A stretch of 64,000 bases of DNA, from positions 27,866-91,865 of the forward strand of contig JAEOTZ010000003.1 in the NCBI GenBank assembly GCA_016839585.1. Direction: 5' to 3'. Below are positions 1 to 64,000 of this stretch, one piece after another (position 1 is the stretch's first letter; each line of letters opens with the position of its first letter). Source of the DNA: Promethearchaeota archaeon (GTDB lineage Archaea > Asgardarchaeota > Lokiarchaeia > Sigyniarchaeales > SOKP01). The position numbers and the translations under genes were made by a program. The notes under the pieces are model-generated. The model worked only from the letters and a program-made list of their open reading frames with translations, was not told the origin of the DNA and made no database searches.

Positions 1-2347
1 CGTCTCCTTCTCCAAAGAATCCAGAAAAATCAACAGTGCTAAGAAATGTACTAAAAGTAAGTATAGCAGAAAGTCCAGCAATACCTTTAACAATAGATTG
101 AGACCAAATACTTAAAGGTTCAATGTCTCCAGGCTGACGATATTTCTTATTTTCACGATAGTATACAACTCCAGCATCATCAAGTAAGTAATTGCCTGAA
201 ATGAAAAATGAAAAGATAACGAAAGATAAGATCATTGGTAATACACAACATAACATATACCCCATCATAAAACTAAAGAATTCAGTGCCTCCAAATACAC
301 CAAAAGTTTGAGGGTATCCAAGTAAAGTAGTTAAAGTATCATAAGAGTAAAATCCAACGGAAATTGAAAGAAGTAATGGTAAAATTAGTCTTTTAAGTTG
401 AATTATAATCCCAATATCTTTCCTTCCTTTCATATCCAAGACAATGATATCATTTTTATACCCTTTAGAAATTTTAAAGAATAAATCTCTCAATTTAACA
501 AAGATATAAGCAAACTGAGGAGCAAATCGATTGTAGAGAGCAGCGGTTAACGGCAACGTACCATACCATGTAATAATAACAACTAGGAATGCTATAACAA
601 TATTAGTATTATTAGTACCCATTATTAGTGTATTATTGAAGATATTCATCATAATTAAAAATAGAATGAATGTTAAAGTCATTAAGCCAATCGCTAATCC
701 ATTTACAGCTACAGTGAGTTTATGTTCTTTAACACTTTTACGCTGATAATTTAATCTTCTTCCGAATAAGATAATAATTATTATTCCAGCAACTAATAAT
801 ATTACAAGTAAGATAAACAACGGTAATCCGAGAGGAAATGCTGGTGATAACCATAATCCCACTGGTTTCTGGGTAGAAAGAGCTATAACTCTATCATCTC
901 CTGAAATAGCAAAATCTTTTTTACCATCACCATCAAAATCGCTTATGGTGATTATTGATTGTGCATAATATTCAGTATTTAAAATAGCATATTTTTTTCC
1001 GGAAATAGGATTCAAAATTGTATAGCGCCGTACTTCACTAAATGATAACATAGGTTCATATCTTTCATGATAAATTATCTCATCAATTGAGTCACCATTA
1101 AGATCTTCATTTAATACATAAATTTCAAATTCATCACTATATCCATGACTTATTTTTTCCCGTATCAGATGTTCAGTAATTAAATCAAAACTATATAATC
1201 GGAAATATGTATTTTGGTCTTCAGGACCAGACGAATATTTAACATCTAATAAAAAGTAGAATTCACCATCTCCTTCAAGGCTATGAATTTCTTCTAAATA
1301 AATATCATTATAATTTGGATCTATTGTAAATTGTCCTAAAATAGCACCATTTAAACTTCTTCTTACAGTTAATAATCCATCACCAGAAGATAATAATATG
1401 TCTGCAAAATTGTCTAAATCTACGTCTTCAATAATTTCATAGCCTCCAAGATAGTCAGGTAAAGTTATATTATATATTGGATCAAGAAAATTAGATTTAC
1501 TCGTGTTAAACAAAATAAGAGATAAATCGTCAATATATAATACATAAGACTGACCATTATATTCTAATAATTCAAGTGCTGGGAATGGGGATTCTCGCCA
1601 AATTGTCTCATTGAATACAGGAAAACTATTAGTTTTAGTTCCATTGATAAAATAACTAGTAAGATTACAGTCATAATAAATATCAGTATGATTCTCTGAA
1701 GGATTATACACTTCAAGTTCTTCACACTCTATTATAATTAGATCTTCATAGTTATCATCAGGCACTTCATCAATGCTAACTAAATCTTTTATATAATAAT
1801 TTGTGAAACTGAACTCGTATCCAGATAAATCATCTCCGGTATTTCCATCAATGATATGATTAGTATACTGATTCAGAAGAACTTCTGGTTCAGCATAACC
1901 GTCTCGATATGTCCAATTAGGAGATATTGAAGCTTTACTTATAAAATAATCCACAACTCCATCACCATCACCATCCATTATTGGAAATACATTTTTCACA
2001 GGTCCATTATACTCTCTTTCCCATAATAGATTCCCATTTGATCCTTCCAAGCAGAAAATACCACCATATTGATGTGTCGAATATTGCTCTGGACGATCAG
2101 TTCCGCGAATATCAGCATAACTGATGATATCATAATGACCATTTCCATTTACATCTTCTGTTTCGAAAGAGTTTAACTCTATTGGATATTGGTCCCTAAT
2201 TTCTTCCCAGGCCCATCCTGGGTGTAATTCCATTTGGGTAAGAAATACAATACCTAAAACTCCGAATATTATGAAAGAAACTGCTAAAAGTACTAAATTT
2301 ATTGGGCGCGAGTCATTTTCTTTTCCTTTATTTCTTTGAAACTTCAT
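1..2347 (-). CDS. FG-GAP/VCBS-type beta-propeller membrane protein with C-terminal polytopic membrane domain (3' end runs off the window)
   Basis: ATG at 2347. Partial manual translation shows an N-terminal TM, six Dx(D/N)xDG-like loops (DVNGNGHYD, DGDGDGVVD, DEVPDDNYED, DVDLDNFAD, DLNGDSIDE, DFDGDGKKD), then several hydrophobic helices. Absent from the ORF track, consistent with no stop before the window edge. Confidence 0.8.
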   Translation of the reverse strand, partial: MKFQRNKGKENDSRPINLVLLAVSFIIFGVLGIVFLTQMELHPGWAWEEIRDQYPIELNSFETEDVNGNGHYDIISYADIRGTDRPEQYSTHQYGGIFCLEGSNGNLLWEREYNGPVKNVFPIMDGDGDGVVDYFISKASISPNWTYRDGYAEPEVLLNQYTNHIIDGNTGDDLSGYEFSFTNYYIKDLVSIDEVPDDNYEDLIIIECEELEVYNPSENHTDIYYDCNLTSYFINGTKTNSFPVFNETIWRESPFPALELLEYNGQSYVLYIDDLSLILFNTSKSNFLDPIYNITLPDYLGGYEIIEDVDLDNFADILLSSGDGLLTVRRSLNGAILGQFTIDPNYNDIYLEEIHSLEGDGEFYFLLDVKYSSGPEDQNTYFRLYSFDLITEHLIREKISHGYSDEFEIYVLNEDLNGDSIDEIIYHERYEPMLSFSEVRRYTILNPISGKKYAILNTEYYAQSIITISDFDGDGKKDFAISGDDRVIALSTQKPVGLWLSPAFPLGLPLFILLVILLVAGIIIIILFGRRLNYQRKSVKEHKLTVAVNGLAIGLMTLTFILFLIMMNIFNNTLIMGTNNTNIVIAFLVVIITWYGTLPLTAALYNRFAPQFAYIFVKLRDLFFKISKGYKNDIIVLDMKGRKDIGIIIQLKRLILPLLLSISVGFYSYDTLTTLLGYPQTFGVFGGTEFFSFMMGYMLCCVLPMILSFVIFSFFISGNYLLDDAGVVYYRENKKYRQPGDIEPLSIWSQSIVKGIAGLSAILTFSTFLSTVDFSGFFGEGD

Positions 2348-2490
2348 GTAAATCAAATATTTTTTATTTATATTCTTATAACATAAAATTAAATTTTAAG
2401 CTATAAAATCTTTAAGAAAAAGGTATTATTTATAATTTTATTATTACTGAAAAATTAATCTAAAAACAATTAAAAAAGAAAAAAAATATT

Positions 2491-2578
2491 ATTAAATGGG
2501 GTGCTTTAGAGTTAATATTATGCATTTAAGCTCTCGTTGAAATGAGTAATACTTAAATCTAAGCGCTCCACATTTAAT
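2491..2578 (-). other. Long imperfect stem-loop in the 3' region of hsp20, followed by a U-rich tract
   Basis: Nested complementary arms ATTAAATG/CATTTAAT, TAGA/TCTA, TTAA/TTAA, TATTA/TAATA, CATTT/AAATG. C-GAGA-G loop on the minus strand. Confidence 0.6.
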
Positions 2579-2592
2579 TCCTTAGTTTATAC

Positions 2593-3075
2593 TTAATTTT
2601 CATTAACATCTATTTTTTTAGCTGTTTTCTTTCCCATGGTTATCTTTAAGAGACCATTTGCCATTTTTGAAACGATTGTATCTGGATCTGCTCCAACTGG
2701 CAAGGGGATATCCATATTCACTTCAATGAATGTAAAACCCTTCCCAAAAAATGGAAGACAACAAACATCACTGGAAGCTTCTTCTTCTGGCTTTTCTTTC
2801 ACTTTCTCCGATTCAGAAATCTGAGGTTTTGCTGCTTTAATATTTAAGTGCTTGTTGATTAGAGAAACTGTAACATCCTCTTTTATGCGCCCAGCTAATG
2901 GTACTGTAATTAAATAACTATTACCGAGATCTTCGATATTGTAAGGAATATATCTCCCCAAAAAACCTCTCATAAAATTTCCAGCCATCTTTTTCATTTT
3001 TGCAACATCTTGATGTCCAAATGGGAAACACCATGCTTTAGTTCTTAGTCCATGATGGGAACTTTCATGACACAT
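2593..3075 (-). CDS. Hsp20/alpha-crystallin small heat-shock protein
   Basis: Alpha-crystallin pattern (YNIEDLGNSYLITVPLAG...ANGLLKITMGK) and a C-terminal I-D-V motif. Confidence 0.85.
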   Translation of the reverse strand: MCHESSHHGLRTKAWCFPFGHQDVAKMKKMAGNFMRGFLGRYIPYNIEDLGNSYLITVPLAGRIKEDVTVSLINKHLNIKAAKPQISESEKVKEKPEEEASSDVCCLPFFGKGFTFIEVNMDIPLPVGADPDTIVSKMANGLLKITMGKKTAKKIDVNEN

Positions 3076-3134
3076 AGATTTTTTTCCTCCTTTATTTAAT
3101 TTTTTATTAGATAATTAGTTCAAGTTAAAATTAG

Positions 3135-3779
3135 TTAGATTACGTAATCGTCGTCATCATATATCTCTAAAGGTTGTTTTCTCAGTTTTCTTTCCTCTTT
3201 GACTTTTTTTAGTAATGAATTGTATCTCTCTAAATTATTATTTATTCGTTCAAGTCGTTTTTCATGTTTTTCCTGACTGATTTTTAAACGATTTATGATA
3301 CTTTTTATTCTTTCGATGTTCATTTTTGAGATATCATCTATATCGATTTTCTCATCCATAGGAGAATCATGAAAGGGAAAACAGCAAAACGCATTACTAA
3401 CATTTTCTTCAAACCGGGGTATAGCCTTAATAATTGTCTGTAAGAAATCTCCTAAAGAATTAATACTGAGTTTAAAGTTATTTTTTAAAGCAATCCTTAA
3501 TTCGTTGACCCCATTCTCTGTAATATAGTAAATCTTTTTAAGACGATTAGTTTCAGTGATTTCTTCAATCTTAACAAATTCATGTTTTGCAAGTTTATTC
3601 AATAGAGGATAAATGGTTCCAGCAGAGCCTCTCCAGAGCCCTCTGAAATTTCTATTAATTCTCTGAATAATATCATATCCAGTAATACCAGGGCTACTTT
3701 TAATTATTGACAGTACTAATATATCTAAACCTGACAATGTATCAGTATGATATCCACTAAAACGTTTTCCAAAAAAAAT
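3135..3779 (-). CDS. PadR-family transcriptional regulator (start probably ATT 3779; ORF track uses TTG 3737)
   Basis: TGYDIIQRI...SAGTIYPLLNKL...KKIYYITENG winged-helix signature and a C-terminal coiled coil. GGTGA lies 7 nt before an in-frame ATT. Confidence 0.85.
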   Translation of the reverse strand: MFFGKRFSGYHTDTLSGLDILVLSIIKSSPGITGYDIIQRINRNFRGLWRGSAGTIYPLLNKLAKHEFVKIEEITETNRLKKIYYITENGVNELRIALKNNFKLSINSLGDFLQTIIKAIPRFEENVSNAFCCFPFHDSPMDEKIDIDDISKMNIERIKSIINRLKISQEKHEKRLERINNNLERYNSLLKKVKEERKLRKQPLEIYDDDDYVI

Positions 3780-3814
3780 TCTAACTTCACCAATTTTTTT
3801 AGTTTTTTTTTGAT

Positions 3815-3884
3815 ATATATCTTAAATCGAATACCAATAGAATATAAAAAGAACACCTATTTAAATATATCGGAAATCGAATAC
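3815..3884. promoter_or_regulatory. Two 20-bp near-identical boxes upstream of padR (candidate operators) flanking a TATA-like element
   Basis: ATATATCTTAAATCGAATAC (3815-3834) and ATATATCGGAAATCGAATAC (3865-3884). TTTTTATA lies between them on the minus strand. Confidence 0.55.
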
Positions 3885-4035
3885 TAAAAAGTAATCTAAA
3901 ATAAATATAACTTGGGAATGTTCCTACCTATAATGATGGAGAAGAGATTAAAAATAATTTGGATTTTATTAAAATAAATTTAAAAAGAATGATTATATGA
4001 ATTAAATAATTTTAAAAATCAAAGGTTTAAATAAA

Positions 4036-4767
4036 ATGGCAGTAGAATTAACAGAATTAGAAATTTTTCAAGGAGGTTTGACTTTAGCTTCAGTAATTAT
4101 CTCTACAATTTTAGGCCTAATTATAGCACTTAAATATAAAAAGTATAAAAAAGTTGAATTATTATTAGTTGGAATTACTTGGATATTATTAGCAAGTCCT
4201 TACTGGTCTGATGCTACACAATTTATAATTATTATGATTTTTGGAAAAGAATTGAATTCACCTTTATATTTCTTTTTAGCTAATGCTTTTATTGCTCCAA
4301 TACATATAACTTGGACTTTAGCGTTCACAAATTTTCTCTATAAAAGGCAGCAAAAAAAACTTATGACCTTTTTTGGATGTGAAGCAGCTTTATTTGAAAT
4401 TGCATTTTTAGCAGTCTTTTTTCTCGATCCCTATTTAATTGGTGATCAAAAAAGTGCTTTTGTGGTAGAATGGGCGATTTGGGTCCAGATTTATCTATTA
4501 TTTTCAATAGCTCTATTCTTAGTAACTGGATTCTTATTTGCGAGAGCAAGTCTTAAATCAGAAGGTCCTGAACTTAAATTAAAAGGTAAATTTTTGTTAA
4601 TTGCCTTCATAACTTTCACATTTGGCACAGTAATTGATGTCATTGGAGCAGAAAATCCTACAGAACTTACAATACTTTTCGCTAGAACATTTGTGATCAT
4701 TAGTTCTCTCTGTTTCTATATTGGATTTACACTGCCTAGATTCATAAAGGATCTATTTATAAGATAA
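4036..4767 (+). CDS. 7-TM integral membrane protein of unknown function
   Basis: Seven hydrophobic segments with basic cytoplasmic loops and no soluble output domain. Confidence 0.75.
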   Translation: MAVELTELEIFQGGLTLASVIISTILGLIIALKYKKYKKVELLLVGITWILLASPYWSDATQFIIIMIFGKELNSPLYFFLANAFIAPIHITWTLAFTNFLYKRQQKKLMTFFGCEAALFEIAFLAVFFLDPYLIGDQKSAFVVEWAIWVQIYLLFSIALFLVTGFLFARASLKSEGPELKLKGKFLLIAFITFTFGTVIDVIGAENPTELTILFARTFVIISSLCFYIGFTLPRFIKDLFIR

Positions 4768-4782
4768 ATGTTAGGTTTAAAA

Positions 4783-5982
4783 TTAAAGAGGTGCTTCTGC
4801 TTTTTCTAAAAGTAATTGGAGTATTGCGGGATAAAACTCTGTAAGAAGCTCAAGATCTAATACGAAACTGCTGCCACGATTGAACATCACTATTATTCCA
4901 TAAGTACCTTGTTCACTTTCCTCCATATACATACTGGAAAGGAACCCTGGTGTTGCTCCATCATGTCCTTGAATTCCATCGATAACGAACCACCCTAATC
5001 CATAACCAGCTGGCTCAGCTCCAGGGATTAATACATGTTTTTCATGCATTAATTCAACTTTTTCAGGAGTAAGTAATTGAAATCCCTTATATTCACCTTG
5101 GTTCATGTGAGCAATCAAATACTTTGCTAAATCTGGCACTGTACTTCTTAATGAACCTGCTCCATTTAGGCTTAAATTATAAAAGGGTATAGCAAAATTA
5201 ATCTCATTTATCCTTTCATAAGGAATTGCGTTCATTCCACCAAAATCTAGGTAATTGTATCCACTATTTGTCATATTTAATGGATCAAGGATGTTTTCTT
5301 GAACATATTCTACTATTGATTGATTTGTAACTTGCTCAACTAAGTAGCCAAGCAACTCAAAACCCGCATTAGAGTAAAAAAACTCTGTTCCTGGTTCTAA
5401 AGCCCAATTGGTTGGATGATAATACAATCCAGATGGATTTAGACTACCATTTAGAAACTCTTCTAAGGAGGGTTTAGGATCCCAATAAATGTAACTTGTA
5501 CCAAAAAATGTATTTATCCATTGAATCAATTCTTTATCAAAATAATAACTCATAGCGTAATAGAAATCCTTTGTTAAACCTGTTGTATGAGTTAAAAGCA
5601 TGTTAATCGTTATCGGAGTGCTTGGATAATCCGGATGCCTTACATCAAATGGTAGATAATCATTTATATCGCCATTCAAATTTATTAAATTACTTTCATT
5701 GAGTTGAAGTAAACTAGTTGCGGTGAATGTTTTAGTGATAGATCCAATCATATAAACAGTATCTAAATCAGATTGATCACCAAATCCATTAGCCCAAATA
5801 AGGCTTTCATTAATAGCAATCCCAGCGGCTAGTGATGGGATATCATATTTTACCATCAAATCTCGAATCTTTGACTCAAAAGACTTTTTAGAAGGAAGGA
5901 AAATTATAAAAGAAGCAATTCCCGCTCCAACAACAGTAATTACCAAAATTAAAGCAATTATATACTTTTTGTTAACTTTCAT
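4783..5982 (-). CDS. Serine hydrolase, beta-lactamase/AmpC-like family, N-terminally membrane-anchored
   Basis: SxxK (GSITKT), LLTHTTG, YSN and HDG motifs. Confidence 0.9.
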   Translation of the reverse strand: MKVNKKYIIALILVITVVGAGIASFIIFLPSKKSFESKIRDLMVKYDIPSLAAGIAINESLIWANGFGDQSDLDTVYMIGSITKTFTATSLLQLNESNLINLNGDINDYLPFDVRHPDYPSTPITINMLLTHTTGLTKDFYYAMSYYFDKELIQWINTFFGTSYIYWDPKPSLEEFLNGSLNPSGLYYHPTNWALEPGTEFFYSNAGFELLGYLVEQVTNQSIVEYVQENILDPLNMTNSGYNYLDFGGMNAIPYERINEINFAIPFYNLSLNGAGSLRSTVPDLAKYLIAHMNQGEYKGFQLLTPEKVELMHEKHVLIPGAEPAGYGLGWFVIDGIQGHDGATPGFLSSMYMEESEQGTYGIIVMFNRGSSFVLDLELLTEFYPAILQLLLEKAEAPL

Positions 5983-6271
5983 TATACTCTATTTTTCTAA
6001 ATTTTTTATTGAATTTGAATCCTTTTCAAGAAGTTCAATATATTAAAGATTCATTTAATAAATAAAATTTTTTTTATTGAATATCTGCTATAAGTTTTTT
6101 TTACAGCAATAAATATTCAATAATTTCAAGAATAATTTTTATATTATAATGAATTTAACCAATCTATTAATTTTAAAAAACCTGTACTTTAAGATTATAA
6201 GTAATTTAAAAGAGGACTATTCAAATTTTAGTACATAAGTTAAAGAAATAAAATCATATCTATAGATTATT

Positions 6272-7441
6272 ATGGTTAATGAAGCACGAATTAAAAAAAA
6301 TCTCAAAAATCTTGCTTTTCCTCGATTATCTGGAACGGAATTTGAACTTAAAGCTTTTAATAAGGTAATGGAAGAAGTAGAGAATTTGAATTTGGAATTT
6401 GAAATCCAGCCTTTTACTTTTAGTTCGTTTTATTCGAGGATATATCCAAAAATAGCATTTTTATCTGGGTCGTTAATTTTATTATTATTTTACTTGAACA
6501 TAATTATGATGATATCTTTTGTTTTGATACTTATCTTATTTTGTATAGTGATGGCCTCTCTAATATTGACGAGAAAACCCGAAAAAATTCAATTCATTAA
6601 AAAATTTAATTCACAAAACCTCTTAGTAAAGATTAACTCTAAATCAAATGAAAAGGATAATAATGACAGAATAGTAATGTTTATGAGTCATTTGGATTCC
6701 AAAGGACAAAGATTCACGATTAATACTCGGATAAGAATGATTAAACTTTGGATCTCCTCATCAACTTTTTTGGCTGTTGTTATAATCTATAAATTATTTA
6801 TCTCTATGGAATTTGAAATAATCTTTTATGTTATCGGGCTGTTTCCTTTAATAATAAATATGTATGCCACCATAATAATACTTCTTAACACCACAGATAA
6901 TAGTTCTGTTGGTGCTGTTGATAATGCTTCAGGTATAGTGTGTAATTTAGAACTTTTAAACTATTTTAGTATTCCTAAAAACAGATTAACAAATTATAAC
7001 ATGTGGTTTCTTTTTACTGGAGCTGAAGAATGCGGAACAATGGGTATTAGGCATTTTTATAATAATTTGGAAAACTTAGATTTTAATAAATCGATAATAT
7101 TTAATTTTGAATCTATAGCTAATCATGTATATCTATTTCCGGGAGAAAATGATGTGGATCACATCAAGGAGGTAGATCATTTGCTATTGAATAATAACAG
7201 AAATCTTCAGATCAGCCATTATATTACAAGTAGAGTTCTCGGCACTCATTCCGATGGGGGTTTTTTGGGAGACAAGGGTCTACAAGGGTGGGGGGTGGGG
7301 GAGGTTGAAGCATATGCTTATATGCATACTCCCAATGATACAATCGATAAAATTGATACTAAGGTTTTAAAGAATCTGTGTTTGGTTCTTATTGATACTT
7401 TAAAAGAGCATGATTCTAATTTTACTAAAAATAAAAAATAA
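6272..7441 (+). CDS. M28-family metallopeptidase with embedded TM helices
   Basis: SHLDSK, GAVDNASG, GAEECG, HSD and YMHT..DT motifs, plus two pairs of hydrophobic segments. Confidence 0.85.
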   Translation: MVNEARIKKNLKNLAFPRLSGTEFELKAFNKVMEEVENLNLEFEIQPFTFSSFYSRIYPKIAFLSGSLILLLFYLNIIMMISFVLILILFCIVMASLILTRKPEKIQFIKKFNSQNLLVKINSKSNEKDNNDRIVMFMSHLDSKGQRFTINTRIRMIKLWISSSTFLAVVIIYKLFISMEFEIIFYVIGLFPLIINMYATIIILLNTTDNSSVGAVDNASGIVCNLELLNYFSIPKNRLTNYNMWFLFTGAEECGTMGIRHFYNNLENLDFNKSIIFNFESIANHVYLFPGENDVDHIKEVDHLLLNNNRNLQISHYITSRVLGTHSDGGFLGDKGLQGWGVGEVEAYAYMHTPNDTIDKIDTKVLKNLCLVLIDTLKEHDSNFTKNKK

Positions 7442-7465
7442 GATTTTAAAATCAATGCGTTTTAG

Positions 7466-7915
7466 TTAAACTTCGCCAAAATAAGAATATAGAATATATA
7501 TTAGAAAAGCTATTATCGAGATAAAAAATATCCATAGGCTAAATACAGAGAAGAATTCAAATAATAGATTATTGGTTAAGTTTGGTTCTCCGAACATCAA
7601 GACAATTATAATGGACGCTATTGCAGAGATTAAGAATTGAGTTATCAGAGATTTTATAAGCTTAGGATATTCATCTAATTTTTTATTTTTAATTATATCG
7701 CTTAAAGAAACATAAAGTTGTAATGTCGGAAAAAACATTAAGGCAAACGGAACAAGAGACAAAAGATTTGAGAAGTATACAATCCATATGAATTCCGCAT
7801 TTAAATTAATAATGCTGAATATTAAAGCAGAAATTCCGTAAATGATCGCAATCATCCAGACTGCCAACAAAATATAAGATATTTGATTTAAGGATATCAT
7901 ATTATTTTTATTCAT
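7466..7915 (-). CDS. Hypothetical 4-TM membrane protein
   Basis: 149-aa hydrophobic ORF that fills the intergenic space. Confidence 0.6.
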   Translation of the reverse strand: MNKNNMISLNQISYILLAVWMIAIIYGISALIFSIINLNAEFIWIVYFSNLLSLVPFALMFFPTLQLYVSLSDIIKNKKLDEYPKLIKSLITQFLISAIASIIIVLMFGEPNLTNNLLFEFFSVFSLWIFFISIIAFLIYILYSYFGEV

Positions 7916-8014
7916 GATCTATGAAATGAAAAAATAAATCAAATATATATAAATATCTATCGTAATTCTCAGATTATAAATATTTTACTAATCATTAAAA
8001 TGAAGGAGTTTTGA

Positions 8015-8806
8015 ATGAAAATGAATAAAAAATTAGATAATATTAAGGGAATATTATCCGATATTGATGGAACTCTCTACTTTAAAGGGGCTCCAATTTC
8101 AGGAGCCATAGCTGCCATTAATAATTTACGCGATCTAGGTATAAAATTGCTATTTTTCACAAATACAGATAGCAAATCTCCTAAAACAGTTTTAAAAATA
8201 TTACAAGATTATGGATTTACCATATATGAAGAAGAGATTTATACGCCAATTATTGCTCTAAAAGAATTTTTATCTAATTATCCAAATAAAAAATCTTATT
8301 TTGTCACAACTCGAGAAGTTGAGCAGGAATTCCAAAACTTTCCTCAAGTTGAAGGTGTTAAAGTTCCTGATTTCGTAATTTTAGGAGATTTTCATGATAA
8401 TTGGGATGTTCACAGAATTAATGAAGCATTTAAATATGTATTTAAGGGTGCTAGACTTCTTGGAACACAAGGTAATAAATATTATCTCGATCGCAATGGT
8501 GAACCAATTATCGATACTGGTTCATTTGTACAAATGATTGCAAGTGCTGCAAATATTACTCCTAAAATATTTGGAAAACCTTCAAAGGAATATTTTTTAC
8601 AAGCTTTAGAAAAAATCAATCTTTCTGCAAATGAGGTTTTTGTCATTGGTGATGATATTGAATCTGACATCCAAGGAGCAATTAATGCCGGTATTAAAGG
8701 TATATTAGTAAAAACTGGAAAGGGACAATTCTATGACACAAATAAAACACAAATTAAGCCATTTATGATTATTGAATCATTTAATTCTATATTAGAACTC
8801 CTTTAA
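8015..8806 (+). CDS. HAD-superfamily subfamily IIA hydrolase (LHPP/HDHD2/NagD-like)
   Basis: DIDGTLY, FTN, FGKPS, IGDDIESDI and LVKTGK motifs. Confidence 0.9.
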   Translation: MKMNKKLDNIKGILSDIDGTLYFKGAPISGAIAAINNLRDLGIKLLFFTNTDSKSPKTVLKILQDYGFTIYEEEIYTPIIALKEFLSNYPNKKSYFVTTREVEQEFQNFPQVEGVKVPDFVILGDFHDNWDVHRINEAFKYVFKGARLLGTQGNKYYLDRNGEPIIDTGSFVQMIASAANITPKIFGKPSKEYFLQALEKINLSANEVFVIGDDIESDIQGAINAGIKGILVKTGKGQFYDTNKTQIKPFMIIESFNSILELL

Positions 8807-8990
8807 AATTAATTTATTTAAAAAAATTCAGCCTAATCTAGTAGAAACTATTTTTTAAGTGAAATTTTTACACTTTTCTTCAAATTCGAAATCATAATTG
8901 ATTCCTTGTTATAATCAAAACATTTATATATTGTTTAATGCGTATGTCTCATAAATAATATAATTTAAAACAAAATGGGAAGTATTATCC

Positions 8991-10001
8991 ATGGCTTTAT
9001 CTGAAAAAGAATTTTATATAAGGGATCTAGTTATAGATGATGAATATGGTACAATTGATTCGAATGCAACAATTCAAGATGCCGCTAAAAAAATGAAGGA
9101 ATTGGGGGTACCAGACTTAGTAGTAATAGAAGGAGAAAAGCGAAAGGTAATTGGAGTTATAGCTGATTTTGATATCGTACAAAATATTGTAGCAGAAGGA
9201 TCAGACTCGAAAACTGAGAGAGTAGTGTCAACAATGTATACAATCACTCCAGTTTCATTAGATACTCCTGTCGAAAAAGCCTTTAAAAGAATGCGTGACT
9301 TGCATGTCAATGTTGTGCCAGTAGTTGAAAAAGAAAGGCTTATTGGCGTAGCTACTATTCAAGATTGTTGGAGTTATATTCCTGATAAAATTGTGGATGA
9401 AATAGGCTTAATTCCTGTAAGAAATACAAAAGTAGCCGAATTTTGGTTTGCTAGTGCATGTGCGATAATAGCATTTGTTTTAGGTATTTTATTGCCAACT
9501 CTTGGAGTTTTTAGTTATTTTACAGGCAATCAATCAGATCTTCAAAGTTTTTTAAACATGGGTCCTATTGGAGGAAAGGTTACGTTCCATGTTTTTGAAG
9601 CACGTGGTGTGAATTTTTTTGTACAGTTAACAGATTTAATTTCGACTAATGGTGAAATATGGTTAGTAGTTGTGATTATTGGTATTTTAATGCTAGTATT
9701 TGGAATAATTGGCTTAATATCAATAGTATATGCTAGTTTTTCTAATGTAAAAAATTATCAAACTGGACGTTTGATCCAATATCTAATTCCTGGTTTAATG
9801 CTTGTTTTCATGGTTCTTGAATGGATCTTTTATGCTATTGGGTTTGCAACCGCTGAACCCTCTGTCAAAATAAAAATTGATGGGGTTGGTTTAACACTTT
9901 CAATTATTTCAATGCTTTTAATTCTGGGAGCTATTTTTCGTGATTATATTTTCCGTGAAAAGGAATCGCCACAATCTAAAACAAGGGAGGTGAAGGAATA
10001 A
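8991..10001 (+). CDS. CBS-pair domain fused to a 4-TM membrane domain
   Basis: Two CBS repeats (TIQDAAKKM...VIGVIADFDI; PVEKAFKRM...LIGVATIQD) followed by four hydrophobic helices. Confidence 0.85.
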   Translation: MALSEKEFYIRDLVIDDEYGTIDSNATIQDAAKKMKELGVPDLVVIEGEKRKVIGVIADFDIVQNIVAEGSDSKTERVVSTMYTITPVSLDTPVEKAFKRMRDLHVNVVPVVEKERLIGVATIQDCWSYIPDKIVDEIGLIPVRNTKVAEFWFASACAIIAFVLGILLPTLGVFSYFTGNQSDLQSFLNMGPIGGKVTFHVFEARGVNFFVQLTDLISTNGEIWLVVVIIGILMLVFGIIGLISIVYASFSNVKNYQTGRLIQYLIPGLMLVFMVLEWIFYAIGFATAEPSVKIKIDGVGLTLSIISMLLILGAIFRDYIFREKESPQSKTREVKE

Positions 10002-10002
10002 G

Positions 10003-11493
10003 ATGCCTCGTGGTGGAGGATTTAGGGGTGGTGGATTTCGAGGTGGAGGATTTCGAGGTGGAGGATTTCGAGGTGGACCAGCAGGATTTCGAATGGGAAG
10101 TGTTCGAACAAGTGGAAGACCATTCGGGCGAACTGGTGCAACAAGAATAGATTCTCGATCTCCAAGAGGTCCTTATTCACATACAATGTATAGACCACGT
10201 CGACATTATTATCGACCTTGGTGGTGGTATCATCGACCTTGGTATTATAGGTGGTGGTACTCACCATGGTGGGCTGGTCGCTATTATCGACCTTGGTATT
10301 ATTCTCCTATGTATATTGGTGGAGGTATAATCTTTTTAATTGTGATGGCATTGATTTTATTGCCTGCTTTTGGTGTTGCTATTTTATTCCCTTTTAGTGA
10401 CGCTGATGTCGATGGATCTGTGAATTACCGTTCAACAGAAACCTTATATTTTAATGAATTTTGGTATGAATATGAAAATATTGAAGCAGGTAATGATATA
10501 ACTTATACTGTTGAATCATCAATTGATGATTGCATCAATTTCGCAATATGGGATCATTCATTTGAAAATTTTCCACTAAAAAACCTTCATGATACTGAAG
10601 TAGGATCAATTCCTCTCCCGAGTAATTACTATGAATATCGATGGATGTTCCTAAGACCAGACTCTATAATAAATTTTGATTTTAACGCAAGTGGTCAGAT
10701 TGATTTTTTTATTGCTAATGGCTATGATCTTTATTTATGGAATCAAGGAGGTTCACCGACTTTTGAACTCAGTATAGATGATACAAATGGGGATTCTGGT
10801 TTTTTAGTGATAGATACTGCTGCTGATTATTATGTGGTATGGTATAACCCTCCGGATGGTGATCCTTCCGTAGATGTTGATTTTACTGTGGATTTTACTA
10901 TTGCTAATGTAGTAGATTTCACAGCAGCAGATTATTATGTTAATAATACCGATTTTGTAACTGGTACATTCAATGTTAATCGTTCAGGCAACTGGTATTT
11001 CTTTATTTACTTTGATCCTATGAATTCAGAAGCAGAATCTACCACAATTAGGTTTGATGTGACTTATGATACTGGAATAACATCAATTGACAGATGGCTA
11101 GAAGTTAGCCCAATATTGATAATTGTCGCAGTTATAGTTGTCATATTAATAATAGCTGCTATTATTGCTAGAAAAGGTCAAAAAAAATTGAAAAGTAAAG
11201 CTCCTCCAAAACCTGCAGCGCCAACTGAACCTTCAACACCTACAGCACCTTCAACTCCAACAATTACTACTAAAAAAGCACCCCCCTCTATTCATAAGTG
11301 TGTTCGTTGTGGAGCAGCTCATTCACCAGACGCCCAATTCTGTCCAAATTGTGGGGGTAAAATACAAGGAAGGCAACTTGGCACTCCTTCAGTTACTACA
11401 CCGGCAATGTCAAAAACATGTTCCTATTGCGGAAGCAAACTTCTGGAGAAAGATAAATTCTGTAAGTGGTGCGGTACTAAAATTGAGCAATAA
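10003..11493 (+). CDS. 2-TM protein: RGG and RPWY low-complexity N-tail, extracellular beta-sandwich region, Pro/Thr linker, double zinc ribbon
   Basis: (RGGGF)x4, then YYRPWW/HRPWYY repeats, TM, an acidic beta-rich region, TM, and CxxC..CPNCG and CxxC..CKWCG. GGAGGTGA RBS lies inside the upstream gene. Confidence 0.85.
   Translation: MPRGGGFRGGGFRGGGFRGGGFRGGPAGFRMGSVRTSGRPFGRTGATRIDSRSPRGPYSHTMYRPRRHYYRPWWWYHRPWYYRWWYSPWWAGRYYRPWYYSPMYIGGGIIFLIVMALILLPAFGVAILFPFSDADVDGSVNYRSTETLYFNEFWYEYENIEAGNDITYTVESSIDDCINFAIWDHSFENFPLKNLHDTEVGSIPLPSNYYEYRWMFLRPDSIINFDFNASGQIDFFIANGYDLYLWNQGGSPTFELSIDDTNGDSGFLVIDTAADYYVVWYNPPDGDPSVDVDFTVDFTIANVVDFTAADYYVNNTDFVTGTFNVNRSGNWYFFIYFDPMNSEAESTTIRFDVTYDTGITSIDRWLEVSPILIIVAVIVVILIIAAIIARKGQKKLKSKAPPKPAAPTEPSTPTAPSTPTITTKKAPPSIHKCVRCGAAHSPDAQFCPNCGGKIQGRQLGTPSVTTPAMSKTCSYCGSKLLEKDKFCKWCGTKIEQ
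10009..10077 (+). repeat. 15-bp coding tandem repeat (RGGGF) x4.6
   Basis: CGAGGTGGAGGATTT-type units repeated in frame. Confidence 0.9.
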
Positions 11494-11564
11494 TTAAATA
11501 GAATTAGTAAAATTATAATTAAATTAAATCTTTTTTCTTTTTTATTACTTTTTAATAATTTAAT

Positions 11565-11756
11565 TCATAATTTTGGTTTTTCTTCTCCATTATTTTTAAA
11601 AGGATCGTAGACTCCTTTTATTTCATTGAGATCTACTGTCATAATCGTATGACGTAAGTGTTTCTTTTCAAACTTTTTTATCTCAAGCTGGTTGATAGGA
11701 CTATCTGGGTGGATAACGATATATTCTCTACATTTAATGCACGCACGAGCTCTCAT
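11565..11756 (-). CDS. Small CxxC...HxxH putative zinc-finger protein
   Basis: RACIKCREY...KKHLRHT. An adjacent paralog conserves the same residues. Confidence 0.75.
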   Translation of the reverse strand: MRARACIKCREYIVIHPDSPINQLEIKKFEKKHLRHTIMTVDLNEIKGVYDPFKNNGEEKPKL

Positions 11757-11886
11757 TATCTAAATTATTAAAATTTTATATCGTGTTCTATTAAAAATAA
11801 TTAAAATCTTTATAAAATTTTACGATCTTAGTTTCTTTTTGTTCAATTAATTAATAGAAATTCGATTTTTATTAATTTTTCTCTTC

Positions 11887-12069
11887 TTATAATGGGTTTT
11901 TACGACCATTATTATTAAATAACTTATATTCTTTTCTTATTTCAGTGAGATCAACAGTTACTAAAGTATGGTTTGAATGGTGCAAGTGAAAATGATTTAA
12001 GTTAGTTTGATTTAATAGATTATTCGGATGAATTATTACGTATTCTTTGCACCTAATACATGCTCGGGA
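11887..12069 (-). pseudogene. Tandem paralog of the small zinc-finger gene lacking a start codon
   Basis: Open frame SRACIRCKEYVIIHPNNLLNQ...HHSNHTLVTVDLTEIRKEY...NNGRKNPL*. An in-frame TAA (12070-12072) sits at the position of paralog residue 2. Confidence 0.65.
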
Positions 12070-12252
12070 TTATTTTTCCTCTAATATTAATAAAAATTAT
12101 TAAAAGTTGGAAATTTAAAAGGATATTTCAAATTTCTTATTTTAGTTTAAAAATGTAAGAATAGAACAAACAAAAAATTAAAATAAAAGTTATTAGAAGT
12201 TTTTAAATTGTAGTTCTTATTTGAGGTATAAACGAGAATTTATCTTTAATTT

Positions 12253-14499
12253 CTAAATTTCCATTAAGTTAGGGATGGTTGAGTCATATAAATTTTTCAA
12301 TTGTTTAATGTTAAGATTTAACTCTTTTAACTTTAAACCCTTAATATTAATTTCTGGTTTAGGAATTAAAACACCAATTTTCTTTATATCTGCACCAAAC
12401 TTTTCTGCTTTCTTAATTATGATCTTATAATCTTTAGGGTCGGTTTCGATAATAAATCTCCCAACAGATTCACTAAATAGAAATTCATCATCTCTTAAAT
12501 TCTCATCATAACAACCTTTTAATTTCAGCTCAGCTCCCAAATTATTATTAAAGCACATTTCAGCAATTGTAATGATGAACCCGCCTTTATTTACATCATG
12601 ATTAGCTTTTACAAGGTCATTTTCATATAAATCAAAAAGGAAATCCCAAGTTGCCTTTGCTTTTTTGTCATTTACCTTTGGAGGTATGCCCCCTTGTAGA
12701 TTATAAATTAAAGAGTGATATTCAGATCCTCCTAATTCTGCTTTAGTTTCACCTATAAGAAACAAATCATTGCCCGCTTTTTTGAATGGAAGAGTTATAA
12801 TCTTATCTTCTCCCTCTATTACTCCAACGATCATTATAATAGGTGTTGCTTTAATTGCGGTTTTCTTTACATCGTCCTCGTTATAGAAAGAAACATTTCC
12901 TCCTACTATTGGAATCCTCATTTCTCTACAAAAATTATTCATTCCTTCAACAGCTTGAGAAAAATACCAAAATGATTCAGGTATTTCTGGGTTTCCAAAG
13001 TTACAACAGTTTACCATTGCCATTGGCTTTGCTCCATTTGCAATTATATTTCCACATATCTCAACTAACCCTCCTTTGGCACCTTCATATGGATCCAAAA
13101 AGCAATGTTTTGAATTCACTCCTACACTTGCCGCAATGAATTTATTAGTACCGATAATTCTAAGAACACCTGAATCTCCTTCACCACACTTTACAACAGA
13201 TCGAATTCCAACTTCATGATCATACTGACGGTAAACCCATTCTTTGCTACAGATGTTTTCTGAAGCAACTAATCTATAAATAATTTCATCCAAACCCAAA
13301 GAAGATTTAGGAGTTTTTTGAGTTAATAGGTCATCTAAATAATCTGGTTTTTTTTCTTCTCGTTTAAAAGTTGGGGATTCTGAAAGAGCTTTTGAAGGGA
13401 TATTTACTACTAGATTTTTTTCATCAAATACTTTAAGAATCTTTGAATCATCTGTTCTTCCTATTACAGCAAAATTCATTTCAAATTTTCTAAATACATC
13501 AAGAACAGTTTCTAACCCTTCTGGTTTAACAATAAAAGTCATTCGTTCCTGTGATTCAGAGAGCATTATTTCATAAGAATTCATTCCTGGTTCTCTTGTA
13601 AATACTTTTCTTAAATCTACCTTTGCTCCTGTATTCCCATCACCAGTTAATTCACTTGTTGCGCATGTAAGTCCGCCCCCACCAAGATCTTTTAAGCCTC
13701 TTACATAACCTGTTTTTACCGCTTCTAAAGTTGCTTCAATAATCAATTTTTTGGTAAATGGATCACCAATTTGGACTGCTGGTCTATCTGCTTCAGACAT
13801 CTCTGTTAAAGTGCGAGAAGCAAATGTTACCCCATGAATTCCGTCTCTACCTGTAGATCCTCCCATAAGGATTACATAATCACCAGGGTTATATGCTCTA
13901 CTTGGAGCATGCTTAAAATCTTCAATAGACCCTAATCCAATACAGGCCACATTTACTAAACAATTACTTTCAAAACTCTCATCAAATTCTACTTCACCCC
14001 CAATAGTCGGGATTCCTGTACAGTTGCCATAATCTGCAATTCCTTTTACAACATATTTAAATAACCATTGTGAATGTGGATTATCTTTTAATGATCCAAA
14101 TCTCAATGGATCTAACAATGCAATTGGTCGAACACCCATACATAGAATATCTCTTATTATCCCACCAATTCCCGTAGCAGCTCCATGATATGGTTCAATG
14201 GCAGAAGGATGATTATGAGACTCTATTCTGAATGCAAGGCAATATCCATCTCCAATATCAATAACACCGGCATCTTGACCAGGACCTGCTAAAACATAGT
14301 CATAATTTGCTTCAGCATCTTCAAACATCTTTAATTTCGGTCGTGATGACTTATAAGAGCAATGCTCACTCCACATGACTGATGCCATTCCAATCTCAGT
14401 AAGATTTGGTTCTCTGCCTAATAATTCTTTAACTTTCTCAAATTCCCATTTAGTTAATTCTACATCAACTTCTTCTCCATTAAGATTTACTCTTGTCAT
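12253..14499 (-). CDS. purL: Phosphoribosylformylglycinamidine synthase subunit PurL
   Basis: MWSEHCSYKSS, ESHNHPSAIEPY, DLGGGGL and LSESQERM motifs. Confidence 0.97.
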   Translation of the reverse strand: MTRVNLNGEEVDVELTKWEFEKVKELLGREPNLTEIGMASVMWSEHCSYKSSRPKLKMFEDAEANYDYVLAGPGQDAGVIDIGDGYCLAFRIESHNHPSAIEPYHGAATGIGGIIRDILCMGVRPIALLDPLRFGSLKDNPHSQWLFKYVVKGIADYGNCTGIPTIGGEVEFDESFESNCLVNVACIGLGSIEDFKHAPSRAYNPGDYVILMGGSTGRDGIHGVTFASRTLTEMSEADRPAVQIGDPFTKKLIIEATLEAVKTGYVRGLKDLGGGGLTCATSELTGDGNTGAKVDLRKVFTREPGMNSYEIMLSESQERMTFIVKPEGLETVLDVFRKFEMNFAVIGRTDDSKILKVFDEKNLVVNIPSKALSESPTFKREEKKPDYLDDLLTQKTPKSSLGLDEIIYRLVASENICSKEWVYRQYDHEVGIRSVVKCGEGDSGVLRIIGTNKFIAASVGVNSKHCFLDPYEGAKGGLVEICGNIIANGAKPMAMVNCCNFGNPEIPESFWYFSQAVEGMNNFCREMRIPIVGGNVSFYNEDDVKKTAIKATPIIMIVGVIEGEDKIITLPFKKAGNDLFLIGETKAELGGSEYHSLIYNLQGGIPPKVNDKKAKATWDFLFDLYENDLVKANHDVNKGGFIITIAEMCFNNNLGAELKLKGCYDENLRDDEFLFSESVGRFIIETDPKDYKIIIKKAEKFGADIKKIGVLIPKPEINIKGLKLKELNLNIKQLKNLYDSTIPNLMEI

Positions 14500-15212
14500 T
14501 AAGATATCCTCCGTTTTATAAATTCAACTATAGAATTGAAAAATAATATTCCATGAGTTGTTCTTTTTGGGCTTAATATTGCTTCTGATGCACGTTCTGG
14601 GTGAGGCATAAATCCAACACAATTTTGTTCTAAATTACAAACTCCTGCGATATTTTCTAAGGAACCATTAGGGTTTGCTTCTTTAGTTAGCTCTCCATTT
14701 TCGGTTGAGTATCTAAAAACAATCTGGTTATTTTCTTCTAATTCTTTTAAATTATCAGTATAATATCGACCTTCTGCATGAGCAATAGGTATGGCAAGAA
14801 CATCTCTTATATTCATTTTATTGGACAATGCTGTTGTATTGTTTTCTACTTTTAGATTTACCCATTTGCAAATAAATTTTAAAGAATCATTTCTTAATAA
14901 AGCACCTGGAAGGAACTGAGCTTCTGTTAATATCTGAAATCCATTACAAAAACCTATTACAGGTCTTCCATCATCTAACATCACTCTTGCCTCATCAATT
15001 GCAGGACTATGGGCAGCAATAATTCCTGCTCTTAAATAATCTCCAAACGCAAACCCTCCAGGTAAGATTACACCATCATATTTAGATTCCTTAAAAAGAT
15101 TATGCCAGACTAAATCTGCTTCTATACCATCAACAACATTATTTAAAACATGTATCGTATCTAAATCACAATTGCTTCCAGCGAACTGAATTACAGCTAA
15201 TTTAACAGTCAT
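14499..15212 (-). CDS. purQ: Phosphoribosylformylglycinamidine synthase subunit PurQ
   Basis: GSNCD, PGGFAFGDYLRAG, CNGFQIL and MPHPERA motifs. Confidence 0.97.
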   Translation of the reverse strand: MTVKLAVIQFAGSNCDLDTIHVLNNVVDGIEADLVWHNLFKESKYDGVILPGGFAFGDYLRAGIIAAHSPAIDEARVMLDDGRPVIGFCNGFQILTEAQFLPGALLRNDSLKFICKWVNLKVENNTTALSNKMNIRDVLAIPIAHAEGRYYTDNLKELEENNQIVFRYSTENGELTKEANPNGSLENIAGVCNLEQNCVGFMPHPERASEAILSPKRTTHGILFFNSIVEFIKRRIS

Positions 15213-15478
15213 GATTTCGATACTTTTAAAATTGTTAGATTTTGGGTAACTGGATTAAAAATTCGTAGATCATTGCACATTTTTTCTACTATCTTTTTAG
15301 CTTCATTCTCATCAGTAGCTTTAAGATTAATGCTTAAAAATTGCCCTGACCGAACGTTAAATACCATATCATACCCTTTTTTAGCCAAAAGGTCTTTTTG
15401 AATAGTTTCACCAACGGGATCTCTAGCTGCTGGTTTATTCATTAATGTTATTTCTACTTGAAATTCTTGTCGATTCAT
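15209..15478 (-). CDS. purS: Phosphoribosylformylglycinamidine synthase subunit PurS
   Basis: DPVGETI...MCNDLRIFNPV. Overlaps the purQ start. Confidence 0.93.
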   Translation of the reverse strand: MNRQEFQVEITLMNKPAARDPVGETIQKDLLAKKGYDMVFNVRSGQFLSINLKATDENEAKKIVEKMCNDLRIFNPVTQNLTILKVSKS

Positions 15479-15600
15479 TTATGAAAAAAGAGGTTGTATA
15501 TATTTTTATTAATTCTTATTAATTTAAAAATAATTCTTATCGACAAAAACGATAAACGCTTGTTCTTTTTCAATTTATTTTGAACCTATATATAAGAATA

Positions 15601-15804
15601 TTAGACATAACCAAAACTAACTATTATCATTAATACTAAAGCTAAAAGACCACACAGTAAACTATATTTGCTAAACTTGGGAAATTTTTTCATATCTATC
15701 TCTTTTTTTTCATCTTTAGTATAAGATTTAATGTCAATTATAGCAAATATAAAACTTAGAATAAATAAGACAAAATCAATAAATAATAATATTAAATTAA
15801 ACAT
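15601..15804 (-). CDS. Small 2-TM hypothetical protein
   Basis: 67 aa with two hydrophobic helices and a charged linker. Confidence 0.5.
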   Translation of the reverse strand: MFNLILLFIDFVLFILSFIFAIIDIKSYTKDEKKEIDMKKFPKFSKYSLLCGLLALVLMIIVSFGYV

Positions 15805-15850
15805 TATAAGAAAAAATACTACTGGTTGTTATATAAATTTTTCTTAAATT

Positions 15851-16828
15851 CTATAAATAATTAGCTTTTTTCAAATTTTCATATATTCTTTTATTTACTT
15901 CGGAAATTTCGGCTTTAAATTTTATCCCAGTAATCTTTTCATAGCTTTTCATATACCTTTTTGCTAATTCTATTTTAATTTCATCTGATATAGGAGGAAT
16001 ATCCTCATTTGGTTTAATATCAGGGAAAATTTCTGGATATGTTTCCATTAACCATCCTCTAAATATTTCTTTATCTAGTATGTCTGGTTCTTCATCATTT
16101 TCAAATTTTTCTTCATAAGAATCGAGTATCCAAAATCGTGAAGAATCCTGGGTGTGAATTTCGTCTATTACAATTAAATCGTCATCCTTTACTCCGAATT
16201 CATATTTAGTATCAACTAGGATCAGTCCATTTCTCTTACAGTAATTTTGGCCAAATTTAAATAGTTTCATAGCAGCATCTTCCATTTGTTCATAGATTTC
16301 TTTACTAACTATTTTTTCTTTTATAATAAATTCTTTTGAGATGTAAATATCATGCCCAGTTTCTGCTTTTGTGGAAGGTGTGATTAAGATATCATCTAAT
16401 TTTTGATTTTTTCTTATCCCCTTAGGAATTCGAATTCCCGAAGTAGGTTCTCCTTTTAAATAATTGCGCCATGCTGTACCAGTAAGATAGGCTCTAACAA
16501 TTATTTCAATTGGGAGGGTTTGACATTGGTGGACAACTGAAACATTAGGATCTGGAACTTCAATGATATGATTTTTTACTAGATCTTTTGTTTTTTCAAA
16601 CCAGAACGAAGAAACCTGATTTAACATCTGACCTTTAAAAGGGATAGTAGTAATAACTCGATCAAATGCACTCAGTCTATCAGTTGCAATAATTATCCTA
16701 ATATTTTCCTTTATATAGTTGTCACGAACCTTTCCTCTATATAATTTTCCTAATGAAGGAAATTTTGTTTCTTTTAATGTAAATTCTAGTTGCTTCTTAA
16801 TTATATTTTCAATATTTTCCTCTGGCAT
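15851..16828 (-). CDS. purC: SAICAR synthase
   Basis: YRGKVRDNY, TDRLSAFD, LVDTKYEFG and DEIHTQDSSRFW motifs. Confidence 0.96.
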   Translation of the reverse strand: MPEENIENIIKKQLEFTLKETKFPSLGKLYRGKVRDNYIKENIRIIIATDRLSAFDRVITTIPFKGQMLNQVSSFWFEKTKDLVKNHIIEVPDPNVSVVHQCQTLPIEIIVRAYLTGTAWRNYLKGEPTSGIRIPKGIRKNQKLDDILITPSTKAETGHDIYISKEFIIKEKIVSKEIYEQMEDAAMKLFKFGQNYCKRNGLILVDTKYEFGVKDDDLIVIDEIHTQDSSRFWILDSYEEKFENDEEPDILDKEIFRGWLMETYPEIFPDIKPNEDIPPISDEIKIELAKRYMKSYEKITGIKFKAEISEVNKRIYENLKKANYL

Positions 16829-16904
16829 GATAATAAATAATAGAAAAAGCCATAAAAAATCTATTTATTAATTATAAAATAAATAATACGTCCCTTATTC
16901 TAAT

Positions 16905-17270
16905 TTACTTTTTATAATACTTTCCGTTATTGAATTCTTTAACGGAATACTTACTTTTGTTTTTTTCCATTTTCCCTATAAACGCTTTAGTTAAATCTAA
17001 ACCCAAAACATTAATAATACTAATTAAATAGATAAAAACATCTGCAATTTCGTCAGATATGTTAGCTAATAGAGTTTCATCTTTTAAGATATGTTCAATC
17101 TTATCCCCCTTGAATAATAAACATTGAGATAGTTCTGCTGCTTCAATCATTAAAGCTTGAATTAAATTCTTTGGTGTGTGGTACTTTTTCCAATTACGGC
17201 TATTCACAAAATTATTCACTTCTTTTTTAAAAAATGAAACTAGCGTATTTTGATCATGAATTTCATCCAT
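16905..17270 (-). CDS. MazG-like nucleotide pyrophosphohydrolase (dCTPP1/RS21-C6 type)
   Basis: RNWKKYHTPKNL, EAAEL, DEIADV and KMEKNKSKY motifs. Confidence 0.9.
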   Translation of the reverse strand: MDEIHDQNTLVSFFKKEVNNFVNSRNWKKYHTPKNLIQALMIEAAELSQCLLFKGDKIEHILKDETLLANISDEIADVFIYLISIINVLGLDLTKAFIGKMEKNKSKYSVKEFNNGKYYKK

Positions 17271-17315
17271 TTTAAAATCAAACTCTTATTTATTAACCGA
17301 ATTAATATTAATTAA

Positions 17316-18143
17316 TCACTTAAAACTTCTAATAAAATTACATATTAATTCATTAACTACCTCTTTCCTTTGAGCAGGAGCGAAATGACCTGCCATATCA
17401 ATAATTTCTAATTGAGAAATTTTAATTTTTTTATGAAGTTCTTCTGACATCGCTTCAGGAGCAAAGTTATCAAGTCTCCCTCCAATTATAAGAGTTGGGC
17501 ATAAAATACTTGAGGGGTCATACTCATTTATTTCATTTATCATTCCAAAGATTTGCTCTTCAATTTTCATATATAACTCATCTTTAGTTAATTTTGAGCC
17601 AACTAAAGAATCTGATAATGCCATTATAATAAAAGGTATGGTTCTATCTAAAATTTTCTCAACTGAATTTGCTACTACATCCAAAAAACTCATACGAATA
17701 GAATAAGGGAGTAAATTATAAAAAATATTTCGGATTACGTTATCTATCATTATATAGCCAGAATTTAATAAAATAAGAAATTTGATATCATCAGGATATT
17801 TCATGCAAATCAATTGAGCTATCATCCCTCCTACGAGAGAATGCCCTATTATCCCATACTTTTCTTTAACTCCTAAATATTTTAGTAAATCTTGTAAATC
17901 TCTGATAATTTCATATCTTATATTTTTTGAAAGATACAACTTTTTTGGATGATCACTTCTCCCATGCCCTAATGCATCAAACGCAATTATACGATAATCT
18001 TCTTTTAAAATTTTTATTTGGGCTTTAAAAAAAGATGCTGAAGAGGCGAAACCATGAAGCATAATTATAGTACACATTTTTGATGAAGAGTTAATATCTT
18101 CATAATAAAGTCGGTATCCCTCTCTATTCACAAAATAAGGCAT
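17316..18143 (-). CDS. Alpha/beta-fold hydrolase
   Basis: LHGF, DALGHGRS, GHSLVGG, and late D and GH motifs. Confidence 0.88.
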   Translation of the reverse strand: MPYFVNREGYRLYYEDINSSSKMCTIIMLHGFASSASFFKAQIKILKEDYRIIAFDALGHGRSDHPKKLYLSKNIRYEIIRDLQDLLKYLGVKEKYGIIGHSLVGGMIAQLICMKYPDDIKFLILLNSGYIMIDNVIRNIFYNLLPYSIRMSFLDVVANSVEKILDRTIPFIIMALSDSLVGSKLTKDELYMKIEEQIFGMINEINEYDPSSILCPTLIIGGRLDNFAPEAMSEELHKKIKISQLEIIDMAGHFAPAQRKEVVNELICNFIRSFK

Positions 18144-18326
18144 GTGAGCTACAAATCGTATAATATTCTATATTTTTTGAAATAAAAGATTCAAAAAATA
18201 CTTTACTAAATTTTAAAATTAGTTTTTATTAACAGAAAATTATCCAAACACATTATTTAAAGGAAAAAAAAATATTACAAATTTTTTGTTACTCTCTTCT
18301 TTTCATAAACTTCGAGTAAAAAATAG

Positions 18327-19790
18327 TTATAAATTTTTTGTGACCCGTTTTTTCTCAAGAATTTCAAGACTGGTAGACATGAATATTCGACTTAATTTTT
18401 TATAAATTTTAGAATTTTCTTTAATTGGTTCTTTAATCGTTGGAAATCTAACCATACTTTCAATAGCTTTCTCTAGAGTATTAAATTTTTTGCTGCCATA
18501 AAATCCTAAAATAGCAGCTCCCATAGCAGCACCATCTTTGACCTCTGGAACTAATATTCGTTTTGCTATAACATCAGCAAAAATTTGAGCCCAAAAATTA
18601 CTATTCATTGCTCCTCCATCAATTCTTAGCTCAGTACTTTTACCACCTACCATCCCTTCTATCAATTGGTAATACATTTGAGCACTTAGGGCAGCAGATT
18701 CCATAATAGCTCTTGCAAAATGAGCTCTACCGTGATGCCACCCCAATCCGTGAATTGTTCCTTTCCTAAATATATATAGAGGGATGAATAAAAGGCCATT
18801 ACTTCCAGGAGGTGCTTGTTCTGCTTCTTTACTTAGAGTATCGTAGACATTAGTATTTAAAGCCTCAGCTTCATTTAGTTGTAACTGAGAAAAATTTCTT
18901 GCATAAGTCTGAAACATTGTTCCAGTACCAGGCATTATTCCTTCAAGTACCCATCTCCTTTCAAGAAGGTGTGGCCATGTGAATATAGGAAAGTCTCCTG
19001 CTGCTCGTATTGGTTCATCAATAACGAGATCTACAAAGGTCCCTGTTCCCATAGTTACTTTTGCTTGTCCTTTTTCAATTACACCAAGTCCTAGAGCTGC
19101 ACATTGCTGATCTCCACCACCTAAAATAATCGGGATATTTGAATTTAACCCTAATTCCGTTGATGTATTGCTTGATAATTCTCCTATGATGCTGCCCGGC
19201 ATATGTACGTCGGGCCACAAATCAACTGGTAAATCATAAGCTTCAGATAATTCATCATCCCATTTCCAAGTTTTTAGATTTAAAATGCCCATAATTGCAT
19301 TTGTCGGATCAGTTACGAATTCCCCACAAAGTTTTAGGTATGTATAAGAAATAGGATCGATGATTTTGTTTGCTTTATTAAATAATTCAGGTTTGTTTTT
19401 TTTTAGCCATAATAATTTTGGAATTGAGTTTCTCCATGCTAATTCTTCATTAAATCCTTTGGCATCAGTTATTTCTCTGTCATCCATCCAAGTTAGCGCG
19501 GGATGAAGTATCTCGCCGTCCTTGGAAATAATAGTTACAGTACCCCTAGAAAATGCTGCTGAAATTCCAATAATGTCTTCAGAATTGAATTTCCCACTGT
19601 TTACTACCGAATTGCATGTTCTTTTTATAGCATTCCACCAGATTATTGGATCTTGTTCTGAAATACCTACAGGTTGTTTCACAATGGGATATTCCTCATA
19701 AGCACGAACAATTACTTTACCATTCATATCGAATATAATAGTCCTTGTTCCAGTAGTACCAACATCAAAGACACACATCAAATCGCTCAT
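18327..19790 (-). CDS. FGGY-family carbohydrate kinase
   Basis: DVGTTG, EQDP, GGGDQQCAALGLG and DGGAMNS..WAQIFADV motifs. Confidence 0.92.
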   Translation of the reverse strand: MSDLMCVFDVGTTGTRTIIFDMNGKVIVRAYEEYPIVKQPVGISEQDPIIWWNAIKRTCNSVVNSGKFNSEDIIGISAAFSRGTVTIISKDGEILHPALTWMDDREITDAKGFNEELAWRNSIPKLLWLKKNKPELFNKANKIIDPISYTYLKLCGEFVTDPTNAIMGILNLKTWKWDDELSEAYDLPVDLWPDVHMPGSIIGELSSNTSTELGLNSNIPIILGGGDQQCAALGLGVIEKGQAKVTMGTGTFVDLVIDEPIRAAGDFPIFTWPHLLERRWVLEGIMPGTGTMFQTYARNFSQLQLNEAEALNTNVYDTLSKEAEQAPPGSNGLLFIPLYIFRKGTIHGLGWHHGRAHFARAIMESAALSAQMYYQLIEGMVGGKSTELRIDGGAMNSNFWAQIFADVIAKRILVPEVKDGAAMGAAILGFYGSKKFNTLEKAIESMVRFPTIKEPIKENSKIYKKLSRIFMSTSLEILEKKRVTKNL

Positions 19791-19838
19791 ATAATCACAT
19801 CAATAGTGTTAAATTGAATTTAATTTATAATTTATTAT

Positions 19839-21113
19839 TTAGATAAGTTTCATTAATAATTCAGATATATCTAGTATTTTATATTTATCTTTTTCATTTT
19901 CTTCTATTCCATATCCTAAACCTAATTCGCAAAGAGGACATGCTGTTAAGAAAACGTTAGCACCTGTCTCTTTTAATTCTTTTACTCTGTTGTAAGCTTC
20001 TCTAATTGCAATCTCTTTATCCGCCCAATGAACTGTTCCGCTCCAACCACAACAATGAACGTACTCTTTGTTATAGATAGGCTCGACAATTTTAAGCCCT
20101 GAAATTTTATTTAAAATTTCCCTTATAGAAGTAGTATCATTAAGGTTCCTTGAGATTAAACAAGGATCATGAATCGTAATTTTTTTAAATTCCTCTGGAA
20201 TTTCCTTTTCAAATTTTAATTTGTCATTGCTAATTAAATGGTTAATATATTCAACTATATGAACGACTTTTACTTCAATATCAATACCTGCTTTATTATA
20301 TCTATCAGTTAATGTTAACACGCAGCCTGGGCAGTCTGAAACGACGATTTTAGCACCTGTTTCTTTAATTAATTCTTTATTTTTGCCTGCAAACTTTTTT
20401 CCAGTTTCAAAATCTCTTATATTAAAAGCCGGACCACCACAACATACTCTCTTTTTTAAATTAGTCGAGAATTTTATACCTGCTTTTTTTAGGATTTCAA
20501 TATTTGCTTTAACAACCTCTGGAAATTTCATCATTTCACAGCCAATATAATAATAAACTTCATCATTTCCATCTGTTTCAATATTATCTATCCCCTTTTC
20601 CTTATAAGTTTCATAAATATTATAATCCTCTATTGTATTTGTCTTATTTAACTTATCTATCTGCTGTTTACAATAATCTGGCATTAATCCTTTATCATTT
20701 AGGTCATCCCTGACAGTTTCTAATAGAGATACTACTGAAAAATCAAAAGGGCACCAGACTTTACAACTCTCTTCATTAGTACATTTGTACATGAGGTCTA
20801 TAAAATCCTTATTTTCTTCTTTGGTTGGATCTATTTTTCCAATACTAAGATAATAGCCAATTCTAGCTTTATAACCAGGACTCATTGTTTCGGATTGTGA
20901 TGCTTGAAGGATTCCGCAATCAAATCTACACATATTTGGGCATAGCATACATTTAATTAAATTGTCTATATCAGCTTTATATTCACCCTCTGGATAGAAA
21001 TTCTTTTTTTTAAGGCGAAAGTTTTTCAATAATGTAGATTTGGTAATCCTATCAGCTTTTTCAATAAGTGGAACCATCCATTTGTATTTCTTTAACGTTT
21101 CAAAGACACCCAT
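19839..21113 (-). CDS. (Fe-S)-binding protein with CCG domains (GlpC/HdrD-like)
   Basis: CMLCPNMCRFDC, CTNEESCKVWCP, two CCG motifs, DCPGC, HDPC and ACPLC. Confidence 0.88.
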   Translation of the reverse strand: MGVFETLKKYKWMVPLIEKADRITKSTLLKNFRLKKKNFYPEGEYKADIDNLIKCMLCPNMCRFDCGILQASQSETMSPGYKARIGYYLSIGKIDPTKEENKDFIDLMYKCTNEESCKVWCPFDFSVVSLLETVRDDLNDKGLMPDYCKQQIDKLNKTNTIEDYNIYETYKEKGIDNIETDGNDEVYYYIGCEMMKFPEVVKANIEILKKAGIKFSTNLKKRVCCGGPAFNIRDFETGKKFAGKNKELIKETGAKIVVSDCPGCVLTLTDRYNKAGIDIEVKVVHIVEYINHLISNDKLKFEKEIPEEFKKITIHDPCLISRNLNDTTSIREILNKISGLKIVEPIYNKEYVHCCGWSGTVHWADKEIAIREAYNRVKELKETGANVFLTACPLCELGLGYGIEENEKDKYKILDISELLMKLI

Positions 21114-22591
21114 TAATTTTCACCTCTTTTCCAAGTATTCACATAAATTTTACCTGGATTTAGAATATTATTTGGATCAAGTAAATTTTTAATATCTCTC
21201 ATTACTTTCATTGATTTTCCCCATTCATCTTCCATCCAATGAGATCTATTAATTCCTATTCCATGATGATGAGCAATTGAGCCACCAGCATCCAATACAG
21301 CTTTAATTGTAGTATCCCAACATTCTTGATAAAATTCTAAATCTGATTTTTCTTTTGGGGGTACTCCGCCAAATGAAAAGTAAATCCCAACACCATTTGG
21401 ATAAAAATGTGAAACGTGAGCAGTAATTATTAAATTTCCTTTTACTTTATCCATTGATTCTAAAACAGAATGATAAATAACAGGGGCATTTTCCCATAAA
21501 GAAGCTACTTCAAGAGTATCAAATACAATTTTATATGTAGGCAGCATAGACGTCTCTGTTACTCTAAATCTAGTTTCAAACCAATGTTCTACTGGATGTT
21601 CACCGCATTCTACGCCTAAATTATTTTCACATTTTTCCCTAGTAATCGATTCTTCTAAATCAACGAGTTTTGAATTTCCTTCACACACAAATATAACCAT
21701 CACTTTATCCTTAGCTTGTTCAACATCTGGAAAATGCCTTTCAGTTTCAAATTGATCATAGATTCTTATAACACCGGGATAAATTTGAACTCTTAAGATT
21801 TGACTTATTGCTTCAAATGAATTTTCAATAGTGGGAAAAGCATATGATATTAAAGCACGTTTTTCAGGATAAGGCCAAATCTTTAATGTTGCTTTAGTAA
21901 CAATTCCTAGCGTACCTTCTGCACCAATAAACAATTTATCAAGTTGAGGTCCTGTTGAGGCTCTAGGAATTGTTTTAAAATTAATGATTTCTCCTTGAGG
22001 TAAAATAATTTCCATTCCTAAAACGATATCTTCAATCTTTCCATATTTTGTACTGAATTGACCTGCTGCACGGTGTGCAATCCATCCTCCTAAAGAAGAG
22101 ATATAAAGAGATTGTGGTATATGACCCGCAGTATATCCTTTAGCATTCAAATAGCGTTCTAAATTCATTCCATTAATACCAGTTTGTGCTGTTACCGTTA
22201 AATTCTTATCATTAATATCAAGAATTTTATTAAACTTTTTCATATCAACAATTATACCACCATGGATGGGTATTGCGCCTCCCACCACTCCAGATCCTTC
22301 AGCAAAAGGTATCACTGGGATTTTTTCTTTATTTGCTAACTTTAAAATTTCAGATATCTGATCAACAGTTTCTGGCCACGTTATAAAATCTGGTAATCCT
22401 GCTATTTTTCCTTCAATCACCCAATTGAATGCTAGAAGCGTAGTATCCTTAGTATAAGCCAATATATCAATATCTTTTGTTGAAACATTATTTTCTCCTA
22501 TAATTTCCTTTAATTTTGATTCTATTGCTTGCTTATCTTTAATTTCATGTCTATTTTCTTTATAAATAAGTTCAAAATTTTTAAAATCCAT
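21113..22591 (-). CDS. FAD-binding oxidoreductase, alkyl-DHAP synthase (AGPS)/YgcU-like
   Basis: GSGVVGG, GHIPQS, GQFSTKYGKIED, GAEGTLG, GIYFSF, HHHGIG and DPNNILNPGK motifs. Confidence 0.85.
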   Translation of the reverse strand: MDFKNFELIYKENRHEIKDKQAIESKLKEIIGENNVSTKDIDILAYTKDTTLLAFNWVIEGKIAGLPDFITWPETVDQISEILKLANKEKIPVIPFAEGSGVVGGAIPIHGGIIVDMKKFNKILDINDKNLTVTAQTGINGMNLERYLNAKGYTAGHIPQSLYISSLGGWIAHRAAGQFSTKYGKIEDIVLGMEIILPQGEIINFKTIPRASTGPQLDKLFIGAEGTLGIVTKATLKIWPYPEKRALISYAFPTIENSFEAISQILRVQIYPGVIRIYDQFETERHFPDVEQAKDKVMVIFVCEGNSKLVDLEESITREKCENNLGVECGEHPVEHWFETRFRVTETSMLPTYKIVFDTLEVASLWENAPVIYHSVLESMDKVKGNLIITAHVSHFYPNGVGIYFSFGGVPPKEKSDLEFYQECWDTTIKAVLDAGGSIAHHHGIGINRSHWMEDEWGKSMKVMRDIKNLLDPNNILNPGKIYVNTWKRGEN

Positions 22592-22710
22592 GAGTAATCA
22601 ATTGGTCTTATTATTATCTTACTTAAATGATTAGATTTAATTTAAAATTATTATTTTCTAAAAGAAGTTTACTATATTTTTTTCAAGAAGATTTCAAGTG
22701 TGATCTTTAA

Positions 22711-24189
22711 TTAATAAATAGTCTCTCCTGTTATCTTATTTACTTTCAAATGTCTAAATCTTGCGGTAGTACTAATTATTTCTTCACTACTTGATATCTT
22801 ATTAAAAATTTCTTCTGGAAATAGAAATTTAGCAAGATGAATTATCATTTGCTTAGTTTCTATACAATTAAATAATTTTAAACTCTCAACAGAATAAAAT
22901 AATTCACTTACTAAATCATAATTTGTATCTACTGAGAAATCTATTAGTTCTAGATTTCTATAAATTCTTGAAACAATATTATTTAAAAGAGCATAATCTT
23001 TCAGTTTTTCAAGAGTGTTTCTCATGTAATTGCAAAACAAAACATAATAAGTAGCTTCAGAAGATACAAAACCATCTCTAAATTGTTTTACTCCTTCAGA
23101 AGTAACTCTTAATTCTATTTCATCAACTATAGCTTTAATTTCATGGTCTAATAATTTACCTGCCAAAAATTTATAAAGTTTTAAGATTACGACCAATTGT
23201 GAGGTTTCAAAATCTTTCAAATAATTAGACTGGAAATATTTTGGATCTATAGATATAATATTATTAATTTGATCTTCGTTTAACCATAGTTCCATTAAAT
23301 CTGTGGATTTAAAATAATAATACGCTCCATCCGTAGCTTCAATAAGAGGGACCTCATATTCATCTACAGCTTCTTCATATAAATTTAACAAAAATTGATT
23401 TACTTTTTCCTTATCAAGATCAACATTGAGTTGTTTAGCTAAGTAAATACCACAGAAATAAATATCAGGATTTTTTAGAGTAATTAAAGGGAAATCAATT
23501 AACCATTCATCTACATTATTTTTAAGATATTCTTTAATGTGAGAAAAGTCAAATCTTTTTTGCAAATGAAAAAAATCGATTATTCTATAAATAAGATATA
23601 ATAATTGAAGTTTATCTTGAGGGTTTTCTAAATCTTCAAGACTTTCAATTTTCTTTTTATTCTCCCTAAGTTTAGTAATTATTTTTTCTCGAATTTGAAT
23701 GTATTTTCTTAAATTCTCTAATTTTTCTGGTGACTTTTCAAATAAATTTTTTAAATTCCTCAACTCCATAATAAACTCAATTGATAGAAATCCTTCCGAT
23801 TTTGCTTTTAGCATAAGAGGTGTTACTTTTATATCTACGAGATAATCAACAATTTTTTCTAAAAAAGTCTCATATATTATAGGTTCTATTTTTTTTTTAT
23901 AGAGTTCTATTATTGAGTTTATATTCTCTTTATCATCGTCCTTTAGTTCTAAAAAAGGATCTAAGAAATCGTTTTCAATTTCAATTTTTTCAAAACCTAA
24001 TTCAATAAAATCTTTTATAAGAAATGAAGTGAGATCTTCGAGAGCTTGGTTTAAATTTCCTTCTACAATTTTGTAATCACTAAAAGAATTATCAATTTTA
24101 TTAAAAAAATATTTATCAATATTATTGTAAAAAAGATCAATATCATTAAGGTATAAGTCTAAAATGTTAAATAAGCCTTGAAATATCAT
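22711..24189 (-). CDS. Hypothetical alpha-helical protein, possibly alpha/alpha-toroid (prenyltransferase-like repeats) in the C-terminal half
   Basis: 492-aa ORF with recurring IYFC/AYYY/ATYYVL/LFYSV helix motifs. The fold call is tentative. Confidence 0.6.
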   Translation of the reverse strand: MIFQGLFNILDLYLNDIDLFYNNIDKYFFNKIDNSFSDYKIVEGNLNQALEDLTSFLIKDFIELGFEKIEIENDFLDPFLELKDDDKENINSIIELYKKKIEPIIYETFLEKIVDYLVDIKVTPLMLKAKSEGFLSIEFIMELRNLKNLFEKSPEKLENLRKYIQIREKIITKLRENKKKIESLEDLENPQDKLQLLYLIYRIIDFFHLQKRFDFSHIKEYLKNNVDEWLIDFPLITLKNPDIYFCGIYLAKQLNVDLDKEKVNQFLLNLYEEAVDEYEVPLIEATDGAYYYFKSTDLMELWLNEDQINNIISIDPKYFQSNYLKDFETSQLVVILKLYKFLAGKLLDHEIKAIVDEIELRVTSEGVKQFRDGFVSSEATYYVLFCNYMRNTLEKLKDYALLNNIVSRIYRNLELIDFSVDTNYDLVSELFYSVESLKLFNCIETKQMIIHLAKFLFPEEIFNKISSSEEIISTTARFRHLKVNKITGETIY

Positions 24190-24499
24190 TTTATATTAGG
24201 AATAGTGTTGCGATAACTTTATTTTTTCTTATTTAAAGAGTATCTTTAAAAAAATTAATACTTTTCCTTTTCTAATCGAATATAAGCATTTTAAATTTAA
24301 AATTTATTTTATTGCTTATTTTATTTAACTAGCCTAATTAGATATTCTGATTATTGAAAAAAATTAGAAATTAACTATAAAAAACAATAATCCTTCTTTA
24401 TCTTATATTTAATTGCTGTATATAAACTAAAATATCTTTATTAATTTAATTTTAATAGTAAATGAGGATTGATTTTATTGAGTCCAAAAATCGATTAGA

Positions 24500-24583
24500 A
24501 TGAAACAAATAGATAGTCGATCTGGTGGTGTAAGATTAGCTTTACGGGATTTTATACATAAAGAAATTGAGAATTTGAGATAA
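24500..24583 (+). pseudogene. Ribbon-helix-helix regulator fragment
   Basis: MKQIDSRSGGVRLALRDFIHKEIENLR resembles YPSRSELIRVAVREFLLKE of the RHH gene at 62434-62724. Confidence 0.45.
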
Positions 24584-24613
24584 CTTTTAACGTTCGGTTG
24601 CATATTTCACTAA

Positions 24614-24700
24614 TATGTAATAGCTCAAAAACGGGGAACCAAAATAATAACAGAACAAGAATTTCTTGATATGGTAAATAATCAAAAATCCTTTTTTTAA
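24614..24700 (+). pseudogene. BRCT-domain C-terminal fragment
   Basis: AQKRGTKIITEQEFLDMV matches the A..lG..Ii.E.eFl.m end of ligase/RFC-type BRCT domains. No start codon and no N-terminal part. Confidence 0.5.
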
Positions 24701-24794
24701 AATGGTATTAAGAAGATAAGGAAAATTAAAAAGGTTTTAAGTTTTTATTATCTTAAAGATAATGAATTTGGAAAATTAATAAAATCTTAGGAAT

Positions 24795-26225
24795 ATGTCG
24801 CTCAGATCTCTCTTTGGAACGTCTGGAATTAGACGGGTTTTTAGTAATTATGATAATACTGAAATTATGCTAACACCTCAAATAGCTTTAGATCTAGGAT
24901 TAGCATTAGGGACATATCTAAAGTCGGGAGCCTCAGTAGTTATTGGTAAGGATATTAGGATGTCTGCTTTACCAATAGAATATGCGTTAATCTCCGGACT
25001 CGTTAGCACAGGTTGTAATGTTAAAACGGTTGGCATAGTTACCACGCCCACTTTAGCAACATCACTACGGTTTTTAAACGCAGATGCTGGAGTAATGATA
25101 ACCGCCAGTCATAATGCCCCACGCTATATTGGATTAAAATTCTGGAACCCATCTGGAATGGGATATATTGAAGAACAAGAAGATGATATTGAGCGAATCT
25201 ATAATGAGAAAGACTTTATAAAAATTGAATGGGATGGCGTTGGAAAGGTTACAACAATTGATGATATTAACGATATACATATAAAAGACGTAATTAATCG
25301 TGTAATGTTTGATGGAAGTTCATTAAATATTATTGTTGATCCTGGAAATGGGGCTAGCTGTGAGATAATTCCTAAATTACTTCATATTTACAATTGTTCA
25401 ATGTTTATAATAAACGGAAATATGGATGGTTCATTCCCTGGAAGACTTAGTGAACCGAGTAAAGAAAATCTGACTCAATTATCTAAATACATAAATATTT
25501 CCGAAAAAGGGGAAATTGGAATTGCTCTTGATGGAGATGCGGATAGAGTTGTTTTTTTAGATGAAAGAGGAGATATAGTGGACCCAATCCGTCTTTTAGC
25601 ATTAATGGCAGTTGATTATTTAAATCGAAATAAAGAAAAGATACCTAAAGAAAATAGAATAGTCACAACAGCAGTAAACTCATCCAGTTTATTAGCAGAT
25701 GCCTTAAAACCTTTTGATTGTAAAGTGATTTATACTGAAGTTGGGGATATAAAAGTTGCCCAAGCACTAAAAGAACATAATGGATTTTTGGGGGGAGAAA
25801 CGTCGGGAACGTATATATGGCCAAGTACACACTTAGGCCCAGATTCCATAGCGACTATTGCAAAAGTCTTAAGAATGAAAGCTGAAACTGGAAAAGAATT
25901 AAGAGAATTGTTGAAAGCTATCCCCGAATATCCTTATTACAGTAGCAACTTTAAATTAAAGAAGGATATTCCTTTTACTGATGAGATTAATCAAAAAATT
26001 ATTGATGAAATACAGGAATTATTAGGCTCTCAAGGAAAAAAATTGGAGAATATTAATAAAATGGATGGTGTAAGATTTGATTTTAATGATGGATGGATTT
26101 TAATAAGACGCTCAGGTACAAGTCCATATCTAAGAATTTCGGGTGAATCAAGTGTTGATTTGGAATCCACAAAAAAAATTAATGAACTAGCTAAAGTAAG
26201 GATGGAAAAATTAAATTTAATTTAA
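24795..26225 (+). CDS. glmM: Phosphoglucosamine mutase / alpha-D-phosphohexomutase
   Basis: LFGTSGIR, TASHN, DGDADR, GGETSG and RRSGTSP motifs. Adjacent to nagB and glmS. Confidence 0.85.
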   Translation: MSLRSLFGTSGIRRVFSNYDNTEIMLTPQIALDLGLALGTYLKSGASVVIGKDIRMSALPIEYALISGLVSTGCNVKTVGIVTTPTLATSLRFLNADAGVMITASHNAPRYIGLKFWNPSGMGYIEEQEDDIERIYNEKDFIKIEWDGVGKVTTIDDINDIHIKDVINRVMFDGSSLNIIVDPGNGASCEIIPKLLHIYNCSMFIINGNMDGSFPGRLSEPSKENLTQLSKYINISEKGEIGIALDGDADRVVFLDERGDIVDPIRLLALMAVDYLNRNKEKIPKENRIVTTAVNSSSLLADALKPFDCKVIYTEVGDIKVAQALKEHNGFLGGETSGTYIWPSTHLGPDSIATIAKVLRMKAETGKELRELLKAIPEYPYYSSNFKLKKDIPFTDEINQKIIDEIQELLGSQGKKLENINKMDGVRFDFNDGWILIRRSGTSPYLRISGESSVDLESTKKINELAKVRMEKLNLI

Positions 26226-26247
26226 TTTTTCTTTAATCTAAATAAAT

Positions 26248-27207
26248 TTATTCTAAGTTTTGAATTTCTATACCCTTTTCCTCTAGCAGTATTTTATTTG
26301 CAAGAAGTTTTTTACCAGCAATTTTATCAATTACATAAATTAAATTGCCACCCTTTTCTGAGTAGATTTGACCATAGGATATAGGTACTTCTGGAGTTGG
26401 GTCATTTAATAATGATTTAGTAATGGGATCCATTTTTCGTTCTCCATTAGCTAAAAGTAAAACTGTTTTTGCTCTATAAACTAATTCAGCACCCATACTG
26501 ATTGCATACCATGGCGATTCTTCTTTTGAGGGAAAATGTCCATCAATTACTGCATTAGTCATAGTATTTTCATCAAGTTTTACTATTAAGACTTTACTAC
26601 CTTCAAAAGGGATTCCAGATTCATGAAATGCTACATGTCCACGCCCTCCAACCCCTATAATCTGTAAATCTATACCTCCAGCATTCTCAATTTTTTGAAT
26701 ATAATCTTCTTGAACTGTCTTTCGAACCCATCGTAAGTATTCTGAAGCAGCATTATCTTTAATTACAATTGATTTACCCGCATCAACCCCCAGTTCACTC
26801 CAATCATCAGGATGAGCCTCAAGCTCTTTAATAAACTTTTCTTGATCAATTAAACAACCAAAAGGTACAGATGTTTCGATAAATTTCTTATTAAGAAGTC
26901 CAAATAATTCTTGTATCATAAAATAACAATAACTCTCTGGATGTATTGTGCGTTGTTGAGCATTTTCACCTGGAAGTCCCACATATTCATCAAGGTTAAA
27001 ACTCCGTATTTTAGAGTTGTCAATCTCACCATTATTCATCATTTTTGCTAAATTTTTATACAATCCTGTAGGTGAATTTCCTGTAGCTAATCCCAAAACA
27101 AATTCCTTTTTATTTTTTAATACTTTTATAATTTCTTCTTTGACTATATTAGCTGCTACTTCACTCATATGGTTAAAATCCTTAGTGATTAATACCTTTT
27201 TAGTCAT
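26248..27207 (-). CDS. nagB: Glucosamine-6-phosphate deaminase (NagB-like, with insertions)
   Basis: LGLATGNSP, FNLDEYVGL, GGIDLQIIGVGGRGHVAFHE and AISMG motifs. Confidence 0.85.
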   Translation of the reverse strand: MTKKVLITKDFNHMSEVAANIVKEEIIKVLKNKKEFVLGLATGNSPTGLYKNLAKMMNNGEIDNSKIRSFNLDEYVGLPGENAQQRTIHPESYCYFMIQELFGLLNKKFIETSVPFGCLIDQEKFIKELEAHPDDWSELGVDAGKSIVIKDNAASEYLRWVRKTVQEDYIQKIENAGGIDLQIIGVGGRGHVAFHESGIPFEGSKVLIVKLDENTMTNAVIDGHFPSKEESPWYAISMGAELVYRAKTVLLLANGERKMDPITKSLLNDPTPEVPISYGQIYSEKGGNLIYVIDKIAGKKLLANKILLEEKGIEIQNLE

Positions 27208-27420
27208 TATTATCTCACTTAAAACCTAAATTCGAATGTTTTTTTAAAACTAAAAAGAGTCATTTCTTTAAAAACTTAATTATATTAGTTATACCAATAA
27301 AAAGAATTAAATTATCTACTAGATATATTATCTACATTAATTATATTATTATATATTTAATAATGTTAATATAATTTTGATTCTTTTTTATTTTTAAACA
27401 AAAAAAATTATCTTTTTACT

Positions 27421-29271
27421 ATGTGTGGAATATTTGGTGTAATAACAAATCAAAAAGATATATCGATTGGAAAAATTGCTTTTGAAGGTATTAAACGTTT
27501 AGAATATCGAGGTTATGATTCTTGTGGAATAGTTACTCAATTTAATTCCAAATTATATGTTAAGAAAGAATCTGGTAGAATTGATGAGATTCAGAAAAAA
27601 ATAAATTTAACAGATTTTCCAAATGGTTCTAAACTTGCACTTGCTCATACAAGATGGGCAACTCATGGCGCACCTACGAAAAATAATAGTCATCCGCATT
27701 TAGATTGTTCGGGTGAAATAGCTATTGTTCATAATGGAATAATAGATAATTTTATAGAATTGAGAAAAGAATTAACTGACAAAGGCCATATCTTTAAATC
27801 TGACACAGATACCGAGATAATTCCACATTTAATTGAAGATTTTATAAAAGATGGACTAAATCTTAAAGATGCTGTTATTCGCGCTTTAAAACGATGCCGC
27901 GGAGCTTATGCAATAGCTATTTGTTATGCTAAAAGTCCGGATTTAATATTTGTTGCTCGAAAAGGATCTCCTTTAGTTATTGGAATTGATCAAGATCGAG
28001 CAACTTATTGTGCTTCAGATATTCCAGCTTTTCTACCCTTAACAAGGTATTGTTACATTATGGATGATGATGAATTGGCTAAATTAGAAGCTGGAAAGGT
28101 TTCATTCTTTAATATTAATGATGATACAAGAATTGAAAAGGAATTGCAAGAGATTGAATGGAGTATTGATGCTGCTGAAAAAGGAGGGTATGAACATTTT
28201 ATGTTAAAAGAGATTTATGAAGAACCCATGGCACTAAGGCGCACTATGAAGATTCATAAAGATCAAATAATAAATTTCGCTAATGAGTTATGGTCAGCAA
28301 GTAATATTTATATCACAGCAGCCGGTACATCATTTTATGCTTCATTAGCTGGGAAATACATTATTACTAAATTTTTGGGAAAATATATTCACGCAGTTGA
28401 ATGTTCTGAATTTAAGAACGAATTAGCAGAATGTCTAAGAGAAAATTCCGTAGTTATTGCACTCTCTCAATCTGGAGAAACTATAGATACAATTGATGCA
28501 ATTCGGTGGGCAAAAAGAAAGAAAGGTGTAAAAGTATTATCAATAACGAATGTAGTAGGATCAACTATTACTAGATACTCAGATCACGTGATTGTTACTC
28601 GTGCCGGACCTGAAATCGGGGTTGCTGCTACAAAAACTTATTGTACTCAAGTATTAACTTTAGCATTGATTGCATTAGAAATAGCCAAATTACGAAAAAT
28701 AGAATCATTTGAGGAGATAAAAAAATATTATGAAGCATTAAACTCAACTCCATCAATAATAGAAGAATTTCTGGAAACTAAAGTAGATTCTGTAAAAAAA
28801 ATTATTAGATGTTTAGACAAAGAACACAACTTCTTTTTTTTGGCACGAGGTATATCTATTGCTACTGCTAAAGAAGGGGGACTAAAATTAAAAGAAATAG
28901 CATGTCGCTTCATAGAAGGCTATTCGGCGGCTCATGCAAAACATGGGCCCATATCTCTCGTTAGAGATGGTTTTCCAATAATATTTATTGCACCACCCGA
29001 TGAAACTTATGAAAGATTAATAGGTAATGTTATGGAATTTAAGGCAAGGGGAGGTAAAATCATTTCATTAGTTGTAGAAAGTGATGAAAAAATAACAGAA
29101 TTGAGTGATATTACAATTCGAATTCCACAACCAGGAGATAGATACCATAATCTCTTTAGCCCAATAACTTTTATCCCTGCTTTACAGTTATTGGCTTATT
29201 ATACCGCTTTATCTCACGGACTAGATCCTGATAAACCATTGAACTTAAGTAAAACAGTAACTGTACATTAA
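27421..29271 (+). CDS. glmS: Glutamine--fructose-6-phosphate transaminase (isomerizing)
   Basis: MCGIFG, LEYRGYDS, HTRWATHG, SQSGET, AATKT and NLSKTVTV motifs. Confidence 0.97.
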   Translation: MCGIFGVITNQKDISIGKIAFEGIKRLEYRGYDSCGIVTQFNSKLYVKKESGRIDEIQKKINLTDFPNGSKLALAHTRWATHGAPTKNNSHPHLDCSGEIAIVHNGIIDNFIELRKELTDKGHIFKSDTDTEIIPHLIEDFIKDGLNLKDAVIRALKRCRGAYAIAICYAKSPDLIFVARKGSPLVIGIDQDRATYCASDIPAFLPLTRYCYIMDDDELAKLEAGKVSFFNINDDTRIEKELQEIEWSIDAAEKGGYEHFMLKEIYEEPMALRRTMKIHKDQIINFANELWSASNIYITAAGTSFYASLAGKYIITKFLGKYIHAVECSEFKNELAECLRENSVVIALSQSGETIDTIDAIRWAKRKKGVKVLSITNVVGSTITRYSDHVIVTRAGPEIGVAATKTYCTQVLTLALIALEIAKLRKIESFEEIKKYYEALNSTPSIIEEFLETKVDSVKKIIRCLDKEHNFFFLARGISIATAKEGGLKLKEIACRFIEGYSAAHAKHGPISLVRDGFPIIFIAPPDETYERLIGNVMEFKARGGKIISLVVESDEKITELSDITIRIPQPGDRYHNLFSPITFIPALQLLAYYTALSHGLDPDKPLNLSKTVTVH

Positions 29272-29280
29272 TAATAAGTA

Positions 29281-30771
29281 TTACTCTCTTTTGATATCAA
29301 AGATATGACCATTCCAGGGGTTTAAATCTATATATAAACCAAATTCATCTAGGTCTTCTCCTTTATAACTATAAGTTTTCTGATAGAGCAAATCTGTAAA
29401 ATTCCAATTCTCAATGTTAAATTCTATTTGCTTAAGTCTGATATGTGCTTTTACATGAAATGGACTATAGTTAACCACAATAAGTCGAAAAATATCGTTA
29501 TACCAACAGAGATAAGAAATTATATTTTGATAAGAGGGGTCATCAATAATAACAGGTTCAACTTTACAGAGGGACCAATTTGCTTTTTCAAATTTTCTTC
29601 CAGGTATGATACTTAATAAATTTTGGTAAAATTCAAGAAGATTCTTATTCTCTTCTTCGAATGGCCTTCTGCCTAATTGAACAGGTAATTTTACTTTATA
29701 ACCACGAGTTTGACCTTCATGTATTAATCTTGCTCCTGGTAAAGTTAATGCTATAACAGCTGCTGCTTTTGATCGTTCTACTCCAAACTGTTCTATAGCT
29801 CTTAGCTCATCATGATTTTCTATGAATCTAACTAACTTATTCTGATAGTCCCATTCTGCTTTGAGATGTTTCCTAACTGTTTCTGCGGTTTCATGAGCTA
29901 ACCTGTCATAGAGTCTTTTATCATAGCAATAATCAAACCCTTGTTGTATAAGTTCCCATTCCATATCCCAATATACCTCTGCTATAAATAAGAAATTTGG
30001 AAACTTTTGTTTTACTGCTGGTATGACTTCTTTCCAAAATTCTTTTTCAAGTGGAATTCCTGCTTTTTCACCCCAAGTCTTTTTAAATACATTATTAGTC
30101 ATAAGCATTGCCATATCACAACGAACACCATCACATAATTCAGCGATACTCAATAACGTATTGATTGCTTTTTTACGAGCTTCAAAAGAAAATGCATTAA
30201 TCTGGACAGTATCTGTCCATGGGTCAAAATAAGGATCTCGACCATTAGCATACACAGTTTCCCCTACTGAAAAAAATCCATTCGGCTTAGTCATTAGATC
30301 CTCTAAAGTTCCAGTAATAAAAACATCTGATTTTTCTAAAATCCAGATATGATCAATAGAAACGTGATTAGGAACATAATCCAATATTAAACGGATGCCA
30401 TGTTCTCGCAATTGCTTACGAAACTCAGTTAAACCATCAATCCCACCAAGGTTAGAATCAACATGATAATAATAAACAGAATAAGGTGAACCTACAACAT
30501 CATTTTCACCGAAATCATGTAAAGCCATATGATATTCATTCTGTAAATCTTGGCGCTCAAGAGCAATCCTTCTTCCAGCAGGACTACGCTCCCATATACC
30601 CATTAGCCAAACGGCATCAAAATATGTTATCTCTTTATTAAATTCTTCATGAGGAATATTGTTCAAATTGATTGGACTATTGTAAGTTTCAGATAAATAC
30701 GTAAGCCATGACCAAGTGTTTATTTCATAAATTTTAGGATTGCTGGGCCAATCAGATTCTTTAAATAGCAT
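29281..30771 (-). CDS. GH13 alpha-amylase-family glycosidase
   Basis: LDYVPNH, RCDMAM (nucleophile), AEVYW (acid/base) and ENHDE. Confidence 0.9.
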   Translation of the reverse strand: MLFKESDWPSNPKIYEINTWSWLTYLSETYNSPINLNNIPHEEFNKEITYFDAVWLMGIWERSPAGRRIALERQDLQNEYHMALHDFGENDVVGSPYSVYYYHVDSNLGGIDGLTEFRKQLREHGIRLILDYVPNHVSIDHIWILEKSDVFITGTLEDLMTKPNGFFSVGETVYANGRDPYFDPWTDTVQINAFSFEARKKAINTLLSIAELCDGVRCDMAMLMTNNVFKKTWGEKAGIPLEKEFWKEVIPAVKQKFPNFLFIAEVYWDMEWELIQQGFDYCYDKRLYDRLAHETAETVRKHLKAEWDYQNKLVRFIENHDELRAIEQFGVERSKAAAVIALTLPGARLIHEGQTRGYKVKLPVQLGRRPFEEENKNLLEFYQNLLSIIPGRKFEKANWSLCKVEPVIIDDPSYQNIISYLCWYNDIFRLIVVNYSPFHVKAHIRLKQIEFNIENWNFTDLLYQKTYSYKGEDLDEFGLYIDLNPWNGHIFDIKRE

Positions 30772-30908
30772 TATAATTTTTCGCCTAATTCAACTTGATT
30801 ATCTCAATGAATATAAATTATCTTCTTTTCCTTATAAAATAAATATATATAAATTTTTATATAATCATAATTATAATATAGAAAAATTATAAGATTAAAT
30901 TAAAAAAA

Positions 30909-31523
30909 ATGAGCGAAGAAAAAGAAGCACTAAGAAAGTTAATAATGTTGATCTCGGATTTACGAGCAAAAGATGAAGAAAGATACGCTAGTCATGTTGA
31001 TTTCATGAAATGAGTTGCGGCTTCCGTAATTCACGTGACTGAGACAATCAAAATGATTGGTGCCATCGAATCTCAAATGAATAAACATTGGAATACAGTC
31101 TTAGACTCCTTAAAGGAACTAAATGAAAGCATTAGTGCAAATTTGGATTCTTTACTTACAGGAATTAGTCCAAAGGGTTTAAGAGAAACATCAAAATCCT
31201 TAAAAGAAATTATGGATACTATGAATAAAAGTGTGCAATCAATGAATTTAGAAAAAGTATTAAGTGAATTGAAAGGATTAAAAGGTACCAATATAGCACC
31301 TCTAATACCCCAACAAATAAGTTTGAGTAAACAACCAGAACCAATAACTGCAGGTATAAGTATAACACCTCCAGTCGTAACGACAACTCCATCAATGCCA
31401 CCAGCACCAGCACCTGAAACTGAGGTTTATGGATATGTACCTGGTAAGAAAAAAGAAAAAAAGAAGAAAGAAGAGGAAGACGAACCTCATCTTATCAGAC
31501 CTTCTGATTTATTTAAGAAATAA
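30909..31523 (+). CDS. Hypothetical helical protein interrupted by one in-frame TGA (31011-31013); recoded gene, pseudogene or sequence error
   Basis: ATG 30909 opens MSEEKEALRKL...VDFMK*VAASVIHV, in frame with the 31035-31523 ORF. Confidence 0.7.
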
Positions 31524-31562
31524 GTTTTTTGATTTATTCTCTTTCTATATTTTGGGTAGTTT

Positions 31563-32912
31563 TTACTTGAATATTTCCATGTAGGTTCTAAGTTGTGCTT
31601 TCACAACATCAACATTTTCACCAATTTTTCTAAAATTAATAACAATTGCGGGGACCTCAAGTTCAGATTTAATTTTACTTTTTAGGATTTCATAGGAATT
31701 TGAAAGTGAAGGACATCCAAATAATTGGTTAATTATTATCCCATCAATTTCCAAATTTTTAACAAAATTTAAATAAGAATTAGTTAAAGCATCAGAATCA
31801 CACCCTATGCCCTTTTTTGAGGCGTCTAGTAGAAAACGGGCATAATCTTCAACTGGATCTGAATTCTCTGATACAGAAATTTCATCAATTAATCCTAAAA
31901 TTTCCCAATCAGCATATAATGCTCGACCCCCTAACTCATAGATTATTTCATGAGTTTCTGGTTCCCAACCTCCAAACATGGGAGCTATTAAGATACGTGG
32001 CATGTCTGATACATCCATTCCGATTCCTTTTTTTATTCTTTCTCGCATTTCAGTAACTAATTGACTCATATTTTCTAAATATCTTTGCGCATTAGAATTA
32101 TAATCTTGGAATGAAATTGTTAACAATGCTAATATCTCAGCAAAAGTAGCGGGATTACAAGGATAAAAATCAGATGAACATATTTCATATAAAATTGTTT
32201 TATAAAACCTTTTAACTTGATTACCTATTCGAAATTGCTTTTTTAAACTATTATCAGTAATATAATTCCCTGTTATACCCTCTAATTCTGATATTGCTTT
32301 TTTGACATTATTTACCATAATTTCTAATGTTTTATCTTCATTTTCTGCTTCTCTTGGAGGAATATTAACCCAAATTTGATTAGGAACTATTGATTGTAAT
32401 GATTCTGAGAATTTATTCCACTTACCGCAACGCATGGCAAAATTTAAGTTCGCATCTAAAACACTTCCCCTTGATTTATGCATTCCATAGAGAGCATTTA
32501 CACCATAACATAAGTCAGAAGGTACTCCATTCTCTACTCCTAAATCATACATTTCATTATATTTATCATTAATTGAGTTAACAACATCATCTAATACTTT
32601 TTCAACTACCTTTAAAAAGTCTAATTGCCTTGCGATCCCTAAAATTTTTGTTGTAAGATCCCAACCAAATAAGCTTGTGGCAGAATTTAATGCCATCAAA
32701 TATAAATTAATTTTGAATTTCTCCATTCTTATGGGAAATACTGGTATTGCATTAGCAGCAAAAACTAAATCTGGAAAGCCTAATGCAACAGAAATTAGTT
32801 TCTTTTTCTCTTTTTGTTTTCTCTTCGTTAAATAATCTCTACCCGTTAAAAAATTATAAGACATCTTTAAAACTGAAGTAAAGCTTATAACATCGTCGGC
32901 ATAAATACTCGT
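31563..32912 (-). CDS. 2-hydroxyacyl-CoA dehydratase family subunit (HgdAB/FldBC/BcrBC-like), paralog 2; probable ACG start
   Basis: Colinear with 33065-34423 and retains RC, GIGCD and LFGC. Homology extends 16 codons upstream of ATG 32864 to ACG 32912. Confidence 0.8.
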   Translation of the reverse strand, partial: TSIYADDVISFTSVLKMSYNFLTGRDYLTKRKQKEKKKLISVALGFPDLVFAANAIPVFPIRMEKFKINLYLMALNSATSLFGWDLTTKILGIARQLDFLKVVEKVLDDVVNSINDKYNEMYDLGVENGVPSDLCYGVNALYGMHKSRGSVLDANLNFAMRCGKWNKFSESLQSIVPNQIWVNIPPREAENEDKTLEIMVNNVKKAISELEGITGNYITDNSLKKQFRIGNQVKRFYKTILYEICSSDFYPCNPATFAEILALLTISFQDYNSNAQRYLENMSQLVTEMRERIKKGIGMDVSDMPRILIAPMFGGWEPETHEIIYELGGRALYADWEILGLIDEISVSENSDPVEDYARFLLDASKKGIGCDSDALTNSYLNFVKNLEIDGIIINQLFGCPSLSNSYEILKSKIKSELEVPAIVINFRKIGENVDVVKAQLRTYMEIFK

Positions 32913-33064
32913 TTCTAAATCATCTCCAAAGATCCATAAAAAAATTGTATGATTCTATATTTTAAATGTAATCATATTTTTCTAAAAAAATTTTGGAGAA
33001 ATAATAAATAAAATACGAATTATATTAAGACTTTAAATAACAAGTTTAATTCAAAAGAAAATTC

Positions 33065-34423
33065 TCATTTAAACATCTCCATAAAGGCTCCCAAGCGTGT
33101 TTTAACTTGTTCTACATTCTCTCCAATCTTATTAAAAGTTAAAGCAATACTTGGAATTTCAAGGTCTCTACGAATTTTTTCTTTAAGCATTGCATAACAA
33201 TTTGAAATTGAATGACAGCCAAATAATTGAATAAAAACAAGACCTTCAGCATTTAATTGTTTAGCTAATCTGATGTAGGAATCTGTAAGGGTGTCATTGT
33301 CACAACCGATTCCCGTCTTAGTAGCATTCAATAGAAATTGAGCATATGCTTCTACAGGATCCGAGAATTTTGAGATAGGTATTTCTTCCAAGAGTAATAG
33401 CATGTCCCAATCAGCATATAATGCTCGGCCCCCTAACTCATAGATTATTTCATGGCTTTTTGGTTCCCAACCTCCAAACATGGGTGTAACCAGAATTCGT
33501 GGCATTTTACTTACATCCATTCCAATTTTATTTCTAATTCTCTCTTTCATTTCATTTACTAATGATAACATATTATCTCTATATCGAATTGCATTGGAAT
33601 TATAATCTTGAAAACTATTATTTAAAATTACTAATATTTCACTAAATGTGGCAGGATTACAGGGATAAAAATCAGATGTGCTTATTTCATATAGAATTGT
33701 TTTGTAATATTTCCTTATTTCATTGGCTACTTGAAAATGATTTCGTAAAATATTTTTATCATAATTATTTCCACTTATCTTTTCTAATTCTCTAATAGCA
33801 TCATAAATATTTTCTGTTAATAATTCTAAGGCATTACCAATGTTTCTCGGGGGAATGTCAATCCAGACCTGTTTAGCAGGATTCTCAATCGTTTTCAAGG
33901 ATTCTAAATACTTATTCCATGCACTGCATCGAATTGTGTAATTCAAAGTAGCTTCTACATTCTTTCCCTTACTCACATGCATACCATAGAGAGACTTTAT
34001 TCCATAACAAAAATCATTCGGAATGCCACTTTCTATTCCAAGGTCATACATTTCATTATATTTATCATTAACAGTATCTATCACATCACCAATGATTTCT
34101 TCGATGATTCTACTTGCTTCACTAATTCCAAGATTTTTTACAAAGCTTAAAAATTTAGAAACACGCTTCCACCCAAAAATATCAGAGCCTAAAGAGAGAT
34201 ATGTGAGATATTTATGGATTTTAAAGGCATGCATCCTTATTGGAAAAACAGGGACTAAATCAGGAAATCCATAGATTAAATCTGAAAAGGGTAGAGCAAC
34301 TGATATTAATTTTTTCTTTTCCCGGAACTTCTTTCTCTTTAAATAATCTCTTCCTGCTAATAGATTGTAAGCAATTCTTAATACAGATGAGAATTGAATG
34401 ATATCATCAGCCATTAAACTCAT
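33065..34423 (-). CDS. 2-hydroxyacyl-CoA dehydratase family subunit, paralog 1
   Basis: DFCYG, RCSAW, GIGCD, FGCHS, and a C-terminal EQVKTRLGAFMEM signature. Confidence 0.82.
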   Translation of the reverse strand: MSLMADDIIQFSSVLRIAYNLLAGRDYLKRKKFREKKKLISVALPFSDLIYGFPDLVPVFPIRMHAFKIHKYLTYLSLGSDIFGWKRVSKFLSFVKNLGISEASRIIEEIIGDVIDTVNDKYNEMYDLGIESGIPNDFCYGIKSLYGMHVSKGKNVEATLNYTIRCSAWNKYLESLKTIENPAKQVWIDIPPRNIGNALELLTENIYDAIRELEKISGNNYDKNILRNHFQVANEIRKYYKTILYEISTSDFYPCNPATFSEILVILNNSFQDYNSNAIRYRDNMLSLVNEMKERIRNKIGMDVSKMPRILVTPMFGGWEPKSHEIIYELGGRALYADWDMLLLLEEIPISKFSDPVEAYAQFLLNATKTGIGCDNDTLTDSYIRLAKQLNAEGLVFIQLFGCHSISNCYAMLKEKIRRDLEIPSIALTFNKIGENVEQVKTRLGAFMEMFK

Positions 34424-34425
34424 TT

Positions 34426-35562
34426 TTACAACATCTCCATGAATGCTTCTATTCGAGTAGATAATTGACCTCGATTAGCTCTTGAATAATCTCTTTCTAA
34501 ATTTAATACACGAATCCCTTTTTCTTGTAATTGATTTTTTAAATGAGCAGACATAATTGAAATGTGATCACAAAATTTTATAATATGATTTATAACTCCT
34601 AATTTCTTTCCAGTTTTCAGCTTGTAATCGTGATAAATTTTTTCAATTTGGGAAATTTTAAATTCTAAATAATTAGGAACGGAATGATCTCCATAAATAT
34701 TATCATGAAATCTTTTAATAATCAAATTAAGAGGATCCTTTTTAGCATCAATCAGCTTATCATCTATAATTTGTGAAGAATAATGATTACCAATCCACGT
34801 ATCTAAAAAGACAACATTTCCTCCTGCTTCTTCTATTAAATCAATCAGATAATCATTTATAAAAATTGAACATCCAGTAAGTACAAGATCTTTTGAATTA
34901 ATTTGATTAATAGGTGACTTTTCTTTATATTCTTGAATTATTTGTTCCAAATCTTGAATAAAATCGGGACCAAATAATAATGCTTTTTGAATTATTTTTA
35001 ATTTTTTAGATCCTTTCATATATAAATTATTTATTTCTAGAAGTCTTTTCTTAAACTTATTATATTTTAATATACTCTCCCTCAAATCTTTACTTGGTAT
35101 TTCGCTTCCCCTTATTTTTTCAAGCTGTTGCTTCAAATCAATTAATTCTAATTTAAAATATTTTAGACTATTATCATTCTTAGTATATGAAATATAGAAG
35201 TTTAGTCGTGGGATATTAAAATATTTTGAGATTATTTCAGAAGCACATATATCAGAAACGCAATGGTTTGATACAATAAAGTAGTCTAATAAATCTAAAA
35301 AATTAAATTGACTTGGTTTTAATGAGAACAATCCAATGGAAGATTGGGCAAATGCACAAGTCGAAGGTGGTAGGTAATCATGACTAGCATTCATCAAATC
35401 ATCATTTCCTGCAAATATCATTCTCAATGGAATAAATCCAGCAGCATCTATTAATTCTTCAGGTATATTATCATGAGCAATGAATCCAATTACTTTTTTT
35501 CCTTCTTCTTTTTTTTCTTTGAGATATAATGAATATTCTGATAATATTTCTAAATCATCCAT
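34426..35562 (-). CDS. 2-hydroxyacyl-CoA dehydratase family subunit (HgdB/BcrC-like)
   Basis: GKKVIG..PEELIDAAG, TCAF, HCVSD, KFCD and GQLSTRIEAFMEML motifs. Confidence 0.88.
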   Translation of the reverse strand: MDDLEILSEYSLYLKEKKEEGKKVIGFIAHDNIPEELIDAAGFIPLRMIFAGNDDLMNASHDYLPPSTCAFAQSSIGLFSLKPSQFNFLDLLDYFIVSNHCVSDICASEIISKYFNIPRLNFYISYTKNDNSLKYFKLELIDLKQQLEKIRGSEIPSKDLRESILKYNKFKKRLLEINNLYMKGSKKLKIIQKALLFGPDFIQDLEQIIQEYKEKSPINQINSKDLVLTGCSIFINDYLIDLIEEAGGNVVFLDTWIGNHYSSQIIDDKLIDAKKDPLNLIIKRFHDNIYGDHSVPNYLEFKISQIEKIYHDYKLKTGKKLGVINHIIKFCDHISIMSAHLKNQLQEKGIRVLNLERDYSRANRGQLSTRIEAFMEML

Positions 35563-35673
35563 TGTATTATTAAAAAATTATTGAATTATTTATCAAAAAA
35601 GAGGTAATTCTTCAAAAAAGTTACTGATTAAAAAAATAATGAGTATTATAATAATTTTAAAATCAAATAATGT

Positions 35674-36453
35674 TTAATTACTTTGATTTTCTTGAGCTAT
35701 TAAAGCAGCTCCAATAGCTCCTGTTAATTGAGGGTATTTTGGACTAACTATCTCGAATCCTAGTTCTTCTTCTAAATATTTTTTAACCGCAGGATTTTTA
35801 GCGACTCCACCACAAAAAATTAGTTTAGGTCCAACCCCAATACGTTTTGCCATACCTGCAACTCTTCTTGCTATGGATTTATGAATTCCACTTGCTATGT
35901 CTTGCTTAGAGGCTCCTCTAGCAAAAAGACTGATAACTTCACTCTCTGCAAAAACAGTACATGTAGAACTAATAGCGGCAGGTTTAGTTGAATTCAAGGC
36001 TAAGTCTCCAAATTCACTAATTGGGACCTCTAATGCATGTGCCATGACTTCAAGAAACCTTCCAGTTCCTGCTGCGCATTTATCATTCATTTGAAAATCA
36101 ATGACATTCCCAGTTTTCTGAGACATAACAATAGCCTTACTATCTTGACCTCCTATATCTATAACCGAGTGAGCATCTGGAAAGAAATATTGCCCTCCAC
36201 GAGCATGAGCAGTAATCTCAGTAATTCGGTCATCCGCAATATCTATAGTATTTCTTCCATAGCCAGTACTCATTACAAAAACTTCATCTTTTTTTAAGTT
36301 ATTCTTTTCTAAAAGCTCCTTAAATAAATTATGTCCTATTCTTTTGAAATCAAATGTAGATCGTTCTGTTCGATAGTCGATTAAATCACTATTATTCAAT
36401 AAGACTATTTTTGTCGCCAATGATCCAATATCTATCCCAATAAATGCTTTCAA
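35674..36453 (-). CDS. Acyl-CoA dehydratase activase (HgdC/BadG-type ATPase)
   Basis: GIDIGS, STGYGR, DIGGQDSK, MNDKCAAGTGRFLE, CTVFAESE and GGVAKN motifs. Confidence 0.95.
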   Translation of the reverse strand: MKAFIGIDIGSLATKIVLLNNSDLIDYRTERSTFDFKRIGHNLFKELLEKNNLKKDEVFVMSTGYGRNTIDIADDRITEITAHARGGQYFFPDAHSVIDIGGQDSKAIVMSQKTGNVIDFQMNDKCAAGTGRFLEVMAHALEVPISEFGDLALNSTKPAAISSTCTVFAESEVISLFARGASKQDIASGIHKSIARRVAGMAKRIGVGPKLIFCGGVAKNPAVKKYLEEELGFEIVSPKYPQLTGAIGAALIAQENQSN

Positions 36454-36528
36454 ATTTGATCTGTTCCTTTGGTTTTTTTACATAGAAAAATGAAATCCAG
36501 AAAATAAAATTTTTGATGATAAAAAAAC

Positions 36529-37206
36529 TTATCCGGCAATTTGACCTAGTAATATAGATACAATAAGTGTCACGACACCAGCAGTAACTAGATGTATTGC
36601 ATATCTAACTCCTCCTCCCCTGGATATTTTTCCTAGGAAAACTCCTAGATATACAAGCAAGCCTACTAATACAATATATGAGATTATAAAATGCATAGGT
36701 GTTAATACTGTACCGAAGAAAAATGGAACTAATGGAAGAGAAGATCCTAGAACTGGTGCACCTCCATCAACCAAAGAAGCTACAATTGTAGCAAAATTTT
36801 CTGCTCTTTCAAGTAAATTAGGCTTTTTCTTCTTTTTTTTATTTTTTATTTTTTTAATATTATTCTTTGAATGATCTATTGTTTCTTCATCATCAGTCTT
36901 AATTATTGCCATCTCTTTTTTCATATCTGCAATTTTCTTTTTACGTTCAGCTTCTTCAGAAAGAAAAGCACCCCATAAACCACTTATTCCAATAGCTAGC
37001 GCTGTGGCAAATCCTGTAATAATTACTGTATTAGGAACATTTCTTGTTGGTTCACCCAAGAACATAATAAAAAAACCACTAACAATACCTGCACAAGTTA
37101 GAGCTCCGTCAAAACAATTGTTAAAAAATTTTCGGCGTGCGATTTCTCCCAAGTCAGACATTTCTGAATACTTTCGCCAATTTTTGAATGTATTTTTAAA
37201 ATTCAT
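36529..37206 (-). CDS. VIT1/CCC1-family transporter
   Basis: EIARRKFFNNCFDGALT, ISGLWGAFLSEEAE and PLVPFFF motifs. Confidence 0.85.
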   Translation of the reverse strand: MNFKNTFKNWRKYSEMSDLGEIARRKFFNNCFDGALTCAGIVSGFFIMFLGEPTRNVPNTVIITGFATALAIGISGLWGAFLSEEAERKKKIADMKKEMAIIKTDDEETIDHSKNNIKKIKNKKKKKKPNLLERAENFATIVASLVDGGAPVLGSSLPLVPFFFGTVLTPMHFIISYIVLVGLLVYLGVFLGKISRGGGVRYAIHLVTAGVVTLIVSILLGQIAG

Positions 37207-37325
37207 TTAATTCAATCTTCTCCTTATAATAATTATTTAGTTAAAGTCGATAAATTCGAATATTATTAAAATCTATTTAATGTATCTAAAAGATTCAATA
37301 CTTTATTTTATTTATCTTAAATGAT

Positions 37326-38042
37326 TTAACCTAAGAAAATTATCACAACAATCATTGTAGCTATAAAGGCAAATAACATCTGTAGAATCTTTTTTATAAT
37401 CGATTCATTTGAAATTCTTCCCAAAAATATTCCTAATAAAACAATACAAAAAAATATAACTATAAATGAATAAATAAATGTCATGAAATTTGCATTATTT
37501 ACAAATATAAAGGGAATTAAAGGAATTAAACCTCCTAAAAGTGGTGCAAAACCATTTACTAAAGCAACAAATTTTCCTGCGAAATTCTGAGCTTTTTCAT
37601 GAAGTGTTTTTTTTATTCTTCTTTTTTTACCTTCACTTTTATTAACTTTTATTTCTACTTGACTTAACATTACTTTTTTTAATTCCTCTTCTTGCTTTTT
37701 TATATCAAGATCTTCTTCTATAGTCTCACTTTCGATTATACCCATTGCCATATTTAAATCAGCACGCTTTTTTCTTAGTTCAGCTCTCTCAGAAAGATAA
37801 GATCCAGATACTCCTGAAATAAACATTGATATTGAGGTTCCAATTCCTGGTAATGCAATGTATAAAGAAGGAACAGTAGGCTGGTGAGGATTTTTAAGCA
37901 CTACCACAAAGAATCCTAAGATGATTCCTAAAACTGTTAATGCCCCATCATAAAAATTATTAATAAAATATCTACGTGCAATTTCACTGAAATTTGTTAT
38001 TTGGTTATAAGTATTAATTCTTTTTCTAATTTCAGACAGTAT
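37326..38042 (-). CDS. VIT1/CCC1-family transporter, second copy; probable ATA (38042) or CTG (38039) start
   Basis: The frame upstream of GTG 37907 encodes EIARRYFINNFYDGALTVLG, matching TM1 of the paralog. Also SGVSGSYLSERAE and PLIPFIF. Confidence 0.82.
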   Translation of the reverse strand: MLSEIRKRINTYNQITNFSEIARRYFINNFYDGALTVLGIILGFFVVVLKNPHQPTVPSLYIALPGIGTSISMFISGVSGSYLSERAELRKKRADLNMAMGIIESETIEEDLDIKKQEEELKKVMLSQVEIKVNKSEGKKRRIKKTLHEKAQNFAGKFVALVNGFAPLLGGLIPLIPFIFVNNANFMTFIYSFIVIFFCIVLLGIFLGRISNESIIKKILQMLFAFIATMIVVIIFLG

Positions 38043-38212
38043 TTTTTTTTAACCTTTTATGAAAAAGTTATTAGATTGTATTATAACCTTTATAATAGAA
38101 GATTATAATATTATCTATATAAATTTAATATAATTCTGAAATAAAAACTATTTTTTTTAATGTTTCTTTTATATATTATATCTAAAAATAAAAAACATGA
38201 TACTATAACAAT

Positions 38213-38851
38213 ATGAATAAAATTAAAGAAGAAATCATAACCAGGCTTATTGAGCATTCTAGAATAATTTATTCGGTCATTAGTGATATGGCAGTATATT
38301 TTACCACTTGGGCGGAAGGTTATGAGTCTAATAAAGATAATTTAGAAAAGAAGAAAAATAAAATGCAATTGTCTGAAGAAGATGGAGATTCAATTAAAAT
38401 TCAATTAATTAAAGAGTTTTCAGAGGCAGAAGCTCAAGGGATGGGGGATTACATGACTCTAGTCTTAAGAATGGACAATATTATCAACTACCCTCTTGAA
38501 TTTGTTGATATGCTTCCTAAAATCAAGTTAGAAGGCACAGGAGACAAGGAAATTAAAAAGAGATATAGTAAACTAATAAATAAAATAATAAAAATGACTG
38601 ATGTTTTAAAATCAACAATTAAAAGTCTAAGGGACAATCCAGAAGTAGTATTTAGTAACACAACTACTATCCATGAAATGGAAAATGAAGTTGATATGAT
38701 ATATAGACAGTTTCTGGAATATCTATACTCTAATGAGGATTTAGATATTAGAATTCTCCTTAGAATTCGTGATAGTATCGTTTTACTTGAACAGCTATCA
38801 GATAGAATTCATGACCTGACAGATTTAATTAGAGTTTTGCTTTATCAATAA
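38213..38851 (+). CDS. DUF47 / PhoU-like phosphate transport regulator family protein
   Basis: Duplicated EEDGD...MDNI and ENEVD...EQLSDRIHD helical motifs. Confidence 0.82.
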   Translation: MNKIKEEIITRLIEHSRIIYSVISDMAVYFTTWAEGYESNKDNLEKKKNKMQLSEEDGDSIKIQLIKEFSEAEAQGMGDYMTLVLRMDNIINYPLEFVDMLPKIKLEGTGDKEIKKRYSKLINKIIKMTDVLKSTIKSLRDNPEVVFSNTTTIHEMENEVDMIYRQFLEYLYSNEDLDIRILLRIRDSIVLLEQLSDRIHDLTDLIRVLLYQ

Positions 38852-38973
38852 ATTATTCAGCTTTTTATTAATTAAGTTAATAATAAAAAATCTCGAAATC
38901 TTTTTACGCAAGATTTCCTTTTTTCTCTATAAGGTATTTAATTTTGCTAAATAAATTAGTGAATGTGAAAAAA

Positions 38974-39336
38974 ATGAATGGTAAAAAAAAATTTTACTTA
39001 TTACTTGGTCTGTTTCAAATAATAATAGTATTAACTGTATTCTTTTCTGTTGATGGATTGATATCATACGCTTCTGCTCAAACTGAACCAATAGAATACT
39101 TTAACTCTCCGACTACTATCGCTTTAGCTCTTTCGGCAGCACTTTCTGTTGGCTGTTCAGTCTTAGGAAGTGCATGGGCAATAAAAACAGTAGGTACAGC
39201 AGCAATTTCTGCTCTTACTGAAAGAGAAGAGGCTTTTGGTAAGCTTTTAACATTAGTTGTATTAGCAGAAGCATTAGCAATTTATGGACTAATTGTAGCT
39301 ATACTATTATGGACCAAAATTCCAAGCCCCGTTTAA
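38974..39336 (+). CDS. atpK: A/V-type ATPase proteolipid subunit K (c) with N-terminal hydrophobic extension
   Basis: LAEALAIYGL with the essential Glu in a single hairpin. ATG 38974 is preferred over TTG 38944. Confidence 0.92.
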   Translation: MNGKKKFYLLLGLFQIIIVLTVFFSVDGLISYASAQTEPIEYFNSPTTIALALSAALSVGCSVLGSAWAIKTVGTAAISALTEREEAFGKLLTLVVLAEALAIYGLIVAILLWTKIPSPV

Positions 39337-39361
39337 AATAGAATTTTTTATCAATATCTGG

Positions 39362-40438
39362 GTGTTTTTTACGAGTATTATTGTTCCTCATTATGCATAC
39401 ACGTATATCAAGATAACATTATTAAAACAATTAATAATGGATGAAAGCACCTTAAAAAAATTAAGGGAAACCAATAATATTAAAGATTTTGTGGATTATA
39501 TTAGACCTTATTACCCGGATATTAATATAACAAAAGAAACTATCTCAGAAATTGAAAAAGCTTTGTTTCATATTTATATCAAATTAATTGGGAGAATTTT
39601 ATACTATTCACCTGAACATATGAGAAAGTTTTTAAAAACTTTTCTTTTAAAGTATGAGATTAAAAATATTTTAGAAATTATTATTGGTTCGATAATTGGA
39701 AAGAGTAGAAGAGATAAAGAAAAAAATATCAATTTTTTAGTTGAAGATTATTTAGAAAAAACTGATTTTATAAATGATTTGCTTGAAATGACCTCCTTAG
39801 ATGAGATTCAATTTTTTTTAAAAAATACTAAATATTACACGGCAATACGAGAGGGAATACTCTATTTTAGAAATAACGATGAAATTTTTGTTTTAGAAAC
39901 TTTTTTAGATCGGTTATACTATGAAAATTTAATAAAAAGCGAAGTGTTTTACAAAAAACAAGAAAAAGCGATGATAACTCTCTTTATTGATTATAAAACT
40001 GAAATTTATAATCTAAATATGATTTATAGGGGCATTAGAAATAAAATAGATAAAAACTTATTATCTCAATTTTTAATAAAGAATTATTTATTTCTTAATG
40101 AAGAGAAAATTAAAATTTTATTAAATTCAAAAAACGCTAATGAATTTTTTGTAAAGCTTGAAGAATATTTAAGAAAAATTGATGAATTAAAAATACTTTT
40201 TATACCAATAGTATTAAAAGAAAGGCACTTAAAATGGTCTCTTGAAGGATTGTACCAAAATTATTATTTTAAGAAGTTCCAAATAAAGATTGACGATATT
40301 AGTTATTTGACTATATATAGGATATTAGAATTAATATTAAAAAAAGAAAAAGAAATAATTTTTGATATAATGCCTAATGTTATTAAATTATTACACGACA
40401 AATATGAGATGTTAGAGGAAAAGCATGGAAATATTTAA
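39362..40438 (+). CDS. atpC: A/V-type ATPase subunit C (d/AC39)
   Basis: Size, operon position, and KYEIKNI, ETFLDRLYY and EIYNL..IYR patterns. Confidence 0.8.
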   Translation: MFFTSIIVPHYAYTYIKITLLKQLIMDESTLKKLRETNNIKDFVDYIRPYYPDINITKETISEIEKALFHIYIKLIGRILYYSPEHMRKFLKTFLLKYEIKNILEIIIGSIIGKSRRDKEKNINFLVEDYLEKTDFINDLLEMTSLDEIQFFLKNTKYYTAIREGILYFRNNDEIFVLETFLDRLYYENLIKSEVFYKKQEKAMITLFIDYKTEIYNLNMIYRGIRNKIDKNLLSQFLIKNYLFLNEEKIKILLNSKNANEFFVKLEEYLRKIDELKILFIPIVLKERHLKWSLEGLYQNYYFKKFQIKIDDISYLTIYRILELILKKEKEIIFDIMPNVIKLLHDKYEMLEEKHGNI

Positions 40439-40730
40439 ATGGATAGAGGAAATAGAAAAAGTTTATAAAGATTTAATTGAAAAAGCTAAACAAGAAAGCT
40501 TAAAAGAGATTCAGATTTTAAGTGAAGAACAAGAGAAGCAGATTGAATTATCATTGAAAAGTAAAAGAGAAATTATCAATTCATCATTAAAAAATCTATC
40601 CGAAGCATTAAAAGAAGAAATTAAAAATCTCGAGGATGAATTGGGAAAAATTATCAATAATATTGAAATAAAATTTAAGAAGCATAATGAAAAATTATTA
40701 AATCTAATTAAAGATAAGATAGGATTTTGA
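40425..40730 (+). CDS. A/V-type ATPase subunit H/G (peripheral stalk)
   Basis: 101-aa E/K-rich coiled coil within the operon. Confidence 0.65.
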   Translation: MEIFKWIEEIEKVYKDLIEKAKQESLKEIQILSEEQEKQIELSLKSKREIINSSLKNLSEALKEEIKNLEDELGKIINNIEIKFKKHNEKLLNLIKDKIGF

Positions 40731-41050
40731 TGGTTGATCAGAAAATTCATATACTAGGTTATGATGAGATCGTATTAATGTTAGGTCTTTTAGGAATTGA
40801 AGGTACCACTGTAGAAAATGCTAATGATTTTATGCAAATTTTTAATGATTTAATAAAAAAGCCTACTATAGGGATGATCATTATAGCAATTGACTTACCA
40901 GATGATATTACTGAATTTTTAGTTGATTTTAAATTAAACAATCGAAGACCATTTATTTTTTTCCTTCCAGATTTATTTGAACCCAATATTGAAAAAGAAG
41001 ATGTTCTCATTAATAAAATTCTTAAAATTATAGGAAAATTAATATCTTAA
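40730..41050 (+). CDS. atpF: A/V-type ATPase subunit F
   Basis: KIHILG.DE....LGLLGIEG, IGMIII and P....LPD motifs. Confidence 0.88.
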   Translation: MVDQKIHILGYDEIVLMLGLLGIEGTTVENANDFMQIFNDLIKKPTIGMIIIAIDLPDDITEFLVDFKLNNRRPFIFFLPDLFEPNIEKEDVLINKILKIIGKLIS

Positions 41051-41064
41051 ATAGATGATAAAAA

Positions 41065-41787
41065 ATTTCAGAAGAAAAGGAACTAAAAGAACAATTTGGC
41101 AAATTAGGTTTATATTTAATTGATAAAGCTCAACAGGAAATTAAAGATATAAATCAGAAAATGCTTTTACAAAAGGCAGAGATTAAAAAAAGACATATTG
41201 AGAGAAATATTGAGAGTTCTAAAAGATTAAGGGATCAATTTATTGAAACCCATAATCAATTTTTAAATAATGCATTATCCCAAACACTTTTAAATATAAA
41301 AGAAAGTATTTTAAATCTAAAGAGAAGATTAATCAAAGAATTAAAAATTAGTTTGAAAAACTTAATAAAAGAAAAAATAGATAAAGAGTACTCTTATTAT
41401 ATTACTTCTTTAATTAATAGAATTAAAGAAGTTAGTCCTATTATCGATAAACCACCAAGAGTTACTATATTATTAAATAACACAGATTTTAATTATTTTA
41501 ATGAAAATTTTGCTAAAATAGAGGACATATTTAAGAATGAAGTAGGGATTACAAAAACTGCTACTGATTTTATTGGAGGGTTCAAGGTAATCACTCCAAA
41601 TGAAGATATTCTTTATGATTATTCAATTGATAATTTAATAAGTAAAAAATCTTCTCTAATTGAAATAGAATTTTCAAGAGTGTTCAGCGAATCTGAGGTT
41701 AAAACTTTAGAAAAAGATTTTGAGCAATTTATTCAAAAGAAAAAACTTGATATTGATGAATTTTTAAGAGAATATGACAGAATCTAA
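41065..41787 (+). CDS. atpE: A/V-type ATPase subunit E; probable ATT start at 41065
   Basis: Coiled coil followed by IGGFKV...YDYSIDNL. The frame is open for 32 codons upstream of ATG 41161 (SEEKELKEQFGKLGLYLIDKAQQEI). Confidence 0.82.
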   Translation: MSEEKELKEQFGKLGLYLIDKAQQEIKDINQKMLLQKAEIKKRHIERNIESSKRLRDQFIETHNQFLNNALSQTLLNIKESILNLKRRLIKELKISLKNLIKEKIDKEYSYYITSLINRIKEVSPIIDKPPRVTILLNNTDFNYFNENFAKIEDIFKNEVGITKTATDFIGGFKVITPNEDILYDYSIDNLISKKSSLIEIEFSRVFSESEVKTLEKDFEQFIQKKKLDIDEFLREYDRI

Positions 41788-43621
41788 CAAAAATTTAAAG
41801 AATAGTGATATAGGTTATATATCTGCGATCAATGGTTCATTAATTGAAATAAAAGGATTGGAGCATCAAATAAAACTTCATGACTTAATAAAAATTGTTT
41901 CGTATGGTATTATCGGTGAAGTGATACATATTCATTCAGATCATGTTGTTGCTCAATGTTTTGAAAATCTATATAATTTAAAGTTATTTGAAAAAGTTAT
42001 AAATCTTCATGAACCACTATCTATGGAATTAGCTCCTGGCCTACTGTCAAACATTTTTGATGGAATTCAAAGACCACTAAAAGAAATATTCATAAATTCA
42101 AAGGGTCTAGGTTTTATGGAGAGAGGTATTGAAATTCCTTCCTTATCGAGGAAAAAAAAATGGCATTTTATACCAACAAGTAAATTAGATGAGAAATTAT
42201 CTGGTGGAGATGTTGTTGGTACTGTACAAGAAACCCCATTAATTGAACATAAAATAATGATTCCTCCTCGACATTCTGGTACTCTATCATATATAGTAGA
42301 GGAGGGGGACTATACTATCATTGATGAGATTTACAGGTTAAAGAATAGGAAGAATGAAGTAGCATTAAACATGATGCAGAAATGGCCAGTAACTACAAAT
42401 AGACCTTATTTGAATAGAATTTCTCCCAACCAACCATTATACACAGGAATAAGAACTATTGACTTAATGTTTCCTATAGCAATGGGTGGTACTGTTGCTG
42501 TGCCTGGAGGTTTTGGAACAGGAAAAACAGTAATTCAACAGTCTTTAGCTAAATGGTGTAATGCGGATGTAATAGTGTTTGTCGGATGTGGAGAAAGAGG
42601 TAATGAAATGGCTGACGTTTTAAAAGAATTTACTAAAATAATTGATCCAAAAAGTGGACGTCCTCTATTAGAACGAATAATACTTATAGCTAATACTTCT
42701 AATATGCCAGTATCCGCTCGTGAAGCAAGTATTTTTTCTGGAGTCACAATGGCTGAATATTACAGAGATATGGGATATAATGTTGCTGTTTTGGCAGATA
42801 GTACTTCAAGATGGGCAGAATCATTAAGAGAAATTTCAGGATTATTAGAAGAAATGCCAGCAGAAGAAGGTTATCCTGCATATTTGCCTTCTAAATTATC
42901 AAGTTTTTATGAAAGAGCAGGTGTTGTAAAAACTATTGGAAATAGTGCTTCGGGAAAAGACAATTTAGGCTCTTTAACAATAATCGGTTCTGTATCTCCT
43001 CCTGCAGGAGATTTTAGCGAACCAGTAACTGCAACTACTAAGCGTTTTGTCCAAGCATACTGGGCTTTAGATGCAAACTTAGCCTATTCAAAACATTATC
43101 CCGCAATAAACTGGCTTGATTCATATTCCAATTATCCTGATTACATCTCAGAATGGTATTATGAGCGAGATATTGATTGGCCTGAGATTGATATTGATTG
43201 GTTTGGATGTAGAAATCGTGTTAATGAAATATTGTCAAAAGAGAATGATTTAAAAAATATCACTCAATTAATTGGAGAAGAAAATTTACCAGAAGAACAG
43301 AGATTAATACTTTTTATATCAAGATTAATTAAAGAAGGCTTTCTTCTTCAAAACGCATTTGATAATATTGATAATTATACCGATATTAAAAAATTGTTAG
43401 GACAAATAAAATTAATTCTTTTGCTGAATGATGAAACAAAAGAACTTTTAAAACAAGGCTTTTTTATCGAGGATATAAAGAACTTTGAGGTTATAAATGA
43501 TATTTTAAGAGTTAGTCATTCAGTCCCTAATAATGATTTTGATCAGATTCTAAATATTAAAGTTAAATTGCTTAAAGAAATTCAATCATTAAAATTGACA
43601 TCAGGGGGTATTAAGAGGTAA
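41774..43621 (+). CDS. atpA: A/V-type ATPase catalytic subunit A
   Basis: Walker [32 protein letters not shown] and DSTSRWAE. Confidence 0.97.
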
Positions 43622-45009
43622 TGAGTGTCATTTATAGAAAAATACAGGAGATTATAGGACCTTTATTATTTTTGTCAAATAATCATGATGTAAAATATGG
43701 TGAGATTGTTAAAATCTATAGCGATGATGGAACAACCCGTAATGGGCAAGTCTTAAAAATGGATGAAGAGATAATTGTTATTGAAGTATTTGAAGATACA
43801 AAAGGTTTATCTTCAGAAAATTCCAATATTTTATTTACAGAAGATTCTTTCAAAATTAAAATATCTGATTTTGATATGTTTGGACGTGTCTTTGATTCAT
43901 TAGGTAAACCAATTGATTTATCTCAAAAATCTCTAAAAGAATCTAATATAATAACAAATATTGAAAAAGATATATATGGAACTCCAATTAATCCATATGC
44001 AAGAGAATATCCTTCAGATGTAATACAGACAGGTATATCAGCAATAGATGGTTTATTCACACTTATAAGGGGACAAAAACTTCCTATATTTAGTGGTCAA
44101 GGATTACCACATAATAAATTAGTTGCTCAAATCGTATCTCAAGCTAAAGTATTAACAGAGGAACCGTTCTTAATAATTTTTTGTGGAATTGGAATTATTC
44201 AAGATGAAGCAATTTTTTTCTTAAATCGCTTTAAAGAGAGTGGAAATATTCAAAATATTATTTCATTTATTAATTTTGCTGACGATCCTGTTATTGAAAG
44301 ATTAATAATTCCAAGGGTTGCTTTAACAACAGCTGAATATTTTGCTTTTGAAAAAGAAATGCATGTACTTGTTGTTCTAACTGATATAACCAATTACGCA
44401 GAAGCTTTAAGAGAGTTGAGTTCTGCTAAAGAAGAAATACCAAGTAGAAAAGGATATCCCGGGTATTTATATTCTGATCTCGCTTCAATTTACGAAAGAA
44501 CTGGTAAAATAAAAGGGAAAAAAGGATCAATCACGCAAATTCCAGTTTTAACAATGCCGTCGGATTCGATAACTCACCCCGTACCTGATACTACGGGTTA
44601 TATAACTGAGGGGCAGTTAGTTCTTAATCGTAATTTAAACAAGAAAGGGATTTACCCTCCAATTGAAGTTTTGGCTTCAATATCAAGGCTAATGAAGGAT
44701 GGTATTGGTAAAAAAACAACAAGAGAGGATCACGCAGATGTAAGCTCTCAATTATTATCGTCATATTCTGATTATCTCGATGTAAAAGATCTTATATCAA
44801 TCGTTGGTGAGGAAGGACTTAATTTTGAGCAAAAAGCTCTTTTGAAATTTGGAGATGATTTTGAGCAGAAATTTTTAAATCAACAAAGAAATGAGAATCG
44901 TAATTTTTCCCAAACTTTATCTATAGCATGGAAAATTTTATCTGATTTGCCAAAGAGTCAGTTATTTAGAATACATGACCATTTTATGAATAAATATTAT
45001 ATTGATTAG
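43621..45009 (+). CDS. atpB: A/V-type ATPase subunit B
   Basis: [35 protein letters not shown] and GYITEGQ motifs. Confidence 0.97.
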
Positions 45010-45669
45010 GTGTTAAATATCAGCTTTAGAAAAATTAGAATTACAAAAACAAATCTTATAAATTTGCAAAAAAAATTAAATTTTGCATTAAAAGGTGAGA
45101 ATTTTTTAGAATATAAGAGAGAACAATTAATACAACAAATAAGGAAATTATGGCTTGATTATACACTAAGTAGAAATAATTTTTTAGCAATCTTTAGAAA
45201 ATCTATGATTAAATTAAATCAAACATATAAAGAAATGGGTAAACGAGATTTTATTTTAATTAGTGGTATTAGTAAAATCCAAATGAAACCAGTCATTAAT
45301 ATTAAATACGTTAAAGAATTAGGAATTTTCAATCCTAAAATAGATTATAGTTTGATGCATAAACAACAGTTACCTGCATATTCATTTGAATACACAAGCC
45401 ATTTTTTAGATGATTTAATTATTCTTTTAAAAGAGTTTTTCGAAAGGCTTTTTCTTTTAGCAGAAAAAGAAGATTATTTACTAAAAAATGCAATGAATTT
45501 TAAAAAAATAAACCGTCGATTAAATGGTTTAAAAAATATTATAATTCCTAAACTTGAATTTGATATCAAAGATATAAAAGGAAAATTAGAAGAAATAGAT
45601 AGAGAAAGTTTCGTTCGGTTAAAAAAAACTAAGGATTTGATTTACAAGAAAGGATATAGTGAGAGTTAA
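45010..45669 (+). CDS. atpD: A/V-type ATPase subunit D
   Basis: TKTNLI...LEYKRE and RRLNGLKNIIIP...LEEIDRESFVRLKK motifs. Confidence 0.93.
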   Translation: MLNISFRKIRITKTNLINLQKKLNFALKGENFLEYKREQLIQQIRKLWLDYTLSRNNFLAIFRKSMIKLNQTYKEMGKRDFILISGISKIQMKPVINIKYVKELGIFNPKIDYSLMHKQQLPAYSFEYTSHFLDDLIILLKEFFERLFLLAEKEDYLLKNAMNFKKINRRLNGLKNIIIPKLEFDIKDIKGKLEEIDRESFVRLKKTKDLIYKKGYSES

Positions 45670-45681
45670 AGGTTATTTATT

Positions 45682-47943
45682 ATGAGGCAAAAAAGTCAGA
45701 TGAGTCTGTTGAAGGTTACTATAAACAGTAGTTTAGAAGATCTTTTATTAAATCAACTTTCTAAAATTAATACTGTACATATAAAACCATTGTCTAAAAC
45801 TAAAAAAAAGATAAAAGAAAAAGATCCGATATTAGAAAAAATAAAGCAACTAAGACAAAGTCTAGACAGTTTATTTAAAAAATTACAAATTAGTGCATAT
45901 AATTTCCTAGAATTAAAAGTTAAAAAAGATGAGAGAACACATTTCGCTGTAAAAGATTTAAAAGAATTAATTAATCATACTACTGAAGAAATTAATTTCT
46001 ACTTAAATCGTATTAACGAATTAGACAGATATATAGCGAGAGCTAAAATTGAATTAGAGAATGTAAATTTTCTAGAAAAAAGCTATCAAATTTTAGAGAA
46101 ATTAAATATTACAAGAAATAGTTTAACAACCTTTAATCAACTCGAATTTAAAATATTTACAACTTTTACTAAGAATATAGAAAATCTAGAAACTCTTTTT
46201 GATTTTTCTTCAATTCCTAACATTTATAAAACTTATAATCTCTCAGAGGATAGATTAGTATTTTTTATTATTTATCCAAAAGATAAGGAACAAGATTTAA
46301 TCGAACGAATAAATCTTATCCATGCAGAAGAAATCCCAATATTGAAAAAATATTTGACAAATGAGGGTGTAAATTTCACTAGAATTAATAAAGAACTAAT
46401 TATGATCGAAAATACCTTAAGAAAATATGAAAAAGAAAAAAATCAGATAAGAGATGATAATTTACTTAAATTTGCTGCCATTGATGAGATTATTCAAAAT
46501 ATTGAAGAGTATAATTGGGCAGAACATCAATTTGAAGTTATATCATCTGATAGACTAAGTCTTAGATTTTTTATGCCAATTAATAAAAAAAAGGAAGTAG
46601 AACAAGAATTAATCAAAAAATTTAAAGATAAAATTATAATAGAATCAATAGATATACCAAAAGACCGTTCTATTAACGAAAAGAAAAAAATTTCACCTGA
46701 AGTAGAAAAGAAGATATTAAAAAGAGAACTTGAATTAACTGATCAAAAGGATCAGTTGAAAGAGAAGAAGAATGAAGAAGAGGATTTAAGAAATGAAGCA
46801 CCAACTATTATGAAAAACTTTTTCTTGTTTAGACCCTTTGAAATCTTAACAAAAATGTATGGTACTCCTGCATATTCCGAAATTGATCCAACTCCTTTCT
46901 TATTTTTTACTTTTCCTCTCTTATTTGGCTTAATGTTCGGAGATATTGGACATGGTTTATGTTTAATTATAGCTGGGATTATAGGTGGAATTTTTATTAA
47001 AAAAAGCAATATTCGAAAAATGAGTTGGGTCATATTTTACTGTGGTTGGGGTGCTGTTATCGGTGGTTTTTTATATGGAGCATTTTTCGGATCAGAGGAA
47101 ATTTTTGGGATGCCTCTTGAACCATATATTATTCCCTTCATAAATATCAGTTTAAACAACCCTATGCAGAATGTAATAATTATATTTAAGGTCGCCGTTA
47201 TAATTGGGGTAATCCAATTGAATTTAGGTTGGTTTATTCAATTTTTAAATTATTGGAAGCACAGAAGAAAATATATTGCTATAGCAGATTCTTTAATGAA
47301 AATTTTTCTATTGACGGGAGGAACTTATTTAGTTTTTACTTGGGGATTTGATATCAATACTTGGATGGAACCCCCTTATCCAATACTCTGGACCTTGATT
47401 CCAGGTATTTTGCTAATTATATTAAAGCCAATGGGGAGACTAATAGGGATAACTTATTTAAGAGAGGAATCTTTTGGTGGTTTGATGGGCGAAGGTACAA
47501 TTGAAGCATTTGAAACTGTATTGTCTGTTATGAGTAATGTCGCTTCTTATATTCGATTATTAGCATTAGCATTAGCGCATATTGCTTTATTGATCTCTAT
47601 TCAAGCAATGGTAGACTTACTTCATGGAGAAGGAGTACTTATCGAAACATTTAGAGTTATAGGACTGATCCTCGGTAATGCTGTAGTAATTTTAATCGAA
47701 GGTTTACTGGTTTTCATAAACTCTATTAGATTAACTTTTTATGAGTTTTTCTCGAAATTTTTTCAAGGTTCAGGTACTGAATTCTTTCCATTCTATATGG
47801 ATGCTAATTTTTCAGTAATAATTTTTCAAACTGAGGCTGAAAAAGATGTGATATTCGAAGAAATAGAAAAAGAAATAGAGACTAAGAAAACTAAAGAGGA
47901 TTTAGAAGAAGCCATACAATATATCTCTGATAAATTTCTTTAA
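45682..47943 (+). CDS. atpI: A/V-type ATPase subunit I (a)
   Basis: PT..KN, YGTPAYSEIDPTP, FGLMFGDIGHG, SYIRLLALALAH (essential Arg) and RLTFYEFFSKF. Confidence 0.96.
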   Translation: MRQKSQMSLLKVTINSSLEDLLLNQLSKINTVHIKPLSKTKKKIKEKDPILEKIKQLRQSLDSLFKKLQISAYNFLELKVKKDERTHFAVKDLKELINHTTEEINFYLNRINELDRYIARAKIELENVNFLEKSYQILEKLNITRNSLTTFNQLEFKIFTTFTKNIENLETLFDFSSIPNIYKTYNLSEDRLVFFIIYPKDKEQDLIERINLIHAEEIPILKKYLTNEGVNFTRINKELIMIENTLRKYEKEKNQIRDDNLLKFAAIDEIIQNIEEYNWAEHQFEVISSDRLSLRFFMPINKKKEVEQELIKKFKDKIIIESIDIPKDRSINEKKKISPEVEKKILKRELELTDQKDQLKEKKNEEEDLRNEAPTIMKNFFLFRPFEILTKMYGTPAYSEIDPTPFLFFTFPLLFGLMFGDIGHGLCLIIAGIIGGIFIKKSNIRKMSWVIFYCGWGAVIGGFLYGAFFGSEEIFGMPLEPYIIPFINISLNNPMQNVIIIFKVAVIIGVIQLNLGWFIQFLNYWKHRRKYIAIADSLMKIFLLTGGTYLVFTWGFDINTWMEPPYPILWTLIPGILLIILKPMGRLIGITYLREESFGGLMGEGTIEAFETVLSVMSNVASYIRLLALALAHIALLISIQAMVDLLHGEGVLIETFRVIGLILGNAVVILIEGLLVFINSIRLTFYEFFSKFFQGSGTEFFPFYMDANFSVIIFQTEAEKDVIFEEIEKEIETKKTKEDLEEAIQYISDKFL

Positions 47944-47989
47944 TTTAAAATTATAATCATATCCCTCAAAGTTAATTAAATTTAAATAT

Positions 47990-48433
47990 ATGACAAATGT
48001 AAATAATAAAGAGAGAAAAATTTCTCAGAATGGAATGATTATTCGGTTTCTCATATTAATTTTTTATATTGTGATTCTTATCTATATTTATTTTCTACTA
48101 AAAAAAATCGGTATAAATCCATTAATTTCTATCTTAATCCTCTTTTTTGCATTCATCTTTGTACTTGGGCCATTAATTAGCACTACTAAGGCAAGTTTTT
48201 ATTCCCGATTATTCCCTAAAAAAGATAAGAAACTTATATCTAGTTATGAAGAACATAAGAAATTTTATAAAACAGAATCTGAAAAAATTAAACCTCAAGA
48301 GAGAAAAATAAAACTAGTAAATCTAAACTTTAAATATCGAAAACCTATAATTCGTAAATGTGACAAATGTGGAATTATTGTCCCAAATTTTGTTAATAAA
48401 TGTCCTGCATGTGGCAATGTAATCAAAGATTAA
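47990..48433 (+). CDS. 2-TM protein with C-terminal zinc ribbon
   Basis: Two hydrophobic helices and CDKCG..CPACG. Confidence 0.7.
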   Translation: MTNVNNKERKISQNGMIIRFLILIFYIVILIYIYFLLKKIGINPLISILILFFAFIFVLGPLISTTKASFYSRLFPKKDKKLISSYEEHKKFYKTESEKIKPQERKIKLVNLNFKYRKPIIRKCDKCGIIVPNFVNKCPACGNVIKD

Positions 48434-48462
48434 ACTATTTATATGTTAGAAATAAGATTTAT

Positions 48463-49458
48463 TTAAAATTTCATATTTTTAAACCAATTTACTACTTGTT
48501 TACTCCCGATAAGCCCTCCACATGTAATAGCATGATTTCTATGAATGGTTTCCCTTGCTAGAGGCTCAATATCTTCTATATTTTTAGTCTCATCAAGCTG
48601 AGTACCTTCACCAATTATTAAAAAGTCTCCTCCTAAACTTCTTGCAATAAACGCAAGAGGAACCCATTCATAATACAAACGTATCCTACTTTTAGGGGAA
48701 GGGAAATATGAATAAATTCCTCCATAATATAAAATAGCATGGAAATCACTGACAAAACTTCCGCTATATCTGTCTTTGAAATGGTTTTCAATAAGTAGTT
48801 GTTTATAATTCCTACACTTTCTAGACCAATGTGTATAATCGCCTCCCATTGCACGAATCCCTCCCTCTTCTCTGTCAGGCAATGATAACCATCCATGAAA
48901 TACATAATGATAAAAAGTTGGACTATACGGAGTTAGATCTAAGATAAATTCTGAAACCTTTTTGTCTATAGCAAGAATGAGATTTGTGAAGATTCCATAA
49001 AGTATATAAAATGAAGAGAGTATTCTTCCTTCATAATATATGCCTACAATTGTTCCTACGGTTCTATTAACCGCAACATTTGAAGAACCATCTACAGGAT
49101 CAATTGTTATTCCGAATTTTCCATTACCTAAAACAGGTTCAGCCTCCTCAGAAGCAATGAATGCAAAATCTGCATCTCCTTCTTGCAAAGCTTTTAAGAT
49201 TATTGAGTGTGTGAGAACATCTTCATGAATTTGCTGCTCATCATATATATTTATTGAATCACCATTAGGTGTAGGAATTTCCATTCTATAACGAATTTCA
49301 CGGGAGGTTATACCTCTCTCAAGTAATCCACGTATGGGGATAGTAGCTTCAACAATAACCTTCATTAATTCAATTAAATCATTTTTATGAGGAATATTTT
49401 GAGATACATATTTTTCTAAATATTTTGAGAGTTTAATTTTTCCAATCTTTTCATTCAT
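48463..49458 (-). CDS. fbp: Class I fructose-1,6-bisphosphatase-like protein
   Basis: ASEE, IDPVDGSSN, RYSGSFVSDFH and RIRLYYE motifs. ATG 49458 (track start TTG 49470). Confidence 0.85.
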   Translation of the reverse strand: MNEKIGKIKLSKYLEKYVSQNIPHKNDLIELMKVIVEATIPIRGLLERGITSREIRYRMEIPTPNGDSINIYDEQQIHEDVLTHSIILKALQEGDADFAFIASEEAEPVLGNGKFGITIDPVDGSSNVAVNRTVGTIVGIYYEGRILSSFYILYGIFTNLILAIDKKVSEFILDLTPYSPTFYHYVFHGWLSLPDREEGGIRAMGGDYTHWSRKCRNYKQLLIENHFKDRYSGSFVSDFHAILYYGGIYSYFPSPKSRIRLYYEWVPLAFIARSLGGDFLIIGEGTQLDETKNIEDIEPLARETIHRNHAITCGGLIGSKQVVNWFKNMKF

Positions 49459-49512
49459 TGTTATCAACAATAATTCATTATAAATTTTACTTCTAAAGAT
49501 AGAGATTAAGAA

Positions 49513-50118
49513 TTAGGGTTTAAACCACTCAAAAAAATAGTAGCTGCTTGTGAGAGGATTTGCGATTACAAACTTTTTTCTTACAGAAGTAGCTAATCTT
49601 CCAGCTCTCACCATATCTATGGCTGTGATTTTAGAATCATGCGGTAATACATGAACAATAAAAGGTGAATGTTCTAATCCTGGTCCCTTCTTATATACCA
49701 CAAAATCTGCTCCAAATTTAAGTCCTGGTCGAGGAATATAGCCTTTTTTTCTAAGATCATTGTATATTGTATATTTTTCCTCAAATTTATGATGAATCTC
49801 TTTAGCAATTTCATGAAATTCATTAGGAGTTAAATTTTTATCTTCTTTAACATGATAAATAGTGATTTCACCCTTATTCAACAAATAGTAAGCCTCAATT
49901 AAAGACAATTCTGAAGGCTTAGAGAAATATTCTAATCGTGGTTTATTTATTCCTAAAGGACTTCCAAAGAAATTTTTTTTTACATAAAGATAAGAAGCAA
50001 ATAAAGGATTGAAAACAATGACTCTTGAATTTAAAAATTTTGTAGGAATTTTTTTAGGGATATCTTCTTCTTTGATGTCATCAAGTGAAACTTGGGCTTC
50101 CTTTTCTTCATTCATCAT
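49513..50118 (-). CDS. endA: tRNA-intron lyase (splicing endonuclease), catalytic subunit
   Basis: LSLIEAYYL, YNDLRKKGY, GLKFGADFVVY..GPGLEHS and RLATSVRKK, which carry the Tyr/His/Lys triad. Confidence 0.93.
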   Translation of the reverse strand: MMNEEKEAQVSLDDIKEEDIPKKIPTKFLNSRVIVFNPLFASYLYVKKNFFGSPLGINKPRLEYFSKPSELSLIEAYYLLNKGEITIYHVKEDKNLTPNEFHEIAKEIHHKFEEKYTIYNDLRKKGYIPRPGLKFGADFVVYKKGPGLEHSPFIVHVLPHDSKITAIDMVRAGRLATSVRKKFVIANPLTSSYYFFEWFKP

Positions 50119-50236
50119 TCTAGAGTTATTAAAAATAATTTATTAAATCTTTCAAATTTCTAATGATTAGGTGAAGTTATATAAATTTCAGTATTAATTA
50201 TCTCATAGGTCATAATCAAAAAAATTGTGATTAAAA

Positions 50237-51124
50237 ATGGAAGTTAGACGCGCAATACACGCAGGAAGTTGGTATCCTCGTTCTAAATCAGATTTAATTA
50301 AAGATTTAAGTAAATTTTTTTTAGATAAAAAATTTGGACCTGGAACAGAACTAAAATCGTTAAATCAAGAAACAAGAACCATAATGGGAGCTGTCTCACC
50401 TCATGCCGGTCATGCATATTCTGGAAGATGTGCGGCATTTTCATATCTAAATTTATTCAAAGAAAAGATCCCTGATACAATTATAATATTGGGCAATGAT
50501 CATATCGGGTATGATAAAATAGCTTTAATGAAAGAAGGTGAATGGGAAACCCCTCTAGGAAATTTGAAAATAGATTCAGAATTAGCCCAAAAAATTTTAG
50601 ATAATAGTGAAACAATTATTTTAGATAATTCAGCATTTATAGGATATCCCTTTGGAAGAGAACATAATATTGAAATTCAATTACCATTCATTAAATATTG
50701 CGCTAATGATAAGGATGTAAAAATAGTTCCCATAAAAATTGCTAGTAAATTCAGAGATAATTATGAAGTCTTGGAAAAAATTTCAAATGATATTGCTAAA
50801 TCGATAAAATCTTTTAATAAAGATATAGTTATTATTGCATCCTCAGATATGTCTCATGAGGAAGTTTATAGCTCGAATGATGTAGAAAAATTCAAGAAAA
50901 GAGACCAAAGTTTAATAGATGCATTTGTAGAGATAAATCCCAAAAAAGCTTTTGAGGCTGCTTATAGAAGTGTATGTGGTAAACACACGATAACCACATT
51001 AATGTTAACTTATAAAAATTTAGATGCAAAAACAGGAAAATTTTTACAATATTATACTTCCTATGATATAACAGAGAATCTTGGCTATTGTGTTGGATAT
51101 TTCTCTGGAATTATTATAAAATAA
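50237..51124 (+). CDS. MEMO1-family (AmmeMemoRadiSam protein B)
   Basis: HAGSWYP, SPHAGHAYSG, WETPLG, EHNIEIQLPF, SSDMSH and SVCG motifs. Confidence 0.92.
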   Translation: MEVRRAIHAGSWYPRSKSDLIKDLSKFFLDKKFGPGTELKSLNQETRTIMGAVSPHAGHAYSGRCAAFSYLNLFKEKIPDTIIILGNDHIGYDKIALMKEGEWETPLGNLKIDSELAQKILDNSETIILDNSAFIGYPFGREHNIEIQLPFIKYCANDKDVKIVPIKIASKFRDNYEVLEKISNDIAKSIKSFNKDIVIIASSDMSHEEVYSSNDVEKFKKRDQSLIDAFVEINPKKAFEAAYRSVCGKHTITTLMLTYKNLDAKTGKFLQYYTSYDITENLGYCVGYFSGIIIK

Positions 51125-51163
51125 AGAAATAAATTATATAATTTAAAGTAAAATAATTGAAAA

Positions 51164-52306
51164 ATGCCAGAAGATAATGAAAAAGTAGAAGATTTTATCA
51201 GTTTGTGGCGAAAAAAGATGGAAAATGAAATGAAAAAACCTAGTGTAATAGGAGATACCTTAGAGAGAATTAAAGATGTAGAAAAAGAAAACGAAGATTT
51301 AAGAAATAAAATCAAGCAAAACATTGATTTACTTAGTAGAACTGAAAAAATTATTAAAGAAACTATTGAAGAAAATGAAAGATTAAAAGAACAACTAAAA
51401 CCAAGACAGATTGGAAGTGGAGCTGCGACTGAAATTATCAAACAAGAAAGCATCAAACTAAAGGAAAAAGTAAAAACCTTAGAAAGAATAATTCTAGAAA
51501 AAGATGAAGAATTAAATGAAAAAGAGAGAGAGATTGCTGAATTAAGAATAAAAAGTTATTCAACATCAAGGCAACCAGAGCCTAAGCCTAGTATTGAATC
51601 GGATTCAGAATCAACAGTAACTAACGCTTTAATTGAAGATTTACAGTCAGAATTATCAAAAAAGAAATTATTAATTGCAGAATATGAAGAATCAATCAAA
51701 ACTAAAGATACAAAAATTGATGAATTGATGCAAGAAAATGAAGCTCTTAATGAACAATTGCTTGAAAAATTAAAAGCTCTACCAATAGATTATGTAGTTC
51801 CTGTCGAAATATCTAAAGAACCAGAAATAAAGCCACAATCAACTCAATCTCCATCAACCACTCTTGAGCTGCTTTGCCAAGATTTACAATCTGATTTAAA
51901 TCGAGCTAAAGGAGTAATGAAGCAATTAGCCGAAGAAAAATCAGAATTAAAGCAGGCTTTAGAGAAAGGTGGTTTCCAACTAGAACCTAATGAGATTAAA
52001 GAGCTCAAGAAAGAAAATGAAGATCTTAGAAATGAAATTTCGATTTTGCAAAACTCTTTAAAATTAAAATCGGAAGAAACTAAACCAGCAACTTTAGTTA
52101 ATAATATTGAAAATAAAGTAAAAGATCTTCAAAAACAAATAAAAGAGAAGGATACTTTAATAGCAAAATTACAAACGTTAAAACCTGCTCAGAAAACCAT
52201 CCCTAGCGGTCCAATGGCTGATTTAATTGAAGATTTGCAGAATAGAATAAATAAGTTAAAGTTGACAATAGAAGAAAAGAATAAAATTATTGAAGAATTA
52301 AAATGA
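51164..52306 (+). CDS. Segmented coiled-coil protein
   Basis: Heptad-rich blocks separated by P/S/T linkers, with a recurring L(I/C)(E/Q)DLQ motif. Confidence 0.75.
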   Translation: MPEDNEKVEDFISLWRKKMENEMKKPSVIGDTLERIKDVEKENEDLRNKIKQNIDLLSRTEKIIKETIEENERLKEQLKPRQIGSGAATEIIKQESIKLKEKVKTLERIILEKDEELNEKEREIAELRIKSYSTSRQPEPKPSIESDSESTVTNALIEDLQSELSKKKLLIAEYEESIKTKDTKIDELMQENEALNEQLLEKLKALPIDYVVPVEISKEPEIKPQSTQSPSTTLELLCQDLQSDLNRAKGVMKQLAEEKSELKQALEKGGFQLEPNEIKELKKENEDLRNEISILQNSLKLKSEETKPATLVNNIENKVKDLQKQIKEKDTLIAKLQTLKPAQKTIPSGPMADLIEDLQNRINKLKLTIEEKNKIIEELK

Positions 52307-52312
52307 TCATAG

Positions 52313-53296
52313 ATGTCTTTTCAAAATAAAAAATCCTCCTCCATTATTTTCGCAGGACACTTTGCTATTGATACAATTATAAGATTTAAACGAAGAAGTA
52401 AGCCAAGCTTGGGAGGAAGTGTATCATATTGTTCTTTAGCCTTGAGTACTTATTCTCAAGATATTAATATTAGTATAATTTCACATTTAGGGAAATTAAA
52501 TTTTGATTATTCTTTGCTAGATGGAATTAATCATAAAAATATTGATTTAAAAGGAATAAAATACTCAGAGGTAAACAATACTCAATTTGTATTAGACTAT
52601 TATAACCATTCTAGAACCTTAACTCTCAAATTTCGGAGTCCTAATTTAAAATTTAATGATATTCCAGTAGAGTATCTTGACAACCCGCCTGAAATTATTG
52701 TTCTAGTGCCCTTATGTAATGAAATTTCAATTGATTATGTTTCACAAATATTGAAACAATTTCCTAATATATATTTAGGTGTCGATCTTCAGGGTTTTCT
52801 TAGAAAAATCAGAGAAGATGGTAAAGTTGCTTATATATATGATGAACAGATAATTTCAAACATGAGTGAAATAATAAATTTAATTGGAGATAAATTGATC
52901 CTTAAAGGTTCAGAAGAAGAAATGAAATTATTAGCAGGTGAGAATGAAGATTTAAATAAAGTTATGAATCATTTTCTTAAATATGATAATAATGCAATCT
53001 TCATTATGACCCTGGGTGAAAGAGGTTCAATGCTTATTAAAAAAGGAGAGAAAATTTTGAACATTCCGGCATTTAAAGCTAGAAAGGTTATTGATGAAAC
53101 AGGAGCTGGCGACGTCTATTTTTCGATATTTTTATATGAATTTATATATTCCGATAAAACATGGAACGCAATTGAGAATTCTGCTCATTTAGCTTCTGCT
53201 GCTGCTTCCTTTTTAGTAGAAAAGAAAGGACCTTCTGGTTTTAAAAGTAAAGAAAAAGTTTTAAAAAGAATAGACAAAAGAAGATACATTATATAA
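52313..53296 (+). CDS. PfkB-family carbohydrate/nucleoside kinase
   Basis: GHFAID, GGSVSY, DLQG, TLGERGS and DETGAGD motifs. Confidence 0.9.
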   Translation: MSFQNKKSSSIIFAGHFAIDTIIRFKRRSKPSLGGSVSYCSLALSTYSQDINISIISHLGKLNFDYSLLDGINHKNIDLKGIKYSEVNNTQFVLDYYNHSRTLTLKFRSPNLKFNDIPVEYLDNPPEIIVLVPLCNEISIDYVSQILKQFPNIYLGVDLQGFLRKIREDGKVAYIYDEQIISNMSEIINLIGDKLILKGSEEEMKLLAGENEDLNKVMNHFLKYDNNAIFIMTLGERGSMLIKKGEKILNIPAFKARKVIDETGAGDVYFSIFLYEFIYSDKTWNAIENSAHLASAAASFLVEKKGPSGFKSKEKVLKRIDKRRYII

Positions 53297-53313
53297 AATT
53301 ATGGTGAATTTTA

Positions 53314-53916
53314 ATACATATTAATACTCATTTTGGAATAGGAGTAATCTTAGCATCCATTCTTAATTATTATTTTAACTTTAATTTATTTGAATTCTCT
53401 ATGATAGTCTTTTTTGCATTTATTAGTGACTTTGATGTTTTTCTTTCCAAATATGCTAAAAATAAAAATCATCGAATGTTGATCACACATTCAATAATTC
53501 CTAGTTTAATTATTATAATTTTAGGGCATATAATGGATTGGCCAGCTTTATATCTAAGTGGTTACAGTTATTCAATCCATGTATTACTTGACACACTTGA
53601 TTGGGGCACAAATTTTTTTTATTTTCAAAAAAAACAGATAGGTCCCAAATTTTTAATTTCAAAAGAAGAATTTGAGAACATATCTGAATATTTGAGTAAA
53701 TATAAAAATCCTGCTTATTTTTTTGATGAAAGATATTATAACAATAAAATTTGTATGGTAATGGAGGTTCTAATTTTTATTCTAATGATTTTATCTATAA
53801 CATTATTAGCATTTCCATATATCTTACTCATATTATTCTATTTTCCATTTATACTATTCCATTTATATCGCCACATTAACTTAAAAAAAAGTGAATCACA
53901 AGAAATATTGAAATAA
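53314..53916 (+). CDS. Membrane-bound metal-dependent hydrolase (YdjM-like); probable ATA start
   Basis: The N-terminal NTHFGIG lies upstream of ATG 53401. Also SDFD, HRMLITHS and HVLLD. GGTGA is 6 nt before ATA 53314. Confidence 0.78.
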   Translation: MHINTHFGIGVILASILNYYFNFNLFEFSMIVFFAFISDFDVFLSKYAKNKNHRMLITHSIIPSLIIIILGHIMDWPALYLSGYSYSIHVLLDTLDWGTNFFYFQKKQIGPKFLISKEEFENISEYLSKYKNPAYFFDERYYNNKICMVMEVLIFILMILSITLLAFPYILLILFYFPFILFHLYRHINLKKSESQEILK

Positions 53917-53947
53917 TGTTTTAAATAAATATAAAAGGTGAACTTTA

Positions 53948-54385
53948 TTGACAGAAGGATTGAAAACTAAAGTAGGATTGACTTTAGAAGAAGAAATGAT
54001 ATTTAAATGCGATCTTGGAGAAATGAAAGTTAAAGATTGCTATATCGATGACACTCATAAAGATGAGGTGGATATGCTAGGGCCAAATCCAAGCAGAATG
54101 TTGGGGATGGCGATCTTAGGATGTTTGAGTGCAAGTTTTATTTTTTGCTTAAAGAAAAGAAATTTAACTATAAATGATTTAAAAGCAGAAGCTGAAGTCA
54201 CGATTGCTCGAAATGAGAAAGGATTTTGGAGAGTAAGGAAAATTGATGTAAATATCTTTGCCAAAATTGATGATCCTGAAACACGTAAAAGAGCAGATCA
54301 ATGTAGAAAAATGTTCGAACAATATTGTATTGTTACTCAAGCTGTAAGAGAAGGAATTGATGTTGAGGTAAATCTTAATTATTAG
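53948..54385 (+). CDS. OsmC/Ohr-family protein
   Basis: GPNPSRML...GCLS and YCIVTQAV. TTG start 6 nt after GGTGA. Confidence 0.9.
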   Translation: MTEGLKTKVGLTLEEEMIFKCDLGEMKVKDCYIDDTHKDEVDMLGPNPSRMLGMAILGCLSASFIFCLKKRNLTINDLKAEAEVTIARNEKGFWRVRKIDVNIFAKIDDPETRKRADQCRKMFEQYCIVTQAVREGIDVEVNLNY

Positions 54386-54389
54386 TATT

Positions 54390-55388
54390 TTAATCTGAAA
54401 TTCCATTTTCAGTTATAGAAAAAACAGCATCTTGTTCAGGTATATGAGGAGCATCAACAACCTTAGCTATTCTCTGTTCTCCTTTTCCTTTTCTCAAAAA
54501 AATTCTTATAGTTGCCCCATGGGCAACGATATGCCCTCCTGTATGTATTAAAGGATTCCCATAAAACACATCAGGCCTAGCTGAAACTTGATTTGTAAAA
54601 ACAACAGCTAATTCATCATAGGTTTCAGTCAATCTTAATAAATCATGAATATGAGTATTTAAAATTTGTTGACGTTCTGACAGAGCCCCCCTACCAATAT
54701 ATTCACTTCGAAAATGTCCTATTAATGAATCTACTACAATTAATTTTATTTTTTTTTCTGAAATTATTTTCGGAGCTTCTTTCACAAGGAGAATTTGATG
54801 ATCGCTATTATAAGCTCGTCCGATAATGATGTTTTTTAAGAGACTATTATGATCTAAATCTTTAGCTAAGGCCATTTGGATTATTCTTTCTGGTCTAAAG
54901 GTTCCTTCAGAATCTATATATAAAGCCGCTCCTTCAAGACCCCCCTGTTCATAAGGTAATTGTACATTAACACAAAGTTGATGTGCTAATTGGGTTTTCC
55001 CAGTTCTGTATTCACCGAAAAGTTCTGTAACCGCACCTGGTTCAATACCTCCAATTAATAATTCATCTAAATTTGGGCTTCCTGTAGTCAATTTATTTAA
55101 TGCTCTTCTCTTTTCCCAAATTAAATCTGCAGATTTAAAACCCATTTTTTCGATATCTTGAGCTACTTTAATTATTTTTTCAGCTGTCTTTTCCCCTATC
55201 CCTGCTTCATCCATTAATTTGTGTAATGGATACATTGCCAGAGTTCTAATAGACATAATTCCCGCATCTTTTAATTTCTTAATTGTTGCGTCTCCAACAC
55301 CAGGAAGATCTTTAAGACTGTATGAAGTTTTTAAGTTTTTATCTTTTTCGTCACTATCTTCATCAGATTGGGTTACTTTTTTTGCCAT
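54390..55388 (-). CDS. radA: DNA repair and recombination protein RadA
   Basis: HhH (DLPGVG), Walker [26 protein letters not shown] and TNQV. Confidence 0.96.
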
Positions 55389-55565
55389 AATATTCTCTTT
55401 TTATTGATTTTAATTTAGATTTTCTCTAAATTCGATATTCTATTATTATATAAATATAAAAATGATAATAAAAAATTAATAGAAGAATAAAAAATATTAA
55501 TTTTTGTATTATACTTCTTTACTACTTCTTGTTATAATCATTGGTTGTCTTGTCATAGTCTTTGG

Positions 55566-56237
55566 TTATTTTACCTCTTTCCCGCTCCGAGTTATTATCA
55601 ATAGTATAACAAACAAAATCACTGAAAATAGGAATGTTAAAACCCCTAATGTTTCAGGACCAGGAATCCAAATATAACTAATATAGAGAAACGGAAGGAT
55701 AAAAATTGCGATGATGATTATGAACATAGGAAGTGGGATTTCCTCATCCTTTATATCTAGAATTAATGGTAAAACTATAAGTAATACCAATAAACTCGCC
55801 GCAAGTTTAAAGCCTAAAATGAGCGATTCTCCCTCAAAAACTGCTGAATGAATATTAGGCAACCAAAAAAACCATAATTGTTCTGTATTAACTTGTAAAT
55901 CAGAATCTCCTTCAGGTAAAATCGCTGAAATGATTATTTGTATTAAAATACCAAGAACCAAGTATAATAATATCTCATTAATTTCTTTATCCTTTTTAAA
56001 ATAGACCCCAAATGTATCTCGTAATAATGTAATATCCCATAAAATGAAGAGAATAAAATATGCTGCTATTACATAATCTGAGCTCATAGACCAGAGATAA
56101 TTAATTGGAATAACTGCTACGATATATGCTAAATAGCCATAATTCTCGTTTCTTCCAAATAAATCAAACATTAAGAAGATCCCATAAATAATGAATAATG
56201 TTGCTAATATTATTATTTGATATGTGTCAACTGCCAA
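55566..56237 (-). CDS. Hypothetical polytopic membrane protein
   Basis: About seven hydrophobic segments. Confidence 0.7.
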   Translation of the reverse strand: MAVDTYQIIILATLFIIYGIFLMFDLFGRNENYGYLAYIVAVIPINYLWSMSSDYVIAAYFILFILWDITLLRDTFGVYFKKDKEINEILLYLVLGILIQIIISAILPEGDSDLQVNTEQLWFFWLPNIHSAVFEGESLILGFKLAASLLVLLIVLPLILDIKDEEIPLPMFIIIIAIFILPFLYISYIWIPGPETLGVLTFLFSVILFVILLIITRSGKEVK

Positions 56238-56359
56238 GGTTATATCATCCTATAATTTTTTTAAAATATTATATTATTATATAATTATTTGTATGTTTTT
56301 TAAATTTTTAATTCATTTAGAAAAGATATACACAAGAATAGTCATAAAAATTTTTAAAC

Positions 56360-57751
56360 CTACATATTCTTTATTATCTCTTCCAAGGTTTGAATCATAT
56401 TTTTTGCCGCATTAGTATCCTCGACGCAAGATTCTGCTGATAATAATATAGCGCTTCTATTAAGTGCAACTTTTATTGTAGTGAAAACATCATTATCAAT
56501 AATTTTTAATTCATTAATTATATCAAGGTATTTGAAACCATGTTCTTCTGTTAATTTTATTAATTGATTGTGAAAGTTATCAAGCATGCTAGGTGAAATT
56601 GAAATTGATTTATTAATTTTTATCCCTTTGGGAAATCCTCTTGATAGAGAACCAAGTAAATCATTCTGATTAGTCATTATTTCAAGAATCTTAAGAAGAA
56701 TGAAATTACCATCCGAAAACGGAGAGTACTCTGGGAGATAAAACTTTAAAGTATCAGATGCAGCAAAACACGCACGTTCTTCTCTAATCTGCCTAGAGAT
56801 CTCTCCTGGAAGGTTTTCAACTTGCTTTACAGGAAAACCATTATCTTCAATAAATCTTTTTACTATAGGTGAAATGGAAGGTGTTGTAATAATTGTATTT
56901 CCTTTTGACTTCTGTATCCTTTCATCGTATGAGACAAAAAGCATTAATAATTCTTCAAAATTAACTTCTAAACCATTTTCATCAATTACTAAAATTCTTG
57001 ACCCATCCACATCAAAACAGATACCTAAATAACTGTTTGATGCTTTGACTATATTTGCCGTATTTCTTATTGTGTTGATATTCGGTACTGGATTTTGTGA
57101 TCTCTCACGATAATGTGTATTTAGAGCTATAACTTCTACTCCTATATCATTAAGCAAAAGTGGAGTAATTTTTCCAGTAGGTCCATAAGAACAATCAACA
57201 ACAATCCTTAAATCAGCTTTTTTTATCCTTTTCTTATTAACAAATTGCTGTAGAGACTTAATATAAATATCATCAGTTTGCGGAATTGCTGTAATTTGAC
57301 CAATTTCGTTTGGTTCAACTCTTCTTACCTTCTCTGGATAGTTATTATAAGATTTAACTATTTTTTGAATTTCTGTTTGTGCTAATTCAATTCCACCTGC
57401 ATTTACAAATCTAATCCCAACATCTTCACTATATAGATGTCCCCCAGAAACGTAAACTCCTCCACTTGCACCAAAACGTCGAATAGTAAATTGTAGCATA
57501 GGAAATGTGCAATCCGATAAGTTTAAAAGATCAATACCTGTAGACATAATTCCTGAAGTATATGCTCTTTTTAACATTCTACTATCATTATGATAATCTC
57601 TCCCAATTACAATTGATTCATTTTGACCAAATAAGCTACCGTGTATAGAGCCAATAGAACTTGATATCTCAGGAGTAAAGACATAATTAGCTCTACCGAC
57701 AATTCTACCGCCTTTGATCATGTCCTTGAGATTTTCAACCATTTTGATCAA
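56360..57751 (-). CDS. Degenerate phosphohexomutase-like protein (probable pseudoenzyme)
   Basis: PGM/PMM fold motifs (IGRD, VVDCSYG) are present, but VSGGH replaces (T/S)ASHN and DVDGSR replaces DGDGDR. Confidence 0.78.
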   Translation of the reverse strand: MIKMVENLKDMIKGGRIVGRANYVFTPEISSSIGSIHGSLFGQNESIVIGRDYHNDSRMLKRAYTSGIMSTGIDLLNLSDCTFPMLQFTIRRFGASGGVYVSGGHLYSEDVGIRFVNAGGIELAQTEIQKIVKSYNNYPEKVRRVEPNEIGQITAIPQTDDIYIKSLQQFVNKKRIKKADLRIVVDCSYGPTGKITPLLLNDIGVEVIALNTHYRERSQNPVPNINTIRNTANIVKASNSYLGICFDVDGSRILVIDENGLEVNFEELLMLFVSYDERIQKSKGNTIITTPSISPIVKRFIEDNGFPVKQVENLPGEISRQIREERACFAASDTLKFYLPEYSPFSDGNFILLKILEIMTNQNDLLGSLSRGFPKGIKINKSISISPSMLDNFHNQLIKLTEEHGFKYLDIINELKIIDNDVFTTIKVALNRSAILLSAESCVEDTNAAKNMIQTLEEIIKNM

Positions 57752-57914
57752 ATAATTTTTGAATCTCTTAATATGTGTTAAATAGAGAGTATGTATATGA
57801 TACTAAATCTACTATATATATTTTTTGTGTTTTCAAGAATATTAGAATGATGATTAGTATTTAAGAGATGCATAATTAAATAATTTATAATTATAATTTA
57901 AAAATTTAATAAAA

Positions 57915-59630
57915 ATGACTAAACCAATAGGTTCTTTTTCATTAGTGTTGCATAGCCATTTACCTTGGGTTTTAGGGCATGGTGTGTGGCCCCATGGTAC
58001 AGACTGGGTAAACGAAGCAGCCGCTGAAACATATATTCCTTTTTTGATGGAATTATACAAATTGATTGATGATGGATATCACCCAAAATTAACTGTTGGT
58101 CTTACACCGGTGCTTTGTGAGATGCTACGCCATCCATCTTTTATTGGTGGGTTTTTAGGTTATTTAGATGAAAAATTTAATGCCGCATTACATGATTATG
58201 AAGATTTTACAGAAAATAGGTATGAAGAAGGAAGAATAAAGTTAGCTAAATGGTGGCAAGAGTTTTATGAGCGTGTAAGGGAGAATTTTATTCATAGATA
58301 CAATAAGGATATTATAGGTGCGTTTAAAAATCTGCAAGATATGGGACTTTTAGATATAATTACCTGCGGAGCTACTCACGGATATGCACCTCTCCTCTCA
58401 AAGGATACTTCCCTTGATGCTCAATTTAAAACTGGTGTTGATAGTTATAAAAGGCATTTTGGAAGAGCCCCCACAGGTGCTTGGTTACCTGAGTGCGGTT
58501 ATCGTCCGGGTTATCGGTGGAAAAATCCTATAACCGAAGAAGAATATGAAAGACCTGGTGTAGAATATTTTCTTGCTAAAAATGGATTAAAGTATTTTTT
58601 TATAGATACTGCATTACTTTTAGGTGGAAAATCACAAGGAGTTTATGCTGCTCGATTCCCCTTACTTGCTGAACTATGGAAGCAATTCTCTTCTCAATAT
58701 GAAGAAATTCCTACCTCTTTTGAAAAATCTCAGTATGAACCATATTTAATATCTACAGATCCATCTACACCTGCTCCTGTGGGATTCTTTACAAGAGATG
58801 AGAAAACTGGAATTGTAGTTTGGAGCGGAGAACATGGGTATCCTGGATGTGCTGAATATTTAGATTTCCATAAGAAATCCTGGCCCTCGGGATTAAGATA
58901 CTGGAAAGTGACCAGCCCTAAAATGGATTTAGGAGAAAAATGGTTATATTGGCCTGAAGATGTTCCTGGAAAACTAGATGAAAACGCCGGTCATTATGTG
59001 AATCTAATTAAAGATATCTTAAGAGATTTTAAAAATAAATTTGGGAGAGATGGAATTGTAATTGCACCGTATGACGCAGAATTATTTGGACACTGGTGGT
59101 TTGAGGGAAACTGGTGGTTAGCTAGAGTTCTTAGATGGGTAGAAGATGATCCCGAAATAAATCTAACGAATACAAGATTATATCTTGAGGCAAATCCTCC
59201 GAATAAGGTAGTCTCGGTGATTGAGGGGTCATGGGGACAGGCATCCTCTCACTGGGTGTGGCTTAATGAGTGGACGACTTGGACGTGGGAGAGAATATAC
59301 GAATGCGAAGCTAAGAGCGAAGAAATTATTTCTAAATTTAAAAATTCAAATGATTCCCATCTAATCAAAATCTTAAAGCAAATGGCAAGGGAACTCCTAT
59401 TATTAGAAAGTAGTGATTGGCAATTTCTCATAACAACTTGGAGCGCAAGAGACTATGCAGAAAATAGGGTAGCATTACATTATGAAAATTTTAAAAGACT
59501 TTACAATATGGCAGAGACATATGGTAAAGGGGAAAATGTAGAAGAAGGTGAGTGGCACTTTCTTGGAACTCTTGAAGCTAATGATGGAATATTTGAAGCT
59601 TTAGATCTTGAACCTTTCGCTAAAAAATAG
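57915..59630 (+). CDS. GH57 1,4-alpha-glucan branching enzyme (DUF1957)
   Basis: VLHSHLPWV, ETYIP, WLPECGY, PYDAELFGHWWFEG and ELLLLESSDWQF motifs. Confidence 0.93.
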   Translation: MTKPIGSFSLVLHSHLPWVLGHGVWPHGTDWVNEAAAETYIPFLMELYKLIDDGYHPKLTVGLTPVLCEMLRHPSFIGGFLGYLDEKFNAALHDYEDFTENRYEEGRIKLAKWWQEFYERVRENFIHRYNKDIIGAFKNLQDMGLLDIITCGATHGYAPLLSKDTSLDAQFKTGVDSYKRHFGRAPTGAWLPECGYRPGYRWKNPITEEEYERPGVEYFLAKNGLKYFFIDTALLLGGKSQGVYAARFPLLAELWKQFSSQYEEIPTSFEKSQYEPYLISTDPSTPAPVGFFTRDEKTGIVVWSGEHGYPGCAEYLDFHKKSWPSGLRYWKVTSPKMDLGEKWLYWPEDVPGKLDENAGHYVNLIKDILRDFKNKFGRDGIVIAPYDAELFGHWWFEGNWWLARVLRWVEDDPEINLTNTRLYLEANPPNKVVSVIEGSWGQASSHWVWLNEWTTWTWERIYECEAKSEEIISKFKNSNDSHLIKILKQMARELLLLESSDWQFLITTWSARDYAENRVALHYENFKRLYNMAETYGKGENVEEGEWHFLGTLEANDGIFEALDLEPFAKK

Positions 59631-60779
59631 TTATACTTGTTGACCAAGTTCAAGAGTTTTTTCTCTAATTTGGTAATTATCACTAATTTTGCAATTAGGA
59701 GCAATTATTGCTCTTTCTAAAACCACATTATCTCCTATTTCGCAATTATTACAAATTATACTTTCAGTGATAATACAACCAGCACCAATTTTCACCTCAT
59801 CCCAGATAACACTTTTTTCAATTACAGTGTCTTCTCCAATAGTAACATTATTGCCTATTGATGTAAGTTCTTTAATTTTGACGCGATTTGCTAACTGAAC
59901 AAATTCTCCGAAACAAGTTGGCTTTTCAATTGTAATATTTTGACCAGAATTTATAATTCCGATAACATAAATTCCATCATATTCTTTCCCATTGGGTGTG
60001 ATTGGCCAGGCATAATGCCGCAATAAGTCCCAATTTGCCCACATATAGGTTTGATTATTACCACAATCAAGCCAATAATAATTTTTTACAAACCCATACA
60101 AATCATACTGGTTTTCGAGGAGATATGGAAATACTTCACTCCCAAAATCCATTAAACCAGTTTCATGGAGGATATCTCCAATTTTTTTATTAAAACAATA
60201 AATCCCTGTGTTAATTATGTTTGTATGTAAAAACAAATCAGTTCTTTGAGCCATACTACTCAAATATAATTCCATTGGAGCTGGTTTTTCCAAAAATAGA
60301 TAAATTTTTCTATTTTTATCTAATAAAACAACGCCATATTGAGAAATATGACTTTCAACTGTTTTCATTGAAATTGTTGCCAATCCTTCTTTTTCAGAGT
60401 GGAAATCCATGAAATCTTTCATTGGAAGATTTGTAACTATATCTGCCATCGATACAACAACCTTTTCTGAGTCTATATGCTCATTTAAAAGTCTATAAGC
60501 ATCAGCAGTACCCTTACTGTCTTGTATTTCAAATTCTAATTCTACATCTCCCAATTTATCTGTAGTCCATGTTTTTTTAATATAATCTTTTAAATCTTCG
60601 CCCATATAAGCCAACGCAAGCGTAATGTGTTTTATATCTGCAAATATTAAATGAGCGATTGCATAATCTACCATAGGAACATTGGTAACTTTTACAAGTG
60701 GTTTTGGAATCAAGGCAGTTAAGGGCATTAATCGTTTACCTTTTCCACCTGCTAAAACTATCGCAGACCATTCTCTCAA
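59631..60779 (-). CDS. NDP-sugar pyrophosphorylase (sugar-1-phosphate nucleotidyltransferase with left-handed beta-helix)
   Basis: LAGGKGKRL.PLT..IPKPL, FLEKP, INTGIY, YWLDCG and hexapeptide repeats. Confidence 0.9.
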   Translation of the reverse strand: MREWSAIVLAGGKGKRLMPLTALIPKPLVKVTNVPMVDYAIAHLIFADIKHITLALAYMGEDLKDYIKKTWTTDKLGDVELEFEIQDSKGTADAYRLLNEHIDSEKVVVSMADIVTNLPMKDFMDFHSEKEGLATISMKTVESHISQYGVVLLDKNRKIYLFLEKPAPMELYLSSMAQRTDLFLHTNIINTGIYCFNKKIGDILHETGLMDFGSEVFPYLLENQYDLYGFVKNYYWLDCGNNQTYMWANWDLLRHYAWPITPNGKEYDGIYVIGIINSGQNITIEKPTCFGEFVQLANRVKIKELTSIGNNVTIGEDTVIEKSVIWDEVKIGAGCIITESIICNNCEIGDNVVLERAIIAPNCKISDNYQIREKTLELGQQV

Positions 60780-60890
60780 TATGATTTCCTCAAAAAAATC
60801 CTCATAAATTATTAAACAATTAATAGATATAAATCTAAGTTTAATTGAAATTTAAAAGTTATTAAATCAATAAATAATAACAGAATTGAG

Positions 60891-62165
60891 TTAATTAAGA
60901 TACTTGACTAATGATTCTCTAATTTCAGCTGCAGCAATATGGGGCAACTTTCTCGCAACTCGCATATCATCTGCCATCTCTGCTCCGCCAATTACTTCAT
61001 GTGGAATAATATCACCAAATAAATGAAAATCATCATCATATCCAAAAGGACAGCAATTAAATAAAAGGTTTCTATTCTTATCTATTTCTATATCATCAAG
61101 TGCCTGAAAGATAATTCTTATAGATTTCGCTAAATCATTTAATTGATTAATTTTCAATTGAGAAAACCTTCTTAAGTGCTCATTTGGATGAAAACGAATG
61201 TGGTAATTTCTCACTGGACTTCCTGTTGTATAAAAAGTCCAAAATTCGGTATTTAAAATAATACGATCTGTATTTCCATGTGTAGTTTCACATAGATGAC
61301 AATTATCACCCATCTCTTTAAACGCCCTTAAATATCCTTCCAATCGACTTCCATGACCATCACCACTCAAATCAATATATACCTGACTATGTATTCGGGG
61401 TTGTGACCCTCCTACTTTCATTCCTATATTAAAAAAAGGAGATATTGGAATATCGTAATAATCACGTTCTATAGCTTCTTGTACACAATAAAGGATTGCT
61501 GCTTTCATAGATAAAAAAATTCCAGCAATAATATCTTCAGGGATTAAATTAAAACATAAAGAAGGATAAAATTTTCTCGAAATGGTTATCAAATTTATCC
61601 CCCTCGCAAGTTTTAGATGAGGAGGTAATTTTTCAACAATATAATCCTCTATTTCAGGATCTATAATCCGAGCCATTGATGGATATCGATTTATTAAAGT
61701 AACTGCTTTACAAGATTCAGGAAGTCTTTCAATTTGATGAGGAATATCTGAAAAAGGATTGTCAAGCTTTTTTTCATCTTGATTTATAATGATAGTGAAA
61801 CCATCACCGAGTTGATAACCCCAATCATCAAAAATAGGTTTTCCTTCTGTGACTGCCATAAAAACATCCTTTACTCTCGCAAAAATCTTTTTTGGGCAAT
61901 GTTCAAGTTCACTTTTCTTTTCTACTGTATCATAAGCCTTTGGTCTTTTCCCTCTAATAGGACTTAAATAGGAATAATGCCCATAATACCTTTCACGCTT
62001 TTTTCCAAGACCAAAATCCTTAGATTTAATTTTTACTGTCGATAAAGGATCCCATCTCTTAATAGGTATATCATATGTAGTTTTGTCCTTAAAATTTTTT
62101 TTAGTAATTATGCCCCATTCCATGAATTTAGGCTCATATACTTCTTGCTTTTCATTTTCTGAAAT
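60891..62165 (-). CDS. Divergent GalT/HIT-superfamily nucleotidyltransferase; probable ATT start at 62165 (track ATG 62123)
   Basis: RGKRP, INRYP, GGSQPRIHSQ (cf. GASxxHPHxQ), CHLC, and a C-terminal GGAE...LP..AA. Confidence 0.75.
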   Translation of the reverse strand: MSENEKQEVYEPKFMEWGIITKKNFKDKTTYDIPIKRWDPLSTVKIKSKDFGLGKKRERYYGHYSYLSPIRGKRPKAYDTVEKKSELEHCPKKIFARVKDVFMAVTEGKPIFDDWGYQLGDGFTIIINQDEKKLDNPFSDIPHQIERLPESCKAVTLINRYPSMARIIDPEIEDYIVEKLPPHLKLARGINLITISRKFYPSLCFNLIPEDIIAGIFLSMKAAILYCVQEAIERDYYDIPISPFFNIGMKVGGSQPRIHSQVYIDLSGDGHGSRLEGYLRAFKEMGDNCHLCETTHGNTDRIILNTEFWTFYTTGSPVRNYHIRFHPNEHLRRFSQLKINQLNDLAKSIRIIFQALDDIEIDKNRNLLFNCCPFGYDDDFHLFGDIIPHEVIGGAEMADDMRVARKLPHIAAAEIRESLVKYLN

Positions 62166-62433
62166 TAATATAACCTCTTCTTATAATTCTATCTCTAATA
62201 CCTCTAATATACCCGAAGTTCTATATATATTTCATTATGAATTACCTTAGATAATTAATTATTCAAATTGAAAATTTTTTAACTAAATCAATGAAAATTG
62301 AAAGAATATAACTAATTCATAAATTTAAAATATTCTTTTCTTAAAAAAAGAATAAAAAGAATAAGGAGAAAGTGATTTAATCCCTTTTTAACTAAAAGTT
62401 TTAACTAATATTTTTTTGTATCTAACAAATATT

Positions 62434-62724
62434 TTAATATTCTAAACGCCGCACGATTTTATAGGTCTTAAACTCACGCACAGGCTCGTCATTTTCATCG
62501 GTCGTCTTAATAGGTACTCTCACGTAATTTTTTTCATCAAAATCTTTAATTTCACTTTCTTTATACTTAGCCATCCTATTAGCTAAGGCTAGCTCTTTTA
62601 ATAAAAATTCTCTAACTGCAACTCTAATTAATTCTGACCTAGAGGGATACAGACCATTCTCTCCTACTAATTTTTTAATTGAGTCTAAAAATGAATCCGG
62701 AATATTGACTGTGACAATCTTCAA
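62434..62724 (-). CDS. Ribbon-helix-helix (CopG/NikR-type) transcription regulator
   Basis: IVTVNIP...YPSRSELIRVAVREFL. Confidence 0.9.
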   Translation of the reverse strand: MKIVTVNIPDSFLDSIKKLVGENGLYPSRSELIRVAVREFLLKELALANRMAKYKESEIKDFDEKNYVRVPIKTTDENDEPVREFKTYKIVRRLEY

Positions 62725-63270
62725 TTTGAATCGCCTTAATCCTTAACTTTTAAATTTTCTATATATAACATTTTATGATAATATAATATATAAAGATTTT
62801 TTTTTATCGGATTAATATAATAAACCCAAATGGCTTATTTAAGCATTACTTTTTTAAAAATGTTTTCTTCTGCTTAATTTTGAGGTTATTTTTGAGTGTA
62901 AAAAGTTTTAATTAATTTTATATTATATCAAATTTTTTTTCAGATTAATTGATTAGTATCGATGAACATTTTATATCTTTTAAAAGATATACTAAATATT
63001 GTTCATAATTATTAAAAATTATTATAACCTTAATATGATTTTTTCCTCAAAAGTTAAATATTTTTTTCTTTTATTCTCATGAGAAAAGGGAAAAATAAAC
63101 CTTTTGTTTAACGGCTCTTATTAGTTGAGTATTTAATTTTAGCAGATATATTTTTAAATCTCTTTTTATTTCATTCATTTATGAAAAAAAAAAAAAGGTA
63201 TAATTTCACTTATTATAGTTGCTGTTGTAATTATTGCAGGAATTTTTATTGTACCTCGAATAATTTAAAA

Positions 63271-64000
63271 TTAGGGTACTTTATTATGCTTTTTCTTAAT
63301 TATTAGAGATATAGACAAGATAATAAATATCATCAGTAAGGATACAAGATATCCTGGAATAATACCACCTCCATTTCCTTCTTCTGGAATTGCAACTACA
63401 ATTTCAATACAGTTGGAAAGTGTATCTCCATATTCATTGTGCGCAACCACGATAAAGTAGTACGTTCCATTCACATAGTTGCTTAACATTAATGATAATT
63501 CGGTGATTTCATTCGCTAAAAGGGTTAGGCTCCCATTAATCTCCGTAATATAGCTAGAATGACGATAGACAGAGTAATTATCTGCGATAAGGGAACTAGT
63601 CCAAGTGAGAGTAAATATTCCGTCAGTATCTGGAGTTTCTGCATCGGAAGAAAGTGTGAAATCTCCTGGCATAAAGCTCACTAAAACAGTAATACAATTC
63701 GAAAGCCTATCTCCATATTCATTGTGCGCAACCACGATAAAGTAGTACGTTCCATCCGAGTTGCTTAACATTAATGATATTTCGGTGAAGACATTCGCTA
63801 AAAGGGTTAGGCTCCCATTAATCTCCGTAATATAGCTAGAATGACTATAGACAGAGTAATTATCTGCGCTAGCGGAACTAGTCCAAGTGAGAGTAAATAC
63901 TCCGTCAGTATCTGGAGTTTCTGCATCGGAAGAAAGTGTGAAATCTCCTGGGATTGGACCCCCCCCATCTATAATAGTCCAAGAAAAGTCAGTAATGATG
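63271..64000 (-). CDS. Surface protein C-terminus: two FN3/Ig-like repeats plus Loki-CTERM-like sorting tail (5' end off the window)
   Basis: Frame is open to the window edge. Two copies of PGDFTLSSDA..FTLTWTSS..YSVY..GTYYFIVVAHNEYG, then IPGY + TM + KKKH. Confidence 0.85.
   Translation of the reverse strand, partial: IITDFSWTIIDGGGPIPGDFTLSSDAETPDTDGVFTLTWTSSASADNYSVYSHSSYITEINGSLTLLANVFTEISLMLSNSDGTYYFIVVAHNEYGDRLSNCITVLVSFMPGDFTLSSDAETPDTDGIFTLTWTSSLIADNYSVYRHSSYITEINGSLTLLANEITELSLMLSNYVNGTYYFIVVAHNEYGDTLSNCIEIVVAIPEEGNGGGIIPGYLVSLLMIFIILSISLIIKKKHNKVP
63400..63951 (-). repeat. Near-identical tandem coding repeat, period 282-285 bp
   Basis: Long identical DNA blocks (e.g. TCTCCATATTCATTGTGCGCAACCACGATAAAGTAGTACGTTCCAT) occur twice, with one codon indel between copies. 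Confidence 0.92.

Follow-up and report, generated by a model that had tools for sequence, protein, structure and literature searches.

In the host archaeon of the DNA studied here (Promethearchaeota, class Lokiarchaeia; genome of 3.45 Mb, 29% GC, 99% complete) and in its family, it is very probable that some 3% of genes start at ATT, ATA, ATC or ACG, not at ATG. We explain this by SD-led initiation that accepts one mismatch in the start codon, acts at two classes of sites and is tuned by the initiation factor aIF1, an explanation to which, as a whole, we assign a probability of roughly 0.85. In the window, i.e., the whole stretch of 64,000 nucleotides that was analysed, 8 of 54 genes have near-cognate starts, and the window lies above the genome average because the atp operon is inside it.

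A genome-wide tabulation of the codons that follow SD motifs, proposed in the first-pass annotation of the window, was carried out and revealed an excess of 67–99 ATH sites (ATH denoting ATT, ATA and ATC) at spacers of 5–7 nt. This tally is anchored on the SD, counting the codon that stands at a set spacer after it, and in the host genome the SD spacing before ATG starts peaks at the same 5–7 nt. With SD matches of at least 6 nt, the codons at this spacing were ATG (49), TTG (26), GTG (5), ATH (47) and others (45); ATH thus made up 0.51 of the non-canonical codons, compared with 0.05–0.16 at flanking codons and 0.10 within genes (Fisher p 1e-11 to 1e-17). When each gene contributes only its best SD, this excess amounts to 2.5–3.6% of 2,730 genes and to 14–27% of the starts led by an SD (with p from 1e-13 to 1e-17 at the thresholds used); ACG and CTG starts are rare in this tally. 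The rate is likewise a few per cent in a comparison with one relative, in a random 400 kb of which 211 ortholog pairs were read as containing 3–5 shared starts with SD and ATH and about four ATH/ATG switches. Single unconserved ATT or ATA sites may be false, since these codons are common at 29% GC.

Other genera of the host family show the same near-cognate pattern; the compared genomes are kin, and ortholog counts given here are not independent. In sister families, atpC, atpD and atpE start mostly at ATG, and these families have cases of their own, namely atpK at ACG (aligned to ATG), atpC at ATT and atpA at ATC. Samples outside the host family are too small for a rate, and 200-kb samples of two sister-family genomes, one of them CP042905.2, which we take to be P. 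syntrophicum MK-D1, had too few sites to reveal an excess. In CP042905.2 the aIF1 gene has a TTG start, and both atpC and atpK have ATG.

All eight near-cognate codons that the first-pass annotation had named in the window were found in the sequence with the strands and spacers claimed, and comparative evidence supports its proposal that initiation at these codons would be positioned by the SD. As in genes of the infC/pcnB type, the near-cognate codon occupies the start column of the homologs with no canonical start at hand, and the SD, which in the host genome is weak for VIT1 and atpE, matches the 16S 3' end of relatives at normal spacing. The next ATG, GTG or TTG lies 14–45 codons downstream of the named starts, with a weak SD or none. 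Two canonical starts served as controls, a TTG (53948..54385, plus strand) and an ATG (19839..21113, minus strand), both behind GGTGA+6. Ser as second residue, noted in the first-pass annotation for three of its six main cases, does not distinguish the near-cognate starts, being equally common in the host genome after ATG (0.19) and ATH (0.20). Domain matches upheld the PadR, HGD-D, VIT1 and AtpC/D/E labels; the labels 'YdjM' and 'GalT' found no Pfam or NCBIfam support, and we refer to these two genes by their start positions, 53314 and 62165.

When orthologs were aligned, the ATT of padR, the ACG of the dehydratase gene and the ATA of the 53314 gene fell exactly on ATG. The PadR-family gene (PF03551; 3135..3779, minus strand, start ATT 3779) has its SD, GGTGA, at 3787-3791 (spacer 7). 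Its start column in 24 orthologs holds ATG (18), TTG (5) or ATT (1), and among the orthologs compared ATT is confined to the host and its nearest relative; the next ATG is 140 codons downstream, and the whole PadR domain precedes the first ATG. The gene for the D-component of a 2-hydroxyacyl-CoA dehydratase (PF06050; 31563..32912, minus strand) starts at ACG 32912 behind GATGA+7. This column holds ATG in 26 orthologs, among them those of the four nearest relatives, and ACG in a single further genome, and the start codon always precedes one same Ser; the ACG is also present in a 97x contig, which may be from the source sample. The 53314 gene (53314..53916, plus strand, start ATA 53314, GGTGA+6) encodes a membrane protein with no family assigned ('YdjM-like'), and its 27 distinct orthologs start at ATG (21) or at ATA/ATT (6). 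An SD of −6.2 to −10 kcal/mol is present in all six ATA/ATT orthologs and missing from most of the ATG orthologs, the median of which is −1.5. For the VIT1-family gene (PF01988; 37326..38042, minus strand), the first-pass annotation had called a start at ATA 38042 or CTG 38039. A non-canonical start is indeed required, and conserved residues precede both the first GTG (+45) and the first ATG (+72); the choice of codon fared less well, as ATT 38030 aligns with the ATG of orthologs and ATA 38042 lies behind a weak SD (GGTTA+7, −3.8 kcal/mol). The nearest relative is identical to the host here, and alignment and SD do not settle the choice among the three codons.

At the remaining sites in the window, the near-cognate codon is itself conserved. 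The atpC gene (39371..40438, plus strand) starts at ACG 39371 and atpD (45019..45669, plus strand) at ATC 45019, each behind GGTG+6. The GTG codons at 39362 and 45010 had been suspected of overlapping the SD, with the true start downstream, and the frames and stops of orthologs support this: GTG would be part of the SD, because it is often out of frame in atpC orthologs and is followed by an in-frame stop in most atpD orthologs. In atpE (41065..41787, plus strand, start ATT 41065, GATGA+6), an in-frame stop lies two codons before the start, and most orthologs of atpE and atpD have such a stop 1–3 codons upstream. Within the family, the start column holds ACG (47), ATG (7), TTG (1) or an unclear codon (1) in 56 orthologs of atpC; ATT (45), ATA (8), ATG (4), TTG (1), TTT (1) or AGT (2) in 61 orthologs of atpE; and ATT (18), ATA (17), ATC (4), ATG (6), GCG (4), ACG (1) or an unclear codon (3) in 53 orthologs of atpD. 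On the atpC tree, ACG occurs throughout and ATG only at scattered tips.

The ACG of atpC is kept in 47/56 orthologs, but C at 4-fold sites of this gene is kept in 18%, and 4-fold identity is 0.36 as against 0.33 for random. Across atpC, atpD and atpE, 4-fold sites are near saturation (0.36–0.40 vs. 0.33–0.35 for random; C retained in 11–19%), and since a non-ATG codon is kept nonetheless, the comparison indicates that selection would act against ATG in these three genes. For atpA, B, F, H, I and K, ATG is retained in 85–98% of the same genomes. The ORF at 47990 was considered as atpK and rejected. The 62165 gene (60891..62165, minus strand, start ATT 62165, GGTTA+5) encodes a conserved protein with no family assigned ('GalT-like'); its 25 orthologs in the genus start at ATT (22), ATC (2) or ATA (1), all behind a conserved SD, and the first ATG, about 14 codons downstream, has no SD. 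In a few genomes, the codon in the start column has two mismatches (four atpD genes with GCG, two atpE genes with AGT and one with TTT); such codons are not accounted for by single-mismatch pairing.

Outside the window, the gene for aIF1 (G000:C73, L088:1459-1791, minus strand) starts at ATT with an SD 9 nt upstream. This ATT is three codons past a stop, no ATG, GTG or TTG precedes the zinc knuckle, which matches M. jannaschii aIF1 in alignment from residue 3 onwards. The start is ATT in all 21 readable members of the genus and ATH in seven further members of the family, two more being ambiguous; elsewhere in the phylum, many families have ATA, ATC, CTG, GTG or TTG in this place, and others have ATG. 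The gene for aIF2-beta starts at ATG in 4/4 cases and that for aIF1A in 3/4. A short GTG-led frame that ends in the ATT-AA of aIF1 was rejected as an upstream gene. In the host, aIF1, aIF1A and aIF2-beta are present at full length. Changed fidelity residues, which the first-pass annotation had envisaged in aIF1 and aIF2, were looked for in aIF1, aIF2-beta and tRNAi, and none was found. Four relatives have the usual anti-SD at the 16S 3' end, complementary to the motif, and tRNAi in two relatives is canonical (A1-U72, three G-C pairs, CAU); neither gene was found in the host assembly, for which relaxed ARAGORN output was noise. The ATT start of aIF1 itself, a conserved weak start on the gene of a fidelity factor as in infC and eIF1 autoregulation, is a better mechanistic lead than altered fidelity residues.

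Taken together, we hypothesize that the anti-SD of the 30S subunit pairs with a motif of the GGAGGUGAU type, placing a codon 5–9 nt downstream in the P site, where ordinary Met-tRNAi, delivered by aIF2, would be accepted with one mismatch, mostly on AUU, AUA or AUC and sometimes on ACG or CUG. The protein would then begin with Met, at a lower efficiency. Judging from sequence comparison, it is very likely that the near-cognate codons truly initiate translation, and they probably do so less efficiently than AUG. In a first class of sites (padR, the dehydratase gene, the 53314 gene and VIT1), a near-cognate codon would have replaced ATG by drift where the SD is good; in a second class (atpC, atpD, atpE, the 62165 gene and aIF1), the weak codon would be kept by selection, probably limiting or regulating output. 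The tolerance is probably set by aIF1, and the AUU start of its gene would close a feedback loop like that of bacterial infC. In Sulfolobus aIF1 discriminates against AUU, and infC/IF3 and eIF1 autoregulate via weak starts (PMC4705826; PMC6237735); feedback is therefore the natural reading of the aIF1 start, and by this analogy we lean slightly towards it. A more tentative conjecture, in which we have less than even confidence, is an aIF1-gated regulon, where aIF1 would autoregulate via its AUU start, its level would jointly govern the output of about 100 genes with near-cognate starts, among them those for ATP synthase stalk subunits, and two-mismatch codons (GCG, TTT, AGT) would be tolerated. 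If true, start-stringency feedback would be common to the archaeal sisters of eukaryotes and older than eIF1 context control.

Low global stringency and neutral drift might be thought to suffice, near-cognate codons being as good as ATG and having no regulatory role. The patchy, recent switches in padR, the dehydratase gene and the 53314 gene fit drift, and the ACG of the high-copy c/K subunit in several sister-family genomes, like the ATC of atpA in one, suggests that such starts can be productive. Drift alone is nevertheless unlikely, given that atpC retains ACG despite a strong bias from C to T and saturated synonymous sites, that its operon neighbours atpA, B, F, H, I and K hold ATG, and that the aIF1 start is invariant in the genus. 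The proposal of the first-pass annotation that weak starts set the subunit stoichiometry of the A/V-ATPase agrees with the near-cognate starts of the low-copy subunits C, D and E and the ATG starts of A, B and K in the host family, and conflicts with much else: ATG is also the start of single-copy F and I; E is near-cognate and H has ATG, though E:H is 1:1; and in the sister family the multi-copy subunit K has an ACG start, and its C, D and E have mostly ATG. The proposal would account for three genes at most, and we regard stoichiometry as possible but doubtful.

The reading that the near-cognate codons initiate also has to be weighed against explanations that dispense with them. Initiation at the downstream ATG, with the extensions untranslated or the genes decaying, would suit the 62165 gene, in which conservation of the 14 additional residues is only moderate. 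The parts that would be skipped are conserved and include the zinc knuckle of aIF1, along with its loop 1 in many genomes, 32 residues of AtpE and the PadR domain, and the downstream ATGs have no SD, all of which makes this very improbable. We give just as little weight to assembly or sequencing errors, because the same codons recur in dozens of independent assemblies and source-like contigs at 82–97x agree base for base; the absence of the dehydratase ACG from the four nearest relatives would fit an error, which is possible for that site alone. It is scarcely more credible that an AUG is made or reached post-transcriptionally, through RNA editing, bulge-helix-bulge (BHB) splicing, stop readthrough or frameshift, even with a probable BHB intron in another gene of the window and atpD often in frame with atpB. 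Editing would need four types of change (C-U, U-G, A-G and C-G), and most sites are ATT, ATA or ATC, which the C-to-U change of organelle-type ACG-to-AUG editing could not fix. Loose BHB folds with an upstream ATG were seen in 3/48, 18/78, 6/50, 3/25 and 2/23 orthologs, as against 3/50 and 9/70 ATG controls, and never consistently. As for readthrough, at least six ATH genomes have atpD and atpB in different frames, two stops precede atpD in one genome, and no upstream gene overlaps aIF1.

SD-positioned initiation at near-cognate codons has consequences for annotation. The first-pass annotation had anticipated N-terminal errors by gene callers, and comparative evidence supports this: on the same DNA, gene callers give AtpC 333 instead of 355 amino acids and AtpE 208 instead of 240. 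The zinc knuckle is missing from 51 of 120 database homologs of aIF1, and some NCBI records do start aIF1 at ATT. ATH and CTG are among the possible starts of NCBI table 11; to our knowledge, ACG is not. Truncation by standard gene finders bears on the proteomes and structure models of Asgard archaea and on the view that SDs are rare in Lokiarchaea. Known prokaryotic starts other than ATG, GTG and TTG amount to a handful per genome; here they would make up about 3%, including essential genes and ACG, and would be kept by selection in the lineage nearest to eukaryotes. The ATT start of aIF1 offers a concrete candidate, in archaea, for a parallel to the autoregulation of IF3 and eIF1.

A literature search found no report of such starts for Asgard archaea, nor are they mentioned in reviews of translation in this group. 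Reviews have termed SDs rare in Lokiarchaea (PMC7531240, PMC12993045), and in Haloferax profiling near-cognate sites were detected and then set aside (PMC7261190). An annotation-based survey of 36 prokaryote groups counted AUG-to-AUU switches at 1 in 61,358 (PMC5622118). In bacteria, AUU or AUA starts are known for infC and pcnB of E. coli and for infC, cvfC1, ccpN and citZ of S. aureus, the latter being four sites per genome with extended SDs and about 10% of AUG output (PMC13009471). The sites described here resemble this type in the conserved near-cognate codon, the strong SD and the involvement of the fidelity factor's own gene, and differ from it in number (about 70–100 vs. four, some 20-fold), in the use of ACG, in the factor concerned, which is aIF1 (SUI1) and not IF3, and in being archaeal. 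With eIF1 autoregulation they share the SUI1 family and a weak start on the gene of the fidelity factor (PMC4705826), although eukaryotes rely on poor Kozak context and scanning, whereas here a non-AUG codon is combined with SD positioning. The setting is that of archaeal SD-led initiation, with aIF1, aIF1A, aIF2, canonical tRNAi and the same SD register, for which only AUG, GUG and UUG have been described as regular starts (PMC6237735, PMC7531240). Mitochondria also use AUA, AUU and AUC, but on leaderless mRNAs and with a modified tRNA-Met, unlike the SD-led starts considered here (cf. PMC11775629). The proposed mode of initiation is known from the infC/pcnB type; what appears to be new is its scale, the use of ACG and the archaeal host.

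At the start column of the atp genes, where the orthologs begin, some records carry a codon two bases away from ATG behind a Shine-Dalgarno (SD) motif, namely the loci L226, L229, L237 and L245 for atpD, and L059, L232 and L267 for atpE, the codons found being GCG, TTT and AGT. In the source genome of the window, a few strong SDs stand before TTA, GTA or GCG without an alternative start. The atp operons of four further loci nest among Lokiarchaeia despite titles of Hodarchaeota (L211), Nanopelagicaceae (L221), Hermodarchaeota (L228) and Odinarchaeota (L234), and these records are therefore probably mislabelled or misbinned.

Upstream of the gene for the fidelity factor aIF1, which starts at ATT (minus strand of contig C73 of the source genome; L088:1459-1791), all genus members read have a GTG-led five-codon frame whose TAA overlaps that ATT; the frame is possibly a by-product of the SD, or possibly a uORF. 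Two relatives have a second SUI1 copy near the dehydratase/atp region (G007:C18:24958-25173 and G024:C58:42845-43060), and one of the two contains an internal TAA.

Within the window, a tandem VIT1-like gene pair (36529-38042, minus strand) has an ATG start in one member and a non-canonical start in the other, and the protein encoded at 9994-11493 (plus strand) begins with repeated Arg-Gly-Gly-Gly-Phe units.

Most tRNAs of the source genome have introns, including one with an apparent TAT (Ile) anticodon (G000:C86:57016-57171, minus strand), and no initiator tRNA-Met gene was found in this assembly.

A gene without a recognised family (30909-31523, plus strand) contains a 30-nt in-frame insert (31010-31039) with an internal TGA. 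Taking it out gives back the sequence seen in about 21 orthologs that have no interruption; three others (L003, L007 and L022) have inserts of different sequence at the identical site, and two (L012 and L015) have inserts, again different in sequence, 12 nt upstream. Rather than stop recoding, the insert is probably an mRNA intron of the bulge-helix-bulge (BHB) type; it was the sole convincing match in a genome-wide scan near ORF starts, and it folds into the canonical BHB.

Follow-up and report, generated by a model that had tools for sequence, protein, structure and literature searches.

A translationally coupled gene pair of Asgard archaea encodes a CBS-pair membrane protein and a relative of the eukaryotic APD1-4 family

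Comparison with the closest described systems

The APD1-4 proteins of plants (Arabidopsis) are RING E3 ligases, and their protist relatives are RING-less. GOLD domains, such as those of the p24/TMED proteins, bind cargo, and CBS pairs regulate MgtE, CNNM and ClC proteins. Features of these systems are found side by side in two adjacent genes of a Loki-type Promethearchaeota archaeon, located in a window of 64,000 nucleotides (the whole stretch of DNA analyzed, contig JAEOTZ010000003.1). Gene 1 (8991..10001, + strand) encodes a 336-aa protein with a CBS pair and a four-helix membrane domain, and gene 2 (10003..11493, + strand) encodes a 496-aa two-pass membrane protein, which is the archaeal APD1-4 relative.

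Gene 2 resembles APD1-4 in its helix-domain-helix hairpin with a homologous luminal or outer domain, and its C-tail, like that of plant APD proteins, is zinc-binding and predicted to be cytoplasmic. It shares with the protist APD relatives an MPxGGG Gly-rich N-tail and an aromatic tract beside the membrane. However, plant APD1-4 proteins carry a RING where gene 2 has a double zinc ribbon, the tail of the eukaryotic relatives is of Gly/His type whereas that of gene 2 is Gly/Arg, and the conserved luminal Cys pair of APD1-4 is missing from gene 2. Unlike APD1-4, gene 2 itself falls below the Pfam APD thresholds. It is also coupled to a CBS membrane protein, a partner for which no eukaryotic counterpart was found.

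The likeness to p24/TMED proteins is that a membrane protein carries a GOLD fold facing away from the cytoplasm. Gene 2 differs from them in lacking a coiled coil and a COPI/COPII tail motif, in having two helices rather than one, and in that its GOLD-like roll sits inside a second sandwich. From the roll to TM2 the AlphaFold2 (AF2) model has only sandwich strands and no helix, and Pfam EMP24_GP25L gave no match in the gene 2 protein at E up to 1.

A strictly linked pair of genes

Both ORFs are present at the coordinates given in an earlier note on this DNA, which had been made from the sequence alone. The stop codon of gene 1 (TAA, 9999-10001) and the ATG of gene 2 (10003) are separated by 1 nt, and the Shine-Dalgarno-like sequence of gene 2 (GGAGGTGA, 9986..9993, + strand) lies within the 3' end of gene 1, again as the note had described. 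There is a 184-nt AT-rich spacer between a HAD gene and gene 1, inside which a candidate archaeal TATA box (TTTATATA, 8923..8930, + strand) is found about 60 nt 5' of the gene 1 start. Oligo-T terminators are used in archaea, and a T-rich tract downstream (11531..11553, + strand) is likely the terminator of the two-gene unit.

The note had proposed synteny across Asgard genomes as a check, and in all loci examined the two genes were neighbors in the same orientation. Gene 1 lies directly 5' of gene 2 in 30/30 close loci and in 8/8 distant loci with about 40% identity. The stop-to-start gap measures 0-9 nt in all 113 related loci, and in 97 of these GAGGT is found no more than 20 nt from the start codon of gene 2. 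At the species level (n=80), gene 2 is present in 80/80 loci and gene 1 in 78/80. A phyletic survey of 301 Asgard genomes found gene 2 in 53/68, 6/7 and 18/21 members of groups f1, f2 and f24, respectively, and the membrane domain of gene 1 in 49/68, 7/7 and 19/21; outside these groups there was essentially no trace of either. This patchy range, common to both genes, takes in two families of Loki type and a single, distant genus labelled Heimdall. Judged from sequence comparison, the two genes are translationally coupled and are gained or lost together, and their proteins almost certainly function as one unit. A complex prediction for gene 1 with gene 2 residues 100-400 scored 0.02, which is uninformative either way.

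The neighboring HAD, M28 and purL genes were rejected as parts of the module, being missing from distant loci, and no RNA-related gene is conserved in linkage with the pair in the distant (n=8) or species-level (n=80) loci. A chance low-complexity ORF was also rejected for gene 2, since the gene is conserved. NCBIfam holds no family for either protein. In agreement with the note, whose author knew of no account of such a pairing, our literature search found no description of a CBS-tetraspan/APD-like gene pair, and nothing relevant was found that connects APD, GOLD, DUF4792 or membrane E3 ligases with Asgard archaea. APD, GOLD and p24 are not mentioned in the main texts of two Asgard ESP papers.

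The CBS-pair protein

Gene 1 has hundreds of homologues in Asgard (59-95% identity), with a mean column identity of 77% in alignment A2, and its AF2 model has a mean pLDDT of 80.9. The CBS pair, a Bateman module, occupies residues ~10-129 (9018..9377, + strand; Pfam CBS E 6.4e-15, two stretches), or residues 8-129 in the AF2 model, where the four membrane helices expected by the note are also seen. Structural comparison by VIA matched it to solved CBS pairs with Z 15-16.5, including 16.5 to 1xkf over 119 residues and 15.6 to the AMP-bound 2rif; the CBS pairs of MtCorB and MgtE gave Z 12-14. The tandem CBS motifs form one module, as in other CBS-pair proteins. The motif G-h-h-T/S-x-x-D is the ribose-binding motif of CBS domains, and the CBS2 strand G119-V-A-T122-I-Q-D125 fits it. 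Among 28 aligned sequences G55, D61, G119 and D125 are invariant, and CBS1 carries Ala where the ligand motif has Thr/Ser. The pair keeps the canonical adenosyl-ligand motif, which supports the note at the level of the motif; adenosyl-ligand binding is predicted, and a putative role in energy-charge sensing is plausible.

The membrane domain (9426..9935, + strand) is an orphan. The AF2 secondary structure places its helices at residues 146-170, 223-250, 256-286 and 298-315; the first outer loop (171-222) contains beta-strands, and the second (287-297) is short. No relative was retrieved in an ESM Atlas feature search (best 0.83, below the useful range), and a profile of the domain against PDB sequences gave a best E of 0.13 to cytochrome oxidase II, which is at chance level. 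Pfam assigned no consistent family to this domain in 32 gene 1 members, and fold searches with the complete model were taken up by CBS pairs. A likeness of the loops to those of claudin-type tetraspans is conceivable. A 347-aa gene 5' of the bridge protein P0353 was considered as a gene 1 candidate and rejected, as it is unrelated.

Gene 1 could be an ion channel or transporter that is gated by its CBS pair, like MgtE, CNNM or ClC, with gene 2 as accessory subunit. A cytoplasmic CBS pair joined to a membrane domain is shared with those proteins, in which the CBS pair usually comes first and the membrane domain after it; the best Foldseek match of the model is MgtE (E 1.6e-9), TM1 opens with an invariant Glu150, and TM3 contains a Glu/Gln. 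However, the CBS pair accounts for the MgtE match, alignment over the full length has an rmsd of 18.5, and the membrane domains of MgtE, DUF21 and ClC found no Pfam match in gene 1. As far as tested the membrane domain appears unrelated to theirs, and gene 1 differs further in placing the CBS pair N-terminal of only four helices with beta-strand loops. Conservation is strongest in the linker and loops (28 sequences), which also argues against a transport function, and we regard this reading as very improbable.

The APD1-4 relative and a proposed function

Gene 2 is a single-copy gene in its genome, with homologues of 51-91% identity. Its N-tail (10003..10305, + strand) runs from MPRGGG through FRGGG repeats and GRPFGRTG into an Arg/Trp/Tyr/Pro tract that ends at RPWYYSP, adjoining TM1. 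Residues 1-105 contain 20 R, 21 G, 9 W, 13 Y and zero K, and the tail is modelled as disordered (AF2 pLDDT 30-45). The 12-nt word ATCGACCTTGGT recurs without mismatch at three places in its coding region (10211, 10232, 10286). Transmembrane helix 1 spans residues 102-128 (10306..10386, + strand; AF2 helix and hydropathy scan), and helix 2 with a Lys-rich cytoplasmic extension spans residues 361-396 (11083..11190, + strand; AF2 helix). The C-tail contains 16 K, the outer domain between the helices has a net charge of -35, and N-glycosylation sequons number 1.48 per 100 aa in that domain against 0.1 elsewhere. From the charge counts (positive-inside rule) and the sequons, gene 2 appears to be a hairpin membrane protein with both tails cytoplasmic. 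The composition of the tail, the acidic outer domain, the two helices and the two zinc ribbons are all as first described, but the tail is not merely low-complexity. Across 26 homologues, motifs such as GRPFGRTG and RPWYYSP vary little or not at all, and the tail motifs are still found in relatives only ~42% identical overall.

The C-tail carries a double zinc ribbon (Pfam DZR; 11296..11478, + strand) with the CxxC pairs C433/436, C447/450, C473/476 and C487/490. Pfam gave E 1.4e-11 for DZR (433-491) and 1.1e-10 for Zn_Ribbon_1, and the eight Cys are invariant among 26 sequences. These are generic DZR ribbons and not RanBP2-type fingers.

The earlier note likened gene 2 to the FET family, nucleolin and Gar1, and suggested that its RGG/aromatic tail and zinc ribbons serve to hold RNA at the membrane or to form condensates there, in response to energy charge and an external cue. 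RGG/GAR-box proteins, fibrillarin among them, do carry terminal FRGGG repeats, and gene 2 has five (F)RGGG repeats and 22 Trp/Tyr beside its 20 Arg in 105 residues, in a tail that is conserved family-wide and modelled disordered; zinc ribbons, moreover, can bind nucleic acid. Unlike those proteins, however, gene 2 is a membrane protein without an RNA-binding fold, since neither RRM, KH nor a RanBP2-type finger was found by Pfam in family members. Its tail is conserved as fixed linear motifs, which is not typical of RGG regions, and in the variant P0242 its place is taken by TPR-like repeats of ~570 aa, which make up a protein-binding scaffold. Furthermore, the eukaryotic homologues keep the Gly-rich tail and the aromatic tract with His in place of Arg, so Arg-based RNA binding is not the conserved property. 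With the APD1-4 homology and the lack of conserved RNA-related neighbors added, we consider RNA tethering or condensation improbable. An RGG-like tail on an archaeal membrane protein is, by analogy alone, a poor basis for reading RNA binding into it.

The acidic outer domain (10387..11082, + strand) was delimited by pLDDT, the VIA match ranges, charge and sequons. Its beta-rich part (139-356) is modelled with pLDDT >90 and consists of a beta-sandwich (~132-190 and 305-356) within which a jelly roll is nested. This GOLD-like core (residues ~195-300; 10585..10902, + strand) superposes on the GOLD domains of p24beta1, p24gamma2, TMED1 and p24delta1 with Z 11.4-13.2 and rmsd 1.8-2.3. The best VIA match was p24beta1 (5azw_B; Z 13.2, rmsd 1.8, 89/93 residues), followed by TMED1 (Z 12.2), and 5gu5, 7rrm and 5azx gave Z 11.4-12.5.

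The same residues are, by hhalign, the part of gene 2 most clearly homologous to APD1-4_N/M. Pfam APD1-4_N (PF16040) is matched by 11 of 26 family members (best E 5.3e-6), while the protein of this locus alone has no PF16040/PF16041 match at E up to 1. A search with profile A3 retrieved proteins passing the Pfam thresholds for both APD1-4_N and APD1-4_M (library-wide E 1.8e-7 to 1.3e-4), including one amoebozoan and one Brassica protein; one APD-type gene retrieved in this way is flanked by SF3b10. Alignment of the gene 2 family to an alignment of eukaryotic APD-like proteins (hhalign 99.1%, E 3.7e-19, 165 columns) covered gene 2 residues 198-371. The alignment of eukaryotic proteins (A4), used in a word-index search, retrieved only 4 proteins, and in the ESM Atlas a plant APD cluster matched the shape of residues 98-472. 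Most eukaryotic relatives have two hydrophobic segments placed as in gene 2. At the level of profiles, which are needed to detect it, the outer domain shows homology to APD1-4 luminal domains from eukaryotes (PF16040/PF16041), and the Gly-rich aromatic N-tail, helix, outer domain and second helix are shared in that order. The identification of gene 2 as an APD1-4 relative is new here. More distant archaeal relatives have no CBS gene beside them and are found singly or in tandem arrays, which indicates that an APD-like protein can work without gene 1.

This homology raises the question of whether gene 2 serves the Asgard ubiquitin-like system, either as a membrane-bound E3 ligase or as an adaptor, with the CBS subunit as regulator. 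E2 and ubiquitin-like genes were found in 5/5 carrier genomes checked, and members of the Heimdall-labelled genus gain an extra C-terminal RING-like finger with Not4-like spacing (C-x2-C-x4-C-x2-C-x12-C-x2-C), matched by zf-RING_4 in 7/7 cases. However, that match stays below the Pfam threshold (best E 1.3e-5), the best PDB match of the finger is a ribosomal zinc protein, and the finger is limited to this one genus. A C3HC4 RING is absent from gene 2 of the present locus (zf-C3HC4_3 E 0.22), many eukaryotic relatives are RING-less with PPxY-like C-tails, and the pair shows no linkage to the E2 and ubiquitin genes. An E3 ligase or adaptor therefore seems unlikely.

We consider it reasonably probable that gene 1 and gene 2 encode two subunits of one membrane module, probably of a receptor or sorting type and gated by nucleotides. 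Subunit 1 would be a Bateman module on the orphan four-helix domain, and subunit 2 an APD1-4-type hairpin exposing a nested beta-sandwich with a GOLD-like core. By analogy with GOLD domains, the outer domain may bind a surface or external ligand, either protein or glycan. The cytoplasmic tails, with an Arg/Trp/Tyr tract lying at the membrane, Gly/Arg repeats and zinc ribbons, may recruit a cytoplasmic partner, and the CBS subunit, as in MgtE, CNNM and ClC, could tune the complex through an adenine-nucleotide or SAM-type ligand. The output would most likely be receptor or sorting-type signalling, possibly into the archaeal ubiquitin-like system.

More speculatively, and with limited likelihood, the pair may mark a eukaryotic signature family that has so far escaped recognition. 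The whole APD-type hairpin with its MPxGGG tail would then have originated in Asgard archaea, where it formed the output arm of a surface receptor gated by nucleotides. Eukaryotes would have inherited it, lost the CBS partner and exchanged the zinc ribbons for RING or PPxY tails linking to ubiquitylation; the archaeal complex would already tie an external ligand to ubiquitin-like marking or membrane sorting. Should the homology and the common tail stem from descent, a further membrane receptor or sorting-type family joins the few Asgard proteins with clear eukaryotic counterparts. APD1-4, almost unstudied in eukaryotes, would also gain a prokaryotic context and a defined partner, and the strict coupling to a CBS sensor offers a testable route to function. 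Relatives are present in MAGs that bear the label Promethearchaeum sp.; the cultured Asgard strain belongs to this genus, and localisation and pull-down experiments may thus be feasible there.

The two-gene unit and its distribution

Gene 1 and gene 2 form a strictly coupled pair. Gene 1 (8991-10001, +) is an ORF of 336 aa encoding a CBS-pair and four-helix membrane protein, and gene 2 (10003-11493, +) is an ORF of 496 aa in the same orientation, encoding a two-helix membrane protein. One base lies between them, GGAGGTGA (9986-9993) is read just before the gene 2 start, and a T-rich tract lies 3' of gene 2. Hundreds of homologues were found for each protein, and all the named ones come from Asgard archaea. 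The synteny check across Asgard genomes proposed in an earlier note found the genes linked: in all 30 close loci and all 8 distant ones, gene 1 lies immediately 5' of gene 2. Identities in the distant loci fall to about 40%, and none of the other window neighbours is retained there. All 80 of the species-level loci carry gene 2 and 78 carry gene 1; the HAD hydrolase found upstream occurs in 55 of them and purL in 32. In each of 113 measured loci, 0-9 nt separate the gene 1 stop from the gene 2 start, and GAGGT precedes that start in 97. In 301 sampled genomes of the phylum, gene 1 and gene 2 follow the same patchy pattern. The pair occurs there in the window's own family, in a sister family and in one distant genus, and genera of the window's own family without one gene are also without the other. 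The two genes together were not found in the other 27 families searched, except in one genome that looks misplaced.

Among named records, the sister family goes with Candidatus Harpocratesius. Two records of the distant genus carry the label Heimdallarchaeota and one carries Thorarchaeota; within one large MAG set, the labels given by submitters are clearly inconsistent. Proteins sharing 52-67% identity with the window's Loki-type protein are encoded in MAGs that bear the labels Hodarchaeota, Thorarchaeota, Odinarchaeota and Hermodarchaeota (locus records L045, L058, L081, L095 and L121). The labels of this set look unreliable, because genome-based tallies put the pair in only three families.

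Architecture of the two proteins

Gene 1 carries a module of the nucleotide-sensor type. It matches Pfam CBS (E 6.4e-15), and in its AF2 model (mean pLDDT 80.9) four helices follow a CBS pair, with beta-strands in the first outer loop. Against solved CBS pairs with bound ligand, this pair scores Z 15-16.5, and the second CBS motif retains G-V-A-T-I-Q-D, G119 and D125 being invariant. Conservation is unusually high in the linker and four-helix domain (mean column identity 77%), and no relatives of this membrane domain were detectable in Pfam, PDB sequences or the Atlas. Reading gene 1 as a transporter has the CBS pair as its sole basis.

The gene 2 protein carries conserved cytoplasmic tails. 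In its AF2 model, residues 1-100 are a disordered tail, residues 102-128 and 361-396 are helices, and residues 139-356 form a confidently modelled beta-rich domain; the double zinc ribbon family DZR is matched at E 1.4e-11. Charge counts (N-tail +19, middle domain -35, C-tail Lys-rich) place both tails in the cytoplasm, and N-glycosylation sequons cluster in the middle domain. The earlier note had described two genes 1 nt apart with the RBS of the second inside the first, a CBS pair with four helices, and a partner with an R/G/aromatic tail, an acidic outer domain, zinc ribbons and predicted cytoplasmic tails. This description is correct, since the ORFs, Pfam matches, AF2 models and charge and sequon counts agree. 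The conservation of the R/G tail also held, and mere low complexity is ruled out: the motifs MPRGGG and GRPFGRTG, as well as the stretches around RPWY and RPWYYSP, vary little or not at all, and they are retained in the distant genus. The aromatic tract contains three exact copies of a 12-nt word.

Kinship with the APD1-4 family

Gene 2 encodes an APD-family hairpin protein whose outer core is GOLD-like. The middle domain folds as a beta-sandwich that carries a second jelly roll as an insert, and this roll superposes on p24/TMED GOLD domains (Z 11.4-13.2, rmsd 1.8-2.3) above other matches. Pfam APD1-4_N was matched, sub-threshold, by 11 of 26 family members, and a plant APD cluster was listed by the ESM Atlas shape search (residues 98-472). 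A profile restricted to the two helices and middle domain, run exhaustively with HMMER against 1.84 billion representatives, retrieved 180 proteins in three tiers: the core family; archaeal-looking proteins with the same plan and different N-tails; and, at E 1.8e-7 to 1.3e-4, proteins scoring above the thresholds that Pfam itself sets for APD1-4_N and APD1-4_M. This third tier includes an amoebozoan transcript, a Brassica protein and a gene adjoining SF3b10 on a 451-kb contig. Profile-profile comparison of Asgard and eukaryotic alignments gave 99.1% probability (E 3.7e-19, 165 columns), pairing motifs such as DYYVVWYN with DDYYFVWEN. The literature search found no papers describing Asgard relatives of APD proteins or a CBS/APD-like pairing, in line with the earlier note, which knew of no description of it. 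Automatic PF16040 (APD1-4_N) matches already exist on some gene 2 homologues, and the link was therefore discoverable.

The two-helix plan is common to the eukaryotic APD-like proteins, and several start with MPxGGG, run on into Gly/His repeats and have an aromatic tract ahead of helix 1; YYSP occurs in one. Their C-tails carry PPxY-like motifs in place of zinc fingers. The tail-based RNA binding or condensation proposed in the earlier note is weakened, because His replaces Arg in the eukaryotic tails and the tail is conserved as fixed linear motifs. For the APD-like protein, the outer domain may bind a ligand, the cytoplasmic tails may recruit a cytoplasmic partner and the CBS subunit may gate the complex. 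In an exploratory FastTree the eukaryotic sequences group together (support 0.82), and two zinc-ribbon prokaryote-type proteins fall beside them (0.93), apart from the Asgard core; this placement is only a lead. Separately, a 321-kb contig (L122) holds three or more eukaryotic APD-like genes in tandem.

Variants and neighbouring genes

In the distant genus the gene 2 protein has about 50 extra residues after the zinc ribbons, in which the spacing of eight conserved Cys/His ligands is Not4-like. zf-RING_4 is matched by 7 of 7 members, all below threshold; among solved structures, an archaeal ribosomal zinc protein matches best and the Not4 RING next. The extra finger is RING-like, not a proven RING. 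A ubiquitin-related role for gene 2 is allowed, given that genomes with the pair encode E2 and ubiquitin-like proteins. The genes for these are unlinked to the pair, and the window's own protein is without a RING. Among other relatives, P0242 (875 aa) has a TPR-like repeat region of about 570 residues, with a small zinc ribbon, where the Gly/Arg N-tail would be, and P0250 (652 aa) has the APD-like outer domain fused to a beta-propeller-like repeat region. The CBS partnership is specific to the core family, since four tandem tier-2 paralogues (Logan contig carrying P0280) and the bridge form P0353 (L041:6001-7344) are without a CBS neighbour. P0353 lies in a prokaryote context (neighbours AsnC, PhoU, PHO4 and MFS). 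It combines a Gly-rich aromatic tail with a zinc ribbon at its C-terminus, passes the Pfam threshold for APD1-4_N, and groups beside eukaryotic sequences in the exploratory tree.

Around the pair in the window, the HAD-IIA-type hydrolase (Pfam Hydrolase_6 and Hydrolase_like; 8015-8806, +) lies 5' of gene 1. Missing from the distant loci, it is probably retained elsewhere through shared synteny rather than module membership. A convergent 63-aa ORF (11565-11756, -) begins just past the T-rich tract; it matches no Pfam family and has a CxxC close to its start. Further upstream are a 149-aa hydrophobic protein of no family (7466-7915, -) and an M28 peptidase (6272-7441, +) whose N-terminal part is a multi-helix membrane region.
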